Notes: generated by a model from the letters alone, not told the origin. A DNA stretch of 63,925 bases, filler included, from an uncultured bacterium (GCA_964448115.1; 3 parts of 3 records of this genome joined end to end with filler, not necessarily neighbours in it), one strand, 5' to 3'. Positions 1 to 63,925 are shown, counted from the whole stretch's first letter. Made by a program: numbers and translations.

Positions 1-51
1 CCCTGATAAATCAGGAGCCTAATAGCCACAAAATTACTGTCTGAATCACAG
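1..51. mobile_element. Insertion sequence end (terminal inverted repeat 34-51) followed by the 8-bp target duplication AACCCAAC (52-59)
   Basis: 34-51 TTACTGTCTGAATCACAG is the exact reverse complement of 59395-59412 CTGTGATTCAGACAGTAA; both are flanked on the outside by AACCCAAC. Confidence 0.8.
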
Positions 52-208
52 AACCCAACATAGTTTAGTATTTTTTCCATCGCCCTAATTCCTTCCATTT
101 CCTTTATTTATATTTGTGGCTCAAACACAGGAAAGTTTCAAGGGAATGACAGTAGCATAATCAACCATGCGCAAGAGTTACATGTTTTCAAAATAAGAAG
201 CTTATTTG

Positions 209-217
209 TGCTATAAT
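209..217 (+). promoter_or_regulatory. Extended -10 promoter TGcTATAAT, probably driving a leaderless mRNA
   Basis: TG-n-TATAAT ends at 217; in-frame ATG at 224; no Shine-Dalgarno sequence between them. Confidence 0.5.
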
Positions 218-223
218 CCACCC

Positions 224-1138
224 ATGTTTAAGGCTGTTGTTATCCCTTGCGGAATCACCATCATCCTGACCATGATTATTTTCCCCTGGGTAAATACCAG
301 CTACTTTATTATGGCTGCCTACTATGATGCGGTAGGAAATAAGAACCAGCAGATTAAATATTTACAGAGACTTGAGGGTGTTACCTCAGCGCGATCTGCA
401 CTGCATGAGCTAGCGGTGAAACGCAGGGCAGATGCGCTCTTTATGTGCATTCTACGCTCGCATGTCAAAGGCGATCAGCCCCAGATCGAAGGCTACGAAA
501 AAGATCTCACCTGGATGATAAACAATCTTGTTGCAAGTAAAAAGCCGATTGGCTTGTATCTTCACCTGCTGTATGCGCCGAAGCGGACCATCTATCAGCG
601 GCTGGTCTCCATGTCGCGGGTCGATGCGCTGGCAGCGGCGGCACTTATTGATATCTATTGGCAAAGCGGGTGGCTGCATGGAATGGATATGACCCTGCGC
701 GAGGCTCGAATGCGCTTCCCCGAAGCGCTGGAGCCGCTGGCGGTCTATTGCAGCAAGATAGCCATCTGCGGCGATGCGAATTACGCCAGGGAGCTTATGG
801 CAAAGCATGAAGCCAGGTTCATGGACAGAGCCGATTATTGGCTGATGCGAGCGTTTATAGAAGTAATAGACCGCGAGGCAGGGGCTGCACAGTATGCTCT
901 CTGGCGCTGCATCGAGATTGAGCCATCCAATGCGATTGCGCATCGCCTGGTGCGAGCGCTCTCCGAGACTGGTGTTGACAGCGCTTTTACTGAGCCGGCT
1001 CTATCGTCCTTGCTCCACAGGCAGCCGAAGGTTTATCCGCTAAGGCGCGCCTTTTTCCATCTTCTAGCGCTCGATGGCATCGCCGTCTCTGCTGACGAAG
1101 AGATGCTTCCCATTAGCAGCCTGATAAACAGATGGTAA
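224..1138 (+). CDS. Hypothetical membrane-anchored TPR-like helical protein
   Basis: ORF 206..1138 with ATG at 224 preferred; N-terminal hydrophobic segment; TPR-like pattern (AQYALWRCIEIEPSNAIAH). Confidence 0.6.
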   Translation: MFKAVVIPCGITIILTMIIFPWVNTSYFIMAAYYDAVGNKNQQIKYLQRLEGVTSARSALHELAVKRRADALFMCILRSHVKGDQPQIEGYEKDLTWMINNLVASKKPIGLYLHLLYAPKRTIYQRLVSMSRVDALAAAALIDIYWQSGWLHGMDMTLREARMRFPEALEPLAVYCSKIAICGDANYARELMAKHEARFMDRADYWLMRAFIEVIDREAGAAQYALWRCIEIEPSNAIAHRLVRALSETGVDSAFTEPALSSLLHRQPKVYPLRRAFFHLLALDGIAVSADEEMLPISSLINRW

Positions 1139-2457
1139 AAGAGCAAGCAAATATCGACCTGGCGGTTTTCGCGCTGCTTATCACGGGGATGATCCTGTGC
1201 CTATTTCTGCTGCCGCCATTCATGGGAGCTGATGAGTTGGGGCACTATCGCGCTGTAATGGCTAAAGAAAATATGGATAAGCAATCCCTTTCATCGCTGA
1301 ACCATGCGCTGATAGAAAGCAATTACTACTACCTATCTCACCTGCCTGGCGAGGAATCACGGCGGGGAGCCATCGATGAGCCGGGCAAGTATCCGCTGGC
1401 GCACCGGATGGAGCATCGGGTGCCCTGGCTCTATTATAAGCTCCTGGCAGCGCTATTGCCTTTAGGCAGTGATCATAAGGTCAATCTATATCTTTGTCGA
1501 ATAGTCTCATTCGCGCTCGGTTTAATATTTTTTGTATGCACATTTTTGCTTCTGGGCAGGCGGTTTAGTGATGCATTGAACCCGGCTGTGCTGCTTTTAC
1601 TATTCCCGCAGCTTCTTATCTTGTTGATATCGGTTAATGCTGATTCTGCGTTGCTGGCGCTGGCGGGCACCTATTTCCTGATCGCCTGGCAGCTATGCGA
1701 GAAGCGAGCATGGAGACATCTATTAGCCATTTTGATAAGCCAGTTACTCATGCTATGCACCAGGAGAACCGGCTTGTTCTTCATGCCGGCAACCATCTAT
1801 CTCATGGTAATGATGCTTTGGGGAGCTTACAGCGAAAAAGGGAAGCACTCCATGCGCAAACTAGGGGAGGGACTGTTGTTTATCTTTTCGCTGATCTGTC
1901 TTGGCTTATGGTTTTTTTATTATTTAATCAAGCTCTATCCGAGCCAATTTTATGATATTTTATCAAGCCTTTTTCGGGATCTAGGTCAGTTCATGTCGAG
2001 CCTGGTCGCGCTTTCCATTCCCCCGCCAGGTAAGTTCATCGCTGGATTCAAATTCATGCTCAAGACAGCCGTATTCTATCCCGGCAGCGGGCATTACATG
2101 GCGCCAGCGCTTTTAGGATTTCTACCCTGGATGGTGATTTTTGCTATGATGATTCTTTCAACTATCAACCACAAGTGCTTCCTTAATGGCAAAACAAATA
2201 ATAAAAGATTCATCGTAGTATCCATCCTGGTTCTGATATCGAACCTGGCAGGGATCGTCTTATTCCATGTAGCATCGATAGGCTTCTCGCCGCAGGGGCG
2301 CTATCTTTTCCCCAGCATCATCCCCATAATCGTGTTTGCTAGCATCTTTTCATGGCAGCAAAGCACAAGGCGACTGAATGCTCTTCTATTGCTTTTGGGA
2401 TTGCTTACACAGATTTATGCCATTGTTTTACTTATGTTATGGTTTTACCTTTATTGA
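1132..2457 (+). CDS. DUF2142-like polytopic membrane protein, putative GT-C glycosyltransferase
   Basis: PPFMGADELGHY motif after first TM helix, ~11 TM segments, C-terminal QGRYLFP motif. Confidence 0.65.
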   Translation: MVKEQANIDLAVFALLITGMILCLFLLPPFMGADELGHYRAVMAKENMDKQSLSSLNHALIESNYYYLSHLPGEESRRGAIDEPGKYPLAHRMEHRVPWLYYKLLAALLPLGSDHKVNLYLCRIVSFALGLIFFVCTFLLLGRRFSDALNPAVLLLLFPQLLILLISVNADSALLALAGTYFLIAWQLCEKRAWRHLLAILISQLLMLCTRRTGLFFMPATIYLMVMMLWGAYSEKGKHSMRKLGEGLLFIFSLICLGLWFFYYLIKLYPSQFYDILSSLFRDLGQFMSSLVALSIPPPGKFIAGFKFMLKTAVFYPGSGHYMAPALLGFLPWMVIFAMMILSTINHKCFLNGKTNNKRFIVVSILVLISNLAGIVLFHVASIGFSPQGRYLFPSIIPIIVFASIFSWQQSTRRLNALLLLLGLLTQIYAIVLLMLWFYLY

Positions 2458-2467
2458 TGGTAACATT

Positions 2468-2496
2468 TTGACAGAGGGCACGTTCTGTAATAGACT
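2468..2496 (+). promoter_or_regulatory. sigma70-type promoter
   Basis: TTGACA-17 nt-TAGACT upstream of the CDS starting at 2563. Confidence 0.55.
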
Positions 2497-2562
2497 GCAC
2501 ATTATAGGAAGGTCCTTTATACGAGGATAGCTCATTGGACTTTACAAGGGGTAAGTCAAGCC

Positions 2563-5500
2563 ATGAGAAGGTCGATTTTAGCCTGTATGTATCTTGCATT
2601 GATATTCCTGTCACCGTTACACGGTTGGGGGATAAATTATACGGTTGGTCATAGTGGCGAAGTTGATTTCAATACTATTACCGATGCTTTGAACCAAGCC
2701 ACCGCTGGCGACAGTATTCTAGTGGAGCCTGGTGTTTATAATCCTGGAAGCGGGGAGATCTTTCCCTTGAACATGAAGGATGATGTGCAACTAATGTGGG
2801 CAGAGCCTGGAAATTTCCCCATAATCGATGCCGAGCATACTGAACAAGTTCTAAACTGTAACATGATCGCAGGACATGAATCTTTCATTGAAGGCTTTGT
2901 ATTCAAAAGAGGAAAATCAACGAGCTATGGCGGTGGACTATATTTTTACGGCTCTTGGCTTGAACTAAATAGATGTATAGTTGCTGAAAGCTATGCTAAA
3001 TATGGCGGTGGCATTTATTGCTCAAACTCCAACCTCACATTAAAGCATTGCATCATCACTCGTAATTATGCTTCAGTAGCCGGCGGAGGGGTCTATGTAT
3101 CCTTTGATGCTGATCTTAATATGATAAACTCAATTATCTGGTCCAATAGCCAAGATATTTATACCAATGATGCTCCGGTCAACCTTTCCCACTGCGTGGT
3201 TGGCAGCGAGGCTTGGCTAAAGGGAGAAGGTAGCGGCAACCTGTTCACCTGCCCGATGTTCTTCGATCCCTTGAACGATGACTATCAGCTCAACTCTTAC
3301 TCGCCGTGCATAGATCGCGGTATCGACTATGGGCAGTGGTATGCGGGGTTGCAACCCGATATCGGCGCCGTGGAGATGTTCTATACAGGTGCGCCGGCTA
3401 TGCCGACACCATGCGTGCTCAATGTCGGGCATACTCATGGATATACTACGATCTCCGAGGCTCTGCAGGCGTGCAATATCCCTGGCACTTTAATCTATAT
3501 CCACGAGGGGATGTATGATGCAAGCAGGAATGAGCAGTTCCCACTGGTGCTTTACGGGGTGAGCCTGATCGCCGTGGATGATGATTTGCCCGGGGATTAC
3601 AATGTCTCCATTGTCGGCGATGGGCTTAACCCGGTCATCTTCTCTGACTCGACTTATGACTTCAACATAACCGGGTTGAAGATAAGCAGTGGTGGAGATG
3701 GTGGGATACGGCTTTTAGGCAGTTCCCCGAAGATAGAACAGTGCCAGCTAACCTACAACAACAGCAACAATAACGCAGGAGGCATCCACCTGGAGAGTGC
3801 CAATCCTCGCATCAAGGAGTGCCTGCTCATGCATAACCAGAGCACTATGGGAGCTGGTGGAATTCAGTTCATCAATTCAAATGCTTTGGTTGAAGACTGT
3901 ACTATTGCATGCAACAATAGTTTTGGAGATCGTGGTGGGGGGATGAGAGCCGAGAACTCCCGCATGGTGATAAGAGAGTGTTATATTGTGGATAACACTG
4001 CATATTACGGTGGTGCTGGTGCGAGCATAATAGATAATTCCTTGCCAACATTCATAAACTGTGTTTTCTCGGACAATTATGCGGATGATATGGGAGGTGC
4101 CATCGGGGTCTTCAACTCCGATTACACGCTCAAACATTGCACAATTGCTAATAATTCCGTACCCATCTACACTCAAGGTGGTGCAATCTGGTGCGATATC
4201 AATTCTATCGGAACTATGGTTAATAGCATCCTATGGAACAATCATCCCGACCAGATATATGCCCCAAATCTACAGGATGTCTCCTACAGTTGCATCGAGG
4301 GAGGCTATGCCGGCGTTTCCATAATTGACTCAGATCCGCTATTCGTAGATGGCAACTTTGACTTCCACATAACCGAGCTATCCCCCTGCAAGGATACCGG
4401 CACCCCTATTGATGTCTTCAAGGATATCGATGATGAGGCAAGACCGGACCCTATTTACGAATCATACGATATGGGAGTCGATGAGAAGCATCTGCCCACC
4501 CCGACACCGAGCCCCACGGATACGCCAACGCCAAGCGCGACTCCAACCAACACCAGCACACCCACGGCTACCAATACAAACACCCCCTCAGGAACACCGA
4601 CTGGGACTACAACCAATACACCTACTCCAAGTGGACTTCCAACCGATACGCCCTCAGCCACGCCGACTGCATCCCATACCCCATCACCGACTGGTACTTA
4701 CACCGATACTCCAACGGTTACAGCAACAAGCACCCCGAGCCCGACTGATACTCCCACCCGTACACCAACTTCGACACCAAGCCGAACGCCCTCCAATACA
4801 GCTACCGATACCCCGACCCGCTCGTTTACCCCAACTCCGACCAATACCCCGCCAGAGATAACCGCCACCCCGACCATGACCATAACCCCATATCTATCGA
4901 GCACCCCGACCATGACCCCGACCGAGACCATCTCTCCATCACCGACCAGAACGCCAACCGGCTTGCCCACCGAGACGCCGACCAGCACACCGACGGTAAC
5001 ATCGACCGGCATGGCGACCTTCCCCCCGACTCCTTTCCCTCCCAATCCTCCGATCCTGTATGCAGAGCCACCATTCACTAAGGGAGTAACCAACACCATA
5101 AGCTGGAGCGATCAAGCGCCCAGCGGAGCCGTATATTACAAGGCGCTCTGTGCCTTGGACATAAACTTTACCACTGTCATCGAGCGGGTGCATACTACAG
5201 ATCTAAACGCGACCTTCCATATTCTCGCCGATAGGGGAAGGTATTACTACAAGGTGCGAGCCTACAATGAAGCCGATGCAGCCAGCGACTGGTCCAACAT
5301 AGTAACCTCCACGCAGGATGATAGCCCACCCTTTACCCTGCTTACTGACAATCCCGATGTAATCGGCTCCCCCCTTCTAGGACTTAACCTACACTCTTAT
5401 GATGCCGTAAGTGGGGTAACTAGCATAAGGTTATTCTATAGCTACCAGGATGAGTATGACTGGCAGCAGGTGCCGATGGTCTTCTCCGTGTTCCCGCCGA

Positions 5501-7224
5501 TCATTTTCAATGCCTTGAATGCAAGGGGAGCCGGTCTTTACCATTTCTATACCCTCGGCACTGACCTGGTGGGCAACGAGGAGCACAAGGAGACCATCCA
5601 GGGAGAAACGGTGCTTTTCGATATACCTATTAGCGATAACTTCGAGGCAGGGATGGGGGACTGGGAGCCTTACCAAGAAAGTAACTCCAATATCCTCGAT
5701 ATGCCACCGGTTTCCGATGAACAGGCGCACTCCGGCAATTATAGCCTTAAGTTCGAGCAGCCAGCAGAGGGTATTCAGTATATGATGGATGAACCTCAAA
5801 CCACCAAGCATTACTATTACTTCTACGATACCATGAGCGATGGGAGCTTCTGGGGAGGCATTTATACACTGGGCGGAGAAAAGGTAGGTGGCGAGCGGGA
5901 GATCGGGGTCAACTTCGGGCTGTTCCCATTCACTTATAGCATAGGGATCGGCTTTAATAAAGGTTGGGTCGATACCGGCATCCAGAGGACGCCGGGGTGG
6001 CATCTGGTCGAGTTCACCTACCAATACGAGCAGGGAGAGCTAGTACTATACATATACCTGGAATCAGGGGGTGTGCTGCACCAGGTCTATCGGGAGACAG
6101 GGGCTGGAGCCTATAACAAGATCTTTTACACTACCCCGTCCGAGGAGCCGGGGCTTTACTATCTCGATGATGTCAATGTGGATACAGAAGCTCCCCTATG
6201 GCAAGGCTCGCAGGGGATACAAACCATAGCGAGTCTGCCCGACTGCTCGGTGGGGATTCTATGGTCGGTTGCCGAGGACAGGTACTCGCCGCCGGTGAGA
6301 TACCGGCTGTACAGGGGAACCCAGCCGGATGACCTGCATCCGATCGCAACCACATACTACCCCAGTAAGATAGATCGCGGTTTGCAATCCGGAAGCGAAT
6401 ACTTCTATAATGTAAAGGCATTAGATTCATCACCGATGGCTAATATCGCCGATAGCAATGTAATAAAGAGCGTTGTGGCTGTAGATATGACATCGCCGGT
6501 GCTTAGGAATCCCGCCCCGCGCTATGGAGAGGATAACATCCTGCCCAACGCCTATACTTCGGTTGACATGCTCGATTTTTGCAGCGGAGTGGATGCCGGC
6601 TCCATCGCGGTCTGGATCAATAACCACCGGGTCTATCCGCTGCTTATACCGATATATAATGGCTATCGTATAATTTATCACCCTGATGAGCCTTATGCTC
6701 CGTTATCTTATGTCTCAGTTCGTATCGTAGGCTGCGATTTCGAGGGCAATTGCCTCGATGAGCAGTACAACTTCCGCACCCGGGCATCGACTGCTGAGCC
6801 GATAACGCCAACCATGACGCCGATAGCCACCGCCACCCGGACACCAACGCCATCGGCATCGATAACTGCCACCAATACAATGACGGCAACACCGACCGCA
6901 ACAGCCACCCCACTGCCGAGCGCATTTTTGATCGCTGGATACTGGGATACCTATATCAAGCACGATACAAGCAGCCTGCTAAGTATAGTCGCATTGCCGG
7001 TCAAGCTCTCCATCGATGAATGTTCGGTGAGCATCTACTTTGGAGGCATGGATACCGGCGTTGATCTGCTCCCGGATACGCCGTTCGGGGGGGCATTCGG
7101 GATGGTTGCTGTCATCGAGGCTGGGAGCGTACCGAGCCAGAGGTTGCTGGTCGAGTATGCACTGCAACCACGGGATTCAACCGCATTGTTGGATTTTTTC
7201 CCCTATCTTAATGTGGGTGAATAA
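2563..7224 (+). CDS. Large secreted modular protein: two DUF1565/right-handed beta-helix modules, Pro/Thr linker, FN3-like and Ig-like domains, conserved C-terminal PYL domain
   Basis: Signal peptide; TITDAL/TISEAL..GxY..EQFPL starts; GGGI/GGAI beta-helix repeats; SPCIDxG..DIGA motifs; ends FFPYLNVGE. Confidence 0.8.
4495..5050 (+). repeat. Pro/Thr-rich low-complexity linker (~185 aa)
   Basis: Imperfect TP/TPT repeats at the protein level. Confidence 0.85.
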
Positions 7225-7279
7225 TAAGCAAATCAATGGATTTAATGGAAACCATTTCATATAGAAAAGGAGATGCAAA

Positions 7280-8722
7280 ATGAAAATCGTGAAGAAGTTG
7301 CTTGTAGGATTAACTGTTCTTGTGATTGTTGGTTTAGTTGTTGGTATTCTCTATTACTTCCACCTGACCCAAGAACCTTTCGGAAGTGCAGAAGAATACT
7401 GGGCGCAAGAGACAAGGGCTAAACTCATGGATGATGTTGTTGGACACTTCAACTACTGGCTAGGCGCTATTGATGTCATGTCTTATGCCAATGCCCCCTT
7501 TTGGAGTCCTGATGAGCCTTATCGGCTGGAGAAGTACACCGAGTGGTGTGAGCAGAACATGTATAATGAATTAATCCTGGATCGAGTTGCACACGGTTAT
7601 TATTCCGATGCTGACTACGGTTTACCAAAAAAGATGCGCGGCATTCCATTAATGGTCGCTCTGCTTGGTGCCGGTATGGCATTCCCTTCGCTCGCTATTA
7701 TCGAGCCGCAGCGCTCAAAGGAGATCTTTTGGAACATGGGTGAGCTAATAGAGTTCTTCCGCGGTCCGCAGTGTTGGATGGATTATGCAATCTATCAAGG
7801 CTGGGGAAGCCCTCTTAGGAATAATGTTATGTGGAAGGGACCATGTATATTTCTAGAGGGGCTTTATGAGCTTATGACTGGCGATAAACGATTTTCCGAG
7901 GAGTTCGTTGCCCTATGCCGCAACCTGTATGAGCTGCATGTTCAGAATATGAACCACCCCAACCATCCTTATGCCGGGGTATGCTGCGAGCCGAATCATT
8001 GGTTTCCGCAATGCAATTCATTCGCCATACTCGGATTGCATATCTATGATAAACTTTATGGGGTAGATGCAAAGCATGGCGTTAAAATCGGGGAAATATA
8101 TGCCCGTGATGTAATTAAGCAGTATAAGGAAAAACTTAGCTCGAAGAAGACCGGATTAGTCTGTCGTAAATATCATCCCCGCGGCAATCAGGTCGATAAA
8201 TACTCGACCACCTTCACAAATGCTCTAGTTATGATGAATTTACATTTCCTTGAGCCTGAATTCACCGAGAAAGGCTACAGGTATCTTCGTGAGAACTTTA
8301 TTAGGGATCTTCCACTTGGCTTAGGGAGTTATGTCATAGAGAATCCTCAGGTTGATGAGAACGGCAATCCGATAAATATAGAATCAGATGATCCTCCTTC
8401 ACTAGGAGAAGCCCAATATGCAATCACATCCATGTTTGCAGCAGCCAGGGAATTCGATGATAAGGAAACCTGGGACAAATTGAACAAGGGATTAACAAAC
8501 CTGTTCCACCCCCATTACACGCAATCGGAGCTTCGTTTCGATGATACCAATCCAGAGATAATCGGTGCTGATGGTTTCACTTTGGGTAAGCTATTGAATG
8601 GGTTCAGCGGATGGATAATGTACGCAAAGGTTCATGTTGGGTGGGAAAAGATATTAACTCACGATTGGTCCAAACACCGGACACCACAGGGAGATTTCCT
8701 GGACACCTCTCCTTGGAGGTAA
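7280..8722 (+). CDS. Linalool dehydratase/isomerase (Ldi/LinD)-like protein with N-terminal signal anchor
   Basis: NNVMWKG..LYELMTGDKRF..AGVCCEPNHWFPQCNS..LHIYDKLYG matches the recalled Ldi core ENIMYKG..LYQLVTG..GIVCEPDNYFVQCNS..YDRLHG. Confidence 0.7.
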   Translation: MKIVKKLLVGLTVLVIVGLVVGILYYFHLTQEPFGSAEEYWAQETRAKLMDDVVGHFNYWLGAIDVMSYANAPFWSPDEPYRLEKYTEWCEQNMYNELILDRVAHGYYSDADYGLPKKMRGIPLMVALLGAGMAFPSLAIIEPQRSKEIFWNMGELIEFFRGPQCWMDYAIYQGWGSPLRNNVMWKGPCIFLEGLYELMTGDKRFSEEFVALCRNLYELHVQNMNHPNHPYAGVCCEPNHWFPQCNSFAILGLHIYDKLYGVDAKHGVKIGEIYARDVIKQYKEKLSSKKTGLVCRKYHPRGNQVDKYSTTFTNALVMMNLHFLEPEFTEKGYRYLRENFIRDLPLGLGSYVIENPQVDENGNPINIESDDPPSLGEAQYAITSMFAAAREFDDKETWDKLNKGLTNLFHPHYTQSELRFDDTNPEIIGADGFTLGKLLNGFSGWIMYAKVHVGWEKILTHDWSKHRTPQGDFLDTSPWR

Positions 8723-8725
8723 TAT

Positions 8726-9637
8726 ATAAAGTATAAGAATAGATTACCGTCCATCGCAGCTATTCTAGTATTGCTTTCAATGCTAGGCAGTGTATCTGCC
8801 AATAATGATGGGGCTGAGAGCTTGTTTCTGCTATTGCCTGGTGGTGATATGGTCTCGGTGAGCTGGGCTTTAGAGCCCGACAATCAATTGTCAGATGAGG
8901 CAGGTAGCTTTGACCGACAGAGCTTCGGAGGTAGCCTGGATCTCCCTATTCCGATTAGTGATCGATTCTTCATATCAACAGGGATTAACTATCAGCAAAG
9001 CAAATATACCTTCACCGATATGGAAATAGATGAGCTAAAATTAACTGCCTTGAGTTTTCCGATTGGTGCTGGGTGTTTGCTAGGCAGCAAATCGTTGATC
9101 TCATTCACCTTCAGTCCTGGCATATTCTCTGATTTCTCAGATACGCTTAATTCCAGTGATTGGTTGATGCAGGGAGATTGTCTTTATGCCCGAAGGTTGT
9201 CTGAGCACTTCCTTTTGATGACCGGCTTATCAGTTGGAGAGGAGTTTCGAGATGTCGGTCTCTATCCTGTGCTAGGCTTTACATGGTTGATGGGCAGTAG
9301 GAGTCGATTGGAATTGATCCTGCCTGTTTACGCCAATTTCGCATATCGCATCACGGATCCGCTCAAGGGCTACATGTTTTTCACCCTCGATGGCTATCAG
9401 TACAACATCGAATACGGCGAGAATAGCGAGACTACCGAGTATGATGGGGCTGTGCAGATCATCAGGTTCGGTGGCGGGTTTTGCTATACAGCTCCGCTTG
9501 GCTTTAGCATCTACCTGGAGGGTGGGATTACCGGCGGTGGTGAGTTCGAGTTCAGGGATCTGCTGGGTAACAAGTACCTGGAACGAAGCGATCCTTCTGG
9601 CTTCGCCTCCATCCGCATCGGGTATACCATACAATAA
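8726..9637 (+). CDS. Outer-membrane beta-barrel protein (DUF6268-like); start probably ATA at 8726 rather than TTG at 8771
   Basis: Amphipathic beta strands, YPVLGFTW and LELILP motifs, C-terminal IRIGYTI; GGAGGT at 8715-8720; the full signal peptide needs the upstream codons. Confidence 0.65.
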   Translation: MKYKNRLPSIAAILVLLSMLGSVSANNDGAESLFLLLPGGDMVSVSWALEPDNQLSDEAGSFDRQSFGGSLDLPIPISDRFFISTGINYQQSKYTFTDMEIDELKLTALSFPIGAGCLLGSKSLISFTFSPGIFSDFSDTLNSSDWLMQGDCLYARRLSEHFLLMTGLSVGEEFRDVGLYPVLGFTWLMGSRSRLELILPVYANFAYRITDPLKGYMFFTLDGYQYNIEYGENSETTEYDGAVQIIRFGGGFCYTAPLGFSIYLEGGITGGGEFEFRDLLGNKYLERSDPSGFASIRIGYTIQ

Positions 9638-9720
9638 CCCACCTCTATAAGTCCTTGAGGGACTTGAAGCCACGGACCTTTAGTCGCTTTATCAATTTAT
9701 CTCCTTTAAGAAAGAGATGT

Positions 9721-10560
9721 TTATCCTATCATATTGCGCAGGCGTTTTACTCTCTCCTCGATGGGTGGATGGGTGCTGAACAGATTCAGTAATCCCTTGC
9801 GGTGCAGCGGATTGATTATGAACAGGTTGGCTGTGGTAGGATTGACCTGCAGCGGTCTTTTTAGTGCATAGCTCTCCATCTTTTCCAGCGCGCTTGCTAA
9901 TGCCCAAGGTTTCTTGGATATCTGCGCTCCGCTGCTGTCTGCCTTGTACTCCCTGGTTCGGGAGATCGCCATCTGTACCAGCACAGCAGCCAGCGGGGCT
10001 ATGATGCTCATAGCGATTAAGCCGAATATGCCACCGCCTTCATCGTCTCTATCTACTCCGCCGAAGATCGCTGCCCACCGTGCCATATTGGCAAGAACCA
10101 TGATAGCGCCTGCAATGGTGGCTGCAACTACAGATATCAGTGTATCTCGATTCTTGACATGTGAGATCTCGTGCGCCAATACGCCCTCTAGCTCCTCGCG
10201 GTCCAGAAGGTTCACGATCCCATTGGTAACTGCAACCGCAGCGTTCTTGGGATTGCGCCCCGTGGCAAAGGCATTAGGCACATCCATAGGGACTATATAT
10301 ACCTTTGGCTTGGGGATGTTGGCTGCATGAGCCAGCTTCTCCACCATCTCGTGCAACCACGGCGCCTGTTCAACGCTGACCTCTTGCGCTTTGTACATCT
10401 TTAGCACCAGCTTGTCCGAGAACCAGTAGGTGAAAAAGTTTATCACCGTGGCAAAGACAAGGGCTATTATCATGGCATTGCGGCCGCCGAGCATCCCGGA
10501 GACGCCGACCAGCAACACGGTTAAAAGCACCATCAAGAAGGTGGTCTTGAGTGTATTCAT
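9721..10560 (-). CDS. htpX: Zinc metalloprotease HtpX (M48)
   Basis: [33 protein letters not shown]. Confidence 0.95.
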
Positions 10561-10687
10561 CCTTTCGCTTCCTCCTTATTGTTCGTTTCTCATTTTACCT
10601 TATATAACAATCTTATGTTAAAAAAGCTCCTTTTTTTGGTCAAATATCGTATCGATATTTTCTAAAAAAAGCGGTAGAAAATCACTT

Positions 10688-13015
10688 CTACCTTAGATGA
10701 TAGGTATATTGCAGCATCACCAGGAGGCTAGGTTGGTTGTTGACTATTTCTCTGGGGGTGCTGGCATCGAAGATATCGTCGTACATCTCGTACTTGTTGC
10801 CAAAGACATTCTTGACCACTCCCACCAGGTGGAAATCTCGGAATCTAGCCCCCAGTGCAACATCGGTGAAATGTACCTCGCTGTCCCAGAAATCTATCGA
10901 ATGAAGCTTGGTTTGCTGCCTGATAGGCTGATCATCGAACCAGTTGTAGCCCGAAAAATGGCTCATTACAAGCAGGTAGAGCAAATCCTTGTAATGGAAT
11001 CTCAGCTTCAGGTTTGCGCCATTGGTGGTGAAGACAAACCTTCGATAGTAGGTCTCATAGCGCTGATAGCCGTTCTCCTCGCTAGGTTCCATATCCCTGA
11101 CCGCCTCCTCGGAGAAGTTCTGCCGGCGATGCCAAAGCCCCAGTCCAAGGTCAAAATACCTCCCTAGGCGAACATCCAAGCTATACTCGGCTCCGTGTAC
11201 AACACGCAATGGATTGTTGGTGAAGTATGACTGGTACAGGACGCGTGTAAAGGGGCTATCCTTGAAAAGTATGTAGTAGTCCAAGCCGCCCATATCATAC
11301 TCGATGAAGAAGTCGGTATGCGTATTGTTGTACTGTATGAAATTCTTCACCTCATAGCCGAATAGAGTCATTCTATGGCTGAAGAACGGGCTGGGATTGT
11401 GTTCTCCGATGATCTCTGCGATCCGCATCTCTTCGGGCTTCAAGTCGGGATTACCGTGAACCTCTGCGGTGCGATACTGAAAGTCGGAGTATAGCTCGAC
11501 AAAAGAAGGTGCTCGGAAGGCTCTACCGAGGTTTAGCTTCAGGGTGAAGACAGAGGATGGATAGTAAACAGCGCTTAATCTAGGGGAGAAGAATCCACTG
11601 TAAACGCTATGCTGATCATACCTAGCTCCAGCTAGCAAATAGAAGCGTGATGAAAACTCGTGCTTATCTTGAATATAGACCGCGACATTTGCTGCATCAT
11701 GCGCATCGTATCCAAGAACGCTAGCATATTTATCTCCTTCGGGCTGGTCATCGATGAGGTCATAGCGATACTCGGCGCCGGCAAGGAAGCTGTTTTTGGT
11801 GGAGAACTTGGCGCTATAAAGCACCTCACCAGCTATTCGGCGCTGCACCTGCTTTATGGCCCGCATCGGAAAGTCGTTCTCGATCGCTTTTACCAGCGTA
11901 TCAAAGGTCACCGAGTATGCGCCTAATGCTGCCTGTGGATCGGTGCTCTCCAGGTACTTTAGCAGATCGCCTATATCAACCTCACCGGTGGCTCTATATG
12001 ATGCAAGCGCCTCCTCCCAGGCACCGGCACCAAAGACGAATACATTCAGTCCGCTGATATCCTCTATTTTAGCTATATCATAGACCTCGTCCATCTGGTT
12101 TACCGTGTATCTGCCCTCATCGATGTAACTGCGCAGCTTGAGGTTGGAGCTGCTCCCCAGCTCGATATCGAACATAAGGTCGCCGTAGTAACGCTTGACC
12201 TCCATCTCATCCCTTGGGGTGGGAAAGTTTACCACCCCGGGCAAACCTGCCTTATAATCAAACAGGGAACATTTGAACGAGAAGTGCTCGTAATCGATGC
12301 GCGCCCAGAAGTGGCGATCCCTATGCTCATTGTTGTGCCAGTGCAGGTCCTCATCCACCAGGGATGGCTCCTTTTCTGCGCTCTGACCATCGGTGCTCAA
12401 GGTTCTCAGGGTAAGCGCGGTCTGCACCCCTTCTATCTCCTGACCGGCTGAGATGATCACGAAGCCGGTATTGTAGGTACCCCCGCCGGCTTTGGTGTAG
12501 ATGGCATTCATCTCCATGCCAGTCTTGGTGATGATGTTGATGACCCCCGCAAATGCATTGGCGCCATACAGCGAAGAGCCGGGTCCGGTTATCACCTCGA
12601 TCTGCTTGATGTTATCTATCGGGGTTCGAAGGTCGGCGTAGAAGCTGCTTGAGAAGTTGTCGTTAACCGGCCTGCCGTCTATCATGAGAAGGATGACCTG
12701 GTTGAATGAGTTGAATATCCCCCGCAAGAACAGATTGCTGCGAGACAACTGTTTGGGAACCATCTCCATCGAGTTGATGTACTTTAGGGCATCAGCCAGG
12801 GTCAAGGCACCCATCTCCTCCAGCTCCTCATGGGTTAGGACCGTAACCGTCCCCGGCGCGGTTCTCACCGGCTCCACTTCCTTGGAGGCAGTGGTGATAA
12901 GCTCATCGGTATCGAGGAAGAATAGGCTATCCTCTCCACCTAAGGCTGAGCCGACAATAATGAGCGAGATAAGCAATGGTATTGATACAGGGATTCTCGT
13001 TCTCATAACTATCAC
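10688..13015 (-). CDS. TonB-dependent receptor
   Basis: Plug domain (TASK, IDGRP, IEVITGPGSSLYGANAFAGVINIITK); AFRAPSFVEL; GNPDLKPE. Confidence 0.9.
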   Translation of the reverse strand: MIVMRTRIPVSIPLLISLIIVGSALGGEDSLFFLDTDELITTASKEVEPVRTAPGTVTVLTHEELEEMGALTLADALKYINSMEMVPKQLSRSNLFLRGIFNSFNQVILLMIDGRPVNDNFSSSFYADLRTPIDNIKQIEVITGPGSSLYGANAFAGVINIITKTGMEMNAIYTKAGGGTYNTGFVIISAGQEIEGVQTALTLRTLSTDGQSAEKEPSLVDEDLHWHNNEHRDRHFWARIDYEHFSFKCSLFDYKAGLPGVVNFPTPRDEMEVKRYYGDLMFDIELGSSSNLKLRSYIDEGRYTVNQMDEVYDIAKIEDISGLNVFVFGAGAWEEALASYRATGEVDIGDLLKYLESTDPQAALGAYSVTFDTLVKAIENDFPMRAIKQVQRRIAGEVLYSAKFSTKNSFLAGAEYRYDLIDDQPEGDKYASVLGYDAHDAANVAVYIQDKHEFSSRFYLLAGARYDQHSVYSGFFSPRLSAVYYPSSVFTLKLNLGRAFRAPSFVELYSDFQYRTAEVHGNPDLKPEEMRIAEIIGEHNPSPFFSHRMTLFGYEVKNFIQYNNTHTDFFIEYDMGGLDYYILFKDSPFTRVLYQSYFTNNPLRVVHGAEYSLDVRLGRYFDLGLGLWHRRQNFSEEAVRDMEPSEENGYQRYETYYRRFVFTTNGANLKLRFHYKDLLYLLVMSHFSGYNWFDDQPIRQQTKLHSIDFWDSEVHFTDVALGARFRDFHLVGVVKNVFGNKYEMYDDIFDASTPREIVNNQPSLLVMLQYTYHLR

Positions 13016-13060
13016 CTACCTATTTGCGGGTTATTATTTATCTTTTAAAAATAAAGTCTG

Positions 13061-14359
13061 CTATCGAGATAAGATGCCGTTCTCCATCAATATCCTACCC
13101 CCTTTAATGGTCAAAACCGGCGCCCCCTTGAAGGTCATCCCCTTGAATGGCGTATTTTTACTTTTGGAGTAAAACTTTGCAGGATCGATGGTAGTCTGTG
13201 CCTCCAGGTCGATGATGGTTAAATCAGCATCGCTTCCCTCAGCGATCACTCCTTTTTTAATGCAAAGGATCTCGGCTGCATTGGTGCTTAACGCCCTGGC
13301 GATATCGATGAGAGGCATCCCCTGCTGGTGATATAAGGTATCAAGAACCACCGGCAGGGAGGTCTCCAGCCCGATGACCCCGAAGGGCGCGTTGTCGAAC
13401 TCGACCTCCTTTTCAGCAATGGTATGTGGGGCGTGATCCGAGGCGATGACATCGATGGTCCCATCCATTACTCCCTGAATTAGCGCCCTGCGATCCTCCT
13501 CGCTGCGCAAGGGGGGCTTCATCTTGGTATTGGGATGGTAGCTTGCAACCGCCTCATCGGTGAGACGCAGGTGATGTGGCGTAACCTCGGCAGTAACCCG
13601 AATGCCCTGCTCCTTCGCCTTGCGTATCAGCTCCACCGAGTAGGCAGTCGAGAGATGGGCTATATGTATCTTTGCTCCAGTAAACCTGGCGAGCATCATA
13701 TCACGTGCTATCATGACCTCCTCGGCTGCTGCTGGTATGCCCTTCAATCCGAGCCTGGTGGAAATGAATCCCTCGTGCATCACGCCGTTTGCACTTAGGC
13801 TGAGGTCCTCCTCGTGCAATATGATCGCTATATCGAAGATGCGACTGTACTCCATTGCCCGGCGGGCGAGCTGGGATGATGAGACCGGATAGCCATCGTC
13901 GCTTATGGCGACCGCCCCTGCCTGGAGCATATCAGCTATCTCAGCCAGATCCTGTCCTGCTAGATCTTTCGATATGGCTCCAATCGGATACACATCAGCC
14001 ATCTTCAGCCTTTTTGCCCTGTCGAGGATATATTCGGTAACCGCTGCGTTATCGTTTACCGGGCTGGTATTGGGCATACAGGCGACAGCGGTGAAGCCCC
14101 CTGCTATGGCAGCTTTTAGACCGCTTTCTATGGTCTCCTTATCCTCTCTACCCGGCTCTCTAAGATGAACATGCATATCGATAAGCCCAGGGAAGGCTAT
14201 CTTTCCATTAAGATCCAGTATCCTGGCATTATCAACCTTTATATCATCAGCTATTTGCTTAATCTTACCTTTTGATATGAGTATATCCGCCTTGCGGTCT
14301 GAATTGCTCTTCGGGTCGATAACTCTGAGGTTCCTAAGCAGAAGATCACTCATTTTCAT
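13061..14359 (-). CDS. pyrC: Dihydroorotase (type I)
   Basis: [34 protein letters not shown]. Confidence 0.95.
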
Positions 14360-15275
14360 GCCTCATACAGTATAGATATAAAAGCGCCATGCGAACAGCA
14401 ACGCCATTTACTACCTGATGCAGTATCAGAGAGTAGGGTCCATCAGCTACTTCCGGATCTATCTCCACGCCGCGATTTATGGGTCCTGGGTGCATAATTA
14501 TCGCATCCTTCTTCGCCTTTTTCATCCTTTTCAGGTTCAGTCCATAAAGCCGTGAATACTCGCGGAGACTGGGGAACAGGGGTCCTTTTTGTCTTTCGAG
14601 TTGGATGCGCAGCATCATGATAACATCCGCATCCTTCAAGGCTTCTGCCAGGTTGTAGGTTACCCGGACGCCCAGTTTCTCTATATGAAGCGGGATGACA
14701 GTAGGCGGACCGCAGACGGTAAGGCTTGCACCCATGGTGGTCAATCCGATGATATTGCTGCGCGCCACCCGGCTATGCTCGATGTCGCCGATTATGCTTA
14801 CCTTCAAAGCCTTCAGTCTCCCCTTTATCTCCTTGATGGTCATCATATCAAGCAGCGCTTGGGTGGGGTGCTCATGGCAGCCATCGCCAGCGTTTATCAC
14901 CGAGGCTTTCATTAACTGAGCCAGCATTACCGCCGCGCCAGAGCAGCTATGACGCACTACAACCAGGTCCGGGTTCATCGATTGCAGGGTCAAGGCGGTA
15001 TCCTTGAAGGTCTCTCCCTTTTTTACGCTGCTAGATGATACGGAGAAGTTTATTACATCTGCGCTCAGGCGCTTGCCGGCTATCTCGAATGATGTCTTTG
15101 TCCTGGTGCTGTTCTCGTAGAAAAGGTTGATGATAGTTTTACCCCGAAGCGTGGGGACTTTCTTGATCTCCCTCTCCGAAACCTCCTTGAATGATAGGGC
15201 GCTGTCCAGGATCAAGGAGATGTCCGCCTCGGAGAGGTCGGACATGCTTATTAGGTCTTTGTGCAGGTTCCCCAC
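14346..15275 (-). CDS. pyrB: Aspartate carbamoyltransferase catalytic subunit
   Basis: [37 protein letters not shown]. Confidence 0.97.
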
Positions 15276-15315
15276 TTCCCTCTCCTTCGCATATTACTCA
15301 TTCTTTGTATTAGCA

Positions 15316-15888
15316 TTAGGGCTTTTTGCTTCTAATGATTACCTCATCGGCGCCATCATTCTCGACTAAGCGTACCATTACGCGCTGCTGGTGGGTGGTA
15401 CTCAGCTCCCTGCCGACATAGTTCGGCTGTATAGGAAGCTCGCGCAATCCGCGATCGATAAGCACGGCTAGCTCCACCAGTCGAGGCCTTCCGAAATCCA
15501 CCAGTGCCTGCAGGGCAGCGCGCACGGTCCTGCCGGTATAAAGCACATCATCAACTATGATCACATTCTTACCGCTCAATGAGAACGAGATATCGGTCTT
15601 TTTCACTGTCGCCGCTGGTTTTCGGCTGTCGATATCATCCCGATACATGGTAATGTCCAGGTAACCCAAGGGGATCTTGAAATTAAGGATGCTATTCAAC
15701 TTCTCTGCAAGCCTGTTTGCCAGGGTTACACCTCTTGTCCTGATCCCAATCAGCACCAGGTTGTCGTAAGTAGGATGCCGGTCGGCTATCTCGTGAGCGA
15801 TACGAGTTATAGCCCTTTTCATGCCCTGAGCGTCCAGGGCGATTATTTCTTTGTTATCCACCATGTCCATCGGATAAGAGCCTTCCAT
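15316..15888 (-). CDS. pyrR: Bifunctional pyr regulator / uracil phosphoribosyltransferase (start may be a few codons downstream)
   Basis: RIAHEI, LDITMYRDD, VDDVLYTGRT, DRGLRELPI. Confidence 0.93.
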   Translation of the reverse strand: MEGSYPMDMVDNKEIIALDAQGMKRAITRIAHEIADRHPTYDNLVLIGIRTRGVTLANRLAEKLNSILNFKIPLGYLDITMYRDDIDSRKPAATVKKTDISFSLSGKNVIIVDDVLYTGRTVRAALQALVDFGRPRLVELAVLIDRGLRELPIQPNYVGRELSTTHQQRVMVRLVENDGADEVIIRSKKP

Positions 15889-16035
15889 GTTTTTCTTTAC
15901 CGTGCCTGATTCCTGTCATTGCTGCCCTGTAATGCCTTAAGACACCTCGGATCTCGCATCCAGGCTCTCGCATAATTTTATATCATACTCAAGGCTGTTT
16001 ATCATCATGCCAAGGTTCGTTTTCGATGACATTTA

Positions 16036-17421
16036 TCAGTTATGCTTCTCATCAGGGGCTATATTTATTCCCAATGCTTTGATTTTTCTATGCAGGCTAG
16101 CCCTTTCAATCTTTAGCTGCTCGGCTGTGCGGGTTATATTCCAGTTGTTTTGCTCCAGCTTCTGTATGATGAATTTGCGCTCGAAGTCCTCCCTTGCCTT
16201 TTTTAGCGATAAGTCCCCGTTTGCTACTTTTGATCTCGAGTCCTGGTCGCCGGTTATATCCGCGGGGAGATCCTGTACATCGATGGTCCCTTCAGGTATC
16301 ATTATCACCAGTCTTTCGACCAGATTCTTAAGTTCCCTTACATTCCCCGGCCAGTTGTGATGTATAAGTATCTGCATCGCAGCCTTACTGATGCTTTTGG
16401 GCGCTATATTGTTCTGTCTGCAAAAGATCTCCAGGAAATGCTCGGCTAAAAGCGGGATATCCTCCTTTCTTTCCCTTAGTGGAGGCATCTGAATAGGTAT
16501 GACATTCAGGCGATAGAATAGATCCTCTCTGAAGCTCCCCTCCTTTATCATCTTTTTGAGGTCCTTGTTGGATGCTGCGATGACCCTGACATCGACCTGT
16601 ATGGTCTCGCCGCTGCCTATCTTCTCGAATTTTTGTTCCTCGAGCACCCTGAGCACCTTTGCCTGGGTCATCAGGGACATATCTCCAATCTCATCGAGGA
16701 ACAGGGTTCCTTTGTCGGCGAGCCTGAACTTGCCCTCTCTGTCCTTGACTGCCCCGGTGAAGGCTCCCTTGACATGGCCAAAGAGTTCGCTCTCGATAAG
16801 CTCCTCGGGGATGGCTGCGCAGTTGACCTCGATGAAGGGACCCGCAGCTCGCTTGCTTCGCTTGTGTATCTCCCTGGCGATAAGCTCCTTGCCTACTCCG
16901 TTTTCTCCGCGGATAAGCACCCTTCCATTGTAAGGGGCTGCCTTCTCGACCTGGGCTAGGACTTCCTTGAACTTTTCGCTTTGCCCAATTATCTTATAAT
17001 CAAAGGTATCAGGAATCTTTATCTCCGAGCTGTCTCTGGAAGCCACCGCTTCGAGCGCCTGATTGACAGTGCTTAGAAGCCTATTGTACTTGATCGGTTT
17101 CTCGATGAAATCGATCGCGCCCATTTTGAGTGTTTTCACTGCCAGTTCGATATTTGCGTGGCCGGATATCATTATCACCGGCAGATTTGGGTTGTGATCC
17201 CTTATGAGCTGGAGTATCCGTACCCCATCGCTATCCTTTAGCCATATATCGAGAAGGACCACATCGAAGCTGTTTTTCTTAGCTTGTAGGAGACCATTAG
17301 TACCGCTGGTGGAATACTGCACATTGAAGCCCTCGTCCCTGAGAATATCCTTCACAATCTTGCAGATCTTCTCCTCGTCGTCTATTACCAGTATGTTCTT
17401 TTTCCTATTCAGGTAGCCCAT
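16036..17421 (-). CDS. Sigma54-dependent response regulator (NtrX/NtrC-like)
   Basis: REC domain (LVIDDE, LLDIWL), AAA+ with GENGVGKE and GAFTGA, C-terminal Fis-type HTH. Confidence 0.92.
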   Translation of the reverse strand: MGYLNRKKNILVIDDEEKICKIVKDILRDEGFNVQYSTSGTNGLLQAKKNSFDVVLLDIWLKDSDGVRILQLIRDHNPNLPVIMISGHANIELAVKTLKMGAIDFIEKPIKYNRLLSTVNQALEAVASRDSSEIKIPDTFDYKIIGQSEKFKEVLAQVEKAAPYNGRVLIRGENGVGKELIAREIHKRSKRAAGPFIEVNCAAIPEELIESELFGHVKGAFTGAVKDREGKFRLADKGTLFLDEIGDMSLMTQAKVLRVLEEQKFEKIGSGETIQVDVRVIAASNKDLKKMIKEGSFREDLFYRLNVIPIQMPPLRERKEDIPLLAEHFLEIFCRQNNIAPKSISKAAMQILIHHNWPGNVRELKNLVERLVIMIPEGTIDVQDLPADITGDQDSRSKVANGDLSLKKAREDFERKFIIQKLEQNNWNITRTAEQLKIERASLHRKIKALGINIAPDEKHN

Positions 17422-17447
17422 AAATGCAGTGTTCTTTTCCCTTTTTT

Positions 17448-18251
17448 CTATAATGAGACAGCCTCAAGTCTCTTGAGCGCGCTCAAGATCGGATTCTTCA
17501 CCTTGCTTATAGGCACGATCAGCGCGCGAGATACTACATTTTCACCATCCAGCTCGGTTTGTTTGCTCCTGGTGATCTCCTCAAGGATATCATCCCATCC
17601 GCAATTTAGGTAATCTTTGGTCACCGCTCGTATGACATCGTGCTCCGAGGATTCGGGATCCTTTTCCCTACCCACTATCTTGTGCCAGAAGGAATCGGTT
17701 TCCATGAGTATTAGCAGCTTATCGGAAGCGATGCTGGAGGCGATCCACAGGGTGCATTCCGTCGGCTCCAGGGCATAAAAATTATCGTCATAACCTAATC
17801 CAAAGGGGCTTATTACTGGAACCTGTTTGTGAATAATGAACTGTGCCAGCAGATCCTTATTGACCTCCCTTATCTCTCCTATCCAGCCGAGATCGAGTTG
17901 TGTATGGAATCGTTTTCGGAGACGAAAGACGCTCGGTTTGAGCGCACATAGGCTATAGACTGGGATATTTGCCAAGCTAAGTATCCTCTCCAGGCGGGGA
18001 CATATTGTATCGATAAAGTGATCAAGGTAAACCTGGAAGCCCTCATCGGAAAGCACGCGGTATCGTTCCATGTAAAGATCATCCTGACCATGTTCTGCCA
18101 AAACCTGCGGTACCTTATGGTCTTCTCCGAAGGTGATCACCAGATGCAGACCTCTGTTATTCAATATTCGAAGATCATCTGCCATATTTAGCAGGGCTTG
18201 TTCATCCTTGAACAGACTTTTATCAATATGAAATTGTAGTATCTGGGGCAT
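17448..18251 (-). CDS. Degenerate acetylglutamate kinase-like (amino-acid kinase fold) protein
   Basis: Follows the ArgB layout (ADDLRIL..LVITFG, YRV, DLGWIGEIREVN, VPVISPFG, SDKLLIL) but lacks the KxGG and HGGG motifs. Confidence 0.6.
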   Translation of the reverse strand: MPQILQFHIDKSLFKDEQALLNMADDLRILNNRGLHLVITFGEDHKVPQVLAEHGQDDLYMERYRVLSDEGFQVYLDHFIDTICPRLERILSLANIPVYSLCALKPSVFRLRKRFHTQLDLGWIGEIREVNKDLLAQFIIHKQVPVISPFGLGYDDNFYALEPTECTLWIASSIASDKLLILMETDSFWHKIVGREKDPESSEHDVIRAVTKDYLNCGWDDILEEITRSKQTELDGENVVSRALIVPISKVKNPILSALKRLEAVSL

Positions 18252-18349
18252 TGCTTAGCACCTACCAGTTTAATGAAGATCCCCTTGAACATGCAACTGT
18301 TCGCCAGTCCAAGAGCACTGATGGTATTCTATTGAAACTGTTGTGGATG

Positions 18350-19066
18350 TCAAATAGCCTCGTTTCCATCCTGGGGGATGCATTTTTTAACCAATACCAC
18401 ATATTGGATCAAACCGAGGTTTCTGATCAGAGGTACCCTATAAAATAACCGATTGATAAAACGAGATACAAGCGGGATATGCATCGGCAACAATGCTCGA
18501 TACCCCCTGGAGCTAACGGCAAGTCCATTGTTTTGAGCTAATGATCTAAGTTTCCTTAGCCCTATCCATTTATGTGGACCCTCTGGCATTTTGAGCCTAA
18601 GTGCCTCTAGGATGTGCAAAATGGGCGACCATAGCGGATTAGCCCAGGAGATGATCACATTTGTATTGCTTGAGACTATACGCGATAGTTCCCTCAATGA
18701 GCTAGCAGGATCGTACAGATGCTCCAGAGTGTCGGGTAGAATTATCCACTCGAAGCCGCAATCGCTTGCAAAGGGGAGGTTTTCCCCCTCGGCTTGAACA
18801 TAGTGGAATTGATCATATTTCTGTCTAGCCTTTTGTAGCATGGGAGCGCTTATATCGATGCCGACTCCGAGTGCAGGTGATAGGCATTTGAGTATATCAC
18901 CGGTTGCGCAGCCGACCTCGAGTATCGATGCCTCTCCTGCATCCCTGATCAGCTCCTTATATAGCCTCTTCAGCTCGCTATGGTAGTACCAATTCTTACT
19001 TTTATACCTGTCATAGTCGGCAGAAACGCCATCGAAATGTTCGATTATCCTATCCCTGAGGGTCAT
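18350..19066 (-). CDS. Class I SAM-dependent methyltransferase
   Basis: ILEVGCATG, GIDISAPML, DTLEHL. Confidence 0.85.
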   Translation of the reverse strand: MTLRDRIIEHFDGVSADYDRYKSKNWYYHSELKRLYKELIRDAGEASILEVGCATGDILKCLSPALGVGIDISAPMLQKARQKYDQFHYVQAEGENLPFASDCGFEWIILPDTLEHLYDPASSLRELSRIVSSNTNVIISWANPLWSPILHILEALRLKMPEGPHKWIGLRKLRSLAQNNGLAVSSRGYRALLPMHIPLVSRFINRLFYRVPLIRNLGLIQYVVLVKKCIPQDGNEAI

Positions 19067-19667
19067 TGGAATGTAGTTCGACCAGCTCTTTTGCTTTATT
19101 CAAAATCTCTGCCAGATGGGGGCATTTTTCATAAGCCTTTTCCACATCAAGATCATCGAAGTATTTCTTTGATTGATAGCCTTTCTTGTAATTAACCAAA
19201 TCCATCAATATTTTTGCAGGTGGCGTATCGAAGTTGATATTTTCTGGATTTTTACTCTTATACTTGGAAATTTTATTTGACATTTTGCCGAAAATTTTAG
19301 GATCAGAAAATAGCCAAGCCTCGGTCTCGAATACAGCAAATCCCTGGAAAAAACGGTCTCTGTAATCACTTGGTACCAGTTCCAGAATCCTTTTTTTAGC
19401 GAAAGAAATTTTCTCTTTTACTGTTTCGCCCTTTTTATACTCTTCGGGAAGTCCATAAAAGTCCAGTATTCCAATAACTGCGACAACCTTTTTATCCTCT
19501 AATTGCATCGTTACCTGTTGAGCTAGATCCTTTAGATATTTAGATGCACCTTTAAAGTTCCTTGCTTTTACCCCTATTGAAGGCGATATCCTCTTATCAA
19601 GCCATCGTTTGATAACCCGGGGCAAATATATTTCAGTCTCTCCTTCAACAAGCAGAATAATCTTCAA
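19050..19667 (-). CDS. DUF4276 family protein (TOPRIM-like)
   Basis: LLVEGETE, DFYGLP, ETEAWLFSD, PENIN, KCPH. Confidence 0.8.
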   Translation of the reverse strand: MKIILLVEGETEIYLPRVIKRWLDKRISPSIGVKARNFKGASKYLKDLAQQVTMQLEDKKVVAVIGILDFYGLPEEYKKGETVKEKISFAKKRILELVPSDYRDRFFQGFAVFETEAWLFSDPKIFGKMSNKISKYKSKNPENINFDTPPAKILMDLVNYKKGYQSKKYFDDLDVEKAYEKCPHLAEILNKAKELVELHSNDPQG

Positions 19668-20848
19668 TCTATATCCTCCAGTTCACCAGTTACCATCAAT
19701 TCACCTAGCGTGTAGTGCTCTAGCCACCTTTTCAATTCATCACCAGTGCGTCTTTTCAACACGGTTTTTCCATCAACATTCTGCACAACAGTTACGCATC
19801 CCTCTACATCGGAGAACGCATCGAGGAATAGTGGAGATTGTGTCGCGAAGATGACCTGTGTTCGCTGTGCAGCTTCTTTCGCTAACTCGGCTATTATAGG
19901 AAACATGGATGGATGCAAGGATGTCTCCGGCTCATCATAAGCTATCAGTGGTGGTGCATTCGGATTACCTAGCACAGTTATCAGCATCAAAAAGCGCAAA
20001 GTCCCATCAGATAATTGAGAGGCAGGGACCGGGTTTGCCAGTGATTGCCAACCTAAAGCTAGTTGGATCTGCCCATCTGCGGCAGGCGGGAAATTGATCT
20101 CCTTGTATTCGGCTCCAAAAGCCTGATACATTGCAGAATCCAATTTTTCCTTGAATTCCCTGGATCCCTGGCACAAATTATAAAGCACCGAGACCAGGTT
20201 CTCCCCCCTGGGCATCACCTGGCGCTCCACTCTCATAACTGCTGCTTTTCTAATGCTTGTCAAGTCTATATCTTGGTATATCTTAATGTTTTTCAGATAT
20301 TGTTTGAAGCTAAAAAGAACCGGATGATTGATTGGATCGGCAAGTTGCGCCAGCAGGGCTTCATCGGCGACTATATCCTCACCCTTTGCTTGAAGCTTTC
20401 TTTCTTGGATGTCAAATACATAAGCATAAGTCTTTTTCCTTTCAAGAAAAATCATCGGTTTATCTTTTTTCTTCTGCTCAAATAGAGTTGGATCTGTCAG
20501 ATACTCACTCCCGATAACAAAATTGGGGCTTTTTGCTAACTGCTCAAGACAGAGTTCGTATTGCAGTCTCCTTTTATTTCCATAGGCTTTGCTATCAAAA
20601 ATCTCAGTATCGAGGAAGAAGGTCGCCATATCTACCTCTCGATTCCATGAAAGCAGGGACATACCACCCTCTTTACGAATGAACTCAGAAAGATTCTCAG
20701 TTCCAACCTGGGACAATAGTTGCAAGGCGCGCAGGATATTCGACTTGCCGGCTCCGTTGGGACCAATCAGGATATTGAGCAAACCTGGCTCCCAATCGAC
20801 ATCAGTCAGCGACTTGAAGCCCCTTATTTTTATCTGATATATCGGCAT
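19664..20848 (-). CDS. ABC/AAA_21-type ATPase
   Basis: IRGFKSL, GPNGAGKSN, LSDGTLRFL, DEPETSLHP, ATQSP. Confidence 0.9.
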   Translation of the reverse strand: MPIYQIKIRGFKSLTDVDWEPGLLNILIGPNGAGKSNILRALQLLSQVGTENLSEFIRKEGGMSLLSWNREVDMATFFLDTEIFDSKAYGNKRRLQYELCLEQLAKSPNFVIGSEYLTDPTLFEQKKKDKPMIFLERKKTYAYVFDIQERKLQAKGEDIVADEALLAQLADPINHPVLFSFKQYLKNIKIYQDIDLTSIRKAAVMRVERQVMPRGENLVSVLYNLCQGSREFKEKLDSAMYQAFGAEYKEINFPPAADGQIQLALGWQSLANPVPASQLSDGTLRFLMLITVLGNPNAPPLIAYDEPETSLHPSMFPIIAELAKEAAQRTQVIFATQSPLFLDAFSDVEGCVTVVQNVDGKTVLKRRTGDELKRWLEHYTLGELMVTGELEDID

Positions 20849-20907
20849 ATTCAGCTAGACCCCCTTGTTTTAACTAATCTTAAGTTTACTGTTTCCCTAC
20901 CCTACAA

Positions 20908-21162
20908 TCAAATATGGCAAGAGTGGGCTTTGCTGCAATAGCAGGTCATGAACCGCAAACTCAGGCCGAAACTCTCCTCGATTATTATGTTCTCGTAGTA
21001 CTCCCCGCCACCTGCTACATACTCGATATTGAAGTGAAAAAGAGATACCGAGTATCGATATACCCCAGCATGACAAGAAGCATCAAAGATGAAACAAAGC
21101 GCTAGCATCGAAGCGATGCATAATAGTTTGTTTATGGAAAAGCCTCTGTTTTCGCTCACCAT
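20908..21162 (-). pseudogene. Truncated secreted protein fragment with a GH57-like N-terminus
   Basis: Signal peptide followed by FHFNIEYVAGG..IIEESF, then an abrupt end after about 50 mature residues. Confidence 0.35.
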
Positions 21163-21264
21163 ATCATCGCCCCATGGAATGAAGTCCATGGTCTTTATCA
21201 GTTACTCGTTATTTGTTATTCTTTTGCTGCTAAGTTTAAAATCATCAGGCGGAATTATCAAACC

Positions 21265-23193
21265 TTGAATCCTGAAATTCAAACATCGAACCGAAATAAA
21301 GTGCTCTTCGTGCTTGCGCCCATGTGGCACCATGAGCATGCGCCGCTGGCTGCTGCATCGCTTTGCGCTGCGGTCAAGCAAGCCGGTCACCAGGCAGAAT
21401 TCCTCGACCTTAACATAGAGACCTTTCGGCGTGTGGAGGAATCATACCATGGCTACTGGCATCCATCCGAGGCTTATCACTGGAGTTCCCGGCAATTCTT
21501 CAACAAACTTCCCTTTATGAACCAGCAGCTTATCGACTGGTATGTGGGGCGCATAATGGAGCAAGACGCCGATATCATCGCATTTAATATCAACATCGCC
21601 AACAAATTTGCGGTCCTTGATACTATCAGGCAGCTAAAAACGAAGGCGCAGCAAACATACATCATTGCCGGGGGACCGGGGTGTCGCAGAGAAAAAGACT
21701 TTATCGATGATGCCATTGATGCGGGCATAGACGCGATAATATGGGGCGAAGCTGAAAAGACAATCGCTGAGCTAATCTGCCACTTCGATGGCGGTCTGAG
21801 ATCTCCACTTGCCGGGATGAGCCTGCTTGATGATGGCGGTGAGCACTATGGCGGAGTTCGAGACCTTATTAAAGATCTTGATCTGTTACCCTTGCCCGAC
21901 TTTAGCTCATTTCCATTTGAACTTTACCCGTTCAAGCATAAGGTGCTCCCCTTCGAGTCAAGCCGAGGCTGCATCAAGCGCTGCACATTCTGCTATGACC
22001 ACATTTACTGGCAGGGATACAGGCAAAAAAGCCCCCAGCGCCTCCTAGCCGAGGTCAAGCGCCTAAAGGAGCTATACGATGCCGAAGCTCTCGTCTTTAC
22101 CGATTCTATTATAAATGGCAACATGGGGAAGCTGCTCGAATTGGCCAGATTGCTTATCCAGGAGGGGATAGAAATCAGGTGGGGTGGATTCGCTGCCCCC
22201 AGAAGAGAGTTGACTGCGCAGGCGTGCAAGACGCTTAGCGAGGCAGGCTGCTTTAGGCTCGATTTCGGCGTGGAGAGCGGGTCTCAGCGAATACAAACAG
22301 CTATGGGCAAGAAGGTGAAGATCGACCTGGTCTCGCAAAGCCTCAAGGTAGCAGCCAAAAGCGGCATCATGGTCTATGCCAGCTTCATCGTTGGCTATCC
22401 TGGGGAGAGCTGGCTCGACTTCATTAAGACGCTTCGTTTCATCCTGGTTCATCGCCGATATATCTACAAGATAAGCTCGACCAATGTGATCGGCTTTTTA
22501 CCCGGCACCCTTTTATCGAAAGAGCTAAAAGAGGGGGAACTGATGGGTGGTAGGCGCATGGTCGCATATTTAAGGTTGCGCTTGTTGAGATATTGGGAAA
22601 GGCTTTTATTCAAGCGAAGGCTCAACATACAGGAGGCATACTTTGAGCACCTGGAGCGAGCTTATGCTCACCAGGAGAAAAAAGAACACCCCGCAGCGTT
22701 AGTGGCATATAAGAAGGCGGAAAAATTGCTAAGAATTATGCATCGAAGGTATCGAACCATATTCATTGTTCCTGATACTAAGCCATTCGATCTTTATCAT
22801 TTAGGCGCTGAGATATATATAAAATTGCGCAATTATCCCAGGGCATTGAAGGCTTTAGTAAATGCAATATGCTATAAAAAATGCCCCTGGAGTGCGGTTG
22901 AGATATCAAGGTTGGCATTTCTGCTCAATAAAAAAGTTATGGCTTTTTATTGGGCGTATCAGGCTCTGTTTTGGGCAGGGGATAGAGCGAGTGTTCATCG
23001 CGCGGCGGCGGGAATATTCTATGATCTAAATCAGCCGATGCAGGCTATCTGGGCATATCGCGCCGGGCTTAATTGGATCTCGAAGGATAAAGCTGCTAAC
23101 CTACTAGCTGATGTCGAAAAAATGGAAATCGGTGAGAATATCCAAGAGATGATAAACGCTTATGAGACCATCTATGAGGCTATGGAGCGATGA
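21265..23193 (+). CDS. B12-binding domain radical SAM protein with C-terminal TPR-like region
   Basis: LDLNI, IIAGGP, GEAE, SSRGCIKRCTFC, GVESGS, FIVGYPGE. Confidence 0.9.
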   Translation: MNPEIQTSNRNKVLFVLAPMWHHEHAPLAAASLCAAVKQAGHQAEFLDLNIETFRRVEESYHGYWHPSEAYHWSSRQFFNKLPFMNQQLIDWYVGRIMEQDADIIAFNINIANKFAVLDTIRQLKTKAQQTYIIAGGPGCRREKDFIDDAIDAGIDAIIWGEAEKTIAELICHFDGGLRSPLAGMSLLDDGGEHYGGVRDLIKDLDLLPLPDFSSFPFELYPFKHKVLPFESSRGCIKRCTFCYDHIYWQGYRQKSPQRLLAEVKRLKELYDAEALVFTDSIINGNMGKLLELARLLIQEGIEIRWGGFAAPRRELTAQACKTLSEAGCFRLDFGVESGSQRIQTAMGKKVKIDLVSQSLKVAAKSGIMVYASFIVGYPGESWLDFIKTLRFILVHRRYIYKISSTNVIGFLPGTLLSKELKEGELMGGRRMVAYLRLRLLRYWERLLFKRRLNIQEAYFEHLERAYAHQEKKEHPAALVAYKKAEKLLRIMHRRYRTIFIVPDTKPFDLYHLGAEIYIKLRNYPRALKALVNAICYKKCPWSAVEISRLAFLLNKKVMAFYWAYQALFWAGDRASVHRAAAGIFYDLNQPMQAIWAYRAGLNWISKDKAANLLADVEKMEIGENIQEMINAYETIYEAMER

Positions 23194-24293
23194 GCGAATA
23201 CCTGGTTAAAAGACTGTCTGATTGCCTTTCCAAGCAAAGCGAGCCACCGCTTCACACCATTGAGATATCTATCACCGACCGCTGCAATCTGCGCTGCTTA
23301 TACTGCCATTCGATCCAGGGCAAAAGGAACCCGGATGGTGAGATCGAACTTGGCAGGCTAACTGACTTTGTCGATGAAGCTGCTGCAATGGGTACAAAGG
23401 AGTTCAGGATACCAGGCGGTGGAGAGCCTTTCATTAGGAAAAAAGAGACCATGCAAGTTATTCGCCAGCTTAAGGAGCATGGACTTGTTGGAGATATCAC
23501 TACTAATGCTGTCCTGCTGGATGAGCAGGATATACATCAGCTCATTGATCTTGGCTTGGATAAGATCATCGTGAGCTTGGATGGCGTCTCCTCAAAGACA
23601 AATGATTTATTGCGTGGAAGCGGATGCCTGGAAAGGGTGATAAAGAGCCTGGAGAAGATGGCAAATATAAAGGCATTAAAAAACTCAACATTGCCCGAGA
23701 TAGCTATAAACATGGTGTTGACCAAAGTGAACTGGCAGGAGATACCATCTATTATCAAGCTGGCACACTCGCTCCAGGTAAGCCAAGTACTGGTTCAGCC
23801 GATGATAATCTATCATCGCAAGGGTAAAAAGCTAAGGATCAAGCAAAGACATAAAGACAGCGCCAGGTTTAATGATATGCTCAAGACAGCCAAGGCGATT
23901 GCTTATGTAAAGGGGATACAGACCAACCTAGAGCAATTTGAGATAAAGAAATCGGAACATGACCACCAGTTAACCGATGGTAATCCGTGTTTGAATGAAA
24001 TCGATAAAGGTAAACATGAAAAAGAGAACAGGAATCTTGAATACCAGTGCTATCAGCCGTGGTACCTGATGGCGATAAATCCCAGAGGCTTTTTGACCCC
24101 TTGCTCGATCATCTTCGAGGAGAAGGTCGCTTATAAGCCTGGCAATCTCAAGGATATCTGGCTTGGAGAATACTTCACTGGCTTGCGTAACGAGATCGCC
24201 AGTGGAATAATACCCTCTGTTTGCTCAAACTGTTGCCAGGGGCTGCTCGAGGTAAACCAGAGACTACGAAAACAGTTGGCAGCAATCAGTTGA
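23190..24293 (+). CDS. Radical SAM protein with SPASM/twitch domain
   Basis: CNLRCLYC, GGGEP, SLDG; C-terminal CYQPW..PC..CSNC. Confidence 0.9.
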   Translation: MSEYLVKRLSDCLSKQSEPPLHTIEISITDRCNLRCLYCHSIQGKRNPDGEIELGRLTDFVDEAAAMGTKEFRIPGGGEPFIRKKETMQVIRQLKEHGLVGDITTNAVLLDEQDIHQLIDLGLDKIIVSLDGVSSKTNDLLRGSGCLERVIKSLEKMANIKALKNSTLPEIAINMVLTKVNWQEIPSIIKLAHSLQVSQVLVQPMIIYHRKGKKLRIKQRHKDSARFNDMLKTAKAIAYVKGIQTNLEQFEIKKSEHDHQLTDGNPCLNEIDKGKHEKENRNLEYQCYQPWYLMAINPRGFLTPCSIIFEEKVAYKPGNLKDIWLGEYFTGLRNEIASGIIPSVCSNCCQGLLEVNQRLRKQLAAIS

Positions 24294-24352
24294 CAGTTGA
24301 TAAAAATGGTAATCAGCTATCAAGGGTAGAAACATTAAATAAAAACCACTAA

Positions 24353-25174
24353 ATGGACCAACCAGTATCCATAATGAATAGCATAATCACTATGATCACA
24401 GACTTTGGAACCAACGATCACTACGTGGGAGTGATGAAGGGGGTGGTCCTGGGCATAAATCCTGATGCAACCATCGTTGATATCTCTCATGGGGTACGGC
24501 AACAGGATATAAGGCAAGGAGCATATCTGCTCCGTAGCTCATACCGTTACTTCCCGCCGGGCACTATTCATCTTGTGGTGATAGATCCCGGCGTCGGCTC
24601 GACCAGGAAACCAATAATAATTGAGACAAAGAATTACTATTTCGTTGGACCTGACAATGGGGTGCTCTATACGGCAGCCTGCGATGATGGGATAAAGCAA
24701 GCCTATGAAATAAGCGACAAGAGCTGGATGCTAAAGGATGTGAGCCATACCTTCCACGGCAGGGATATCTTTTCGCCAACCGCAGCATATCTATCAAGGG
24801 GAAGGGATCCCTCAAAATACAATGAAAAGCTAGATACCGTAGTTAAGATGCAATTTCCAACTGCATCAGTTCAATCCAAGAAAATACAGGGGGAGGTGAT
24901 CACCAGCGATCGCTTCGGCAACCTGGTTACCAATATAAGGGCAAGACATATAGATCGGCTAGAGAAACAGGCGAAGGGGAGGCTACTTGTCCGCATCGGA
25001 AATGATGTAATCGAGGGGCTTTCCACCTCATACGCCCAGGTAAAAGTGGGGCAACTATTGGCAATAATAGGAAGCAGCGGGCTGCTTGAGATCTCGGTCA
25101 ATCAAGGAAAAGCCAGCGATCGTTATTCAAGCCAGGCTGAGGAACCTACTTATGTAGAAGTTATCATTGAGTAG
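24353..25174 (+). CDS. DUF62 SAM hydrolase (SAM hydroxide adenosyltransferase / chlorinase family)
   Basis: TDFG, VIDPGVG, GPDNG, TFHGRDIF, DRFGNLVTN. Confidence 0.92.
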   Translation: MDQPVSIMNSIITMITDFGTNDHYVGVMKGVVLGINPDATIVDISHGVRQQDIRQGAYLLRSSYRYFPPGTIHLVVIDPGVGSTRKPIIIETKNYYFVGPDNGVLYTAACDDGIKQAYEISDKSWMLKDVSHTFHGRDIFSPTAAYLSRGRDPSKYNEKLDTVVKMQFPTASVQSKKIQGEVITSDRFGNLVTNIRARHIDRLEKQAKGRLLVRIGNDVIEGLSTSYAQVKVGQLLAIIGSSGLLEISVNQGKASDRYSSQAEEPTYVEVIIE

Positions 25175-25267
25175 TGATAGAATTAGCCAGTCCTCTCCCT
25201 CTGGAGAGGATCTTTAACTAACAAGATCAAAGAATACCAGACTAACTACTAACACTCGGAGTGAGAA

Positions 25268-26035
25268 ATGAGAACAAGGCTCGAACCCTGGTTGGCGATA
25301 TCGGCTTTGGTGGCTATCATCTCGCTGGTAGCCTGTAACTGTGTTCACAATCGACCAAGTGATTACGAGATCCAGGCTGCTGAGCTGAATTACCAGTCTG
25401 GCTTGAAGAACCTGTATGCCGGCAAATACGATGAGGCAATCAAGGATTTTAAGAGAGCCATAGGTTACTATGACCGAGACGCTATGTTCTTCAATGGACT
25501 AGGGCTTGCTTACCAGGCTCAGGGGTACTTCGAGATAGCCATCAGGCACTACCAGCAGGCGCTCAAGATAAACAAGGAGATCCCCGATATCTATAATAAC
25601 CTGGGGTCGGCATTCCTGGAGGTCGGCAAGTACGATGATGCGATATATAATCTCAAGGTCGCCCTGGATAATCCCAAGTATAAGGCTCGCGCACCTGCTT
25701 ATTACAACCTTGGAATGGCATATATGGGCAGAGACGAAATCCTGAAGGCTAAGGAGGCTTTCCAAAAGGCGATCGAGACAGAGCCTGATTTTTACAGACC
25801 TTATGTACGAATTGCACAAATACAGTTCGATCAAGGTCTCAACCACCTGGCAATGAATAGCATCAAGGATGCCGAGACATTGGGCGAGGATAGACCACTA
25901 GCCTTATTCGATATAGCTGAATTCTATGAATACATAAATCAGCCCGATATGGCTAAAGAATACTATCTTAAGCTCTTCAGGAGCTATCCGCAACATCCGC
26001 TGGCTGAAAAAGCCAAGCAGAAGCTACGGCAATAG
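25268..26035 (+). CDS. TPR lipoprotein (PilF/PilW-like)
   Basis: Lipobox LVAC; multiple TPRs (YNNLG, ALDNPKY). Confidence 0.8.
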   Translation: MRTRLEPWLAISALVAIISLVACNCVHNRPSDYEIQAAELNYQSGLKNLYAGKYDEAIKDFKRAIGYYDRDAMFFNGLGLAYQAQGYFEIAIRHYQQALKINKEIPDIYNNLGSAFLEVGKYDDAIYNLKVALDNPKYKARAPAYYNLGMAYMGRDEILKAKEAFQKAIETEPDFYRPYVRIAQIQFDQGLNHLAMNSIKDAETLGEDRPLALFDIAEFYEYINQPDMAKEYYLKLFRSYPQHPLAEKAKQKLRQ

Positions 26036-26064
26036 ATTAAAACCAGGAATATCAGGGGAATCCT

Positions 26065-27138
26065 GTGAGATCCCGATACTTGGCTCTGATATTTATCGCA
26101 CTATTGTCTATCCTCCTTGTGCTGATTTATCCCCTATACGAGCCTGATCCCCTGGAACGCTCTTACCAGCAGGCTTACGGTCTTGAGGTATTGCCTCGCC
26201 AGGTATCGGTGCTTAGCGGCATAGTTTTACAGGAGGCACTGCCAACCATTGCTCAATCTCCGTTCTTCGCAGAGCTGAACGAAGAATGTGCTCAGATCAA
26301 TTCCTGGGCGCGCAGCAAGCTAAAACAGAGTATAAACCTCGACTTCCTGGCAGCCTTGCATGAGAACTCAGAAACCAGGCTTTGCGCAGTCGAGCTTAAT
26401 TCAAGGCGAAACCGGGTGCTCAAGGTCGATCAATGCCGACCAATATCCTTCGAGTTGTACAAAACCATAGTCAATATACAGGCTGGATATCAGCAGATCA
26501 CAACCACCCCCTATAAGAAAGTCAGTTTCAAGATGCTAAAAAAGGCGGTTCACCATCCAACAAGCATCCAGAACATCAACCAAGCAATAGCTCAAAGCTC
26601 GACTAAAGCCACCTCAGAGCTAGGAGGGCTAATGTTTATAAGGCATGATGAATCCGGTGAGCCTTATATCGCTCTGATCAATATTCCCGGTCGAGATGAG
26701 CAGTATGTGGAATCGCTTCAACGATCCATGGATGACCTTAATGCCACCATACAACTGCTTAGATCTGGCAGCAAGCATTTCGACTTTTTAAGCTACGAGT
26801 ACGATGCTGCCATGCGTGCGCTATGCTCAAACCTTACGACCAACCAAAAACGCAAACGACTCGACCAGTTCCTTGACCTCTATTTCTTCATGGCTCGCAA
26901 TACATACCTGCCATCTCAAGCATATATCTTCAAGGTGCTCGCTGATGGACTGAAGGGAGACTTTGTCGGGGGCTTTCATGTACATCCGCCGAATAACCAG
27001 CCCTCCTATGAGGACAAGAGAAATTCGCTGATTCAAAGGGTGATAATAATCGTTCCCACTGGTAAGGGATTCACCCTCTACGACCTGATCCCCCACGATC
27101 CCAAAAGCGTTAAAAACAGGGTCATCAAGGTTGACTAG
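26065..27138 (+). CDS. Hypothetical membrane-anchored protein with JAB/MPN-like motif
   Basis: N-terminal TM; ELGG and GGFHVHPPNNQPSYED. Confidence 0.6.
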   Translation: MRSRYLALIFIALLSILLVLIYPLYEPDPLERSYQQAYGLEVLPRQVSVLSGIVLQEALPTIAQSPFFAELNEECAQINSWARSKLKQSINLDFLAALHENSETRLCAVELNSRRNRVLKVDQCRPISFELYKTIVNIQAGYQQITTTPYKKVSFKMLKKAVHHPTSIQNINQAIAQSSTKATSELGGLMFIRHDESGEPYIALINIPGRDEQYVESLQRSMDDLNATIQLLRSGSKHFDFLSYEYDAAMRALCSNLTTNQKRKRLDQFLDLYFFMARNTYLPSQAYIFKVLADGLKGDFVGGFHVHPPNNQPSYEDKRNSLIQRVIIIVPTGKGFTLYDLIPHDPKSVKNRVIKVD

Positions 27139-27260
27139 TTCACGGATTTTTTTATTTTGAGCCAATTGCCTTGACGCCCAGCCGGGCAGTAAGCCAAGCG
27201 ACCTCAATAACTAAAGTCTAAGGCAACTTAGCCGCAACCAAATCTTGATGGCTCTTATAG

Positions 27261-28313
<1,053 letters not shown>

Positions 28314-28401
28314 TTATTGCTATGCTTTTTAACATTTATTCATCCTGGAGACCAATGACATGATCGTTTCCGTAAGCCTAGGAATATGAAAAAGGCTCTA
28401 G

Positions 28402-29088
28402 TTATTGATTCTTGTCTTGGTCATCAGGCTCTACCTTGCCATCCTCTTGTTCTTCTTCATCCTTCTCTTCTTCATCTTTAGGGGGTGGTGGCGGAGTAGC
28501 GGTGAAGGTCTCTTCTTCTTCTTCAGCCAGATGCTCTGGTTCTTCCTCAAGCTCGACTTCGAGGAACTCTTCTTCGGTTTGAGCTGATTCCTCCTCAGGC
28601 TCGGCGATCACCTCATCGGGTGATGTAACCTCGAAGACCTCTTCAGCTTCTTCGAGCTTGGCGGCTTCTTCTTCCTCGAATTCGATAGCGGCTTCTTCAG
28701 CGACCATCTCGGCAGGCATCTCTTCTTCTTCAACCTTTTCTTCAGGCAAAGGCTTCTCTTCAATCTTCTCCGGCATCTCCTTGCCGAACTTAACTACATC
28801 AATTAGCACCTCGGTATAGTATTGCCGGTGTCCCTGCTTGCGGCGGTACTTCTTTCTCCTTTTTTTCTTGCCGACTATGATCTTCTTTGCTCGATCCTGG
28901 TTGACAACGATCCCAGAGACAAGACCGTCAATACCTGGGGAATAGACCGTTTTTTCCCCATCGGTCAGAAGCAGGATATCCTCGAAATTGACCCTGGCAT
29001 TGACCTCGACATCGAGCTTTTCCACCCTTATTTTATCTCCCTGGCTGACCTTGTACTGTTTACCGCCTGTTCTTATGACTGCGAACAT
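28402..29088 (-). CDS. rplU: 50S ribosomal protein L21 with long acidic C-terminal extension
   Basis: MFAVIRTGGKQYKV..KKKRRKKYRRKQGHRQYYT, then ~125 Glu-rich residues. Confidence 0.93.
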   Translation of the reverse strand: MFAVIRTGGKQYKVSQGDKIRVEKLDVEVNARVNFEDILLLTDGEKTVYSPGIDGLVSGIVVNQDRAKKIIVGKKKRRKKYRRKQGHRQYYTEVLIDVVKFGKEMPEKIEEKPLPEEKVEEEEMPAEMVAEEAAIEFEEEEAAKLEEAEEVFEVTSPDEVIAEPEEESAQTEEEFLEVELEEEPEHLAEEEEETFTATPPPPPKDEEEKDEEEQEDGKVEPDDQDKNQ

Positions 29089-29177
29089 CTTTTATCCTCA
29101 CTTTCGTATCATCATAAATTCATACAAGGGGACTATTTACCCAGTTTGGACCCCAAATGTCAAGTTGCTCTCTACGG

Positions 29178-29794
29178 CTACTCCTCTACCTCCAAATAAG
29201 GCCAGAGGTAGCTAACTGCATTACCCTCGTTGACCGCAGCTAACTCAAATAGGTATGGCACAGGTGTCATCCCGGGACCGACCCATAGGTTCTCGAACCC
29301 AAACAAATAGTATGGATCGAACAACCCGATAAACGGTAGATTTACACCTAAGCCAGACTGGTTGTAGTAGATCTCCACATAATCTACAGCTATGGGATTA
29401 GGATCGCTCACCACCGCATAAAGCGCAAAAGGACCGCCATCGACCGATGTTATCCTGGTGTACATATAGCCTGCGCAGACGATTACTGGCTTCTCATAGG
29501 GTGTTGGAGTTGCCGTCAGCGTCGGTGTTCTAGTCGGAGTCCCCGTGGGGACAATTGTTTTTGTTATGGTTGGAGTGGGAGTCGCTGTTTCAAGCTCCAT
29601 AGTCGGGGTATAGGTCGGCGTACTGCTTGGTCGCATGGTCGGGGTTCTTGTATAGGTGGGGCTAGCAGTCGGGGTCTCTGTCAAGCCTGTCGTCTCGGTT
29701 GGCGTGAATGTCGGCGTGCGGCTCGGAGCGAGTGTTGCCGTACTGGTCGGCGTGGCGCTGGGAAGTTGGGTCAAGGTCATGGTCGGCGTGGCGG
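29178..29794 (-). CDS. C-terminal part of a Pro/Thr-linker protein ending in the conserved PYL domain (truncated by contig end)
   Basis: TP repeats run into the gap; [16 protein letters not shown]. Confidence 0.8.
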
Positions 29795-29894
29795 NNNNNN
29801 NNNNNNNNNNNNNNNNNNNNNNNNNNNNNNNNNNNNNNTTAATTAATTAANNNNNNNNNNNNNNNNNNNNNNNNNNNNNNNNNNNNNNNNNNNN
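29795..29894. other. Artificial contig spacer
   Basis: 44 N + TTAATTAATTAA (stops in all six frames) + 44 N. Confidence 0.97.
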
Positions 29895-30056
29895 AGCCTT
29901 TATTTGCAAGATCGAGCTTTTAAAAATGGCAGTGGCACATGGATCCTCAAATTTTACCCCTATGAATACTGGCTTGAAGGGGTGGTTTATAAGCCCTATT
30001 GTAATATTTATCCATCCAAAATGGGGTATCATTCCATTTATATTAGAATAATTTGA
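29895..30056 (+). CDS. Possible 3' end of a hypothetical gene cut by the contig start
   Basis: Open frame from the contig edge, SLYLQDRAFKNGSGTWILKFYPYEYWLEG..RII*. Confidence 0.3.
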   Translation, partial: SLYLQDRAFKNGSGTWILKFYPYEYWLEGVVYKPYCNIYPSKMGYHSIYIRII

Positions 30057-30128
30057 TAATTTAATAAATCTACCTTGTAGAAGTAACAAAACGATGATGT
30101 TTGGTTCGCTTGTAGTACATGAGGCTAC

Positions 30129-30875
30129 CTAAATCACCGTTGAGAACGCTGCCGAGAGGGTCAAGCCCTTGAAGTTATCACATTCCTCAAGGCTCTGATA
30201 ATCGACATCTCCCCAGGCATAGTAGGTCTGCATCCGATATCCAAGTGTGAACGAGATCTGCTGTATGCTCATACCGACGCCGAACTCCAAGTTGTAGGTG
30301 GCCCAATCAAGGTCAATAGCTCCCTCTGAAAAATCGGGATCATATTCATCGCCAATAAAATAAACCAATGACAGGTTACCGAATAAGAAGGGAATGACCT
30401 GTTGTTCAGGATAACTAGTAAGTGGAATTGCACCACCGAATCCTCCACCGATACCAAGCATCTCGTGATCGACTCCAATGATATAATCTCCAGAGGTTGA
30501 TACTACCAGATATTTAATTCCCCCGAAGATTGAGAAATAATTGCTGGTTTTTGTTTGAAGATAAAGGTCCAGGTCCTTTCGGGTCGTCTCATAGCTATAT
30601 CCAGCTTCCTCCATATCCCATGAACCTACCATGTAATTGAATCCTATACCGAAATTATCGAACATTATATCTCCATTGACACCTATCATGGTAGTAGATC
30701 CCTCGTCGCCATCGTTTCTGCCGTAATCTGTTTCAACTTCCCAGTCCCAACTAGGCTGCCAGTAGCGCAGCGAGAATTTGATCCCGGTTGTACCATCCTG
30801 TGCGTAAAGATCCGATTGTAGCGTAAATGTCAGGGCTACCAGTATTGTAATTGAGAGCAAATAAACATTTTTCAT
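30129..30875 (-). CDS. Outer-membrane beta-barrel protein
   Basis: Signal peptide; alternating aromatic/Gly strands; TLGYRMQ; C-terminal GLTLSAAF. Confidence 0.7.
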   Translation of the reverse strand: MKNVYLLSITILVALTFTLQSDLYAQDGTTGIKFSLRYWQPSWDWEVETDYGRNDGDEGSTTMIGVNGDIMFDNFGIGFNYMVGSWDMEEAGYSYETTRKDLDLYLQTKTSNYFSIFGGIKYLVVSTSGDYIIGVDHEMLGIGGGFGGAIPLTSYPEQQVIPFLFGNLSLVYFIGDEYDPDFSEGAIDLDWATYNLEFGVGMSIQQISFTLGYRMQTYYAWGDVDYQSLEECDNFKGLTLSAAFSTVI

Positions 30876-30916
30876 AGAACGAGTCCTCCTACGATTACTT
30901 TTGTTTGTTAAAGGTA

Positions 30917-33385
30917 TTATAATCGACGCCCTCGTTTGCCGGTTGTAAAGGCAAGCGAGCTTTCCGCCATATCGGTGGCGCTAAGCCCTTTTTCTTCGGC
31001 TGTCTTAATGAGAAGTTGTTTCAACTCATCGATCGTTCGTCCATCGAACATTGAGGGTTCGAGCCATAGCCTGGATGCGATTGCCTTGATATATTCTGCG
31101 CCCAGGTTCTCCTCGGTAACGGTTATGTTATCAATAATAAGCGAATTCCAGGCATCTCGTAGATTATTCTCATACTGATCTCCAAACGGCATGGGGAACA
31201 ACAGGTGTACTATCCCCTTTGCATCTATGTTTAGCAGGTAAACATACGCGATTTTATTGGTTGTAATGCTGACATTCAGGGTATCTCCAGGATGGAAGAA
31301 TCCGCCTGTATCATTCAATAAAGTCAGATTGACCAGCATGGTGTCCTCTTGTGTTGCTTGTTCTGTAGCAGTTGGTTGTGGTGTCGGCTGCAAGAGTGGT
31401 TGGGTCATCTTTTTGGCTTGGGTCGCATTTATCGGCGGCTCGTATTGGAGTCCCTCTGGAAACACTTTCTTTGGCACAAGCGTATTCGGGGTTGAGTATA
31501 GCAGGTTGCCGGTATCTGCATCGTAGATATTGATGACGATATCCACCTGTTCTCCTTTATCCTTGTAAGAGCCGGTAACATCTCCGTTGACGAAGGTTCT
31601 TGCGGTTGCTCTTGTCCGCACCCCTCTGAAGTATGTCTGTCTAGCTCTTGCTTCCTGCTCCTTATCGAGGATCTCGAAGCTGGTAGCCTTGAGTAGATGC
31701 GCCTTGACCTGGTTTCTCAGGTAGCTTCCGAACTCGGTTGGGGCGCCGGTCTCTCTTTCTACGATCTCCTGGACGATCAGCTTCTGTCCTTTTAGCATCT
31801 CGGAGAGATCACTTGGATTTAGCATAGAGTCAAGGTAGTAGTCCAGGTTCTTTTCTGCTTCCCTAAGAGTCCATTTCAACTCATATCGGTCGCCGGCAAT
31901 GATGCTCTGGCTCTTTTTTAAGCTCCATTTCCCTCCTTTTTGCTCCCAACCTCTTTTATCCAAGAAGGGATCAAGTCCTTTGAAGGTGATTACAGCAGCA
32001 AGCGCCTCGTAATTACCATCGGGATCACGCATCTCGATGCGATAATCGCCGGCTTGTATCTTGTCGTAGATAAACGGGGTAACGCCGATCTTCTTTCCCC
32101 GCAGATAGACATCCATTTTTCCTGGCTTGGAGTCGAAGTGGCACTTGGTAATCTGCTCGATGTAGAACTTTATATTATTAAGATTGGACAAGTGATACCG
32201 TGCCTGGTCGATCAAGTATTCATAAGGCTCCTCAGCAACAAGCTCATCGCTTCTCCAGGTATATTTCTTAGCCTCTTGGAGCCGATCATTGAACCGCTTG
32301 AGGGCAGCATTAAAATAATCCAAATGGAGGTTAACAGAGACCTTGTTGCTATCGATATTAACATCTGTACTCCTTATCAGACCGATGCCTTCATCGTTGG
32401 TTACCACCGAAGGAGGGTTTTTCATGCGATCGGCGAAGAACTCAGCCCTCAGCTTCCGGAACCTGGTGCCCTGGTTGGCGAAGATCTGTATCTCGATGTA
32501 TTGCTTAAGTTCCTTTGGCGACCTCATTGACAAGAATTCGTCAGGCGCCCCGGGACCATAATGGAGAAATCCTTCATTATCTCTAAGCCGGTAATCGATA
32601 TTAACCATCATACCACTCAAGGCTTCCAGCACCGTTTTTATGCTTTGATCAATGCCTTCGTGGCTGTAATCCAGCTTTACCTTGCCGAGAGATTCATCCA
32701 CATTGTCCAGGAACTCCTTCTTTGCATTGTATCGCATCAGGTAAGTGATATAGTCGAAGTATTCCCTGACGGTTCTGAACTTGGCGGTTGTGCTTCCAGT
32801 GCGGTGGTCAATCGGTGTCTTGGGAAACAGACGGTCGAACTTGCGGTACTTGGATTTTTGAATCAGTTCGATAGCCTGCTTTAGGCTCTCGTCGGTGCCC
32901 TTATCAATGAGGTGATTCAATTCATCGAGTAAGCTGCCGTAGATATCTCTGTACAGGTCAAGGATCGCCTCCTGGATAGCATTATCCGGGCAGGTTACCA
33001 ACACACAGTACTCTTTTTTCCCCTCACAGCTTTTGTTTTTTCTCTCTATGCGTTCCTGCACATTGTACTTTATCTTTAGCGGCATCGAGCCAAATGTCGC
33101 CTCATACTTTTCGGTTCTAACCACCTCCGCCTCGATGATCTCCGTGGTGCCCTCCTGTCCGAATCGGAAGCGGTTTGTGCCTCCGATCTCGACTCCGGTT
33201 AGCTCCTTAACCAGGTCTGTCTTGGCTAGCGCCTCAGCTATGGAATAGTTATCTTCAGGGCTGCTGGCGCTGCAGGCGCACCTTTCTGCTGATCTGATTG
33301 CAACAGCTCTCTCAGCGCCTAAAAAAAGCCAAAACATGAACACTAAAACGATAACAAGGTAACTACGATAGCAGGATTGGTTCAT
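30917..33385 (-). CDS. Secreted protein with PEGA, FlgO/CsgG-like and DUF4384-like domains
   Basis: Signal peptide; SKPGKMDVYLRGKKIGVTP (PEGA); TEFGSYL..VTGSY (FlgO-like); FHPGD..YVYLLNIDAKGIVHLLFP..GAEYIKAIAS (DUF4384). Confidence 0.7.
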   Translation of the reverse strand: MNQSCYRSYLVIVLVFMFWLFLGAERAVAIRSAERCACSASSPEDNYSIAEALAKTDLVKELTGVEIGGTNRFRFGQEGTTEIIEAEVVRTEKYEATFGSMPLKIKYNVQERIERKNKSCEGKKEYCVLVTCPDNAIQEAILDLYRDIYGSLLDELNHLIDKGTDESLKQAIELIQKSKYRKFDRLFPKTPIDHRTGSTTAKFRTVREYFDYITYLMRYNAKKEFLDNVDESLGKVKLDYSHEGIDQSIKTVLEALSGMMVNIDYRLRDNEGFLHYGPGAPDEFLSMRSPKELKQYIEIQIFANQGTRFRKLRAEFFADRMKNPPSVVTNDEGIGLIRSTDVNIDSNKVSVNLHLDYFNAALKRFNDRLQEAKKYTWRSDELVAEEPYEYLIDQARYHLSNLNNIKFYIEQITKCHFDSKPGKMDVYLRGKKIGVTPFIYDKIQAGDYRIEMRDPDGNYEALAAVITFKGLDPFLDKRGWEQKGGKWSLKKSQSIIAGDRYELKWTLREAEKNLDYYLDSMLNPSDLSEMLKGQKLIVQEIVERETGAPTEFGSYLRNQVKAHLLKATSFEILDKEQEARARQTYFRGVRTRATARTFVNGDVTGSYKDKGEQVDIVINIYDADTGNLLYSTPNTLVPKKVFPEGLQYEPPINATQAKKMTQPLLQPTPQPTATEQATQEDTMLVNLTLLNDTGGFFHPGDTLNVSITTNKIAYVYLLNIDAKGIVHLLFPMPFGDQYENNLRDAWNSLIIDNITVTEENLGAEYIKAIASRLWLEPSMFDGRTIDELKQLLIKTAEEKGLSATDMAESSLAFTTGKRGRRL

Positions 33386-33451
33386 TTCTATACCTCCCTG
33401 TATATATGTTCTCCTTAAAATGCTTGGATAAACTAATCAACCTTCATTGAC

Positions 33452-33480
33452 ATTATAAGAATATCATAAACAAGTTGCAA
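33452..33480 (-). promoter_or_regulatory. sigma70-type promoter for the 33385 gene
   Basis: Minus strand TTGCAA-17 nt-TATAAT. Confidence 0.55.
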
Positions 33481-33684
33481 TGAACAGTCTTTTGGAGAAA
33501 TCATATTTTATCTTGAATAATCGAATTAAAATATTCGCTTGACACGATGCATCTGGGTTTGTTATCGTAATAAATGCCTTGTTTAAGGAAGAGGTCGAGC
33601 AAATTATAGCTGTAATTAACACACAGGCTGCGTTTGGAAATGAAAGATTCTAGCGGATCTCATATCAATCCCAAGGAGGTTTAG

Positions 33685-34467
33685 ATGAACATAGTTGTAT
33701 GCATGAAGGAGGTTCCAGATACCGAAGCCAAGCTTCGACTCAAGGATGGAGCCGTTGACCTGGCTGAGGTCAAGATGATCCCCAATCCCTATGACGAGTT
33801 CGCTGTCGAGGAAGCATTACGTATTAAAGAAAAACAGGGAGACGGAAAGGTTACGGTGGTTTGTCTTGGACCGGACAGCGCCGGGCAATCGATCAGGCAG
33901 TTCTTGGCAATGGGCGCCGATGATGCTGTACATCTCAACGATGAGGCGCTGCTAGGTGGCGATGCACTATCAACCTCAAAAGCGCTAAAGGCTGCCATTG
34001 AGCAGCTCAATCCAGACCTGATCCTGTGCGGAAAGCAGGCTATCGACCAGGACAACGCCCAGGTCGGCATCCGCCTCGCCGAGCTGATGGGTATCCCCCA
34101 TGTCAGCGTGGTTACCAAGCTCGAAGTAAAGGATACAAGCGCGGTCGCTACCAGGGAGATCGATGGCGGCAAGGAAGTGGTCGAAGTGCCATTGCCCGCG
34201 GTCATCACCTGCCAAAAAGGACTGAACGAGCCTCGATATGCCTCGCTCAAGGGCATTATGATGGCAAAGAGAAAGAAGATAGAAAAAAAGACCGCCGCTG
34301 ATCTGGGGCTTGAGGCTTCTATGATCGGGAAAGGCGGAGCTGGTATGGAGATAGTCGAGTTGCTGCCACCTCCGCAGCGAAAAGCAGGCAAGAAGTTCGA
34401 GGGCGACCTCGCTGAGATAGTGCCCCAGGTCGTGAAGCTGCTTAAAGAAGAAGCAAAGGTTATCTAA
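33685..34467 (+). CDS. etfB: Electron transfer flavoprotein beta subunit
   Basis: VCMKEVPD, NPYDEFAVEEA, GKQAID, NEPRYASLKGIM. Confidence 0.96.
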   Translation: MNIVVCMKEVPDTEAKLRLKDGAVDLAEVKMIPNPYDEFAVEEALRIKEKQGDGKVTVVCLGPDSAGQSIRQFLAMGADDAVHLNDEALLGGDALSTSKALKAAIEQLNPDLILCGKQAIDQDNAQVGIRLAELMGIPHVSVVTKLEVKDTSAVATREIDGGKEVVEVPLPAVITCQKGLNEPRYASLKGIMMAKRKKIEKKTAADLGLEASMIGKGGAGMEIVELLPPPQRKAGKKFEGDLAEIVPQVVKLLKEEAKVI

Positions 34468-34491
34468 CCAGGCGAGAAAGGATGGTATAAA

Positions 34492-35469
34492 ATGGCTAAT
34501 ATACTGGCAGTTGTAAATAAAGCACATGGGAAAACGCCAAAGGTATCTTACGAGGCTATAGGCTTGGCAAAGAAGCTCGCTTCAGCAGGCGGTGGAAACG
34601 CTATGGCTGCTATACTGGGCAGCAATGTAAAGGATGTAGCAGCCACCCTGGCTCATTACGGGGCAGACAAGGTACTGGTTGCCGACAGCGATGCCTTGAA
34701 GGATTATACACCTGAGGGCTATGCTGCCGTGGTTACTGGAATAATAAAGGAGCACAACCCGGATCTGGTCATCTTCGGCGCCAACTCCTTTGGTAAGGAT
34801 CTGGCACCGCGCGTGGCTGCCAAGCTCGATATCGGAGTGGCTTCAGATTGCATCGACTTCGAGGCTGCTGGCGAGGGATTCGTCATAACCAGACCTATCT
34901 ATGCCGGCAAGGTCATCGCCAGGGTGAAGATGACCAAAAAGCCTGCAATAGCTACCATTAGACCCAATATCTTCGCTGCCCCGCAACCTGATGAGTCCCT
35001 AAGCGCCGAGATGATCGATGTCGCGGTTGATACAGGTGAAATCAAGACAAAGGTGATCGAGGTGATCACCCAAAAAAGCGATCGACCACAACTGACCGAG
35101 GCTGATATAATCGTCTCCGGCGGACGCGGCTTGAAGGAAAAGGAAAACTATAAGCTGATAGAGGAGCTTGCCGACATACTAGGCGCTGCAACCGGCGCAA
35201 GCAGAGCCATAGTCGATGAGGGCTGGGTGGATCACTCTAACCAGGTGGGACAGACCGGCAAGGTCGTTTCCCCTTCATTGTACATTGCCATAGGCATCTC
35301 GGGAGCCATACAACACCTTGCTGGGATGGGATCCTCAAAGGTGATCATGGCGATCAACAAAGACCCCGAGGCACCGATATTCAATGTCGCCGACTACGGC
35401 ATCGTGGCAGACCTATTCCAGGCGGTGCCTATCCTGAAGGAGGAGCTGAAGAAGGCGCTTGCAACTTGA
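34492..35469 (+). CDS. etfA: Electron transfer flavoprotein alpha subunit
   Basis: [35 protein letters not shown]. Confidence 0.96.
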
Positions 35470-35498
35470 TTACAGCCTCTTTCGAGGATTCAAAATAT

Positions 35499-35543
35499 AA
35501 GCCTGCCTTAAGTATCCTAAAAATAATCTAAGGCAGGCTTTTT
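35499..35543 (+). terminator. Putative intrinsic terminator after etfA
   Basis: 12-bp stem AAGCCTGCCTTA / TAAGGCAGGCTT followed by a T run. Confidence 0.6.
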
Positions 35544-35911
35544 AGCTCTTATAGCTTAGGGTGCCATAGGACAGGATAATCACTCTATCACTGCCCGTGA
35601 TTACTGGATGCCCGCCGGCGCGGGAATGACATGGGGTTGCCGGTTGGCGAAACAAGTCTTATGTCAAGAGCAGCACCGATTCCGACCTATTCGGGAGCAT
35701 GAAAATTGTTACCTGCGAAATTGCGCTATCTTTATTAGGTAAGTAATCTAATCAATGGCTTTATAAAGCGCAAAGATTACGCAAAGATTAACCGAAATAA
35801 GGCAAATATCCTCATAAATCCTCTCGAAAAAGAGCTTGACCTTTGATATAAAGAAACCTGAATTGTAATGTATATTATGAAATGTCCCTCTAGTAAAGAC
35901 GGTGATGCGAG

Positions 35912-36523
35912 ATGAGATTGATTGGACTAACCGGCGGGTACGCATCGGGAAAGAGCATCGCACTTAAGGAGTTCGCTGTGCTCGGCTGCCAGGTGATGGA
36001 TGCTGACCATATTGCCAGAGATGTTACCCTTCCCGGACAACCTGCCTACGAAGAGATCATTGCAGAATTCGGCTCCGAGGTCCTCAATCGCGATGAGACC
36101 ATAAATCGAGCCAGGCTCGGAGAGATCGCATTTGCAGACCCCGGCAAGATGGAACGGCTCGCTGCCATCACCCACCCTAGGATCTACGAGAGGATGATGA
36201 GCCGAATACGAGAAATCTATCTAAGCTCACCGTCATCGGACCTGGTCATCGAGATAGCGCTGCTTATCGAGATCAAGCTCTACGAACAGATGGACAAGGT
36301 GATCGTGGTTTACTGCGATGAGGATCAGCAGCTTTGCAGGGCAATGCAGCGAGATGGGCTGTCCGAAGAGGAGGCTATGGTGCGGCTTGGCAGGCAAATG
36401 CCGATAAAGGAGAAGCTCAAGTACGCCGACTTTGTAATCTACAATACAGGTGATATAAGGGAACTGAAAGAACAAGTTAAGAGCATCTACGCGCTCATAC
36501 GCGCTGAAGAGATCGAGGAATAA
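35912..36523 (+). CDS. coaE: Dephospho-CoA kinase
   Basis: IGLTGGYASGKS, DADHIA, ITHP, LLIE, QMPIKEK. Confidence 0.93.
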   Translation: MRLIGLTGGYASGKSIALKEFAVLGCQVMDADHIARDVTLPGQPAYEEIIAEFGSEVLNRDETINRARLGEIAFADPGKMERLAAITHPRIYERMMSRIREIYLSSPSSDLVIEIALLIEIKLYEQMDKVIVVYCDEDQQLCRAMQRDGLSEEEAMVRLGRQMPIKEKLKYADFVIYNTGDIRELKEQVKSIYALIRAEEIEE

Positions 36524-36530
36524 ATAAAGG

Positions 36531-37760
36531 ATGTTATTCGAGAACCTCATGGTCGCCATTTCAGCCCTATGGGCGAACAAGCTAAGGGCGATCCTCACCA
36601 CCCTGGGCATAATCATCGGCGTTATGGCGGTAATAGCCGTAGTTTCCATTATTCAAGGGCTATCCAAGTATATCACCGACTTTTTCATGGACCTAGGCTC
36701 CAATACGCTTTGGGTTGTGCCCCACAGACCGCACGGCAAGGAGGGAGAGAAGCTAGGAAGGATCAAGCTCACCGTCGAGGATGCCAATGCCATAGCGGAG
36801 AAGTGTCCCAGTATCACCAATGTAACCCCCCAGATGTACGAGTCCGCCTCCATAAGGTACCAGGGACAGGTGGAGACAACTTCAATCCTCGGCGTCTCCG
36901 AGCGATACCAGGAGATAAACAACTACTATGTTGAGTACGGTCGTTTTATCACCCCTATGGATATAAAGAGTCGCAAGCGGGTTGCTGTAATCGGTTCATC
37001 CATCCCCAAGATGCTGGATACAAAGGATGACCTGCTCAACCAGTACATCAAGCTCAATAATCGGCGCTTCTTTATCATCGGCGTCATGGAGAATCGGGGG
37101 AGCTTCTTCGGTGAAAGCAGAGATGAGCTTATCCTCATCCCATATTCAACGATGGAGAAGATCTACGGTAAGAGAGTCAGTAAGCAGATAGTGATCATCG
37201 CCAATGTAAAGCCGAATAGCACGGTTGAAGCCGCTAAGGAGGAAATCAGGCTACTGCTTCGGTCTCGACATAATCTTTCATCCGGGCAGCCGAACGACTT
37301 CAGAATAGCGACCCAGGATCAGATACTGCAAGAGTTCAAGAAGATATCCTCGATCATAACCGGGGTGGCTGCTGGTATCGTAAGCATAGCGCTTCTGGTT
37401 GGTGGCATCGGCATCATGAACATCATGTTGGTCTCGGTAACCGAACGCACCCGTGAGATCGGCATCCGCAAGTCGGTCGGCGCCAAGACCAGGGATATCA
37501 TGTTCCAGTTCCTGGTCGAGTCGGTAACCCTGAGCATCTTTGGGGGGATTATTGGCATAATAATCGGTTACCTGGTCGGCATGGGGGGAGTAATGGCTCT
37601 GTCAAAATATACTGGCGTGCAGATGCCGGCTGCCTATGTGCCGATATGGGCTATTGTTCTTGGGTTCTGCTTCTCTGCTGGCGTTGGTCTATTTTTCGGA
37701 ATATATCCAGCCATGAAGGCTGCGCGACTCGATCCCATCGAAGCGCTCCGCTATGAGTAG
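36531..37760 (+). CDS. ABC transporter permease, MacB/FtsX type
   Basis: LTTLGIIIGV, GGIGIMNIMLVSVTERTREIGIRK, LDPIEALRYE. Confidence 0.93.
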   Translation: MLFENLMVAISALWANKLRAILTTLGIIIGVMAVIAVVSIIQGLSKYITDFFMDLGSNTLWVVPHRPHGKEGEKLGRIKLTVEDANAIAEKCPSITNVTPQMYESASIRYQGQVETTSILGVSERYQEINNYYVEYGRFITPMDIKSRKRVAVIGSSIPKMLDTKDDLLNQYIKLNNRRFFIIGVMENRGSFFGESRDELILIPYSTMEKIYGKRVSKQIVIIANVKPNSTVEAAKEEIRLLLRSRHNLSSGQPNDFRIATQDQILQEFKKISSIITGVAAGIVSIALLVGGIGIMNIMLVSVTERTREIGIRKSVGAKTRDIMFQFLVESVTLSIFGGIIGIIIGYLVGMGGVMALSKYTGVQMPAAYVPIWAIVLGFCFSAGVGLFFGIYPAMKAARLDPIEALRYE

Positions 37761-38347
37761 TAGAATTGGATCGATAACCTCACCCCCACTTTTCATTGCA
37801 TGGTTGATCCTTGCTGCCTCGGTTCTTTGCTTATTCATCATCGATTCGATGTGCGAGGAGAATAATTACATGGTGGGCGATCTGGGCAGCGAGATAGATA
37901 GCATCCTCGCCGAGGATTTTTATAAAGGCATGTCTGTTAGCATATCAATAAGCTCGCTGAAGGAAGGCGATGTGGTATATTCTCGCAATGCCGATGAATT
38001 GATGGTTCCTGCATCGCTTGCCAAATTATTCACTTCTTATGTAGCTCTAGAGCTGCTCGGCGCTGATTACAACTTCACCATGGACATATATACATCCGGC
38101 GAGGTCGATCAGGGAACTCTTCGTGGAGGCTATCGCATTGTCTAAGCGCTGTATCGATGGATTGCTTCGGGCTTATGAGGCTGAGCTTTTCTTTACCCAT
38201 CGGGTGCGAAGAGGAGATTCCCTGTGGAGCTTGAGCAGGAAATATGACCTTGAAATAGGCTCCATCAAGTGGTTAAATCGAATAAAGGGTGATAGCCTGA
38301 AAATGGGTGATAGACTAATCATTAGAAGAAAGTACTCGGAGAAGTGA
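37753..38347 (+). pseudogene. dacB: Internally deleted D-Ala-D-Ala carboxypeptidase (PBP4/S13) gene with a C-terminal LysM domain, split into two frames
   Basis: 37753..38145 has PASLAK (SxxK) and LLGADYNF..GTL and then stops; 38123..38347 encodes LysM (HRVRRGDSLWSLSRKY..N..LKMGDRL). Confidence 0.65.
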
Positions 38348-38350
38348 AAC

Positions 38351-39487
38351 ATGGAGGATGAACCTAAGATAATACCTGTTCTCTTGGAGGTTCTCGAGGA
38401 ATACTTCGATGATGACTGTGTGGTAATTCGCTTTGGCTTTGAATATGATGGAGAGCTTCTCGATTTCGAGGAGGAATTCAAGATACAAAAGCCGAGCGAT
38501 ATGGTTAAAGAACTATTCAAGTTAGCTTATGAAACCGCTTACGAGAGACTAGATATCGAGCAGGATATTCCAGCTTGGACAAGGATGCGCATATATAAAA
38601 GGCAGAAGGTAATAAGGACGATAAAGGATATCTTTAGCAAGATAAACGATTATTACTACAGTTCCCTGGAGCAACCGCTGAATACGGAGGATGTGCTCGA
38701 CATAGAAACTATTCTGGTCGATCTTTACTTGGATACCTTCAACACAAGCACCATGTCCTTCGAGGATAGAGCGAATATATTCATATCCAAGGGAAAAAGC
38801 GACCTGTTGGCTCGCATTTATGAGAGCGCTATATTCTACCTGCTCAAGTCGGTGGCATTGGCTCCGCAAAATCCCTTTACCCACTTCTACCTGGGCTACG
38901 CTTACCAGTACACAGGAAAACATTCGATGGCTCATCTATACTTTATCCAGGCACTGGAGAACTCTGACGAGGCAGACTGGGTATTATACGAGGCGGCCGG
39001 TATTTCAAGCATCCTGGCTCAGGATTTCGAACAAGCAGCCAAGATATTCGAGAGGGGACTATCCCTCATGCCTAATAATATAAATATGCTCATCGGATTG
39101 GCTAATGTGCGATTTGTTACCGGAATGGATTACCTGGAGTATGTTGATCAAGCCTTTAAGATAGATCCCAGGATGGCAGGTGATCTAATCAAGAACCAAT
39201 GGATCTATAAAAAACCTGAAGAGGAAAAGGATGCTCGATGGGATCTTGCCGCTGCTGCCGCCTATTTGAACATACACCAATACCAGCTTTTTAAAAAAGC
39301 AAGACGCAGACATATACCCTGCTATGAGCTGGAGGAGAATGTTTATTACTTCGTACCAGTACAGATAGATCGTTGGCTAGAGCTTTGTCAGCGATATGGA
39401 TTGCTTCGCCGCAAGTACGATCAGAACCTATTGGCAGCCGAAAGAGCTATGTTCGAGAATAATCAAAATTTGGATATGGATATCTAA
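38351..39487 (+). CDS. TPR protein with C-terminal excisionase-like HTH
   Basis: TPRs (LAPQNPFTHFYLGYAY); WDLAAAAAYLNI..IPCY..F..IDRWL. Confidence 0.7.
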   Translation: MEDEPKIIPVLLEVLEEYFDDDCVVIRFGFEYDGELLDFEEEFKIQKPSDMVKELFKLAYETAYERLDIEQDIPAWTRMRIYKRQKVIRTIKDIFSKINDYYYSSLEQPLNTEDVLDIETILVDLYLDTFNTSTMSFEDRANIFISKGKSDLLARIYESAIFYLLKSVALAPQNPFTHFYLGYAYQYTGKHSMAHLYFIQALENSDEADWVLYEAAGISSILAQDFEQAAKIFERGLSLMPNNINMLIGLANVRFVTGMDYLEYVDQAFKIDPRMAGDLIKNQWIYKKPEEEKDARWDLAAAAAYLNIHQYQLFKKARRRHIPCYELEENVYYFVPVQIDRWLELCQRYGLLRRKYDQNLLAAERAMFENNQNLDMDI

Positions 39488-39622
39488 GCCAGATTTGTGC
39501 TTGCTCAGCTCCCCTATATTCGTCTAAATCACCATATCACCTCTTGTTGAGTAACATTCACGCCCAAAGATCTCATGCTTACTTTAATATCAAGGCAGCC
39601 TGCTATATAATGCCACCCTAGG

Positions 39623-40594
39623 ATGGCTATAGGATACGGCGATAGATCACCTTACGGGTTAACAAGCCTGACCATTATTTGTTGCGCGATGCTCTTTATT
39701 TGCTCCTGTGGTGGAGAAAAGGTGCATCGTCGCATTGGAGAATCTTATGAGCTGCTGCTAACCCATGCCTTCTATCCCTGCTACTCGATGGACAATAAGC
39801 GACTTGTCTTTGCCTCGTCGGAGAGGGGAAGAATGCAATTAAGCGAGATCCTGCTTTTCGATATGGACACTAAGCACCTGACCCGAATAACCGATAACGA
39901 GTATGCTGACACACAGCCATGTTTCTCGTTTAACGGGAAGATGATCGCATTTACCAGGACCGTTGGAGGTAAAGATGATATTTATCTGCATATACTATCG
40001 AGCAACCAGAGCAGGAGATTGACCAGCTTCGGGGGTAACTATCCTGCATTCACTCCCGATGATAAAAGGGTTATCTTCACCTCAGCCAGGAACGATTCGG
40101 TTGCCCTGTTCGAGATCGATGTGCTGACCGGCGCGTTGAGCGAGGTTGTGAGCGCAGATTATCCGTGTTGGTACGGCAGATACTCGCCAGATGGACGCTA
40201 TCTAGTATTCAGCGTTACAGAGAATGGGAATGATGACCTTTACATAAAGGATCTAAAGAATGATAGCTACCACCAGGTAACCTTTGGCGATGCGAACGAT
40301 CGCTTTGCATGCTTCGCACCAGATAGCAGGACCATCTATTTCAGCTCCGATAGAGTAAGCCCCTTCGGCGCCAGGGGTAACAATCAGGCGGTCGATATCT
40401 GGCGACTCGATATCGAAGATATCACTAAGCCGAAGATCTCTCGTATCACGCATTCCCACTATAATTTTACAAAAAACCTTCACCCAGCGGTCTCTCCTGA
40501 TGGTCAGACATTGCTGTTCTCCACCAACAGCGTTGGATTGAACTGGGGCGTTGCCATGATCAGTCTTACGGGGATAAAAAGTGGTGGAAACTAG
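39623..40594 (+). CDS. TolB-like PD40 beta-propeller lipoprotein
   Basis: Lipobox ICSC; repeated P.FSPDG..I.F.S motifs. Confidence 0.85.
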   Translation: MAIGYGDRSPYGLTSLTIICCAMLFICSCGGEKVHRRIGESYELLLTHAFYPCYSMDNKRLVFASSERGRMQLSEILLFDMDTKHLTRITDNEYADTQPCFSFNGKMIAFTRTVGGKDDIYLHILSSNQSRRLTSFGGNYPAFTPDDKRVIFTSARNDSVALFEIDVLTGALSEVVSADYPCWYGRYSPDGRYLVFSVTENGNDDLYIKDLKNDSYHQVTFGDANDRFACFAPDSRTIYFSSDRVSPFGARGNNQAVDIWRLDIEDITKPKISRITHSHYNFTKNLHPAVSPDGQTLLFSTNSVGLNWGVAMISLTGIKSGGN

Positions 40595-41081
40595 GGATAA
40601 TGATGCCCTTCAGACATTAATCCTGCTGAGCGGGGCTGCCTTGATTATGTTGGTTTGCCTTGTCGCTTTGCAGGATAAAGTCTTGTCCAAGCCGTCAGAG
40701 AAGGCATTCGGTTATCCTTCATTCGAGGAGGTCTATGGCCAATCAAAGATCGAGTCAAAAGGCATCTATCCGGGAGATCTGGATAACCTTGAGCATACAA
40801 GCTGCCAGCCCGCGATAATATACAGGGAGACCTATAATTCCTCTATTTTCGAGATTTATTGTCTCCCTTTATGCATGAAGAAGATCGACATCAATCATGC
40901 AAGCTCGATCCAGCTTCAGTTGATTAGCGGTATAGGACCGTCTATCGCTGAGAGCATAATCGAGACCAGGCAATCTTTGGGTGGCTTCGGAAGCATAGAC
41001 GACCTCTATAAGACGCCATCTTTGAGCCAAGAACTGGTTGGAAAGCTCGGCGAGCATTTCATACTCCCACCCGATGAATAG
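40581..41081 (+). CDS. comEA: ComEA-like helix-hairpin-helix DNA-binding protein
   Basis: IDINHAS..LQLISGIGPSIAESII..R..GGF.SIDDL; adjacent to comEC. Confidence 0.75.
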   Translation: MVETRDNDALQTLILLSGAALIMLVCLVALQDKVLSKPSEKAFGYPSFEEVYGQSKIESKGIYPGDLDNLEHTSCQPAIIYRETYNSSIFEIYCLPLCMKKIDINHASSIQLQLISGIGPSIAESIIETRQSLGGFGSIDDLYKTPSLSQELVGKLGEHFILPPDE

Positions 41082-43440
41082 CCCTCTCTTGACAGCATTC
41101 CTTAGCCTTTGTTCAGGGATAATCCTAGGTTACTACTATCCGATGGAGCCTTTGTTTTACAGCCCGGTCATATTTGCGGCATTGGCAGCATTCATCGCCC
41201 TTTACAGGAAGGCATCAAGGGTAATGATAGTCAGCTTGTTATCTGTTTCATTTTTCGCCCTGGGAGCCACATTACAGTATCACCAGAGGTTTGCCTATCA
41301 CCACACTGAATTGCCTGATGCAATAAAGCCGCTGCTCGGTAAGCCGGTGATCTTACGAGGTCGCATTGACAGCATCCCGTCCTTTAGCTCCTACAAGGTC
41401 TCTTTTGCACTTATCACCGAGTCTCTTGAGTATGGAGCCGAGCGGCCAAAGCCTTTCCGTAGCCGTATCCAGCTCGGTATATATACCAGGAGACCCCAAC
41501 TGGAGCCAATTCTCATTCCAGGCAGCGAGATCAAGATCTATACAAGGCTATATAAGGGATCGAACAAGAGCAACCCGGGCGCTTTCGACTATTCGCGCTA
41601 TCTATTGACTCGTGGATACCGATATCGTGGCTATTCTCACGATTTCGGCTCCATAATCAGGTTATCTGAGCCGAATCCTTATCATCCATCAACCCTGTTC
41701 GCTAGATTCCATATTAAGTTGCACCAACTGATCCAACGAGCTTCCAAGTATCAAGGATGGGAGATTATAGATTTCGACCGGGATGCATCCGGACACATCC
41801 TGGAAGCGCTATTCTTGGGGCAGCGAGGGGAGGTGCCCGAACAGTATGCTGAATACTATCGCAATGCTGGCATATTCCATGTCCTTGCCATCTCTGGGCT
41901 GCATCTCGGTTTAATCGGTGCCATACTATATTTCCTGTTTCAAGTTGCAGGTCTTGGTATTCGTGGGCGGTGCATCGGGATCATAGTCGGTATCCTCTTG
42001 TACCTAAATATCGTAGAATTCCGAAGTTCTGTGGCGCGCGCTGGCTTTATGATTGTTTTATATTTGCTCAGTTTTCTATTTTATAGACAGTATAGCCTCC
42101 CGAATGCCATAGTCTTGGCTGCCTTTGTGCTTTTGATCATCAATCCACTGAGCATCTTCGATGCCGGCTTCCAGATGACATTCACCATAACTGCGGTGAT
42201 ATCGATTTCCACAGCGCGTATTCAAAAATGTTTCAGAATAGTAAAACCAGGTTATTTAAGGGATCTGTTATCGGTTTCGCTGGCTGCGCAGATGGGGGCT
42301 TTCGCTTTGATCGCATATTACTTCGGCGCTTTTCCATACATGGCTTGGGTACTTGCCGTGGTGGTGATACCTGGGATAACTATTGTGCTTGGCTTGCAGA
42401 TATTATTTGCTATTACGGCTTTATTCGGATTTGAAGCGCTCGCCATGGCTCTATTGGAGCCGAGTCTCACGCTAGTCGGTTTGATCAGCGAATCAGCGCG
42501 CATAGCCTCCCAACTGCCATATTGCAAGATTGCCATCCCCAAACCGAGCATCGCCTTTGTTGTACTTTACTACCTTACCATTTTCACCTGTTTCACCAGG
42601 ACACTAGAAAAGAAAAGGAGGTTGATCGCCTTACCGTGCATCGTCGGGCTAGTTGTCCTTCTGTTAGCATCATACCTCCCAGAGGATAAAGGTGTTCTCC
42701 AGGTTAACCTTGTAGATATCGGGTACGGCGAGAGCATACATATAAAAACACCGAATGGACGGCACATCATGGTAGATGGGGGTGGATCTTATAGCTGGAA
42801 GTACGATACTGGCAAGCTGCATGTCCATCCTTACCTAAGACACCAGAGAATAAGCGAACTTGAGGGGATAATCTCCACCCACCCGGATGCAGATCACCTA
42901 AGCGGCTTGTATTACCTGCTCAGCAATTACCCCACGGGCTTTATCTGGACCCCTTATCATTTCGCGAATGATCACCTTAACGAGCTTATTACCATGGCAG
43001 AAAAGATGGATGTACAGGTAAAAATTTCCAATAAGAGATTGCCCAACCAGTTTATGCCATGGACATCAAATGATCTCTCCGCGGTGCTCATGCTTGTTTA
43101 CGATGACTTCAAGATGCTTCTGACCGCGGATATAGAGAATAAAGCTGAAGCCCTCCTATTGCCTTATCGGGATCTGCTGAGATGTCATCTGCTCAAGGTG
43201 CCGCACCATGGGGGTTTAAGTTCAAGCTCAGAGGACTTTATTGATGCTACCGATCCCAGTGTAGCCGTCATCTCTTGCGAAGGGACGATCGATAATCCCA
43301 AGCCACACCCAGTTATACTCGAACGATATCAAGATAGAAAAATTGTAACCTTTTATACAGATCGAGATGGCATGATCCGCATAAATTCCACCGGGAAAGA
43401 CTATGAGGTGAGTGTCTTTCCAGCCCTCAAGGCAAGATGA
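41074..43440 (+). CDS. comEC: DNA internalization competence protein ComEC/Rec2
   Basis: NPGAFDY, HVLAISGLHLG, SVARA, DIGYGES, THPDADH, KVPHHG. Confidence 0.93.
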   Translation: MNSPLLTAFLSLCSGIILGYYYPMEPLFYSPVIFAALAAFIALYRKASRVMIVSLLSVSFFALGATLQYHQRFAYHHTELPDAIKPLLGKPVILRGRIDSIPSFSSYKVSFALITESLEYGAERPKPFRSRIQLGIYTRRPQLEPILIPGSEIKIYTRLYKGSNKSNPGAFDYSRYLLTRGYRYRGYSHDFGSIIRLSEPNPYHPSTLFARFHIKLHQLIQRASKYQGWEIIDFDRDASGHILEALFLGQRGEVPEQYAEYYRNAGIFHVLAISGLHLGLIGAILYFLFQVAGLGIRGRCIGIIVGILLYLNIVEFRSSVARAGFMIVLYLLSFLFYRQYSLPNAIVLAAFVLLIINPLSIFDAGFQMTFTITAVISISTARIQKCFRIVKPGYLRDLLSVSLAAQMGAFALIAYYFGAFPYMAWVLAVVVIPGITIVLGLQILFAITALFGFEALAMALLEPSLTLVGLISESARIASQLPYCKIAIPKPSIAFVVLYYLTIFTCFTRTLEKKRRLIALPCIVGLVVLLLASYLPEDKGVLQVNLVDIGYGESIHIKTPNGRHIMVDGGGSYSWKYDTGKLHVHPYLRHQRISELEGIISTHPDADHLSGLYYLLSNYPTGFIWTPYHFANDHLNELITMAEKMDVQVKISNKRLPNQFMPWTSNDLSAVLMLVYDDFKMLLTADIENKAEALLLPYRDLLRCHLLKVPHHGGLSSSSEDFIDATDPSVAVISCEGTIDNPKPHPVILERYQDRKIVTFYTDRDGMIRINSTGKDYEVSVFPALKAR

Positions 43441-43446
43441 GCGAGG

Positions 43447-46400
43447 CTACTTTGTAACTGCAAGGTATGGAAAGGCAGCGCTACTACGCCCTGAGCCATC
43501 GGTTGCTATAACCTCAAGCAGCGTATTAGATCCACTCAATCCCGGCGGGATATGGTAAGTAAGTCCGAATACCATGTCATCCGCCTCGAGATCGCCGTGC
43601 TTGCCATCGTCGAATAGGTAAATGCCGGCTGGTGCTCCCTGGAAATAGATCTCGGCAACAACCACGCGCTCATCTTGTGCTCTCGCTTCAGTTATAGCAA
43701 CAATATGCAGCATTCCACCATCTATTTGGCTGAGTCGAGATTCCATGTATCCCCCAAGCATAACGAGTGGCGGCTCATGGTCTGTTATATGCGTGGAAGT
43801 TGGCGTCATGCTCGGATAGGGAGTTTGGGTCGGCGATGCTGTGGCAGGTGCCATGGTCGGCGAGCTGCTCGGAGTAGCCGTAGCCCGTGGTGTGGGAGTT
43901 AATGTCGGGGGCTGATAGATGCCGCAAACACTGATGTCATCAATGTTCCAACCGCAGCGCACATGGCGATCATCAGTAGGTCCCATCACCCAGCGGATGA
44001 GGACATTTGGATTACCATCAGCATGGCTGCTTATATCATAGCTCACATCTGTCCAGTTCATATCATTAACCCCTGCGCTATTCTCAAAGATGCGATGCCA
44101 ATAAAAGCCGTCGCTGCTTATCTCGATAGCTGCTATATCGGCTGGAGATGAATAAACCCCCAGCCAGCGCTTAAAATTGAGCGTGCAGTTGGTAAGTCGG
44201 CTGCAATCTATGGGAGTAGTAACCAGGTACGAAGGGAGCATGTTATTGGGATACTCGCCCTCAAGGTTATAGCCCAAGACCTTTTTGCCTGTGAATCCAG
44301 ACAGGGGATCAACGCTTTCATCAATCACTCCCATGCCCCTTGGCTTTCCATAATTCCAGCCTTGATCGGCGCTGAAGCCAGGATCAATGTTCAAGTTGAA
44401 CTCGTGCAGACAGCGATAACTACTGTAGGTTACCGCAAACTGGGCTGTAAGCTCCCTGGTGCCAAAAGGTTGTCCGTCTATAAATAGATCGAGATATACA
44501 CTATGCCCCTGGGGGAAATCGGGATCAATACTGATCTGCAAGTGTGGAGAAAAGCTTGTCTTTACTTGACCGGCAACTACCTTGCCCAGTGTGGTTTGAC
44601 TGTTTTGAAGCCCTATCAATGGATTGTCGCACAAGGCGCTTATTGAGACCGTGTAGGCATCATCATCGCCTTGATTATAAAGACTGATGGGGACAAGCAG
44701 GGTCTCACCAGGATCCGGGATGCCATCGTGATCGCCTACGATCTCATTAAATTCGAGGCTATCGATGATCAGGTCCGGCGCCTCGATTTCAATATTTATA
44801 GGGACCTGTCCGCTTCCCTGGGCACTGCTCCAGATGATATTTCCAGCGATAATCTCGCCATCGGGCGCGCTGCCGGCAATAGATATCCTCGGATAAGGCG
44901 CCATATTTATGGCTGTCTCTCCCTCGCCTATGTTCTGGAACCCTATCCCATCCTGGATCACCTCGACATAAGGGCTATCGATGACAAGCACCCCGCTGGC
45001 AGCTTGTAGGTCAACCCCGACATTGTGAACCGAGACAATTATATCGATGGTCTCACCGGCGCCGGGCGCTGCATCGCTATTACCAGCCACTTCGCTGAAT
45101 TGAACATCTCGCAGTCGCAGGTTAGGCTCCAGGCAGGAGTACAGCCCATACAACTCGATATCATCGATGTTCCATCCGCAGAACCGATAGTTATGGTTGG
45201 TCGGTCCCTGCTCGAAGCGAAGATAAACCGTCTCCTGATTGTCAGCATATTTACCGATATCAAGCCCATGTATAGTCCACCTGGGGTCTGAGACCAGGGA
45301 GGCGCTATTTGACCATACTTCCTGCCAGTGCTTCTTGTCTATTGAGATGCTAATTGCTGCCCTGTCCTTGCTTCCGGTGCTTAGCCACCTGGCATATCTC
45401 AGGTGAACATCTTCCATTCCCATACAGTTTATCGGTGTTGAGATGATGCCATACATTGGCATGTAGTTCTCGAAGTCCCCCTGCAGGTTGTATCCTATGA
45501 CATACTGTCCGCTGTAGGCTGCAAACGGATCCCGGTTTCCGCTGCTTCCCCCCCCGCCCTGTGGCATCCCGAATTCCCAATCGCCGCCGGTCTTTATCCA
45601 GCCGGGGTCGCTATCTAGTGGCTCGCGGTAGAACACATAATAGTTGCGTGTATAGAACGAATAATACTCCCCGGAGTTGAAATCACGGGAGACATTTTGT
45701 GCCCGGTCCTGGCAGACTACCTCGAAGAATACCTTAGTACAAGGCTCTATGCCATGGATCGATACCTGATGACTGGTCGTATAACTCTTCTCGGTAACCG
45801 AGAACTGGAGATCCCTGGTCAAGCCGTAGTTTACCCCGCCGATACATGGCTCATCAGTAGTAAAGGCAATGGTCGCTCCCTGGTTGGAGATGAATTCAAC
45901 CCGAAGGTCTGATATCTGCGGTGGCAAACAGTCTATAATAGCGGAGTCGTTACACATTAGCGGCGCCTGGCTGCCATCATCCTCATCATAGTAGTGCACC
46001 TCCAGGAGGTCTCCATGCTGCACCTCGATTGTTTCCCCCATCTTTTTTTGTGCAGATGATCCCGGGGAGATGGTATAGAATGACCCCCTGAAGATTCCCG
46101 AATCGGGCGGATTCTCCTGCACAAGGGTGAATATACCATCCGGCTGGGTGGTGCTTGTAACCTGTACCTGATAGGTCTGGGATCCGAGCAGATCCACATC
46201 GGAGAGAATCAGATCCACCTCGCTGTTACAACCATAACTGCTATTAAGGAGAATGATCTCCCCTCGTGAACTGCCGATCACACCGCTGACCACCAGTGCA
46301 TAAGGCTGAGGTCCCATGGGGATGAAGTTCGCCTCGACCCTTATCAGATATCTGCCCGGCTGGGGGGCATTGACCTGTACGCACTCGATGTTGTTGCGGT

Positions 46401-48306
46401 GATCCCTGTAATAGCCTGGGATCGAGCTTCCATCCTGGTACCTGTTTCCGTAATAGGTAATGTCATCTAATTCGACAACCAGGTCGAGGTCATTGATAAG
46501 ATTGGTGTATGCCTCCGGCGCGGATGGATAATCGCTCCAGACCAGGGTTACCTCCAGCGGCTCCTGGGAGCTTATGACATTGATGGCATATTCTTTAACC
46601 TGTTGATGATCCAAGCCGGTCAGCTCATCGTCGATAAATAGCCTGCGCTGATCGCCCTGGAAAAACAAAGCGGTATCGAGCGTCATCCTTCCCCAGCCCT
46701 GACCGTTGGTCGGTATAGGCGCTGACTGCTCATCAGAGCCATCATCAGCAGTGAATCTGCCGGTCATGCTCACCCCGGAGTTGATAATAATCGCTTTTAC
46801 CAGCGCAGCGCTAGGCTCAATGCCGTAATCGGTTAGCTGAAATCCGAATGGGTAGTATCCCCTTAAAAAGTACTCGCGGACCAAGGCGCAGGCGCCGCTT
46901 ACCGCCGGCGCAGCCATGCTGGTGCCGCTCATGCTCCTCACAGCGCAGTTGAAGGTAGTTGCGTTGCCATCGTTCGATGCAGAAAATATATTCATTCCCG
47001 GTGCACTTATGTCAGGCTTTCTTCTTCCATCAGCGGTCGGTCCGTGGCTGCTTATCGGATACATATCCTCTGCATCTTGCCCACCGGCGGTGGCGCCGAC
47101 GCTGAGGCAGTTCTTGGCAGTGGATGGAGCGGTGATGGTACCCGGCCAGCTACCATAGTTTCCCGCGGAGAAGATGCTTAAAAAATAGGGATGCTCCCAG
47201 GTGTATTGATCCACATCCTGGCAATATAGCGTGTAGGAATTTATGTTCTCACCCCAGCTATTATTGTGTAAAAAGGCGCCCAACTGGTAGGTTTGATCGA
47301 AAAGCAGACCAAGCTCGGCTGGCAATCCGACAACTGATCCCCCATCACCTATGTCCTGTAGGACGATCTTTGCTCCCGGAGCCATTCCATCCCCGCTATC
47401 GTGTTCCAGTATGGTTTGTGTATCATCACCAGCTAGTGTACCTACAACATGTGTACCATGACCAACCCCGTCCCAATCCCCTGCTTGAGCCAGGTCATAG
47501 TATGCCATGACCTTGCGCATTCCATAGCAAGCCTGCTCGCTGGGCAGTCCACGCTCCGAATCGTAGAAATAACACATATCAGCATCCAATCCAGAATCGG
47601 CGACGCCGACTATCTCGCCAAGCCCGAAGAGGCAATTATCGAACAGCGGAGTAGCGCCCTGGGAATACAAGCCACCCTGGCAGATCCAGACCGTGTTATC
47701 ATTGTGAAATGATAGCTCATTGGGGGAATCGAGCCATTCGACCTCATCGAGCTTAGAGAGATGGTGTATGATATCTTGATCGATATTTGCAGGAAACTCT
47801 GCTCGAATTCGAATCTTGTACCAATCATCGATTACCGAGGTGATCTGCGCCTGGCGAAGACTCAATATTGCCCTTAATTCAGCTAGCCGTGCGCCGGGAA
47901 ACAACTGGATATCAAGCGTTCGTAATAGGTTATCCTTTAGCCTGTTCGACAATTCAGGGGAGATTTTATACCTCGCCGGCAGCTTGCCTAGCCAAGATAA
48001 TCCATTTACATCTGCAAGATCGGCTTCTTGGCTTACCGAGATTAGATAACAGTTCTGTGGGAAATAGCGATGAAATGAAAGACCCTTTTCGTGTAATGCC
48101 TCCCTGGCTGTGCGTGCCAAGGGTTCATCAAACACTGCCAAAAGGTAGCCTGTTGAATCGTATGGGGATTTGCCTAGACTAGGAATCGAATCGATATCGA
48201 TTATTCCACCCCGCAGGTAAATATCTGCCCACAGGTTGGCTACTGGAATGAAGCCTGAGATCAAAAGGATGAAAAGGGATATGAATGCTAGTCTCATTGA
48301 CCCCAA
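43447..48306 (-). CDS. Secreted S8 subtilase (KP-43-like) with FN3-like, duplicated jelly-roll and Ig-like modules, Pro/Thr linker and C-terminal PYL domain
   Basis: Triad VADSG / GHGTHV / SGTSMA; PSAALVKA, QGWGR, NDLDL; ends FPYLAVTK. Confidence 0.9.
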   Translation of the reverse strand: MGSMRLAFISLFILLISGFIPVANLWADIYLRGGIIDIDSIPSLGKSPYDSTGYLLAVFDEPLARTAREALHEKGLSFHRYFPQNCYLISVSQEADLADVNGLSWLGKLPARYKISPELSNRLKDNLLRTLDIQLFPGARLAELRAILSLRQAQITSVIDDWYKIRIRAEFPANIDQDIIHHLSKLDEVEWLDSPNELSFHNDNTVWICQGGLYSQGATPLFDNCLFGLGEIVGVADSGLDADMCYFYDSERGLPSEQACYGMRKVMAYYDLAQAGDWDGVGHGTHVVGTLAGDDTQTILEHDSGDGMAPGAKIVLQDIGDGGSVVGLPAELGLLFDQTYQLGAFLHNNSWGENINSYTLYCQDVDQYTWEHPYFLSIFSAGNYGSWPGTITAPSTAKNCLSVGATAGGQDAEDMYPISSHGPTADGRRKPDISAPGMNIFSASNDGNATTFNCAVRSMSGTSMAAPAVSGACALVREYFLRGYYPFGFQLTDYGIEPSAALVKAIIINSGVSMTGRFTADDGSDEQSAPIPTNGQGWGRMTLDTALFFQGDQRRLFIDDELTGLDHQQVKEYAINVISSQEPLEVTLVWSDYPSAPEAYTNLINDLDLVVELDDITYYGNRYQDGSSIPGYYRDHRNNIECVQVNAPQPGRYLIRVEANFIPMGPQPYALVVSGVIGSSRGEIILLNSSYGCNSEVDLILSDVDLLGSQTYQVQVTSTTQPDGIFTLVQENPPDSGIFRGSFYTISPGSSAQKKMGETIEVQHGDLLEVHYYDEDDGSQAPLMCNDSAIIDCLPPQISDLRVEFISNQGATIAFTTDEPCIGGVNYGLTRDLQFSVTEKSYTTSHQVSIHGIEPCTKVFFEVVCQDRAQNVSRDFNSGEYYSFYTRNYYVFYREPLDSDPGWIKTGGDWEFGMPQGGGGSSGNRDPFAAYSGQYVIGYNLQGDFENYMPMYGIISTPINCMGMEDVHLRYARWLSTGSKDRAAISISIDKKHWQEVWSNSASLVSDPRWTIHGLDIGKYADNQETVYLRFEQGPTNHNYRFCGWNIDDIELYGLYSCLEPNLRLRDVQFSEVAGNSDAAPGAGETIDIIVSVHNVGVDLQAASGVLVIDSPYVEVIQDGIGFQNIGEGETAINMAPYPRISIAGSAPDGEIIAGNIIWSSAQGSGQVPINIEIEAPDLIIDSLEFNEIVGDHDGIPDPGETLLVPISLYNQGDDDAYTVSISALCDNPLIGLQNSQTTLGKVVAGQVKTSFSPHLQISIDPDFPQGHSVYLDLFIDGQPFGTRELTAQFAVTYSSYRCLHEFNLNIDPGFSADQGWNYGKPRGMGVIDESVDPLSGFTGKKVLGYNLEGEYPNNMLPSYLVTTPIDCSRLTNCTLNFKRWLGVYSSPADIAAIEISSDGFYWHRIFENSAGVNDMNWTDVSYDISSHADGNPNVLIRWVMGPTDDRHVRCGWNIDDISVCGIYQPPTLTPTPRATATPSSSPTMAPATASPTQTPYPSMTPTSTHITDHEPPLVMLGGYMESRLSQIDGGMLHIVAITEARAQDERVVVAEIYFQGAPAGIYLFDDGKHGDLEADDMVFGLTYHIPPGLSGSNTLLEVIATDGSGRSSAAFPYLAVTK

Positions 48307-48461
48307 GATATCGATTTAGTTGTATTACACGAATGCTCTTTTTTTAATAACTTAAGGCAAAAAACAGATTTGTCAAATCTACTCAGATTCGCGGTTTCGT
48401 TGTTTGGTGTCTAGTTATTTCGTTCTTCCGTGCTTTTGTGGTTCAAGCTTTTCGCATCTTC

Positions 48462-48485
48462 CCGACTTTGTTGGAACAAAGTCGG
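48462..48485. repeat. Perfect intergenic hairpin
   Basis: CCGACTTTGTT-GG-AACAAAGTCGG between divergent genes. Confidence 0.6.
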
Positions 48486-48640
48486 TAGAAACTAATTCTT
48501 TGAGAGCAGGGGATGGAGAAGCTGCGTGTCTTTGATACACAAAAAGTATTGTCCCTATGGGCTTTGATCTTTTCTACCAATGATTATAATCATAGAACGA
48601 TGCAAGGACTTGAAAATAACTTAAAGGAGCAATTTGCTGC

Positions 48641-50200
48641 ATGATTAAAAGAATTCTGGCGGCTTTAATTAGCCTTGCAATTGTCCTTATAGCGTTGATA
48701 AGTTGCACTAAAGTACAAAATGTGAAACACACCGATACCCTCATCATAGGGATCGAAAACAATCCGACCAACCTGGATCCCAGGCTGGGCACCGATGTCT
48801 CATCCTCAAGAATGCATAACATGCTCTTCAATGGTCTGCTCAAGAGAGACAAGAACCTTCATCTTCAGCCAGATCTGGCGCAAAGCTACGAGATCTCCGA
48901 AGATGGCTGTGTTTATACCTTCTATTTGAAGGATGGGATTCGCTTTCACGATGGAAGCCTGCTGAGGGCAGCCGATGTCCAATATACCTATCAATCGGTG
49001 ATGGATCCATCGCTTGCCTCTCCGAAGAGCGCTGGCTACACCAAGCTGCAAAGCATAACTACGCCGGACGAGCATACGGTAGTCTTTCATCTATCAGAGC
49101 CTTTTGCGCCATTTCTAGATAATCTGACACTTGGAATAGTTCCTATGAAGCTCGCCAATGACCCTGAATACTCCCTTTCAGAAACGCCAGTAGGTACCGG
49201 ACCATACATGTTAAAGGAATTCTTGACCGATCAGCATGCCCTGTTGGAGAGGTTCAATGATTACTTTGCAGAAAAAGCAAAGACCAGGTATTTGAAGTAC
49301 AAGATCATCCCGGATCCAGGCATTCGCCTGCTGGAGATAAAAAAGGGGAGCATCCATCTTACCCAGGACAATATCCCCTTCGACTCGCTGGAAAGCCTAC
49401 AAGCAGATGATGCGCTGCGGGTGATGACCACGCCGAGCACTAGCTACAAGTACATCGCCTTCAATATGCGGGATGCAGCGCTATCCAAGATAGAGGTGCG
49501 TCGGGCGCTTGCCTATGCGATAAATCGAGACGAGATCATCGAGCATTTGCTCAAGGGCTATGCTGTGAAGGCTACCGGTGTGCTCGCCCCCAGCCACCCC
49601 TATTATAACCGACCGGTGATGATCTATGATTACAACCAGTCATTGGCTCGCAGGCTGCTGGATAAAGCTGGTTATTACACTCCAGGTGCTGCTGAAGCCA
49701 AGCCTCGACTATCATTGACCTATCTGACCTCGCAGGACAAACTCGGCAAGCAGATCGCGGAGGTGCTACAGCAGCAATGGGCGAAGATAGGGATAAAGCT
49801 CAACATAAAAAGCTATGAATGGGGGGCATTTTACGATGATGTAAAAAAGGGGAACTTCCAACTGTACAGCCTGCAATGGGTAGGCATCTCGGATCCTGAT
49901 ATCTATTATTATGTCTTCCATTCAGCCAGCATCCCTCCCAACGGCGCCAATCGGGGACACTACATAGAGCCTGGGCTGGACGAGCTGCTTCAAAAGGGGC
50001 GAATCACAACCGACCCGGAAGCGAGAAAACGGATATACCACCGAGTGCAAGAGATGGTAGCCGAGCAGCTTCCTTATATCAGCCTGTGGCATCCTTATTA
50101 CATTGCTGTCATGCGCAAAGAGCTTTGCGGTTACGAGCTTTATCCTAATGGTAGCTTTGCCAGCCTCCCTTACACTTATATCAAGAGCACTAATAAATAA
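48641..50200 (+). CDS. ABC transporter substrate-binding lipoprotein, family 5 (peptide/nickel)
   Basis: Lipobox LISC; PDLAQSY, FHDG, GTGPY, VRRALAYAINR. Confidence 0.93.
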   Translation: MIKRILAALISLAIVLIALISCTKVQNVKHTDTLIIGIENNPTNLDPRLGTDVSSSRMHNMLFNGLLKRDKNLHLQPDLAQSYEISEDGCVYTFYLKDGIRFHDGSLLRAADVQYTYQSVMDPSLASPKSAGYTKLQSITTPDEHTVVFHLSEPFAPFLDNLTLGIVPMKLANDPEYSLSETPVGTGPYMLKEFLTDQHALLERFNDYFAEKAKTRYLKYKIIPDPGIRLLEIKKGSIHLTQDNIPFDSLESLQADDALRVMTTPSTSYKYIAFNMRDAALSKIEVRRALAYAINRDEIIEHLLKGYAVKATGVLAPSHPYYNRPVMIYDYNQSLARRLLDKAGYYTPGAAEAKPRLSLTYLTSQDKLGKQIAEVLQQQWAKIGIKLNIKSYEWGAFYDDVKKGNFQLYSLQWVGISDPDIYYYVFHSASIPPNGANRGHYIEPGLDELLQKGRITTDPEARKRIYHRVQEMVAEQLPYISLWHPYYIAVMRKELCGYELYPNGSFASLPYTYIKSTNK

Positions 50201-51138
50201 TGGCGCTTGCGAGATTCATTCTGACTCGGCTCTTGTTGCTGATCCCAGTGGTCTGGGGTGTCTCTACGCTCGTCTTCGCGCTGATTCACTTCATTCCGGG
50301 AGATCCAGTGCAGATAATGCTCGGAGATATGGCTCAGGCAGCAGATGTTCAGGCTCTGCGCCATGCTCTCGGCTTAGATAAGCCTCTGCTCGTGCAGTAC
50401 GGGGATTTCATGCTCGGCATGGTCAAAGGCGACCTGGGACGATCGCTGTACTTCAGGGAACCGGTGGTTGATGTGATTCTAAGGCGCTATCCAGCGACCA
50501 TGCAACTTGCCTTTTGCAGCATGTTAGTCGCCGTTATTATCGGTATCCTGGTCGGGATGCTATCTGCGGTGAAGCGGGGGAGCCTGCTCGATCGTATCGC
50601 TACTTTTTTGGCATTTTTGGGCATATCGTTGCCTAATTTCTGGCTGGGACCTATGCTGATCATCGTTTTTTCAATAAAACTGAACTTGCTACCGGTCTCT
50701 GGTATGGGTACCTGGAAGCATCTCATTTTGCCATCCATAACCTTGGGTCTTGGCATGGCTGCATTCTTAACCCGTATAACTCGATCCTCGATGCTCGATG
50801 TTCTCAGCGAGGACTACATCAGGACCGCCTGGGCAAAGGGATTGAGCGGGACGAGGATATACCTGGTTCATGCCCTAAGGAATAGCCTGATTCCGATTAT
50901 AACCGTGGTTGCCTTGCAGTTCGGGGCTTTGCTAGCTGGCTCGATCATCACCGAGACGATCTTTAGCTGGCCGGGCATCGGCCGGCTGACCATCCAGGCG
51001 ATCAACAAGCGCGATTTCCCGCTGGTGCAAGGCTGTGTCTTTTTCATTGCCATGACCTATGTGGCAGCCAACCTGCTGGCTGATCTCCTATATGGCTTCT
51101 TGGATCCAAGGATTCGGCTCGGCAAGGGGGAGGTCTAG
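50200..51138 (+). CDS. Peptide/nickel ABC transporter permease (DppB/OppB-like)
   Basis: PGDP, GDLGRS, DYIRTAWAKGL, ETIFSWPGIG. Confidence 0.93.
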   Translation: MALARFILTRLLLLIPVVWGVSTLVFALIHFIPGDPVQIMLGDMAQAADVQALRHALGLDKPLLVQYGDFMLGMVKGDLGRSLYFREPVVDVILRRYPATMQLAFCSMLVAVIIGILVGMLSAVKRGSLLDRIATFLAFLGISLPNFWLGPMLIIVFSIKLNLLPVSGMGTWKHLILPSITLGLGMAAFLTRITRSSMLDVLSEDYIRTAWAKGLSGTRIYLVHALRNSLIPIITVVALQFGALLAGSIITETIFSWPGIGRLTIQAINKRDFPLVQGCVFFIAMTYVAANLLADLLYGFLDPRIRLGKGEV

Positions 51139-51148
51139 GCTTTTGGCG

Positions 51149-51982
51149 ATGACGGGGCGGCTATGGAAGCGACTAAAGAGAAATAGGCTAGCGATCGCCG
51201 GTCTTGCTATATATGTAATTTTTTTCCTGGTCGCCATCCTTGCACCGCTACTTGCGCCTTATGAGATAGAGGTGCAAGAGCTTGAGCATCGCTTGGAGCC
51301 GCCGAATCTGAAGCATCCGCTGGGAAGAGATCACCTGGGACGGGATCTTATGAGCCGCGTGATCTACGGGGCTAGGATCTCGTTGAAGGTTGGCATACTG
51401 GTGGTTGGGATCTCCTTGTTCATCGGCACTATCATCGGCTGTATCTCGGGCTACATGGGCGGAATCATCGATGAGCTGTTCATGCGCCTGATAGACATTC
51501 TGCTTGCGTTTCCTGGTATATTATTGGCTATCGCCATGGTCGCTATTTTGGGTCCGGGCATCGATAATGTCATCATAGCCCTTTGCGTAACAGGCTGGGT
51601 GAGCTATGCCCGGTTAGCTCGTGGACAGGTTCTTTTGGTTAAACAGCTCGATTATATCCAGGCGGCGATAGTCGGCGGGATCTCTCATTTCAGGATCATC
51701 TTCAGGCACATCCTTCCCAACATCTTCTCGGTTCTGCTGGTCAGGGCTACTATTGGCATGGCTGGTGCTATAGTCGGTGAGGCTAGCTTGAGCTTCTTGG
51801 GGCTGGGCGTTCAGCCGCCGACTCCCAGTTGGGGGGGGATCTTGAATGATGGTATAGACCTATTGACCCAGGCGCCTCATATCACCATTTTCCCAGGTCT
51901 TGCCATAATGCTGGTCGTGCTGGGATTGAATTTCCTGGGCGATGGCCTGCGTGACGCCTTTGATCCCAAGATGAATATCTAG
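51149..51982 (+). CDS. Peptide/nickel ABC transporter permease (DppC/OppC-like)
   Basis: HPLGRDHLGRD, HILPN, EASLSFLGLG, GDGLRDAFDP; ATG at 51149 preferred. Confidence 0.93.
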   Translation: MTGRLWKRLKRNRLAIAGLAIYVIFFLVAILAPLLAPYEIEVQELEHRLEPPNLKHPLGRDHLGRDLMSRVIYGARISLKVGILVVGISLFIGTIIGCISGYMGGIIDELFMRLIDILLAFPGILLAIAMVAILGPGIDNVIIALCVTGWVSYARLARGQVLLVKQLDYIQAAIVGGISHFRIIFRHILPNIFSVLLVRATIGMAGAIVGEASLSFLGLGVQPPTPSWGGILNDGIDLLTQAPHITIFPGLAIMLVVLGLNFLGDGLRDAFDPKMNI

Positions 51983-52224
51983 GAAGTTTGTTCAATTTCA
52001 ATAATTGTAAAAACTTCATAGAAGTAGAGACTTGTTTACACAAAATATTGCTTTAGAAATACTTTATTTTTTAAGAGATAGCGAATTCAAAAAGTGCCCT
52101 AACTATTAGAAAACAGTAACTAAACACCACAATATCCTTGATGGGAAAACCTGGCATCAATGAACAATATATATAAAAATTTATATTTAAATTGAAAAAA
52201 GGATTGCAGATGCAAATTTAGCTC

Positions 52225-52253
52225 TTGACAAAATGTTGAAGTGTGGATATACT
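52225..52253 (+). promoter_or_regulatory. Near-consensus sigma70 promoter for khpA
   Basis: TTGACA-17 nt-TATACT. Confidence 0.75.
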
Positions 52254-52362
52254 ACGGGTAGTACGAAGGCAGGAACTGCTCTTTGGAAAGACGGAGCCCG
52301 ATGATTGAGGGACCTGAAATGGTAATGCGGGTACAAATTAACCTACTAAGGGGGAATCCAAG

Positions 52363-52596
52363 TTGTTAAAGGAATTGGTAGAGGAAATCGTAAAGGCTAT
52401 CGTGGACAATCCTGATGAAGTCGAGGTTCACGAGTTGAAAGCAGAGCGTACATCTGTCATCGAGCTAAGAGTGGCTCCTAATGACATTGGCAAGGTCATC
52501 GGCAGATCTGGCAGAACAGCCACCGCGATCAGGCAGATCCTTACCGCTGCCGGAATGAAGATGGGAAAAAGATACGTGCTGGAGATCCTGGAGTAA
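52363..52596 (+). CDS. khpA: KH domain RNA-binding protein KhpA
   Basis: [34 protein letters not shown]. Confidence 0.92.
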
Positions 52597-52653
52597 CCTT
52601 CAGTAACCGATCTTTTTCCTTGAAACCAAGAATCCAAGCTTTTTTCAACCCTT

Positions 52654-52690
52654 CCCGGCGCCCCACAAGGGGTGCCGGGTCGCCTTTTTT
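52654..52690 (+). terminator. Intrinsic terminator after khpA
   Basis: CCCGGCGCCCC-ACAA-GGGGTGCCGGG stem followed by a T run. Confidence 0.75.
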
Positions 52691-52783
52691 AAATTCTATG
52701 TCAACCAATACAAGCGATATAGGCGGTTGTAATTACAGCGGGTCATCTTTATATTACAAGAAAAATAAAAGGGAAGATGCTTA

Positions 52784-53512
52784 ATGGCAAAGTGCAAGAT
52801 ATGTAATCAAAAGAAGGCGAAAAGAGTATGTGTAATCAAGGATGAGAGCATGATCTGCCCAGTTTGTTGTGCAAAGATCAGAGAAAATGGAAAATGTCCA
52901 TCATCATGTCGGTACTATTCCGAGGCGATGAAATTCGAGGAAGTAAAACATGAGAAATACCAATATATGACCTCTGCAAAACTGCTGCCCAAGTTTATTG
53001 ATAACTTCGACAAGTACAATGCATTGCTTACCCATATCATAATCACACTTGGAGAAAGGATACACAACGACCCCTTCTATACTGATGAACATGTAATAAC
53101 CGGGCTAAAAAGAACTATTGCCGGTTATGATCCTAAGCTATTTTTGATCGAAAAGGAGAGACCTCTCAATCGCAGCGCATCCATTGAGGACAGCCTGAAA
53201 CAGGCAGTGCGGGACTACCAGGCACATGATCCAGAGGTTACAGAAGAGGATATATTGGTCTGTTTGTATGGATATTTAACCATCAAGACCTCGGAGGAAG
53301 CCTTGGAGCTAGAAATGGAGCAAGCACCAGGTAAAGTCGAGGAAACCCAAGAAAAGCCTAAGGTTGAAAATCCCATCATACAAAGTATCCGCGAGACATA
53401 CGAAGAAGTCTTGTCTGAACGGCAAGCCCAAGATGAGCACCAGCAAGGCGACCCGGACAAACCACCTGAGGCTGACGATCAAACAGGGGAAGGGAGGATA
53501 ATAATCCCCTAG
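52784..53512 (+). CDS. Hypothetical protein with N-terminal Cys-rich, putatively Zn-binding domain
   Basis: CKIC..KRVC..ICPVCC..CPSSCRY; acidic tail ending RIIIP. Confidence 0.75.
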   Translation: MAKCKICNQKKAKRVCVIKDESMICPVCCAKIRENGKCPSSCRYYSEAMKFEEVKHEKYQYMTSAKLLPKFIDNFDKYNALLTHIIITLGERIHNDPFYTDEHVITGLKRTIAGYDPKLFLIEKERPLNRSASIEDSLKQAVRDYQAHDPEVTEEDILVCLYGYLTIKTSEEALELEMEQAPGKVEETQEKPKVENPIIQSIRETYEEVLSERQAQDEHQQGDPDKPPEADDQTGEGRIIIP

Positions 53513-53642
53513 GAGGATCCTGGAGTTCTCGGATGCCCGCTCGCTCACGCTCACGGCTCTGTTTCCATTAACTAAAGCAGCAAACCATGTCAATCCCAAC
53601 AATCGAGTAAGCCTTGACCACTGATCACAAGCGGTAACGACT

Positions 53643-55787
53643 TTATCGATTGCGATAAAATGCACCCTCTATGGTGAATGAGTACACCTCGGTCGGCATA
53701 GTATTGCCGGCGTAGTCTGATGCATCTAGCGATACGGTTACGACCTGTTCGTAGTCAAAAGGCTCCGATGGGTTGTAGGATACTAGATACCCGTATTCGA
53801 TCGGTGAGAGGGTCGGGAAATGCTGTATGTCTTCGACCATGAAGATAATCGAGGCTGGATTGACACCGGAAACAAGATCGAGCAGCTCAAGTGAGATATC
53901 GGTATCCCTCGACACCCTTGTTTCATTGGCATCAGGAACCCTGTTTTGTACAAAGGGTGGATCGTAATCAACCGGCGTTGCAGTTGGCGTCAAGGTCGGC
54001 GTCTCTGTAGGTGTAGGGGTTACGGTCGCCGTGGTAGTCGGCGTTGTGGTGGGAGTAGTAGTCGGTGTCGCGGAGTGGGATGGATTGGGTGTCTGAGTCG
54101 GTGTCGGCGTCTCGGTAATAGTAGGGGTGGCGGTCGGAGTGCCTGTAATGGTCGGGGTTGCGGTCGGCGTGGGAGTGATGGTCGGCGGTCCCGACTCAAC
54201 GGTCAGGTATGGCCAGCGATGGCTGGCGAAACCATGGCGATTGAAAGCCTTTACTTCGAGCAGGTAGCTCGCCGGTGCACTTGCCCCTAACCATACGCAG
54301 AAATTGTACAACCCATCACCGCGCCCGTAATCACAGCCACTCCCGTCATCCATAAGATAGACACCAAGGTGCGTATTATCGACCAGCAGCTCAACGCTGG
54401 TGATATCATCCAAGCCGGTGTTATTTTGTACATAAGCGGCGATGTGAGCCATCCCGCCAGCAGCGGCGCTAAGGTCGCTTCCCATGTAGCCGGCTATCAT
54501 AACCTCTGGTGGGGCCGGCGGTTCCTCACGTTCAACGGTAAGCGTTTTTAGATGAAAGCAGGAATCCCTTATATCGCTCCATACAAAGTAAAACTTGGCT
54601 CCGTACCCACCTAAAGCGAGATCGAGCAGCCAGTCCTCGTGCCCGCCATCAATTACCCCCCCATCTGGAGGGAGCGGCACCAAGGACGCAGCGGACTGGA
54701 CATCGCTACCGTTTGTAACCATGTAATAGATCTTCTCCCAGATATGAAAGGTTAAACAGCCGGTTACATCATTGAAGACAATCTTAGGCTGGAAATCGCC
54801 CGGATAGCTCCTGTCCTCGTTGAAGTTGTCGCAGGTCCAGTCGCCGCTTAGACTGCGAGAATAGTAAACCCCTTTCAGCTCAGCATGGTTGGATACCCAA
54901 TCCATGGACATAAATACCAGGTGAGGATTATTGCTTCGGTCAACCGCTACATCCGGTGCCTCTGCATAACCATAAGCCAGGCAGGAGACCACGGGATCCT
55001 GCCAGACCCCGCCGATGCGAGCCCGGTAAACTATCTCGTTGAAGCCGGCTACGCTTCCGACCGTCTGCCACCATACCACATGTAGATCATCAGCGGAGTC
55101 AATGGCAATCTGGGGTCGCTTTGGCTTTATCGCGTCCGATGCTGAGATCACATAATCATCGGAGCCATCCTCTGGGTGCCATCCGGTAGCATCTTTATAC
55201 CGCATCACCGTGCGCAGTTGATCTGCCGGCGCCTCGCTGTACTGCTCCTCGGCAACAACATATACCACATCCCTTGAATCGATGGCGATATCAGCCCAGC
55301 TTACCCAGTTGAGCGGTCCGCGGATGATGACCTCGTTCTCCGGCTGCCAGGCTCCGCCGGAGATGAAATTATAATAAATAGGTCCCACTGCATATCCAGG
55401 ACCGTCTGGCGCCCAGACTATGTGCGCGCTATTTTGGCTATCAGTGTAAACCTCTGGATGCCCGAAGGCATACATTGCAGTCGGATCCCCGGGCAAGACC
55501 TCAGGCAGCGAGGTATCATAAAGCGGCTCGCTAACCCCATCCCATGTAGAGGTCAGGTACTTGCGGTAACGAACGCGACTCAAAGCATCCAGCCAGACCA
55601 GGTGCATGTCCCCTGCCTTATCCAACCATATATCCGGCTGCTTATCGCCTATATAAAGGTTGAATTCCTCTCCCCATGTCTGCTGTTGAGCAAAACAATC
55701 AACCGGCAAACAAACAACTCCAAGTAGAAAAAACATAGCAATCATCAAAAAATGCAGCTCAAGACCCGATGACCTCATCACAACCAC
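53643..55787 (-). CDS. Secreted protein: BNR-like propeller region, internal PYL domain, Pro/Thr linker, C-terminal Big_5-like Ig domain
   Basis: Signal peptide; repeated P.IAIDS..LHVVW; AGYMGS..DDG..WPYLTV; DPPFV..P..VSRDT.I..D..SGV. Confidence 0.8.
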
Positions 55788-55892
55788 CTTTATATAAGGT
55801 CAGTATTATGCATCCTGCCACACGACAGAATACTACTCCCTAGCCCCCTCCCATTAAAAGAAGAAATACTATGTTATCCCTGGTAATCCTGT

Positions 55893-58800
55893 TTATTCCT
55901 TGCACTCCAAGTATGGCCAGACCGAGATGTTATTCTCGTAGTCATAAGCGTGGATGGTGAGCGGATATATTCCGACTGGCGCTCCGCCTCCCACTCCAGT
56001 GGCAAACATGTAAAGCCTATCGCCAGCGTTGAAGTCTCCCTGGGTGCCATCATCGACCAGCGAAAGCCCGGTGGGGAACCCCTGGTAGTAAACATCGGCT
56101 CGTCGAAGATCCTCATCCGGTATGTAAGCACAGAGCACGAACCTGCCACCGTAGGTCGAGGTTACATCGGTATCCCAGTATCCACCGACCATGATGTAAG
56201 GAGCGATGCGATCCTTGGGGGTGGCTGTCGGCGTAGGGGTTGCATTCGGATCCGGAGTGTTGGTTGGAGTTGGGGTCGGGGTGGCATTGGGATCTGGAGT
56301 ATCGGTGGGCAATGGGGTCGGAGTTTGGGTTGGAGTCGGAGTCGGAGTTACTGTCGGGGTCGGCGATGGCGTAGGCTCTGGAATGCTGAAGGTATATCTA
56401 TCCGAGACGGTGCGGTTATAGGACTTATCGAACGCCTCGATGCGATACACGATCATGCTCTCCCCCGGCTGATCCTGTAACCTGCCTTGATAGTGATCGC
56501 ACTGCACCCGTGCCATATCCTTCTTGATCTGCACCATCTGCCCGTCATGATACCTCTCGAATAGCAGGTGCAGCTCGCCGAGTGCGACATCATCGTAAAC
56601 CGGGTTGGCATCGAATATGAAGCGGGGCAGCCACTCGGTATCTCCAACAGGTCCTTGCACTTCTTCTATCACCGGTGGCGAGGTATCGGCCGGCGCAGTA
56701 GTGAAGTAGAGCACACCGTAAGGTCCATCTCCCTCCTCAAATGGAGTGCCATAGATGTCTGATAGCAGCATTGCATGGAGGATATAAAGCTGATCGTTAG
56801 CCGAGTCGGTTACATAAAGCAGTCCCGCTGGATGCAGGCTCATCTCGGTCGGATTGGGTACCGTGGTAGGAGCGGAGGCGACCAGTACGCTTGCATTGTT
56901 CACATCGAGCACAAAGAACTTACCGGCAGGCTGGTTTATTGCAAATAGCCTGTCATTCACCGCATCGAGTAGCAGTCGGCTCACATAACCGCCAAGGAAC
57001 GACCTGCCGAGCAGCTCGAAGGTATCCGGCGAGTTTATAGTGCCCAGAGCGGTAACCGAGCCGTTGCTCTCATCGGTGATGTAAAGGATATCCTTCTCCG
57101 GGTTGTAGAGGATCTTGTCCGGATTGATGATATCGTATCCGGCAAGGTCGATCGTCTTAATAAAGGCTGGCTTGACCGGCGATGAATCGAAGATCTTCAC
57201 GCTGCCATTACCCTGGTCGGTTACATAGATGAGCCTCTTGTAGGGATCGATGGCTAGATCCTTGGGAGCTGACAGGCTCTGGCTGGTGTAATCCACCAGT
57301 GCGGGCAATGTGGTATTTATATCCAGGACATCGATCGAGCCCCTGGTGCGGTTCAAGGCATACCCGAAGTCTCTGATATAATTGAAGATTATCTCTTCGT
57401 AGCTGCTAGCTTCGGGCACTACCGGCGCCTCGTTGATCAGCGCTATCTCAGGATGGATGTTAAACACGGCAATACCGCCGGGGCCACCGGACCCATCGCA
57501 GACCACATATAGTTGATAGTTCTTGCGGTTGTAGAAGATCCCCTTGGGTAGCGTATTAGCGCCTGTCGTGTATGTCCCCGGCTCGGTCGGTTCCATGGTG
57601 AATGCCTTATATATATTGATCTGCGACTGGTTGTAATTGGATACTGCTACATAGTTATTCACCGGTGCAGTTTCCTCCTCGTCGGCGCTAGCTAATAGCA
57701 CAGAAGAGGTCATCGGCGGTATCTCAAGCTCCCCATCCAGCCACAAATACAAGGTTAGGTAATCCCCCTGACCGCCGTTGAGCAAGGCACCCTGGATGAC
57801 CGGGGTCAAGCCCCAGAACTCGACATTGCTAAGCTCATCGAGCAGCGGATTTATCAACTCGGTCAGGTTGAAAAAGCCACCGGCGAAGTAAAGCAGCGCC
57901 CGCAGACCCATTATCAATTCCTCCTGGGTGGTATGTTCCAGCACTCCCATATCGCTGAAGTAGGCATCGACTATAGGTTGACCGGTTTCGGGATCCTTGA
58001 GGAAGTCAGCCTTGATCTCGAACTTATTGGTGGTCATGTTCCAGTCCGGCTCGATCTGCAGGGTGATATCGACTGCTGCCGAGAAGGCTTTGACCGCGGT
58101 TCCTTCATCGACCACATTGAAAGTAAGCTCCAGGGCATCGGTGCTTATGAGGAGTCCATCTTCTTGACTCATGTAAGCCTTTGGACTCTCAATCGGATAT
58201 AGGTCTATGGTTACCGGCGATGCGGATGGGAAGTGTTCCAGAAGCTCGGGGACAAGAATGGCTATAAGCCCGGCAGTCAACCTGATCGGGATATCATCCG
58301 GAAGGATACAATTATCGACTGTCATCTGCAAAAACTCGGTCTTAGCTGCAAGAAGTAGTATCTCGTTGAGCAGATCATCCGATAATGAAAAGGCAGCATG
58401 GTATTGACGCTCGGTACCCGGCACCTGCAAGCCATAGGGGGGCAAGATATTGGGCAGCGTCCTGTCGAATGGCAGCGCAACCGTTGCAAGCAGAGGATAA
58501 AGCCCGGCTTCCAATGCCAGGTAGTATCCGTTGCTGTCTGCCACCTCAGTATCGATGTGAGAGCTCTGGAAGCACGGAGATGAAGCCAATGCCTCGGCAA
58601 GCAGGTCCATCACATCGAACAGCGGTTCACCATTGAATATAGCCCCGATTTCCTCCTCGATTGCAGCAGCAGCATATTCCTGTATCAAGCCGGGGAAGAC
58701 TGTATCGATTAAAAACTCAATAATGCTTCCAACTAGTCCGCTGAAATTGGCATCTATATCGGTAATGGTCGTCTCCATATCCTGTGCCTCAAGCCCGAAC

Positions 58801-59255
58801 TTGAAGTCATCGAAGCCAGGTTTTAATATACTAGTGAACTCACAATGCGCCTGTACATCACCCGGATAGGTGCCTAGAAAATAGACAGTCATATCGATCT
58901 TGATGCGTGGGATGATGACCTTAATCCTAAGATCATCCGGTGGTATCGCCTCCAGGAAACCATAAGGCTCGCCGCCGTGATTAAGGTGAACCTTGTCGAT
59001 AATGACATAAGAGCCTAGAATGAGATCTATCCTCATCCCTTCGATCTCGCTGATGTCGAAATTAGAGATAATGGGACCGATAGCCTGCGAGAACTTATCC
59101 AAAAGCAGGTTATTCATATCCAGCCCCAAAGAGCGGGGAATCTTGTAAGCCGCCGGAACCGGCCTGGCGGCATCGGTGTGGGTATAAGCACCCAAAAGCG
59201 AAATGCCTAAGATAACCATAAAGGCTAGTCTGAGTTTGTTTTTCATCATATCCAC
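55893..59255 (-). CDS. Secreted protein: BPI/LBP-like region, YncE/YVTN-like beta-propeller, Pro/Thr linker, C-terminal PYL domain
   Basis: Signal peptide; [46 protein letters not shown] repeats; ends WPYLECKE. Confidence 0.8.
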
Positions 59256-59394
59256 CTCGTGATATCTTTGTTTACCTCAACAATAACATCCATGTATTCG
59301 ACCCTTCATGATCGGTTGATACACCAATCAAAAGTTCCATCCTTGTCTTATTATGATACTTTTATTTTAGTAAATCAAGTATCCAGAACCCAAC

Positions 59395-59447
59395 CTGTGA
59401 TTCAGACAGTAAATGCGTCATAAGTGGTTGATAATGACCAAGAGTCT
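59395..59447. mobile_element. Insertion sequence end (terminal inverted repeat 59395-59412) preceded by the 8-bp target duplication AACCCAAC (59387-59394)
   Basis: 18-bp perfect inverted match to 34-51; the contig ends 53 bp into the element. Confidence 0.8.
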
Positions 59448-59547
59448 NNNNNNNNNNNNNNNNNNNNNNNNNNNNNNNNNNNNNNNNNNNNTTAATTAAT
59501 TAANNNNNNNNNNNNNNNNNNNNNNNNNNNNNNNNNNNNNNNNNNNN
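59448..59547. other. Artificial contig spacer
   Basis: 44 N + TTAATTAATTAA + 44 N. Confidence 0.97.
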
Positions 59548-59654
59548 TTGAGACCTGCAAATTCCTAAGTTATTTGACCCTGATGAGGATAGTGGACTAA
59601 AGGTTATTGAGTCTCTCGGTTGGGAAGCTAGGGCTTATCTCGAAAGATTCTCCA

Positions 59655-59738
59655 TGCCGAAGGAGGGACTCGAACCCTCACGAGCTTGCGCTCACTAGAC
59701 CCTGAACCTAGCGCGTCTGCCAGTTCCGCCACTTCGGC
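59655..59738 (-). tRNA. tRNA-Leu(CAG), CCA not encoded
   Basis: GCCGAAG acceptor stem, TGGCAGACGC D-loop, CTAGG-TTCAGGG-TCTAG anticodon arm, long variable arm, GGTTCGAGTCC T-arm. Confidence 0.95.
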
Positions 59739-59780
59739 TCCGGAATTGCTAATATCCCACCTAACCTACAAGGTTCTAAT

Positions 59781-59809
59781 AAGATACCAATCACAGGAAA
59801 AAAAGTCAA
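59781..59809 (-). promoter_or_regulatory. sigma70-type promoter for tRNA-Leu
   Basis: Minus strand TTGACT-17 nt-TATCTT. Confidence 0.55.
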
Positions 59810-59848
59810 GATAGTTATAGTTGGAGCGATTGATCGTTTATGCATATT

Positions 59849-60400
59849 TCATAAGCATCTTCTTATCTCGAGCACAATCTTGTCAAGTTTCTTGTACCAT
59901 TGGCTAGAGATAAGCCTTATGAGCGGTTTTTTCAAGAACCTGTGTAGCGGAATAGTCGTATTAACCGCTGTTTTGCATTCCTTAATGGTCTCCATGCTAA
60001 GAATAAGCCCACCTCCTTGAGACATAGTTGCCCTAATCGGAAACAAGTGGCAAGAAAGCGGTTTTGGCATAGGAAATAGACCCTTGTAGTATAGCATCTC
60101 CATTAGACATTTATGAATGCCACGCTCAACAAAGGAGAAAACACACGGTCCTCTCGCACCATACATTGCTATATGGATCTCGGAATCAAGCGTATAGAAC
60201 CATCTATCATTCAGGATCGGATAATATTGATGTTCCTGGAATAGTCTCAGGTTATCCTGGATTAGCTTAAGTTCGCTTTCAATAACAGTACATCCATCAT
60301 CTCCAGAAACACAGCACATCCCTTGGCATAATTCTAGTGGACATGAGAAATTAGTGGTAGCGATAGCTCCCTCGACAAGAACATTATCCACATAGAACAT
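59849..60400 (-). CDS. DUF3109 family protein (Cys-rich)
   Basis: FSCPLELCQGMCCVSGDDG, CVF, KPLSCHLFPIR, PLIR..WY; ATG at 60400 preferred. Confidence 0.8.
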   Translation of the reverse strand: MFYVDNVLVEGAIATTNFSCPLELCQGMCCVSGDDGCTVIESELKLIQDNLRLFQEHQYYPILNDRWFYTLDSEIHIAMYGARGPCVFSFVERGIHKCLMEMLYYKGLFPMPKPLSCHLFPIRATMSQGGGLILSMETIKECKTAVNTTIPLHRFLKKPLIRLISSQWYKKLDKIVLEIRRCL

Positions 60401-60565
60401 AGTTCCTTTGAGGATATAAACCTTCCATCTTGCAGTCAAATAGAATTGAAAAAAGTAAATTAAAACTCTCCACTTCAGGGCGCAATAAATATTCTACATT
60501 GACATAAGCTGAAAAATGATATTGTTATAATAAGATATATCGTTTCTAACAAGGGAAATCAATAG

Positions 60566-61624
60566 ATGAGTGAAGATACAAGCAAAGAGACCATGGAATC
60601 GGTGCCATGCAACCTATGCGGGTCTTGGGATCACAAGTTGCTTTATCAGACCAAGGACTTCATGATGCGGGGCAAGGAGCTGTTTAATGTAGTTAAGTGC
60701 CGCCGGTGCGATCTAGTCTTTATCAATCCACGCCCCACCCAACAGATCATTGGTAGATATTACCCACAGGATATGTACTGGCTCGGCGAGACTGAACGGG
60801 TAGATGACCGTAATGGATGCGATCTGCTCGAAGACCCTAAGATTGGCAAGGTGATCAAGAAAAACTACGGTCCCATGTATAAAATCATCAAGCGCCTAAT
60901 GCCAAGGCCGGGGAGGATGCTCGATGTCGGGTGCGGCATCGGGTGGTTCGTCTCATATTTGAAGCAGATCGGCTGGGATGTTTACGGGGTCGATATATCA
61001 GATGAAGCCCTCGAATACTCAAAGAGGGTATTTGGCATCAAGACTAAGCTTGGCGATATCGTCAATGTGGAGTACCCGGAGAAGCACTTCGACCTTATCA
61101 CCATGATCGGCGTATTGGAGCACCTTCCCGATCCCAAGGCTGCGCTACGAAATATACATAAATACCTCAAGGATGATGGCAGACTTATCATAGTTACCCA
61201 GAACATTGAGGGCTTAGGGGCAAAAATCTTCGGTAAATACTGGAACGGCATCGATGCCCCGCGCCACCTTTATGACTTTTCACCCAGGACGCTGGAGGCG
61301 ATGTTGCAGGCGACCGGCTTTGCATCGACCAGAACAGGCTTCTTCTACGAGATACCCAGTACTTACACCTTTGCAGACAGCATCGTTTATGCCACTAGGG
61401 AGTTTCGTCGGCGAATGCGAGGTAAATCGGATGAAGCCGAGCCTTTTCAGTATGTGATCAGGGAAAACGGTTCCTCGCAGAGACAAGAGATAAGCCAACC
61501 GAAGCTCTTCTCGATGAAGGTAGCCCTACACAAAGCACTTTTAAAATTGAGCCTACCGGTAACATACCTGGCTGGTCTAATAAAATATGGCGAGATAATC
61601 TGCGCCGAGGCAGCAAAAAACTAG
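60566..61624 (+). CDS. Class I SAM-dependent methyltransferase with N-terminal Zn-ribbon
   Basis: CNLCG..CRRCDL; LDVGCGIG; VLEHLPDP; PRHLYDFS. Confidence 0.88.
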   Translation: MSEDTSKETMESVPCNLCGSWDHKLLYQTKDFMMRGKELFNVVKCRRCDLVFINPRPTQQIIGRYYPQDMYWLGETERVDDRNGCDLLEDPKIGKVIKKNYGPMYKIIKRLMPRPGRMLDVGCGIGWFVSYLKQIGWDVYGVDISDEALEYSKRVFGIKTKLGDIVNVEYPEKHFDLITMIGVLEHLPDPKAALRNIHKYLKDDGRLIIVTQNIEGLGAKIFGKYWNGIDAPRHLYDFSPRTLEAMLQATGFASTRTGFFYEIPSTYTFADSIVYATREFRRRMRGKSDEAEPFQYVIRENGSSQRQEISQPKLFSMKVALHKALLKLSLPVTYLAGLIKYGEIICAEAAKN

Positions 61625-61702
61625 AAACTAGCCCACCTAACGGCGCAAAGGACGCAAAATAGGAACGAGAAACGAGGCAACGAGAGACGAGCTAAGCGGA
61701 TA

Positions 61703-63016
61703 CTAGAGCTTGAAGAGCCTTCTCACCGCATCGAGCAATTGCGGCGCATCCCTGGTCTTCATGCTCCCCTTGATCTCGGTTATGGGCAGATGGACGATCT
61801 TGTTTGTCAGGCGATTTATAGTCTTTTCGATTCTTTGCTTGTCCTTTTCATCCAGGTGGGAGAGGGATCTGTCAAGCGATTTTAGTTCCATCTCCTTAAG
61901 CTGATTTATCTTATTAACCAGCTCGGCGATGACCGGATCCGCCCTTAGAGTAAGCAGCCAATTATGGAACTTGTGAACCTCCTGCTCGATGATCTTCATA
62001 CCCTTTTCAGCTTCTTTATCCCTGGCAGCGCGGTTTCGGTCAACGATCACGGTCAGGTCATCTATATCATAAAGGTAAACATTGTCGATCCTGTTCACCT
62101 TTGGCTCAACATCCCTGGGCACTGCCAGATCGATTATGAACATTGGTCTATGACGCCTCGCCCTCATCGCCTGCTGGATGTGTTCTCGCTTGATTATCGG
62201 CTTTGTTATCGAGGCGGTTGAGGTGATGATGATATCCGCATGGGGAAGCTGGTGGGTGAAATGCTTCCATTCTAGTGGTTCTCCATTGAACTTCGATGCT
62301 GCCTCCTGTGCTCTCTGCAGGGTTCTGCTGACCACCTTTATCCTCTTTATCCCTGCTTGTCTGAGATACTGTGCAGCGAGGACACTCATCTCCCCGGTTC
62401 CGACCAGAAGCGCACTGTATTTATCGAGGTTACCGAATATCTCCTTAGCTAGTTCTACTGCCGCATAGGGAGCTGATACCGGCAAACGGGATATGCCGGT
62501 CTCAGAGCGCACCCTCTTGGCTGCCTTAAATGCTCTTGTAGCTGCTTGATCGAGCAAGAATCCAGCGCATCTTATGCGAGAGGCTTTTACCCAGGCTTGT
62601 TTAACCTGTGCGGTTATCTGCGGTTCGCCCACTATCATGCTATCCAGGCTTGATGCGACCAGGAAAAGATGCCGGATGGCCGCGAATCCGCGGTGAGAGT
62701 AAAACAGGTCTTGGATATTTTCGTAATTTATATTTTTATATTCTACAAGATGCTTAAGCGCTTGCGAGATGGCAGTTTCAATATCATCACTAGCTAGATA
62801 TATTTCGGTGCGGTTGCAGGTACATAAAAGGACCACCTCCTGTACAGCAGGCAAGCCAGCCAGTTCAGCCAGAACCTTGGGAAACTCATCGAGATTGAAG
62901 CTGAGTAGTTCCCTGATCTCCACCGGCGCTGTCTTATGGCTCAAGCCTACCATTCCAAGCTCCCAATCGCCTTTTTTAGAGCTTAAGTTATTAGTATTTT
63001 CCTCAGAGGGACTCAT
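61703..63016 (-). CDS. hemA: Glutamyl-tRNA reductase
   Basis: GLSHKTAPVEIRE, TCNRTE, SLDSMIVGEPQI, DLAVPRDV. Confidence 0.96.
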   Translation of the reverse strand: MSPSEENTNNLSSKKGDWELGMVGLSHKTAPVEIRELLSFNLDEFPKVLAELAGLPAVQEVVLLCTCNRTEIYLASDDIETAISQALKHLVEYKNINYENIQDLFYSHRGFAAIRHLFLVASSLDSMIVGEPQITAQVKQAWVKASRIRCAGFLLDQAATRAFKAAKRVRSETGISRLPVSAPYAAVELAKEIFGNLDKYSALLVGTGEMSVLAAQYLRQAGIKRIKVVSRTLQRAQEAASKFNGEPLEWKHFTHQLPHADIIITSTASITKPIIKREHIQQAMRARRHRPMFIIDLAVPRDVEPKVNRIDNVYLYDIDDLTVIVDRNRAARDKEAEKGMKIIEQEVHKFHNWLLTLRADPVIAELVNKINQLKEMELKSLDRSLSHLDEKDKQRIEKTINRLTNKIVHLPITEIKGSMKTRDAPQLLDAVRRLFKL

Positions 63017-63840
63017 CTTATGTTGGTTTGAAAGGAATGCTGGGTTCCCAAAAAGCTTATCAAAATGACTATAAAGCCTATGATGGCGAGTATTGCTCCC
63101 TTCTTGCCCTTCCAGCCTAAAAACCTCCTGGAAAAGAGCAATAAGGCATAGATAAACAGATTCACCAGAGCCAGCCCTTCCTTATCCACAAAGGAGAAGG
63201 TGGCTTTAGCCCAGTTGAAGCTCTTTAACCATAATACAGCACCGAAGAATAAGCCGCCGGCAAACAATGGAAACCCGACCGCCAATACACGAGAGCTGAA
63301 GCGATCCAACGATTCGAGTGAAGGGATGTTATGGAAAATGCGAATACCCTTCTTGTTTTTTATCTGATAGTTCTGTAGCAAGAATAAGATGCTCGATGAA
63401 AAGGCGAATATGAATGCCAGATCCCCCAAAAAGACCAACGAAAGATGCATCCCCAACCAAAGGCTCATGAAACGAGGCTGCAAGGGAGCAGTCTGTCTGC
63501 ACAAGAAAATGGCAGCCAGAAGCACTAAAAATATTACCGGCACTATAAAGGATCCCAATCCCCTAAGCTCTGTTTTTAGCCTTACGACAAGGAATACAAC
63601 CGCCAGGCTCAAAGAGAAGAGTATGAAAAAAACGCTGGTATAGGCATCCTTGAGATCCTTGTCCCCCAGAAACATCAGAATAATCCCCAATATATGAAGA
63701 CCTACGCCAATGATTAGTGTATATATTGCTAGCGTCTTTTGCTTGGCTTGTTTGGATAACAGGGTGATCCAGAAATACAATGCGCTAACCAGGTAAACTG
63801 CTAGCGCTAAAACCAGCATCAACTCTGCTGCTTGAGTCAT
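63013..63840 (-). CDS. Cytochrome c assembly family membrane protein (CcsA/HemX-like); the frame is open to the window edge, so the start is uncertain
   Basis: ~8 TM helices, WLGMH, IPSLESLD, GWKGKK; directly upstream of hemA. Confidence 0.8.
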   Translation of the reverse strand: MTQAAELMLVLALAVYLVSALYFWITLLSKQAKQKTLAIYTLIIGVGLHILGIILMFLGDKDLKDAYTSVFFILFSLSLAVVFLVVRLKTELRGLGSFIVPVIFLVLLAAIFLCRQTAPLQPRFMSLWLGMHLSLVFLGDLAFIFAFSSSILFLLQNYQIKNKKGIRIFHNIPSLESLDRFSSRVLAVGFPLFAGGLFFGAVLWLKSFNWAKATFSFVDKEGLALVNLFIYALLLFSRRFLGWKGKKGAILAIIGFIVILISFLGTQHSFQTNIR

Positions 63841-63925
63841 GGTTTCTTTCTCCGCTTCCTTTTTTTCTGATGGTGCGGTCGATATTATTGTAAAGGGATC
63901 TCTAAAAAGCAAATCATCAGTGGTC

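Follow-up and report, generated by a model that had tools for sequence, protein, structure and literature searches.

A GY-WPYL domain shared by unrelated exported proteins of an uncultured bacterium, with a predicted capacity for self-pairing

The DNA analysed (termed the window, i.e. the whole stretch of 63,925 nucleotides) consists of two contigs, C47 and C48, joined by a spacer, and belongs to the 4-Mb genome (94% complete) of an uncultured bacterium. Five open reading frames in the window, genes A to E, display a common domain of approximately 110 amino acids with a GY motif near its start and a WPYL motif at its end (Table 1). Gene B is truncated by the end of its contig and is not a short gene. 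All five copies are present where the original prediction placed them, to within a few codons, and the start and end strings it quoted are correct. Also as predicted, four copies form the extreme C-terminus of their proteins after Pro/Thr-rich linkers and the fifth is internal and ahead of its linker; an internal GG is found in four of the five and the LxDDGxx(G/C)D pattern in three.

Table 1. Positions of the host genes, linkers, spacer and domain copies in the window
Feature	Position	Strand	Description	Leave-window-out HMM E-value
Gene A	2563-7224	+	1553 aa; signal-peptide-like start, DUF1565 beta-helix regions, long Pro/Thr tract (4480-5061), terminal GY-WPYL domain	
Linker of gene A	6778-6927	+	Pro/Thr/Ser-rich, precedes copy A	
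Copy A	6901-7221	+	extreme C-terminus; most divergent of the five, without GG and without DDG loop	1.3e-12
Gene B (fragment)	29178-29794	-	Pro/Thr linker and terminal domain; 5′ part lost at contig end	
Copy B	29181-29501	-	extreme C-terminus; DDG loop degenerate	4.6e-25
Spacer	29795-29894	no strand	artificial N spacer (with ttaattaattaa) joining C47 and C48	
Gene C	43447-48306	-	1619 aa; signal peptide, S8 subtilase, further modules, Pro/Thr linker (43768-43923), terminal domain	
Copy C	43450-43782	-	extreme C-terminus; NF041940 22.5 bits; source of AF2 model and dimer prediction	2.6e-30
Gene D	53643-55787	-	714 aa; signal peptide, unassigned N-terminal part, internal domain, Pro/Thr linker (53955-54206), small C-terminal domain	
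Copy D	54192-54524	-	internal (aa 422-532), then linker	5.8e-27
Gene E	55893-59255	-	1120 aa; signal peptide, LBP/BPI/CETP-like domain, NHL/lactonase-type propeller, Pro/Thr linker (56205-56399), terminal domain	
Copy E	55896-56219	-	extreme C-terminus; NF041940 15.7 bits	2.8e-30

Copies B to E show just 22–29% pairwise identity to copy A. Despite this low identity, the resemblance among the five copies is far beyond chance. An HMM constructed from 190 copies of the genome that are all outside of the window picks exactly these five among the six-frame open reading frames of the window, and there is no other match at E<=10.

The sequences to which the domain is attached differ from gene to gene. 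The beta-helix regions of gene A, the S8 subtilase of gene C and the BPI-like domain plus propeller of gene E are as first proposed, however the BNR propeller proposed for gene D is not confirmed. The gene D cargo has no Pfam match, and its NCBIfam match to “PDIAV lipoprotein” is sub-threshold only. The further modules of gene C include a match to choice-of-anchor J, also sub-threshold. Signal peptides are assigned to the complete genes A, C, D and E on visual inspection and a crude rule of hydrophobicity only. No secretion genes adjoin the family members in the window, and a search for relatives with the whole of protein E as query gave none. The five copies in 64 kb had been regarded as a high density. 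The number is about twice the genome average of 2.6 family genes per 64 kb, which is not significant (Poisson P(>=5) = 0.12), and the window is thus not a local hot spot of family genes.

The 4-Mb genome contains 200 copies of the domain in 162 open reading frames, where 126 have a single copy, 35 have two copies and one has four. These open reading frames comprise about 11% of the genome DNA and about one open reading frame in 20. When common C-terminal segments of 110 aa are grouped across the genome, this family forms the largest set with 140 members; the next set has 36. The cargo across the family includes subtilases, GH31, beta-helix, FG-GAP, PQQ and BNR propellers and prenyltransferase-like sequences. 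A bias to C-termini and to exported proteins, which the genome-wide HMM search was to reveal, is strong in both respects. The last copy is at most five amino acids from the stop in 141 of the 162 open reading frames. Signal-peptide-like starts are found in 147 of the 153 family members with complete 5′ ends, compared with 595 of 1645 background open reading frames, i.e. the crude rule applied to the output of a naive caller also flags 36% of the background.

Not all copies are terminal. There are 59 non-terminal copies among the 200, and 36 of the 162 proteins carry two or four. Five copies are N-terminal: each comes immediately behind the signal peptide, and a Pro/Thr linker leads on to the cargo, e.g. 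a GH31 glycosidase. The motif frequencies are similar in terminal and non-terminal copies. In a tree of 195 copies (hmmalign and FastTree) the position classes hardly cluster; the tandem-first copies need 25 changes compared with 30.9 +/- 1.4 in shuffles, and first and last tandem copies as distinct subtypes were rejected on this basis. In addition, 30 repeat stretches in four giant proteins are distant relatives that match profile positions 18–103 only and do not have the GY and WPYL motifs.

One family member has no cargo. This stand-alone protein of 186 amino acids consists of a signal peptide, a variable region of about 50 aa and the domain, and it is the best conserved member of the family across lineages, including phylum-level lineages. 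An alignment of this protein was the query with which the loci of relatives were found. In the genome collection searched, the domain is confined to three candidate phylum-level lineages, in agreement with the expected lineage restriction, and the source genome is the sole representative of its phylum in that collection. In CSSED10-310-type genomes the stand-alone gene adjoins a KH-domain gene and a weakly CP_ATPgrasp_2-like gene. In the source genome it adjoins a peroxiredoxin-like lipoprotein, a GH31 family member and a pilin-like gene, and the two settings have no neighbor in common. Among the papers listed on choice-of-anchor, CSSED10-310 and Coatesbacteria none describes the domain, and the main text of PMC8248873 does not mention it.

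The tandem, internal, N-terminal and stand-alone copies argue against a cleaved sorting signal, and the preference for a binding module that was expressed at the outset is supported in this respect. A C-terminal signal of the LPXTG or PEP-CTERM type is not supported: the window copies have no hydrophobic tail, as had been noted together with the lack of a basic tail, and the genome has no sortase match (the control is valid). PEP-CTERM gave no match in the genome, with a silent control, and there is one weak exosortase-like open reading frame. Across the family a C-terminal transmembrane tail follows the domain in one of the 162 open reading frames, and one further member is a probable lipoprotein.

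A TonB-dependent receptor in the window and six secretin genes in the genome indicate a diderm cell. The domain could therein be an outer-membrane export signal of the T9SS-CTD type, read in the periplasm by a candidate translocon and possibly then removed, however this is quite improbable. The layout resembles that of T9SS cargo, i.e. a Sec signal peptide and, at the extreme C-terminus of many diverse proteins of a diderm, a seven-strand Ig-like sandwich as in the T9SS CTD (PF18962/TIGR04183). A prediction that the domain dimerizes (see below) is compatible with an export signal, since the RgpB CTD is also an Ig-like sandwich and dimerizes through C-terminal strand swapping (PMC4804311). Unlike the present domain, with its tandem, internal, N-terminal and cargo-free copies and positions that are interchangeable on the tree, the T9SS CTD is single-copy and strictly C-terminal. 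It shows no sequence match to the domain, and the lineages that carry the domain are outside of the Bacteroidota. PF18962 (Por_Secre_tail) has no match in the genome at E<=0.001 and none in the five window proteins at E<=0.1, and SprA (TIGR04189) has none in the 94% complete genome; both are weak negatives, as the PF18962 controls and the 14 control genomes for SprA are silent as well. Nor are family genes enriched near the six secretin genes, with two within 10 kb (4.8 expected) and seven within 20 kb (7.8 expected). A seven-strand Ig-like fold does not by itself define the T9SS CTD family.

Dockerins of the cellulosome are comparable in another manner, as small terminal modules that follow a Pro/Thr linker on many unrelated secreted proteins. 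Type I dockerins usually, though not invariably, form the C-terminus, and an acidic loop of the Ca2+ type is required for them to bind. However, the dockerin (PF00404) is a duplicated helical EF-hand pair and the present domain an all-beta sandwich, and the partner of a dockerin is a cohesin, whereas that predicted for the domain is homotypic. The genome has two Cohesin and two Dockerin_1 matches, all in open reading frames outside of the family. What is supported of the putative sorting or docking system is a conserved module that unrelated exported proteins have in common; no partner, whether a scaffold, a porin or a peptidase, came to light.

The AF2 model of copy C displays seven strands in an Ig-like sandwich (pLDDT 93.2, pTM 0.84). 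A set of 43 family copies was compared with Pfam and NCBIfam, and a profile of these copies with the PDB. There is no Pfam model that fits the domain, and the segment as a whole is not covered by a characterized family in Pfam or NCBIfam; only the central acidic loop matches NF041940. The likeness of the DDGxxGD loop to choice-of-anchor X, which had been pointed out, is therefore real: NF041940 matches 33 of the 43 copies at E<=1 (best 1.7e-8), and the loop LxDDGxxGDxxAGDGxY is the motif of this 37-position model. The window copies stay below its 25-bit cut-off, with copies C and E the nearest (Table 1) and copies A, B and D without a match at E<=0.1, and some paralogues outside of the window probably pass it. 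NF041940 covers about 25 of the 110 residues and does not include the GY and WPYL elements that define the family. The term choice-of-anchor refers to a domain after which the protein ends in an anchor signal, of which there are several alternative kinds. In contrast, the present domain ends the protein in the 141 open reading frames cited above, with no anchor signal after it.

Big_7 (PF17957; gathering score 24.1 bits) matches five of the 43 copies at E<=1 (best E 0.0023) but not copy C, and Big_13 (PF19077) and DUF4625 each match three of the 43 at E<=1. Big_7 and Big_13 have the same general strand pattern and co-occur with the domain in the same proteins. However no domain copy reaches their gathering scores, and these families do not have the GY, WPYL, acidic loop and terminal bias. 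The PDB sequence search reached a best E of 0.025, for a cbb3 oxidase subunit, and had no meaningful match, and Foldseek gave no PDB match at E<=0.001. In structure the single domain comes closest to the dimerization domain of SorT sulfite dehydrogenase (4pw3_A, Z 7.5, rmsd 3.0, 89 aligned), which is within the generic Ig range, where Z is below 8 and 357 chains have Z>=5. This Mo-co dimerization domain (PF03404; PDB 4pw3, 1sox) is C-terminal and Ig-like, and its role is homodimerization. It differs in showing 13–17% identity with no match at the sequence level, and in belonging to an intracellular or periplasmic enzyme rather than being a shuffled module. PF03404 does not match the domain itself; its matches in two proteins, P0002 and P0042, fall on neighboring Big_7 domains.

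The core of the domain (profile positions of about 18–103, including the acidic loop) is a bacterial Ig repeat of the widespread choice-of-anchor X type. The elements specific to the family are the N-terminal strand (PxIxxAGYxDT) and the C-terminal WPYLxI motif. The domain could be an ordinary accessory Ig domain, i.e. a passive spacer or stabilizer or a weak CBM-like substrate binder amplified by domain shuffling in this lineage. The generic fold, the weak links to Big_7, Big_13 and DUF4625 and the core held in common with the giant repeat proteins, which are adhesin-like, agree with this, and the C-terminus is the easiest site for addition of a module where an N-terminal signal peptide is required. 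It is nonetheless unlikely. Spacers sit between domains and not at a free end after a flexible linker, no single substrate would suit so diverse a cargo, and the family motifs are invariant or nearly so (G11 100%, P105 99%). Moreover, the stand-alone copy has been kept across phylum-level lineages and some 11% of the genome lies in proteins with the domain.

The acidic loop, together with the position of the domain at one or the other terminus, set off by a flexible stalk, leads to a different reading, a non-covalent cell-surface anchor. The terminal domain would bind the envelope of its own cell (LPS/O-antigen, capsule or an S-layer-like coat), probably via a Ca2+-loaded acidic loop, and carry the cargo on the Pro/Thr stalk. 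The DDGxxGD loop, which is located outside of the predicted dimer interface, is the second most conserved surface feature (D64 is present in 91% of copies) and it is the motif of NF041940, a model that NCBI named for surface proteins. The domain is also strongly acidic, as Ca2+-dependent binders often are, with a median pI of 4.19, a pI below 5 in 185 of 200 copies and none above 8. However, for an acidic domain the binding of anionic envelope polymers would require cations, neither a ligand nor a receptor was found, and the loop is degenerate in two of the five window copies and has the strict pattern in just 81 of 200. The conserved motifs specific to the family are GY and WPYL, and not the loop. 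Such an anchor is a possibility of fairly low probability, and it could exist alongside self-pairing.

Among possible partners, computation supports none but the domain itself. In a homodimer prediction, copy C scores 0.73 in all three runs compared with 0.01 for the best control, where the score is the confidence of the model itself on a custom alignment and the controls are unrelated proteins rather than further Ig domains. The runs agree in at least 94% of contacts and the partner pLDDT is at least 81. This mark is reached by 20 of 30 proteins solved as one-chain pairs and by one of 23 solved as single chains. The predicted interface comprises residues 6–20, 22, 28, 30, 32, 82–84, 86–89 and 104–111, i.e. 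the GY strand and the WPYL motif. Prediction of a homodimer through these elements is new in this analysis. Twelve of the 22 most conserved positions are located in the predicted interface, which has 33 of the 108 positions; the excess in conservation is marginal (mean 2.01 compared with 1.61 bits, one-sided p = 0.052).

A model of a natural tandem pair has a pTM of 0.86 despite a disordered 13-aa linker, and in it the WPYL segment becomes a regular strand. The tandem model was judged only by pLDDT, pTM and secondary structure. It does not fit extended Ig arrays (TMq <= 0.28). Exposed edge strands of Ig domains may pair artificially in predictions, and conservation of Gly, Pro and aromatic residues in the present interface may reflect folding alone.

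The reading favored here, tentatively and at slightly less than even confidence, is that the domain is a self-pairing, dimerizing or assembly tether rather than a sorting signal that is cut off. Both self-pairing and any role in retention at the surface are inferred, and what the analysis shows is the size of the family, the position of its copies, their fold, the export bias and the taxonomic range. The GY strand and WPYLxI would form a symmetric surface for self-association, such that the working unit is a pair of domains. Tandem copies would pair with each other inside their own chain, and in the single-copy majority two chains would come together. The domain is autonomous and hangs on a flexible Pro/Thr stalk, in most cases at the C-terminus but in some at the N-terminus, of about 160 Sec-exported proteins, and the tether would couple these proteins (proteases, glycosidases, beta-helix proteins and propellers) to one another. 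Candidate partners are the stand-alone copy, which is conserved, or the small number of membrane-tethered members, and the acidic loop probably binds Ca2+ or a second ligand.

A bolder form of the self-pairing proposal is that GY/WPYL acts as a promiscuous homotypic “zipper”. Each of about 126 single-copy exported proteins could then take any other as its partner, or else the stand-alone copy or one of the membrane-tethered members, and a combinatorial protein coat or multi-enzyme mesh would form around the cell without cohesin-type scaffolds. This is speculative and rather unlikely, but if true it would represent a new way of organizing a secretome that arose in a small number of uncultured phylum-level lineages.

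A full-length profile of the domain would annotate about 1,800 database proteins that are now called hypothetical, and would make the secretome recognizable in CSSED10-310, Coatesbacteria-labelled and related genomes. As about 11% of the DNA and about one open reading frame in 20 are tied to the module, it is central to the dealings of this organism with its surroundings. If the domain does pair with itself, it would provide a compact natural dimerization tag, and a simple principle by which exported enzymes and adhesins may be assembled or retained in diderms without T9SS, sortase or large cohesin-dockerin systems.

Each of the genes A–E encodes one segment of about 110 amino acids, as seen in the translated open reading frames, which starts with ...P-x-[IV]-x-x-[AG]-G-Y and ends with [WF]-P-Y-L-x-[VC]-x-x. 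The translations agree almost letter for letter with the five copies described in the original prediction. Genes A, B, C and E have the segment directly before the stop codon, behind a Pro/Thr/Ser-rich linker; in gene D it is internal (aa positions 422–532) and the linker follows it. Identity to the first copy among the five is only 22–29%. A profile of 190 copies from the rest of the genome, with the window copies excluded, matches exactly these five open reading frames in the window (E-values 2.6e-30 to 1.3e-12) and shows no further match there at E ≤ 10.

Genes of the window that carry the GY-WPYL domain
Gene	Coordinates	Strand	Translated length
A	2563–7224	+	1553 aa
B	29178–29794	-	fragment
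C	43447–48306	-	1619 aa
D	53643–55787	-	714 aa
E	55893–59255	-	1120 aa

Three points of the prediction need correction. Contigs C47 and C48 of the assembly are joined by an artificial N spacer at positions 29795–29894, which contains ttaattaattaa, thus gene B is cut, not short, and features across the spacer are not to be read as continuous. The high local density that was proposed amounts to five members in 64 kb, about twice the genome mean of 2.6 (Poisson P = 0.12), and the "BNR-like propeller" cargo assigned to gene D was not confirmed. Genes D (53646–53950, minus strand) and A (6400–6780, plus strand) also have a second small domain in common beside their Pro/Thr linkers, with the sequence ...SGV[DN][PA][AG]SI...Y...V.V...D..GN..., for which gene D displays only a weak OmpL47-type match (E-value 0.012).

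The genome (3.98 Mb, 94% complete) gave at least 150 matches to a profile of the five copies (the best 150 of 220 candidates), all at E ≤ 5.5e-14. With our own open reading frame list and an iterated HMM there are 200 domains in 162 open reading frames genome-wide, one copy in 126 of them, two in 35 and four in one; together these frames sum to 151,327 aa and take up about 11% of the genome. In 141 of the 162, no more than 5 aa separate the end of the last copy from the stop codon, and 3 or 4 residues follow WPYL in 83 of 95 terminal copies with a recognised motif. A crude signal-peptide rule is satisfied by 147 of the 153 frames with complete 5′ ends, against a background of 595 of 1645 open reading frames of at least 300 aa. 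These counts are in keeping with the proposed terminal module on exported proteins. A Pro/Thr/Ser-rich linker of at least 15 aa is located directly upstream of the domain in 86 of 154 cases. Clustering of the C-terminal 110 aa was carried out for the 2454 open reading frames that have a complete 3′ end and are 200 aa or longer; the GY-WPYL family formed the largest cluster (140 members), followed by TPR (36) and histidine-kinase ends (22). The cargo in 53 representatives includes S8 subtilases, propellers of the FG-GAP, PQQ, BNR and sortilin types, beta-helix proteins, PKD, fn3 and Big_7 arrays and a prenyltransferase-like toroid; 18 representatives are without any Pfam family.

The organism is a diderm, since the window has a TonB-dependent receptor gene at positions 10688–13015 and six secretin genes are present in the 4-Mb genome. 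The family members in the window have no secretion gene beside them, and genome-wide the family shows no enrichment around the secretin genes. A 761 aa frame (C15:33634–34680) combines a secretin domain (PF00263) with a cohesin domain (PF00963, 44.6 bits), which suggests an outer-membrane secretin carrying a cohesin-like module at its C-terminus. Two dockerin matches are found in the genome, at C9:67904 and C20:66562.

Other genes of the window deserve mention. A linalool dehydratase/isomerase-like protein (Ldi, PF18566) is encoded directly downstream of gene A (7280–8722, plus strand). At positions 19050–20848 (minus strand) an AAA_21 ATPase (AbiEii/OLD-like, 394 aa) is paired with a DUF4276 protein (205 aa), by layout a candidate phage-defence pair. 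A B12-binding radical SAM gene (21265–23193, plus strand) is overlapped by a SPASM radical SAM gene (23190–24293, plus strand), and these are followed by a SAM hydroxide adenosyltransferase-type gene (24353–25174, plus strand) and a TPR protein gene. The ribosomal protein L21 open reading frame (28402–29088, minus strand) has 228 aa, of which residues 1–97 only are the L21 domain; either the protein has a long extension at the C-terminus or its start was called wrongly.

Of 1.84 billion cluster representatives, only 1787 match the profile at E ≤ 0.001; 748 of them do so at E ≤ 1e-10 and 216 at E ≤ 1e-30. Among the best 150 of the 1787, 24 are from this genome, 116 have the domain at the protein end and 145 have two copies, a ranking that favours two-copy proteins. 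This genome is the sole member of its phylum in the species-genome collection, and the domain is present in only one of 40 compared genomes, all from other phyla. In the phylum of that one genome, whose lineage bears the public label "candidate division CSSED10-310", 11 of 14 genomes have the domain, with 4 to 49 matches each; two genomes labelled "Candidatus Coatesbacteria" have match counts of 17 and 22 at E ≤ 1e-20. By this distribution the family is restricted to a small number of uncultured lineages at phylum level, and it is by far largest in this genome.

The original prediction favoured a binding module over a cleaved signal, and the genome-wide census bears this out: 59 of the 200 copies are non-terminal, 36 of the 162 proteins have two or four copies, and five proteins have the domain immediately behind the signal peptide. 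One of these five is a GH31 glycosidase, and in three or four of them a Pro/Thr linker and then the cargo follow the domain. A tree of 195 copies intermingles the position classes almost at random: the tandem-first copies require 25 changes where shuffles give 30.9 ± 1.4, and the N-terminal copies require 5 where shuffles give 5.0. Terminal and non-terminal copies have similar motif frequencies. The domain also occurs alone. A 186 aa protein of this genome (C4:99847–100404; 2848–3405 in its locus L037) consists of a signal peptide, a variable stretch of about 50 aa and one GY-WPYL domain, and six aligned relatives have the same layout. In every positive genome of the CSSED10-310 phylum the best match is in such a small open reading frame (171–264 aa), once within a 353 aa frame. 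The stand-alone domain, which ends in ...SD[LMI]WPYLT[IV], is the best-conserved family member across phylum-level lineages; only 12 homologues of that size class occur among 5.8 billion proteins. The non-terminal, tandem, N-terminal and stand-alone copies, the mixed tree and the like motifs thus argue against a cleaved, strictly C-terminal signal, and an export signal of the T9SS-CTD kind is the less likely explanation. In this genome the T9SS tail model and SprA gave no match, which is weak evidence because the controls were silent too. No sortase was found there with a valid control and no PEP-CTERM with a silent one, and one weak exosortase-like open reading frame was detected.

Neither Pfam nor NCBIfam has a model for the full-length family, and no description of it was found in the literature searched. 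Only the central acidic loop of the domain is matched by NF041940 ("choice-of-anchor X", NCBIfam, 37 positions). The likeness to this motif had been noted beforehand; the model matches 33 of 43 copies at E ≤ 1 (best 1.7e-8), and part of the domain is thus already modelled, with window copies C (22.5) and E (15.7) below the 25-bit cut-off and A, B and D unmatched. Weak, sub-threshold Pfam matches among the 43 copies are to Big_7 (5), Big_13 (3) and DUF4625 (3). The AlphaFold2 model from the 43-copy alignment displays a seven-strand sandwich (pLDDT 93.2, pTM 0.84). With this model Foldseek found nothing at E ≤ 0.001, and a PDB sequence search with the domain profile was empty. An exhaustive structural aligner gave matches of a generic kind only, to Ig, FN3 and E-set domains; the highest (Z 7.5) is to the C-terminal domain by which sulfite dehydrogenase SorT dimerises. 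The GY-WPYL copies are strongly acidic, with a median pI of 4.19; 185 of the 200 have a pI below 5 and none above 8. The family forms a new subfamily of the bacterial Ig-like surface domains, a module type that is very common.

Prediction of a copy C homodimer (43-row alignment) scored 0.73 in 3/3 runs, whereas three controls gave 0.01 at best; the runs have at least 94% of contacts in common, and the partner pLDDT is at least 81. Of proteins solved as one-chain pairs 20 of 30 reach this mark, and of those solved as single chains 1 of 23, figures that are approximate because the alignment was our own. The model supports binding as a prediction only. Its predicted interface is symmetric and comprises residues 6–20 (the PxIxxAGYxDT strand) and 104–111 (the WPYL motif), with a few residues of two neighbouring strands; the two main elements are exactly the signatures by which the family was first recognised. 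Three other findings are consistent with this pairing. The interface spans 33 of 108 positions and contains 12 of the 22 most conserved; its conservation is marginally higher than that of the rest (2.01 vs 1.61 bits, one-sided p = 0.052). Distant relatives, 30 repeat stretches in four giant multi-repeat proteins, match only profile positions 18–103 and have neither GY nor WPYL, thus both motifs are the family's own additions to the common Ig core. A natural tandem pair of 259 aa (25-row alignment) was modelled with pLDDT 88.3 and pTM 0.86 despite a disordered 13-residue linker, and superposes on no extended Ig array (TMq ≤ 0.28). The WPYL segment is irregular in the single-domain model (pLDDT down to 53 at the end) and a confident strand in the tandem model. 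The tandem domains may pack via the same GY/WPYL surface, a reading drawn from pTM and secondary structure. Alignments of tandem pairs and of stand-alone proteins share a conserved Trp roughly 20 residues ahead of the domain, which is the second one in the pairs and the only one in the stand-alone proteins. The tandem model places this Trp in a short helix (residues 135–140), and it is possibly another element specific to the family.

The dimer prediction is compatible with an export signal as well, because the RgpB CTD also dimerises (PMC4804311). Surface anchoring by the domain is a serious rival and is compatible with self-pairing, since the acidic loop is located outside the predicted interface and is a possible binding site for Ca2+ or for a second ligand, for instance a glycan of the envelope.

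Of the readings weighed, the likeliest is that the domain is an autonomous module at the protein end, carried by a flexible stalk, and that two domains together make up its functional unit. Such a pair would be formed within one chain in the tandem proteins and between chains in the single-copy majority, and the domain would then be a dimerising or assembly tether for exported proteins. The closest analogy is the dockerin. Dockerins are mostly but not only C-terminal, are found behind Pro/Thr linkers and have an acidic loop of the Ca2+ type; unlike them, the GY-WPYL domain has a beta-sandwich fold and a predicted homotypic partner. An 814 aa open reading frame of contig C1 (minus strand, 100807–103248 in the reverse-strand count) has two copies and, alone in the family, continues behind them into a hydrophobic C-terminal tail with a basic end; it is possibly membrane-tethered. 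One probable lipoprotein has an N-terminal copy. These two proteins could tie the pairs to the cell.
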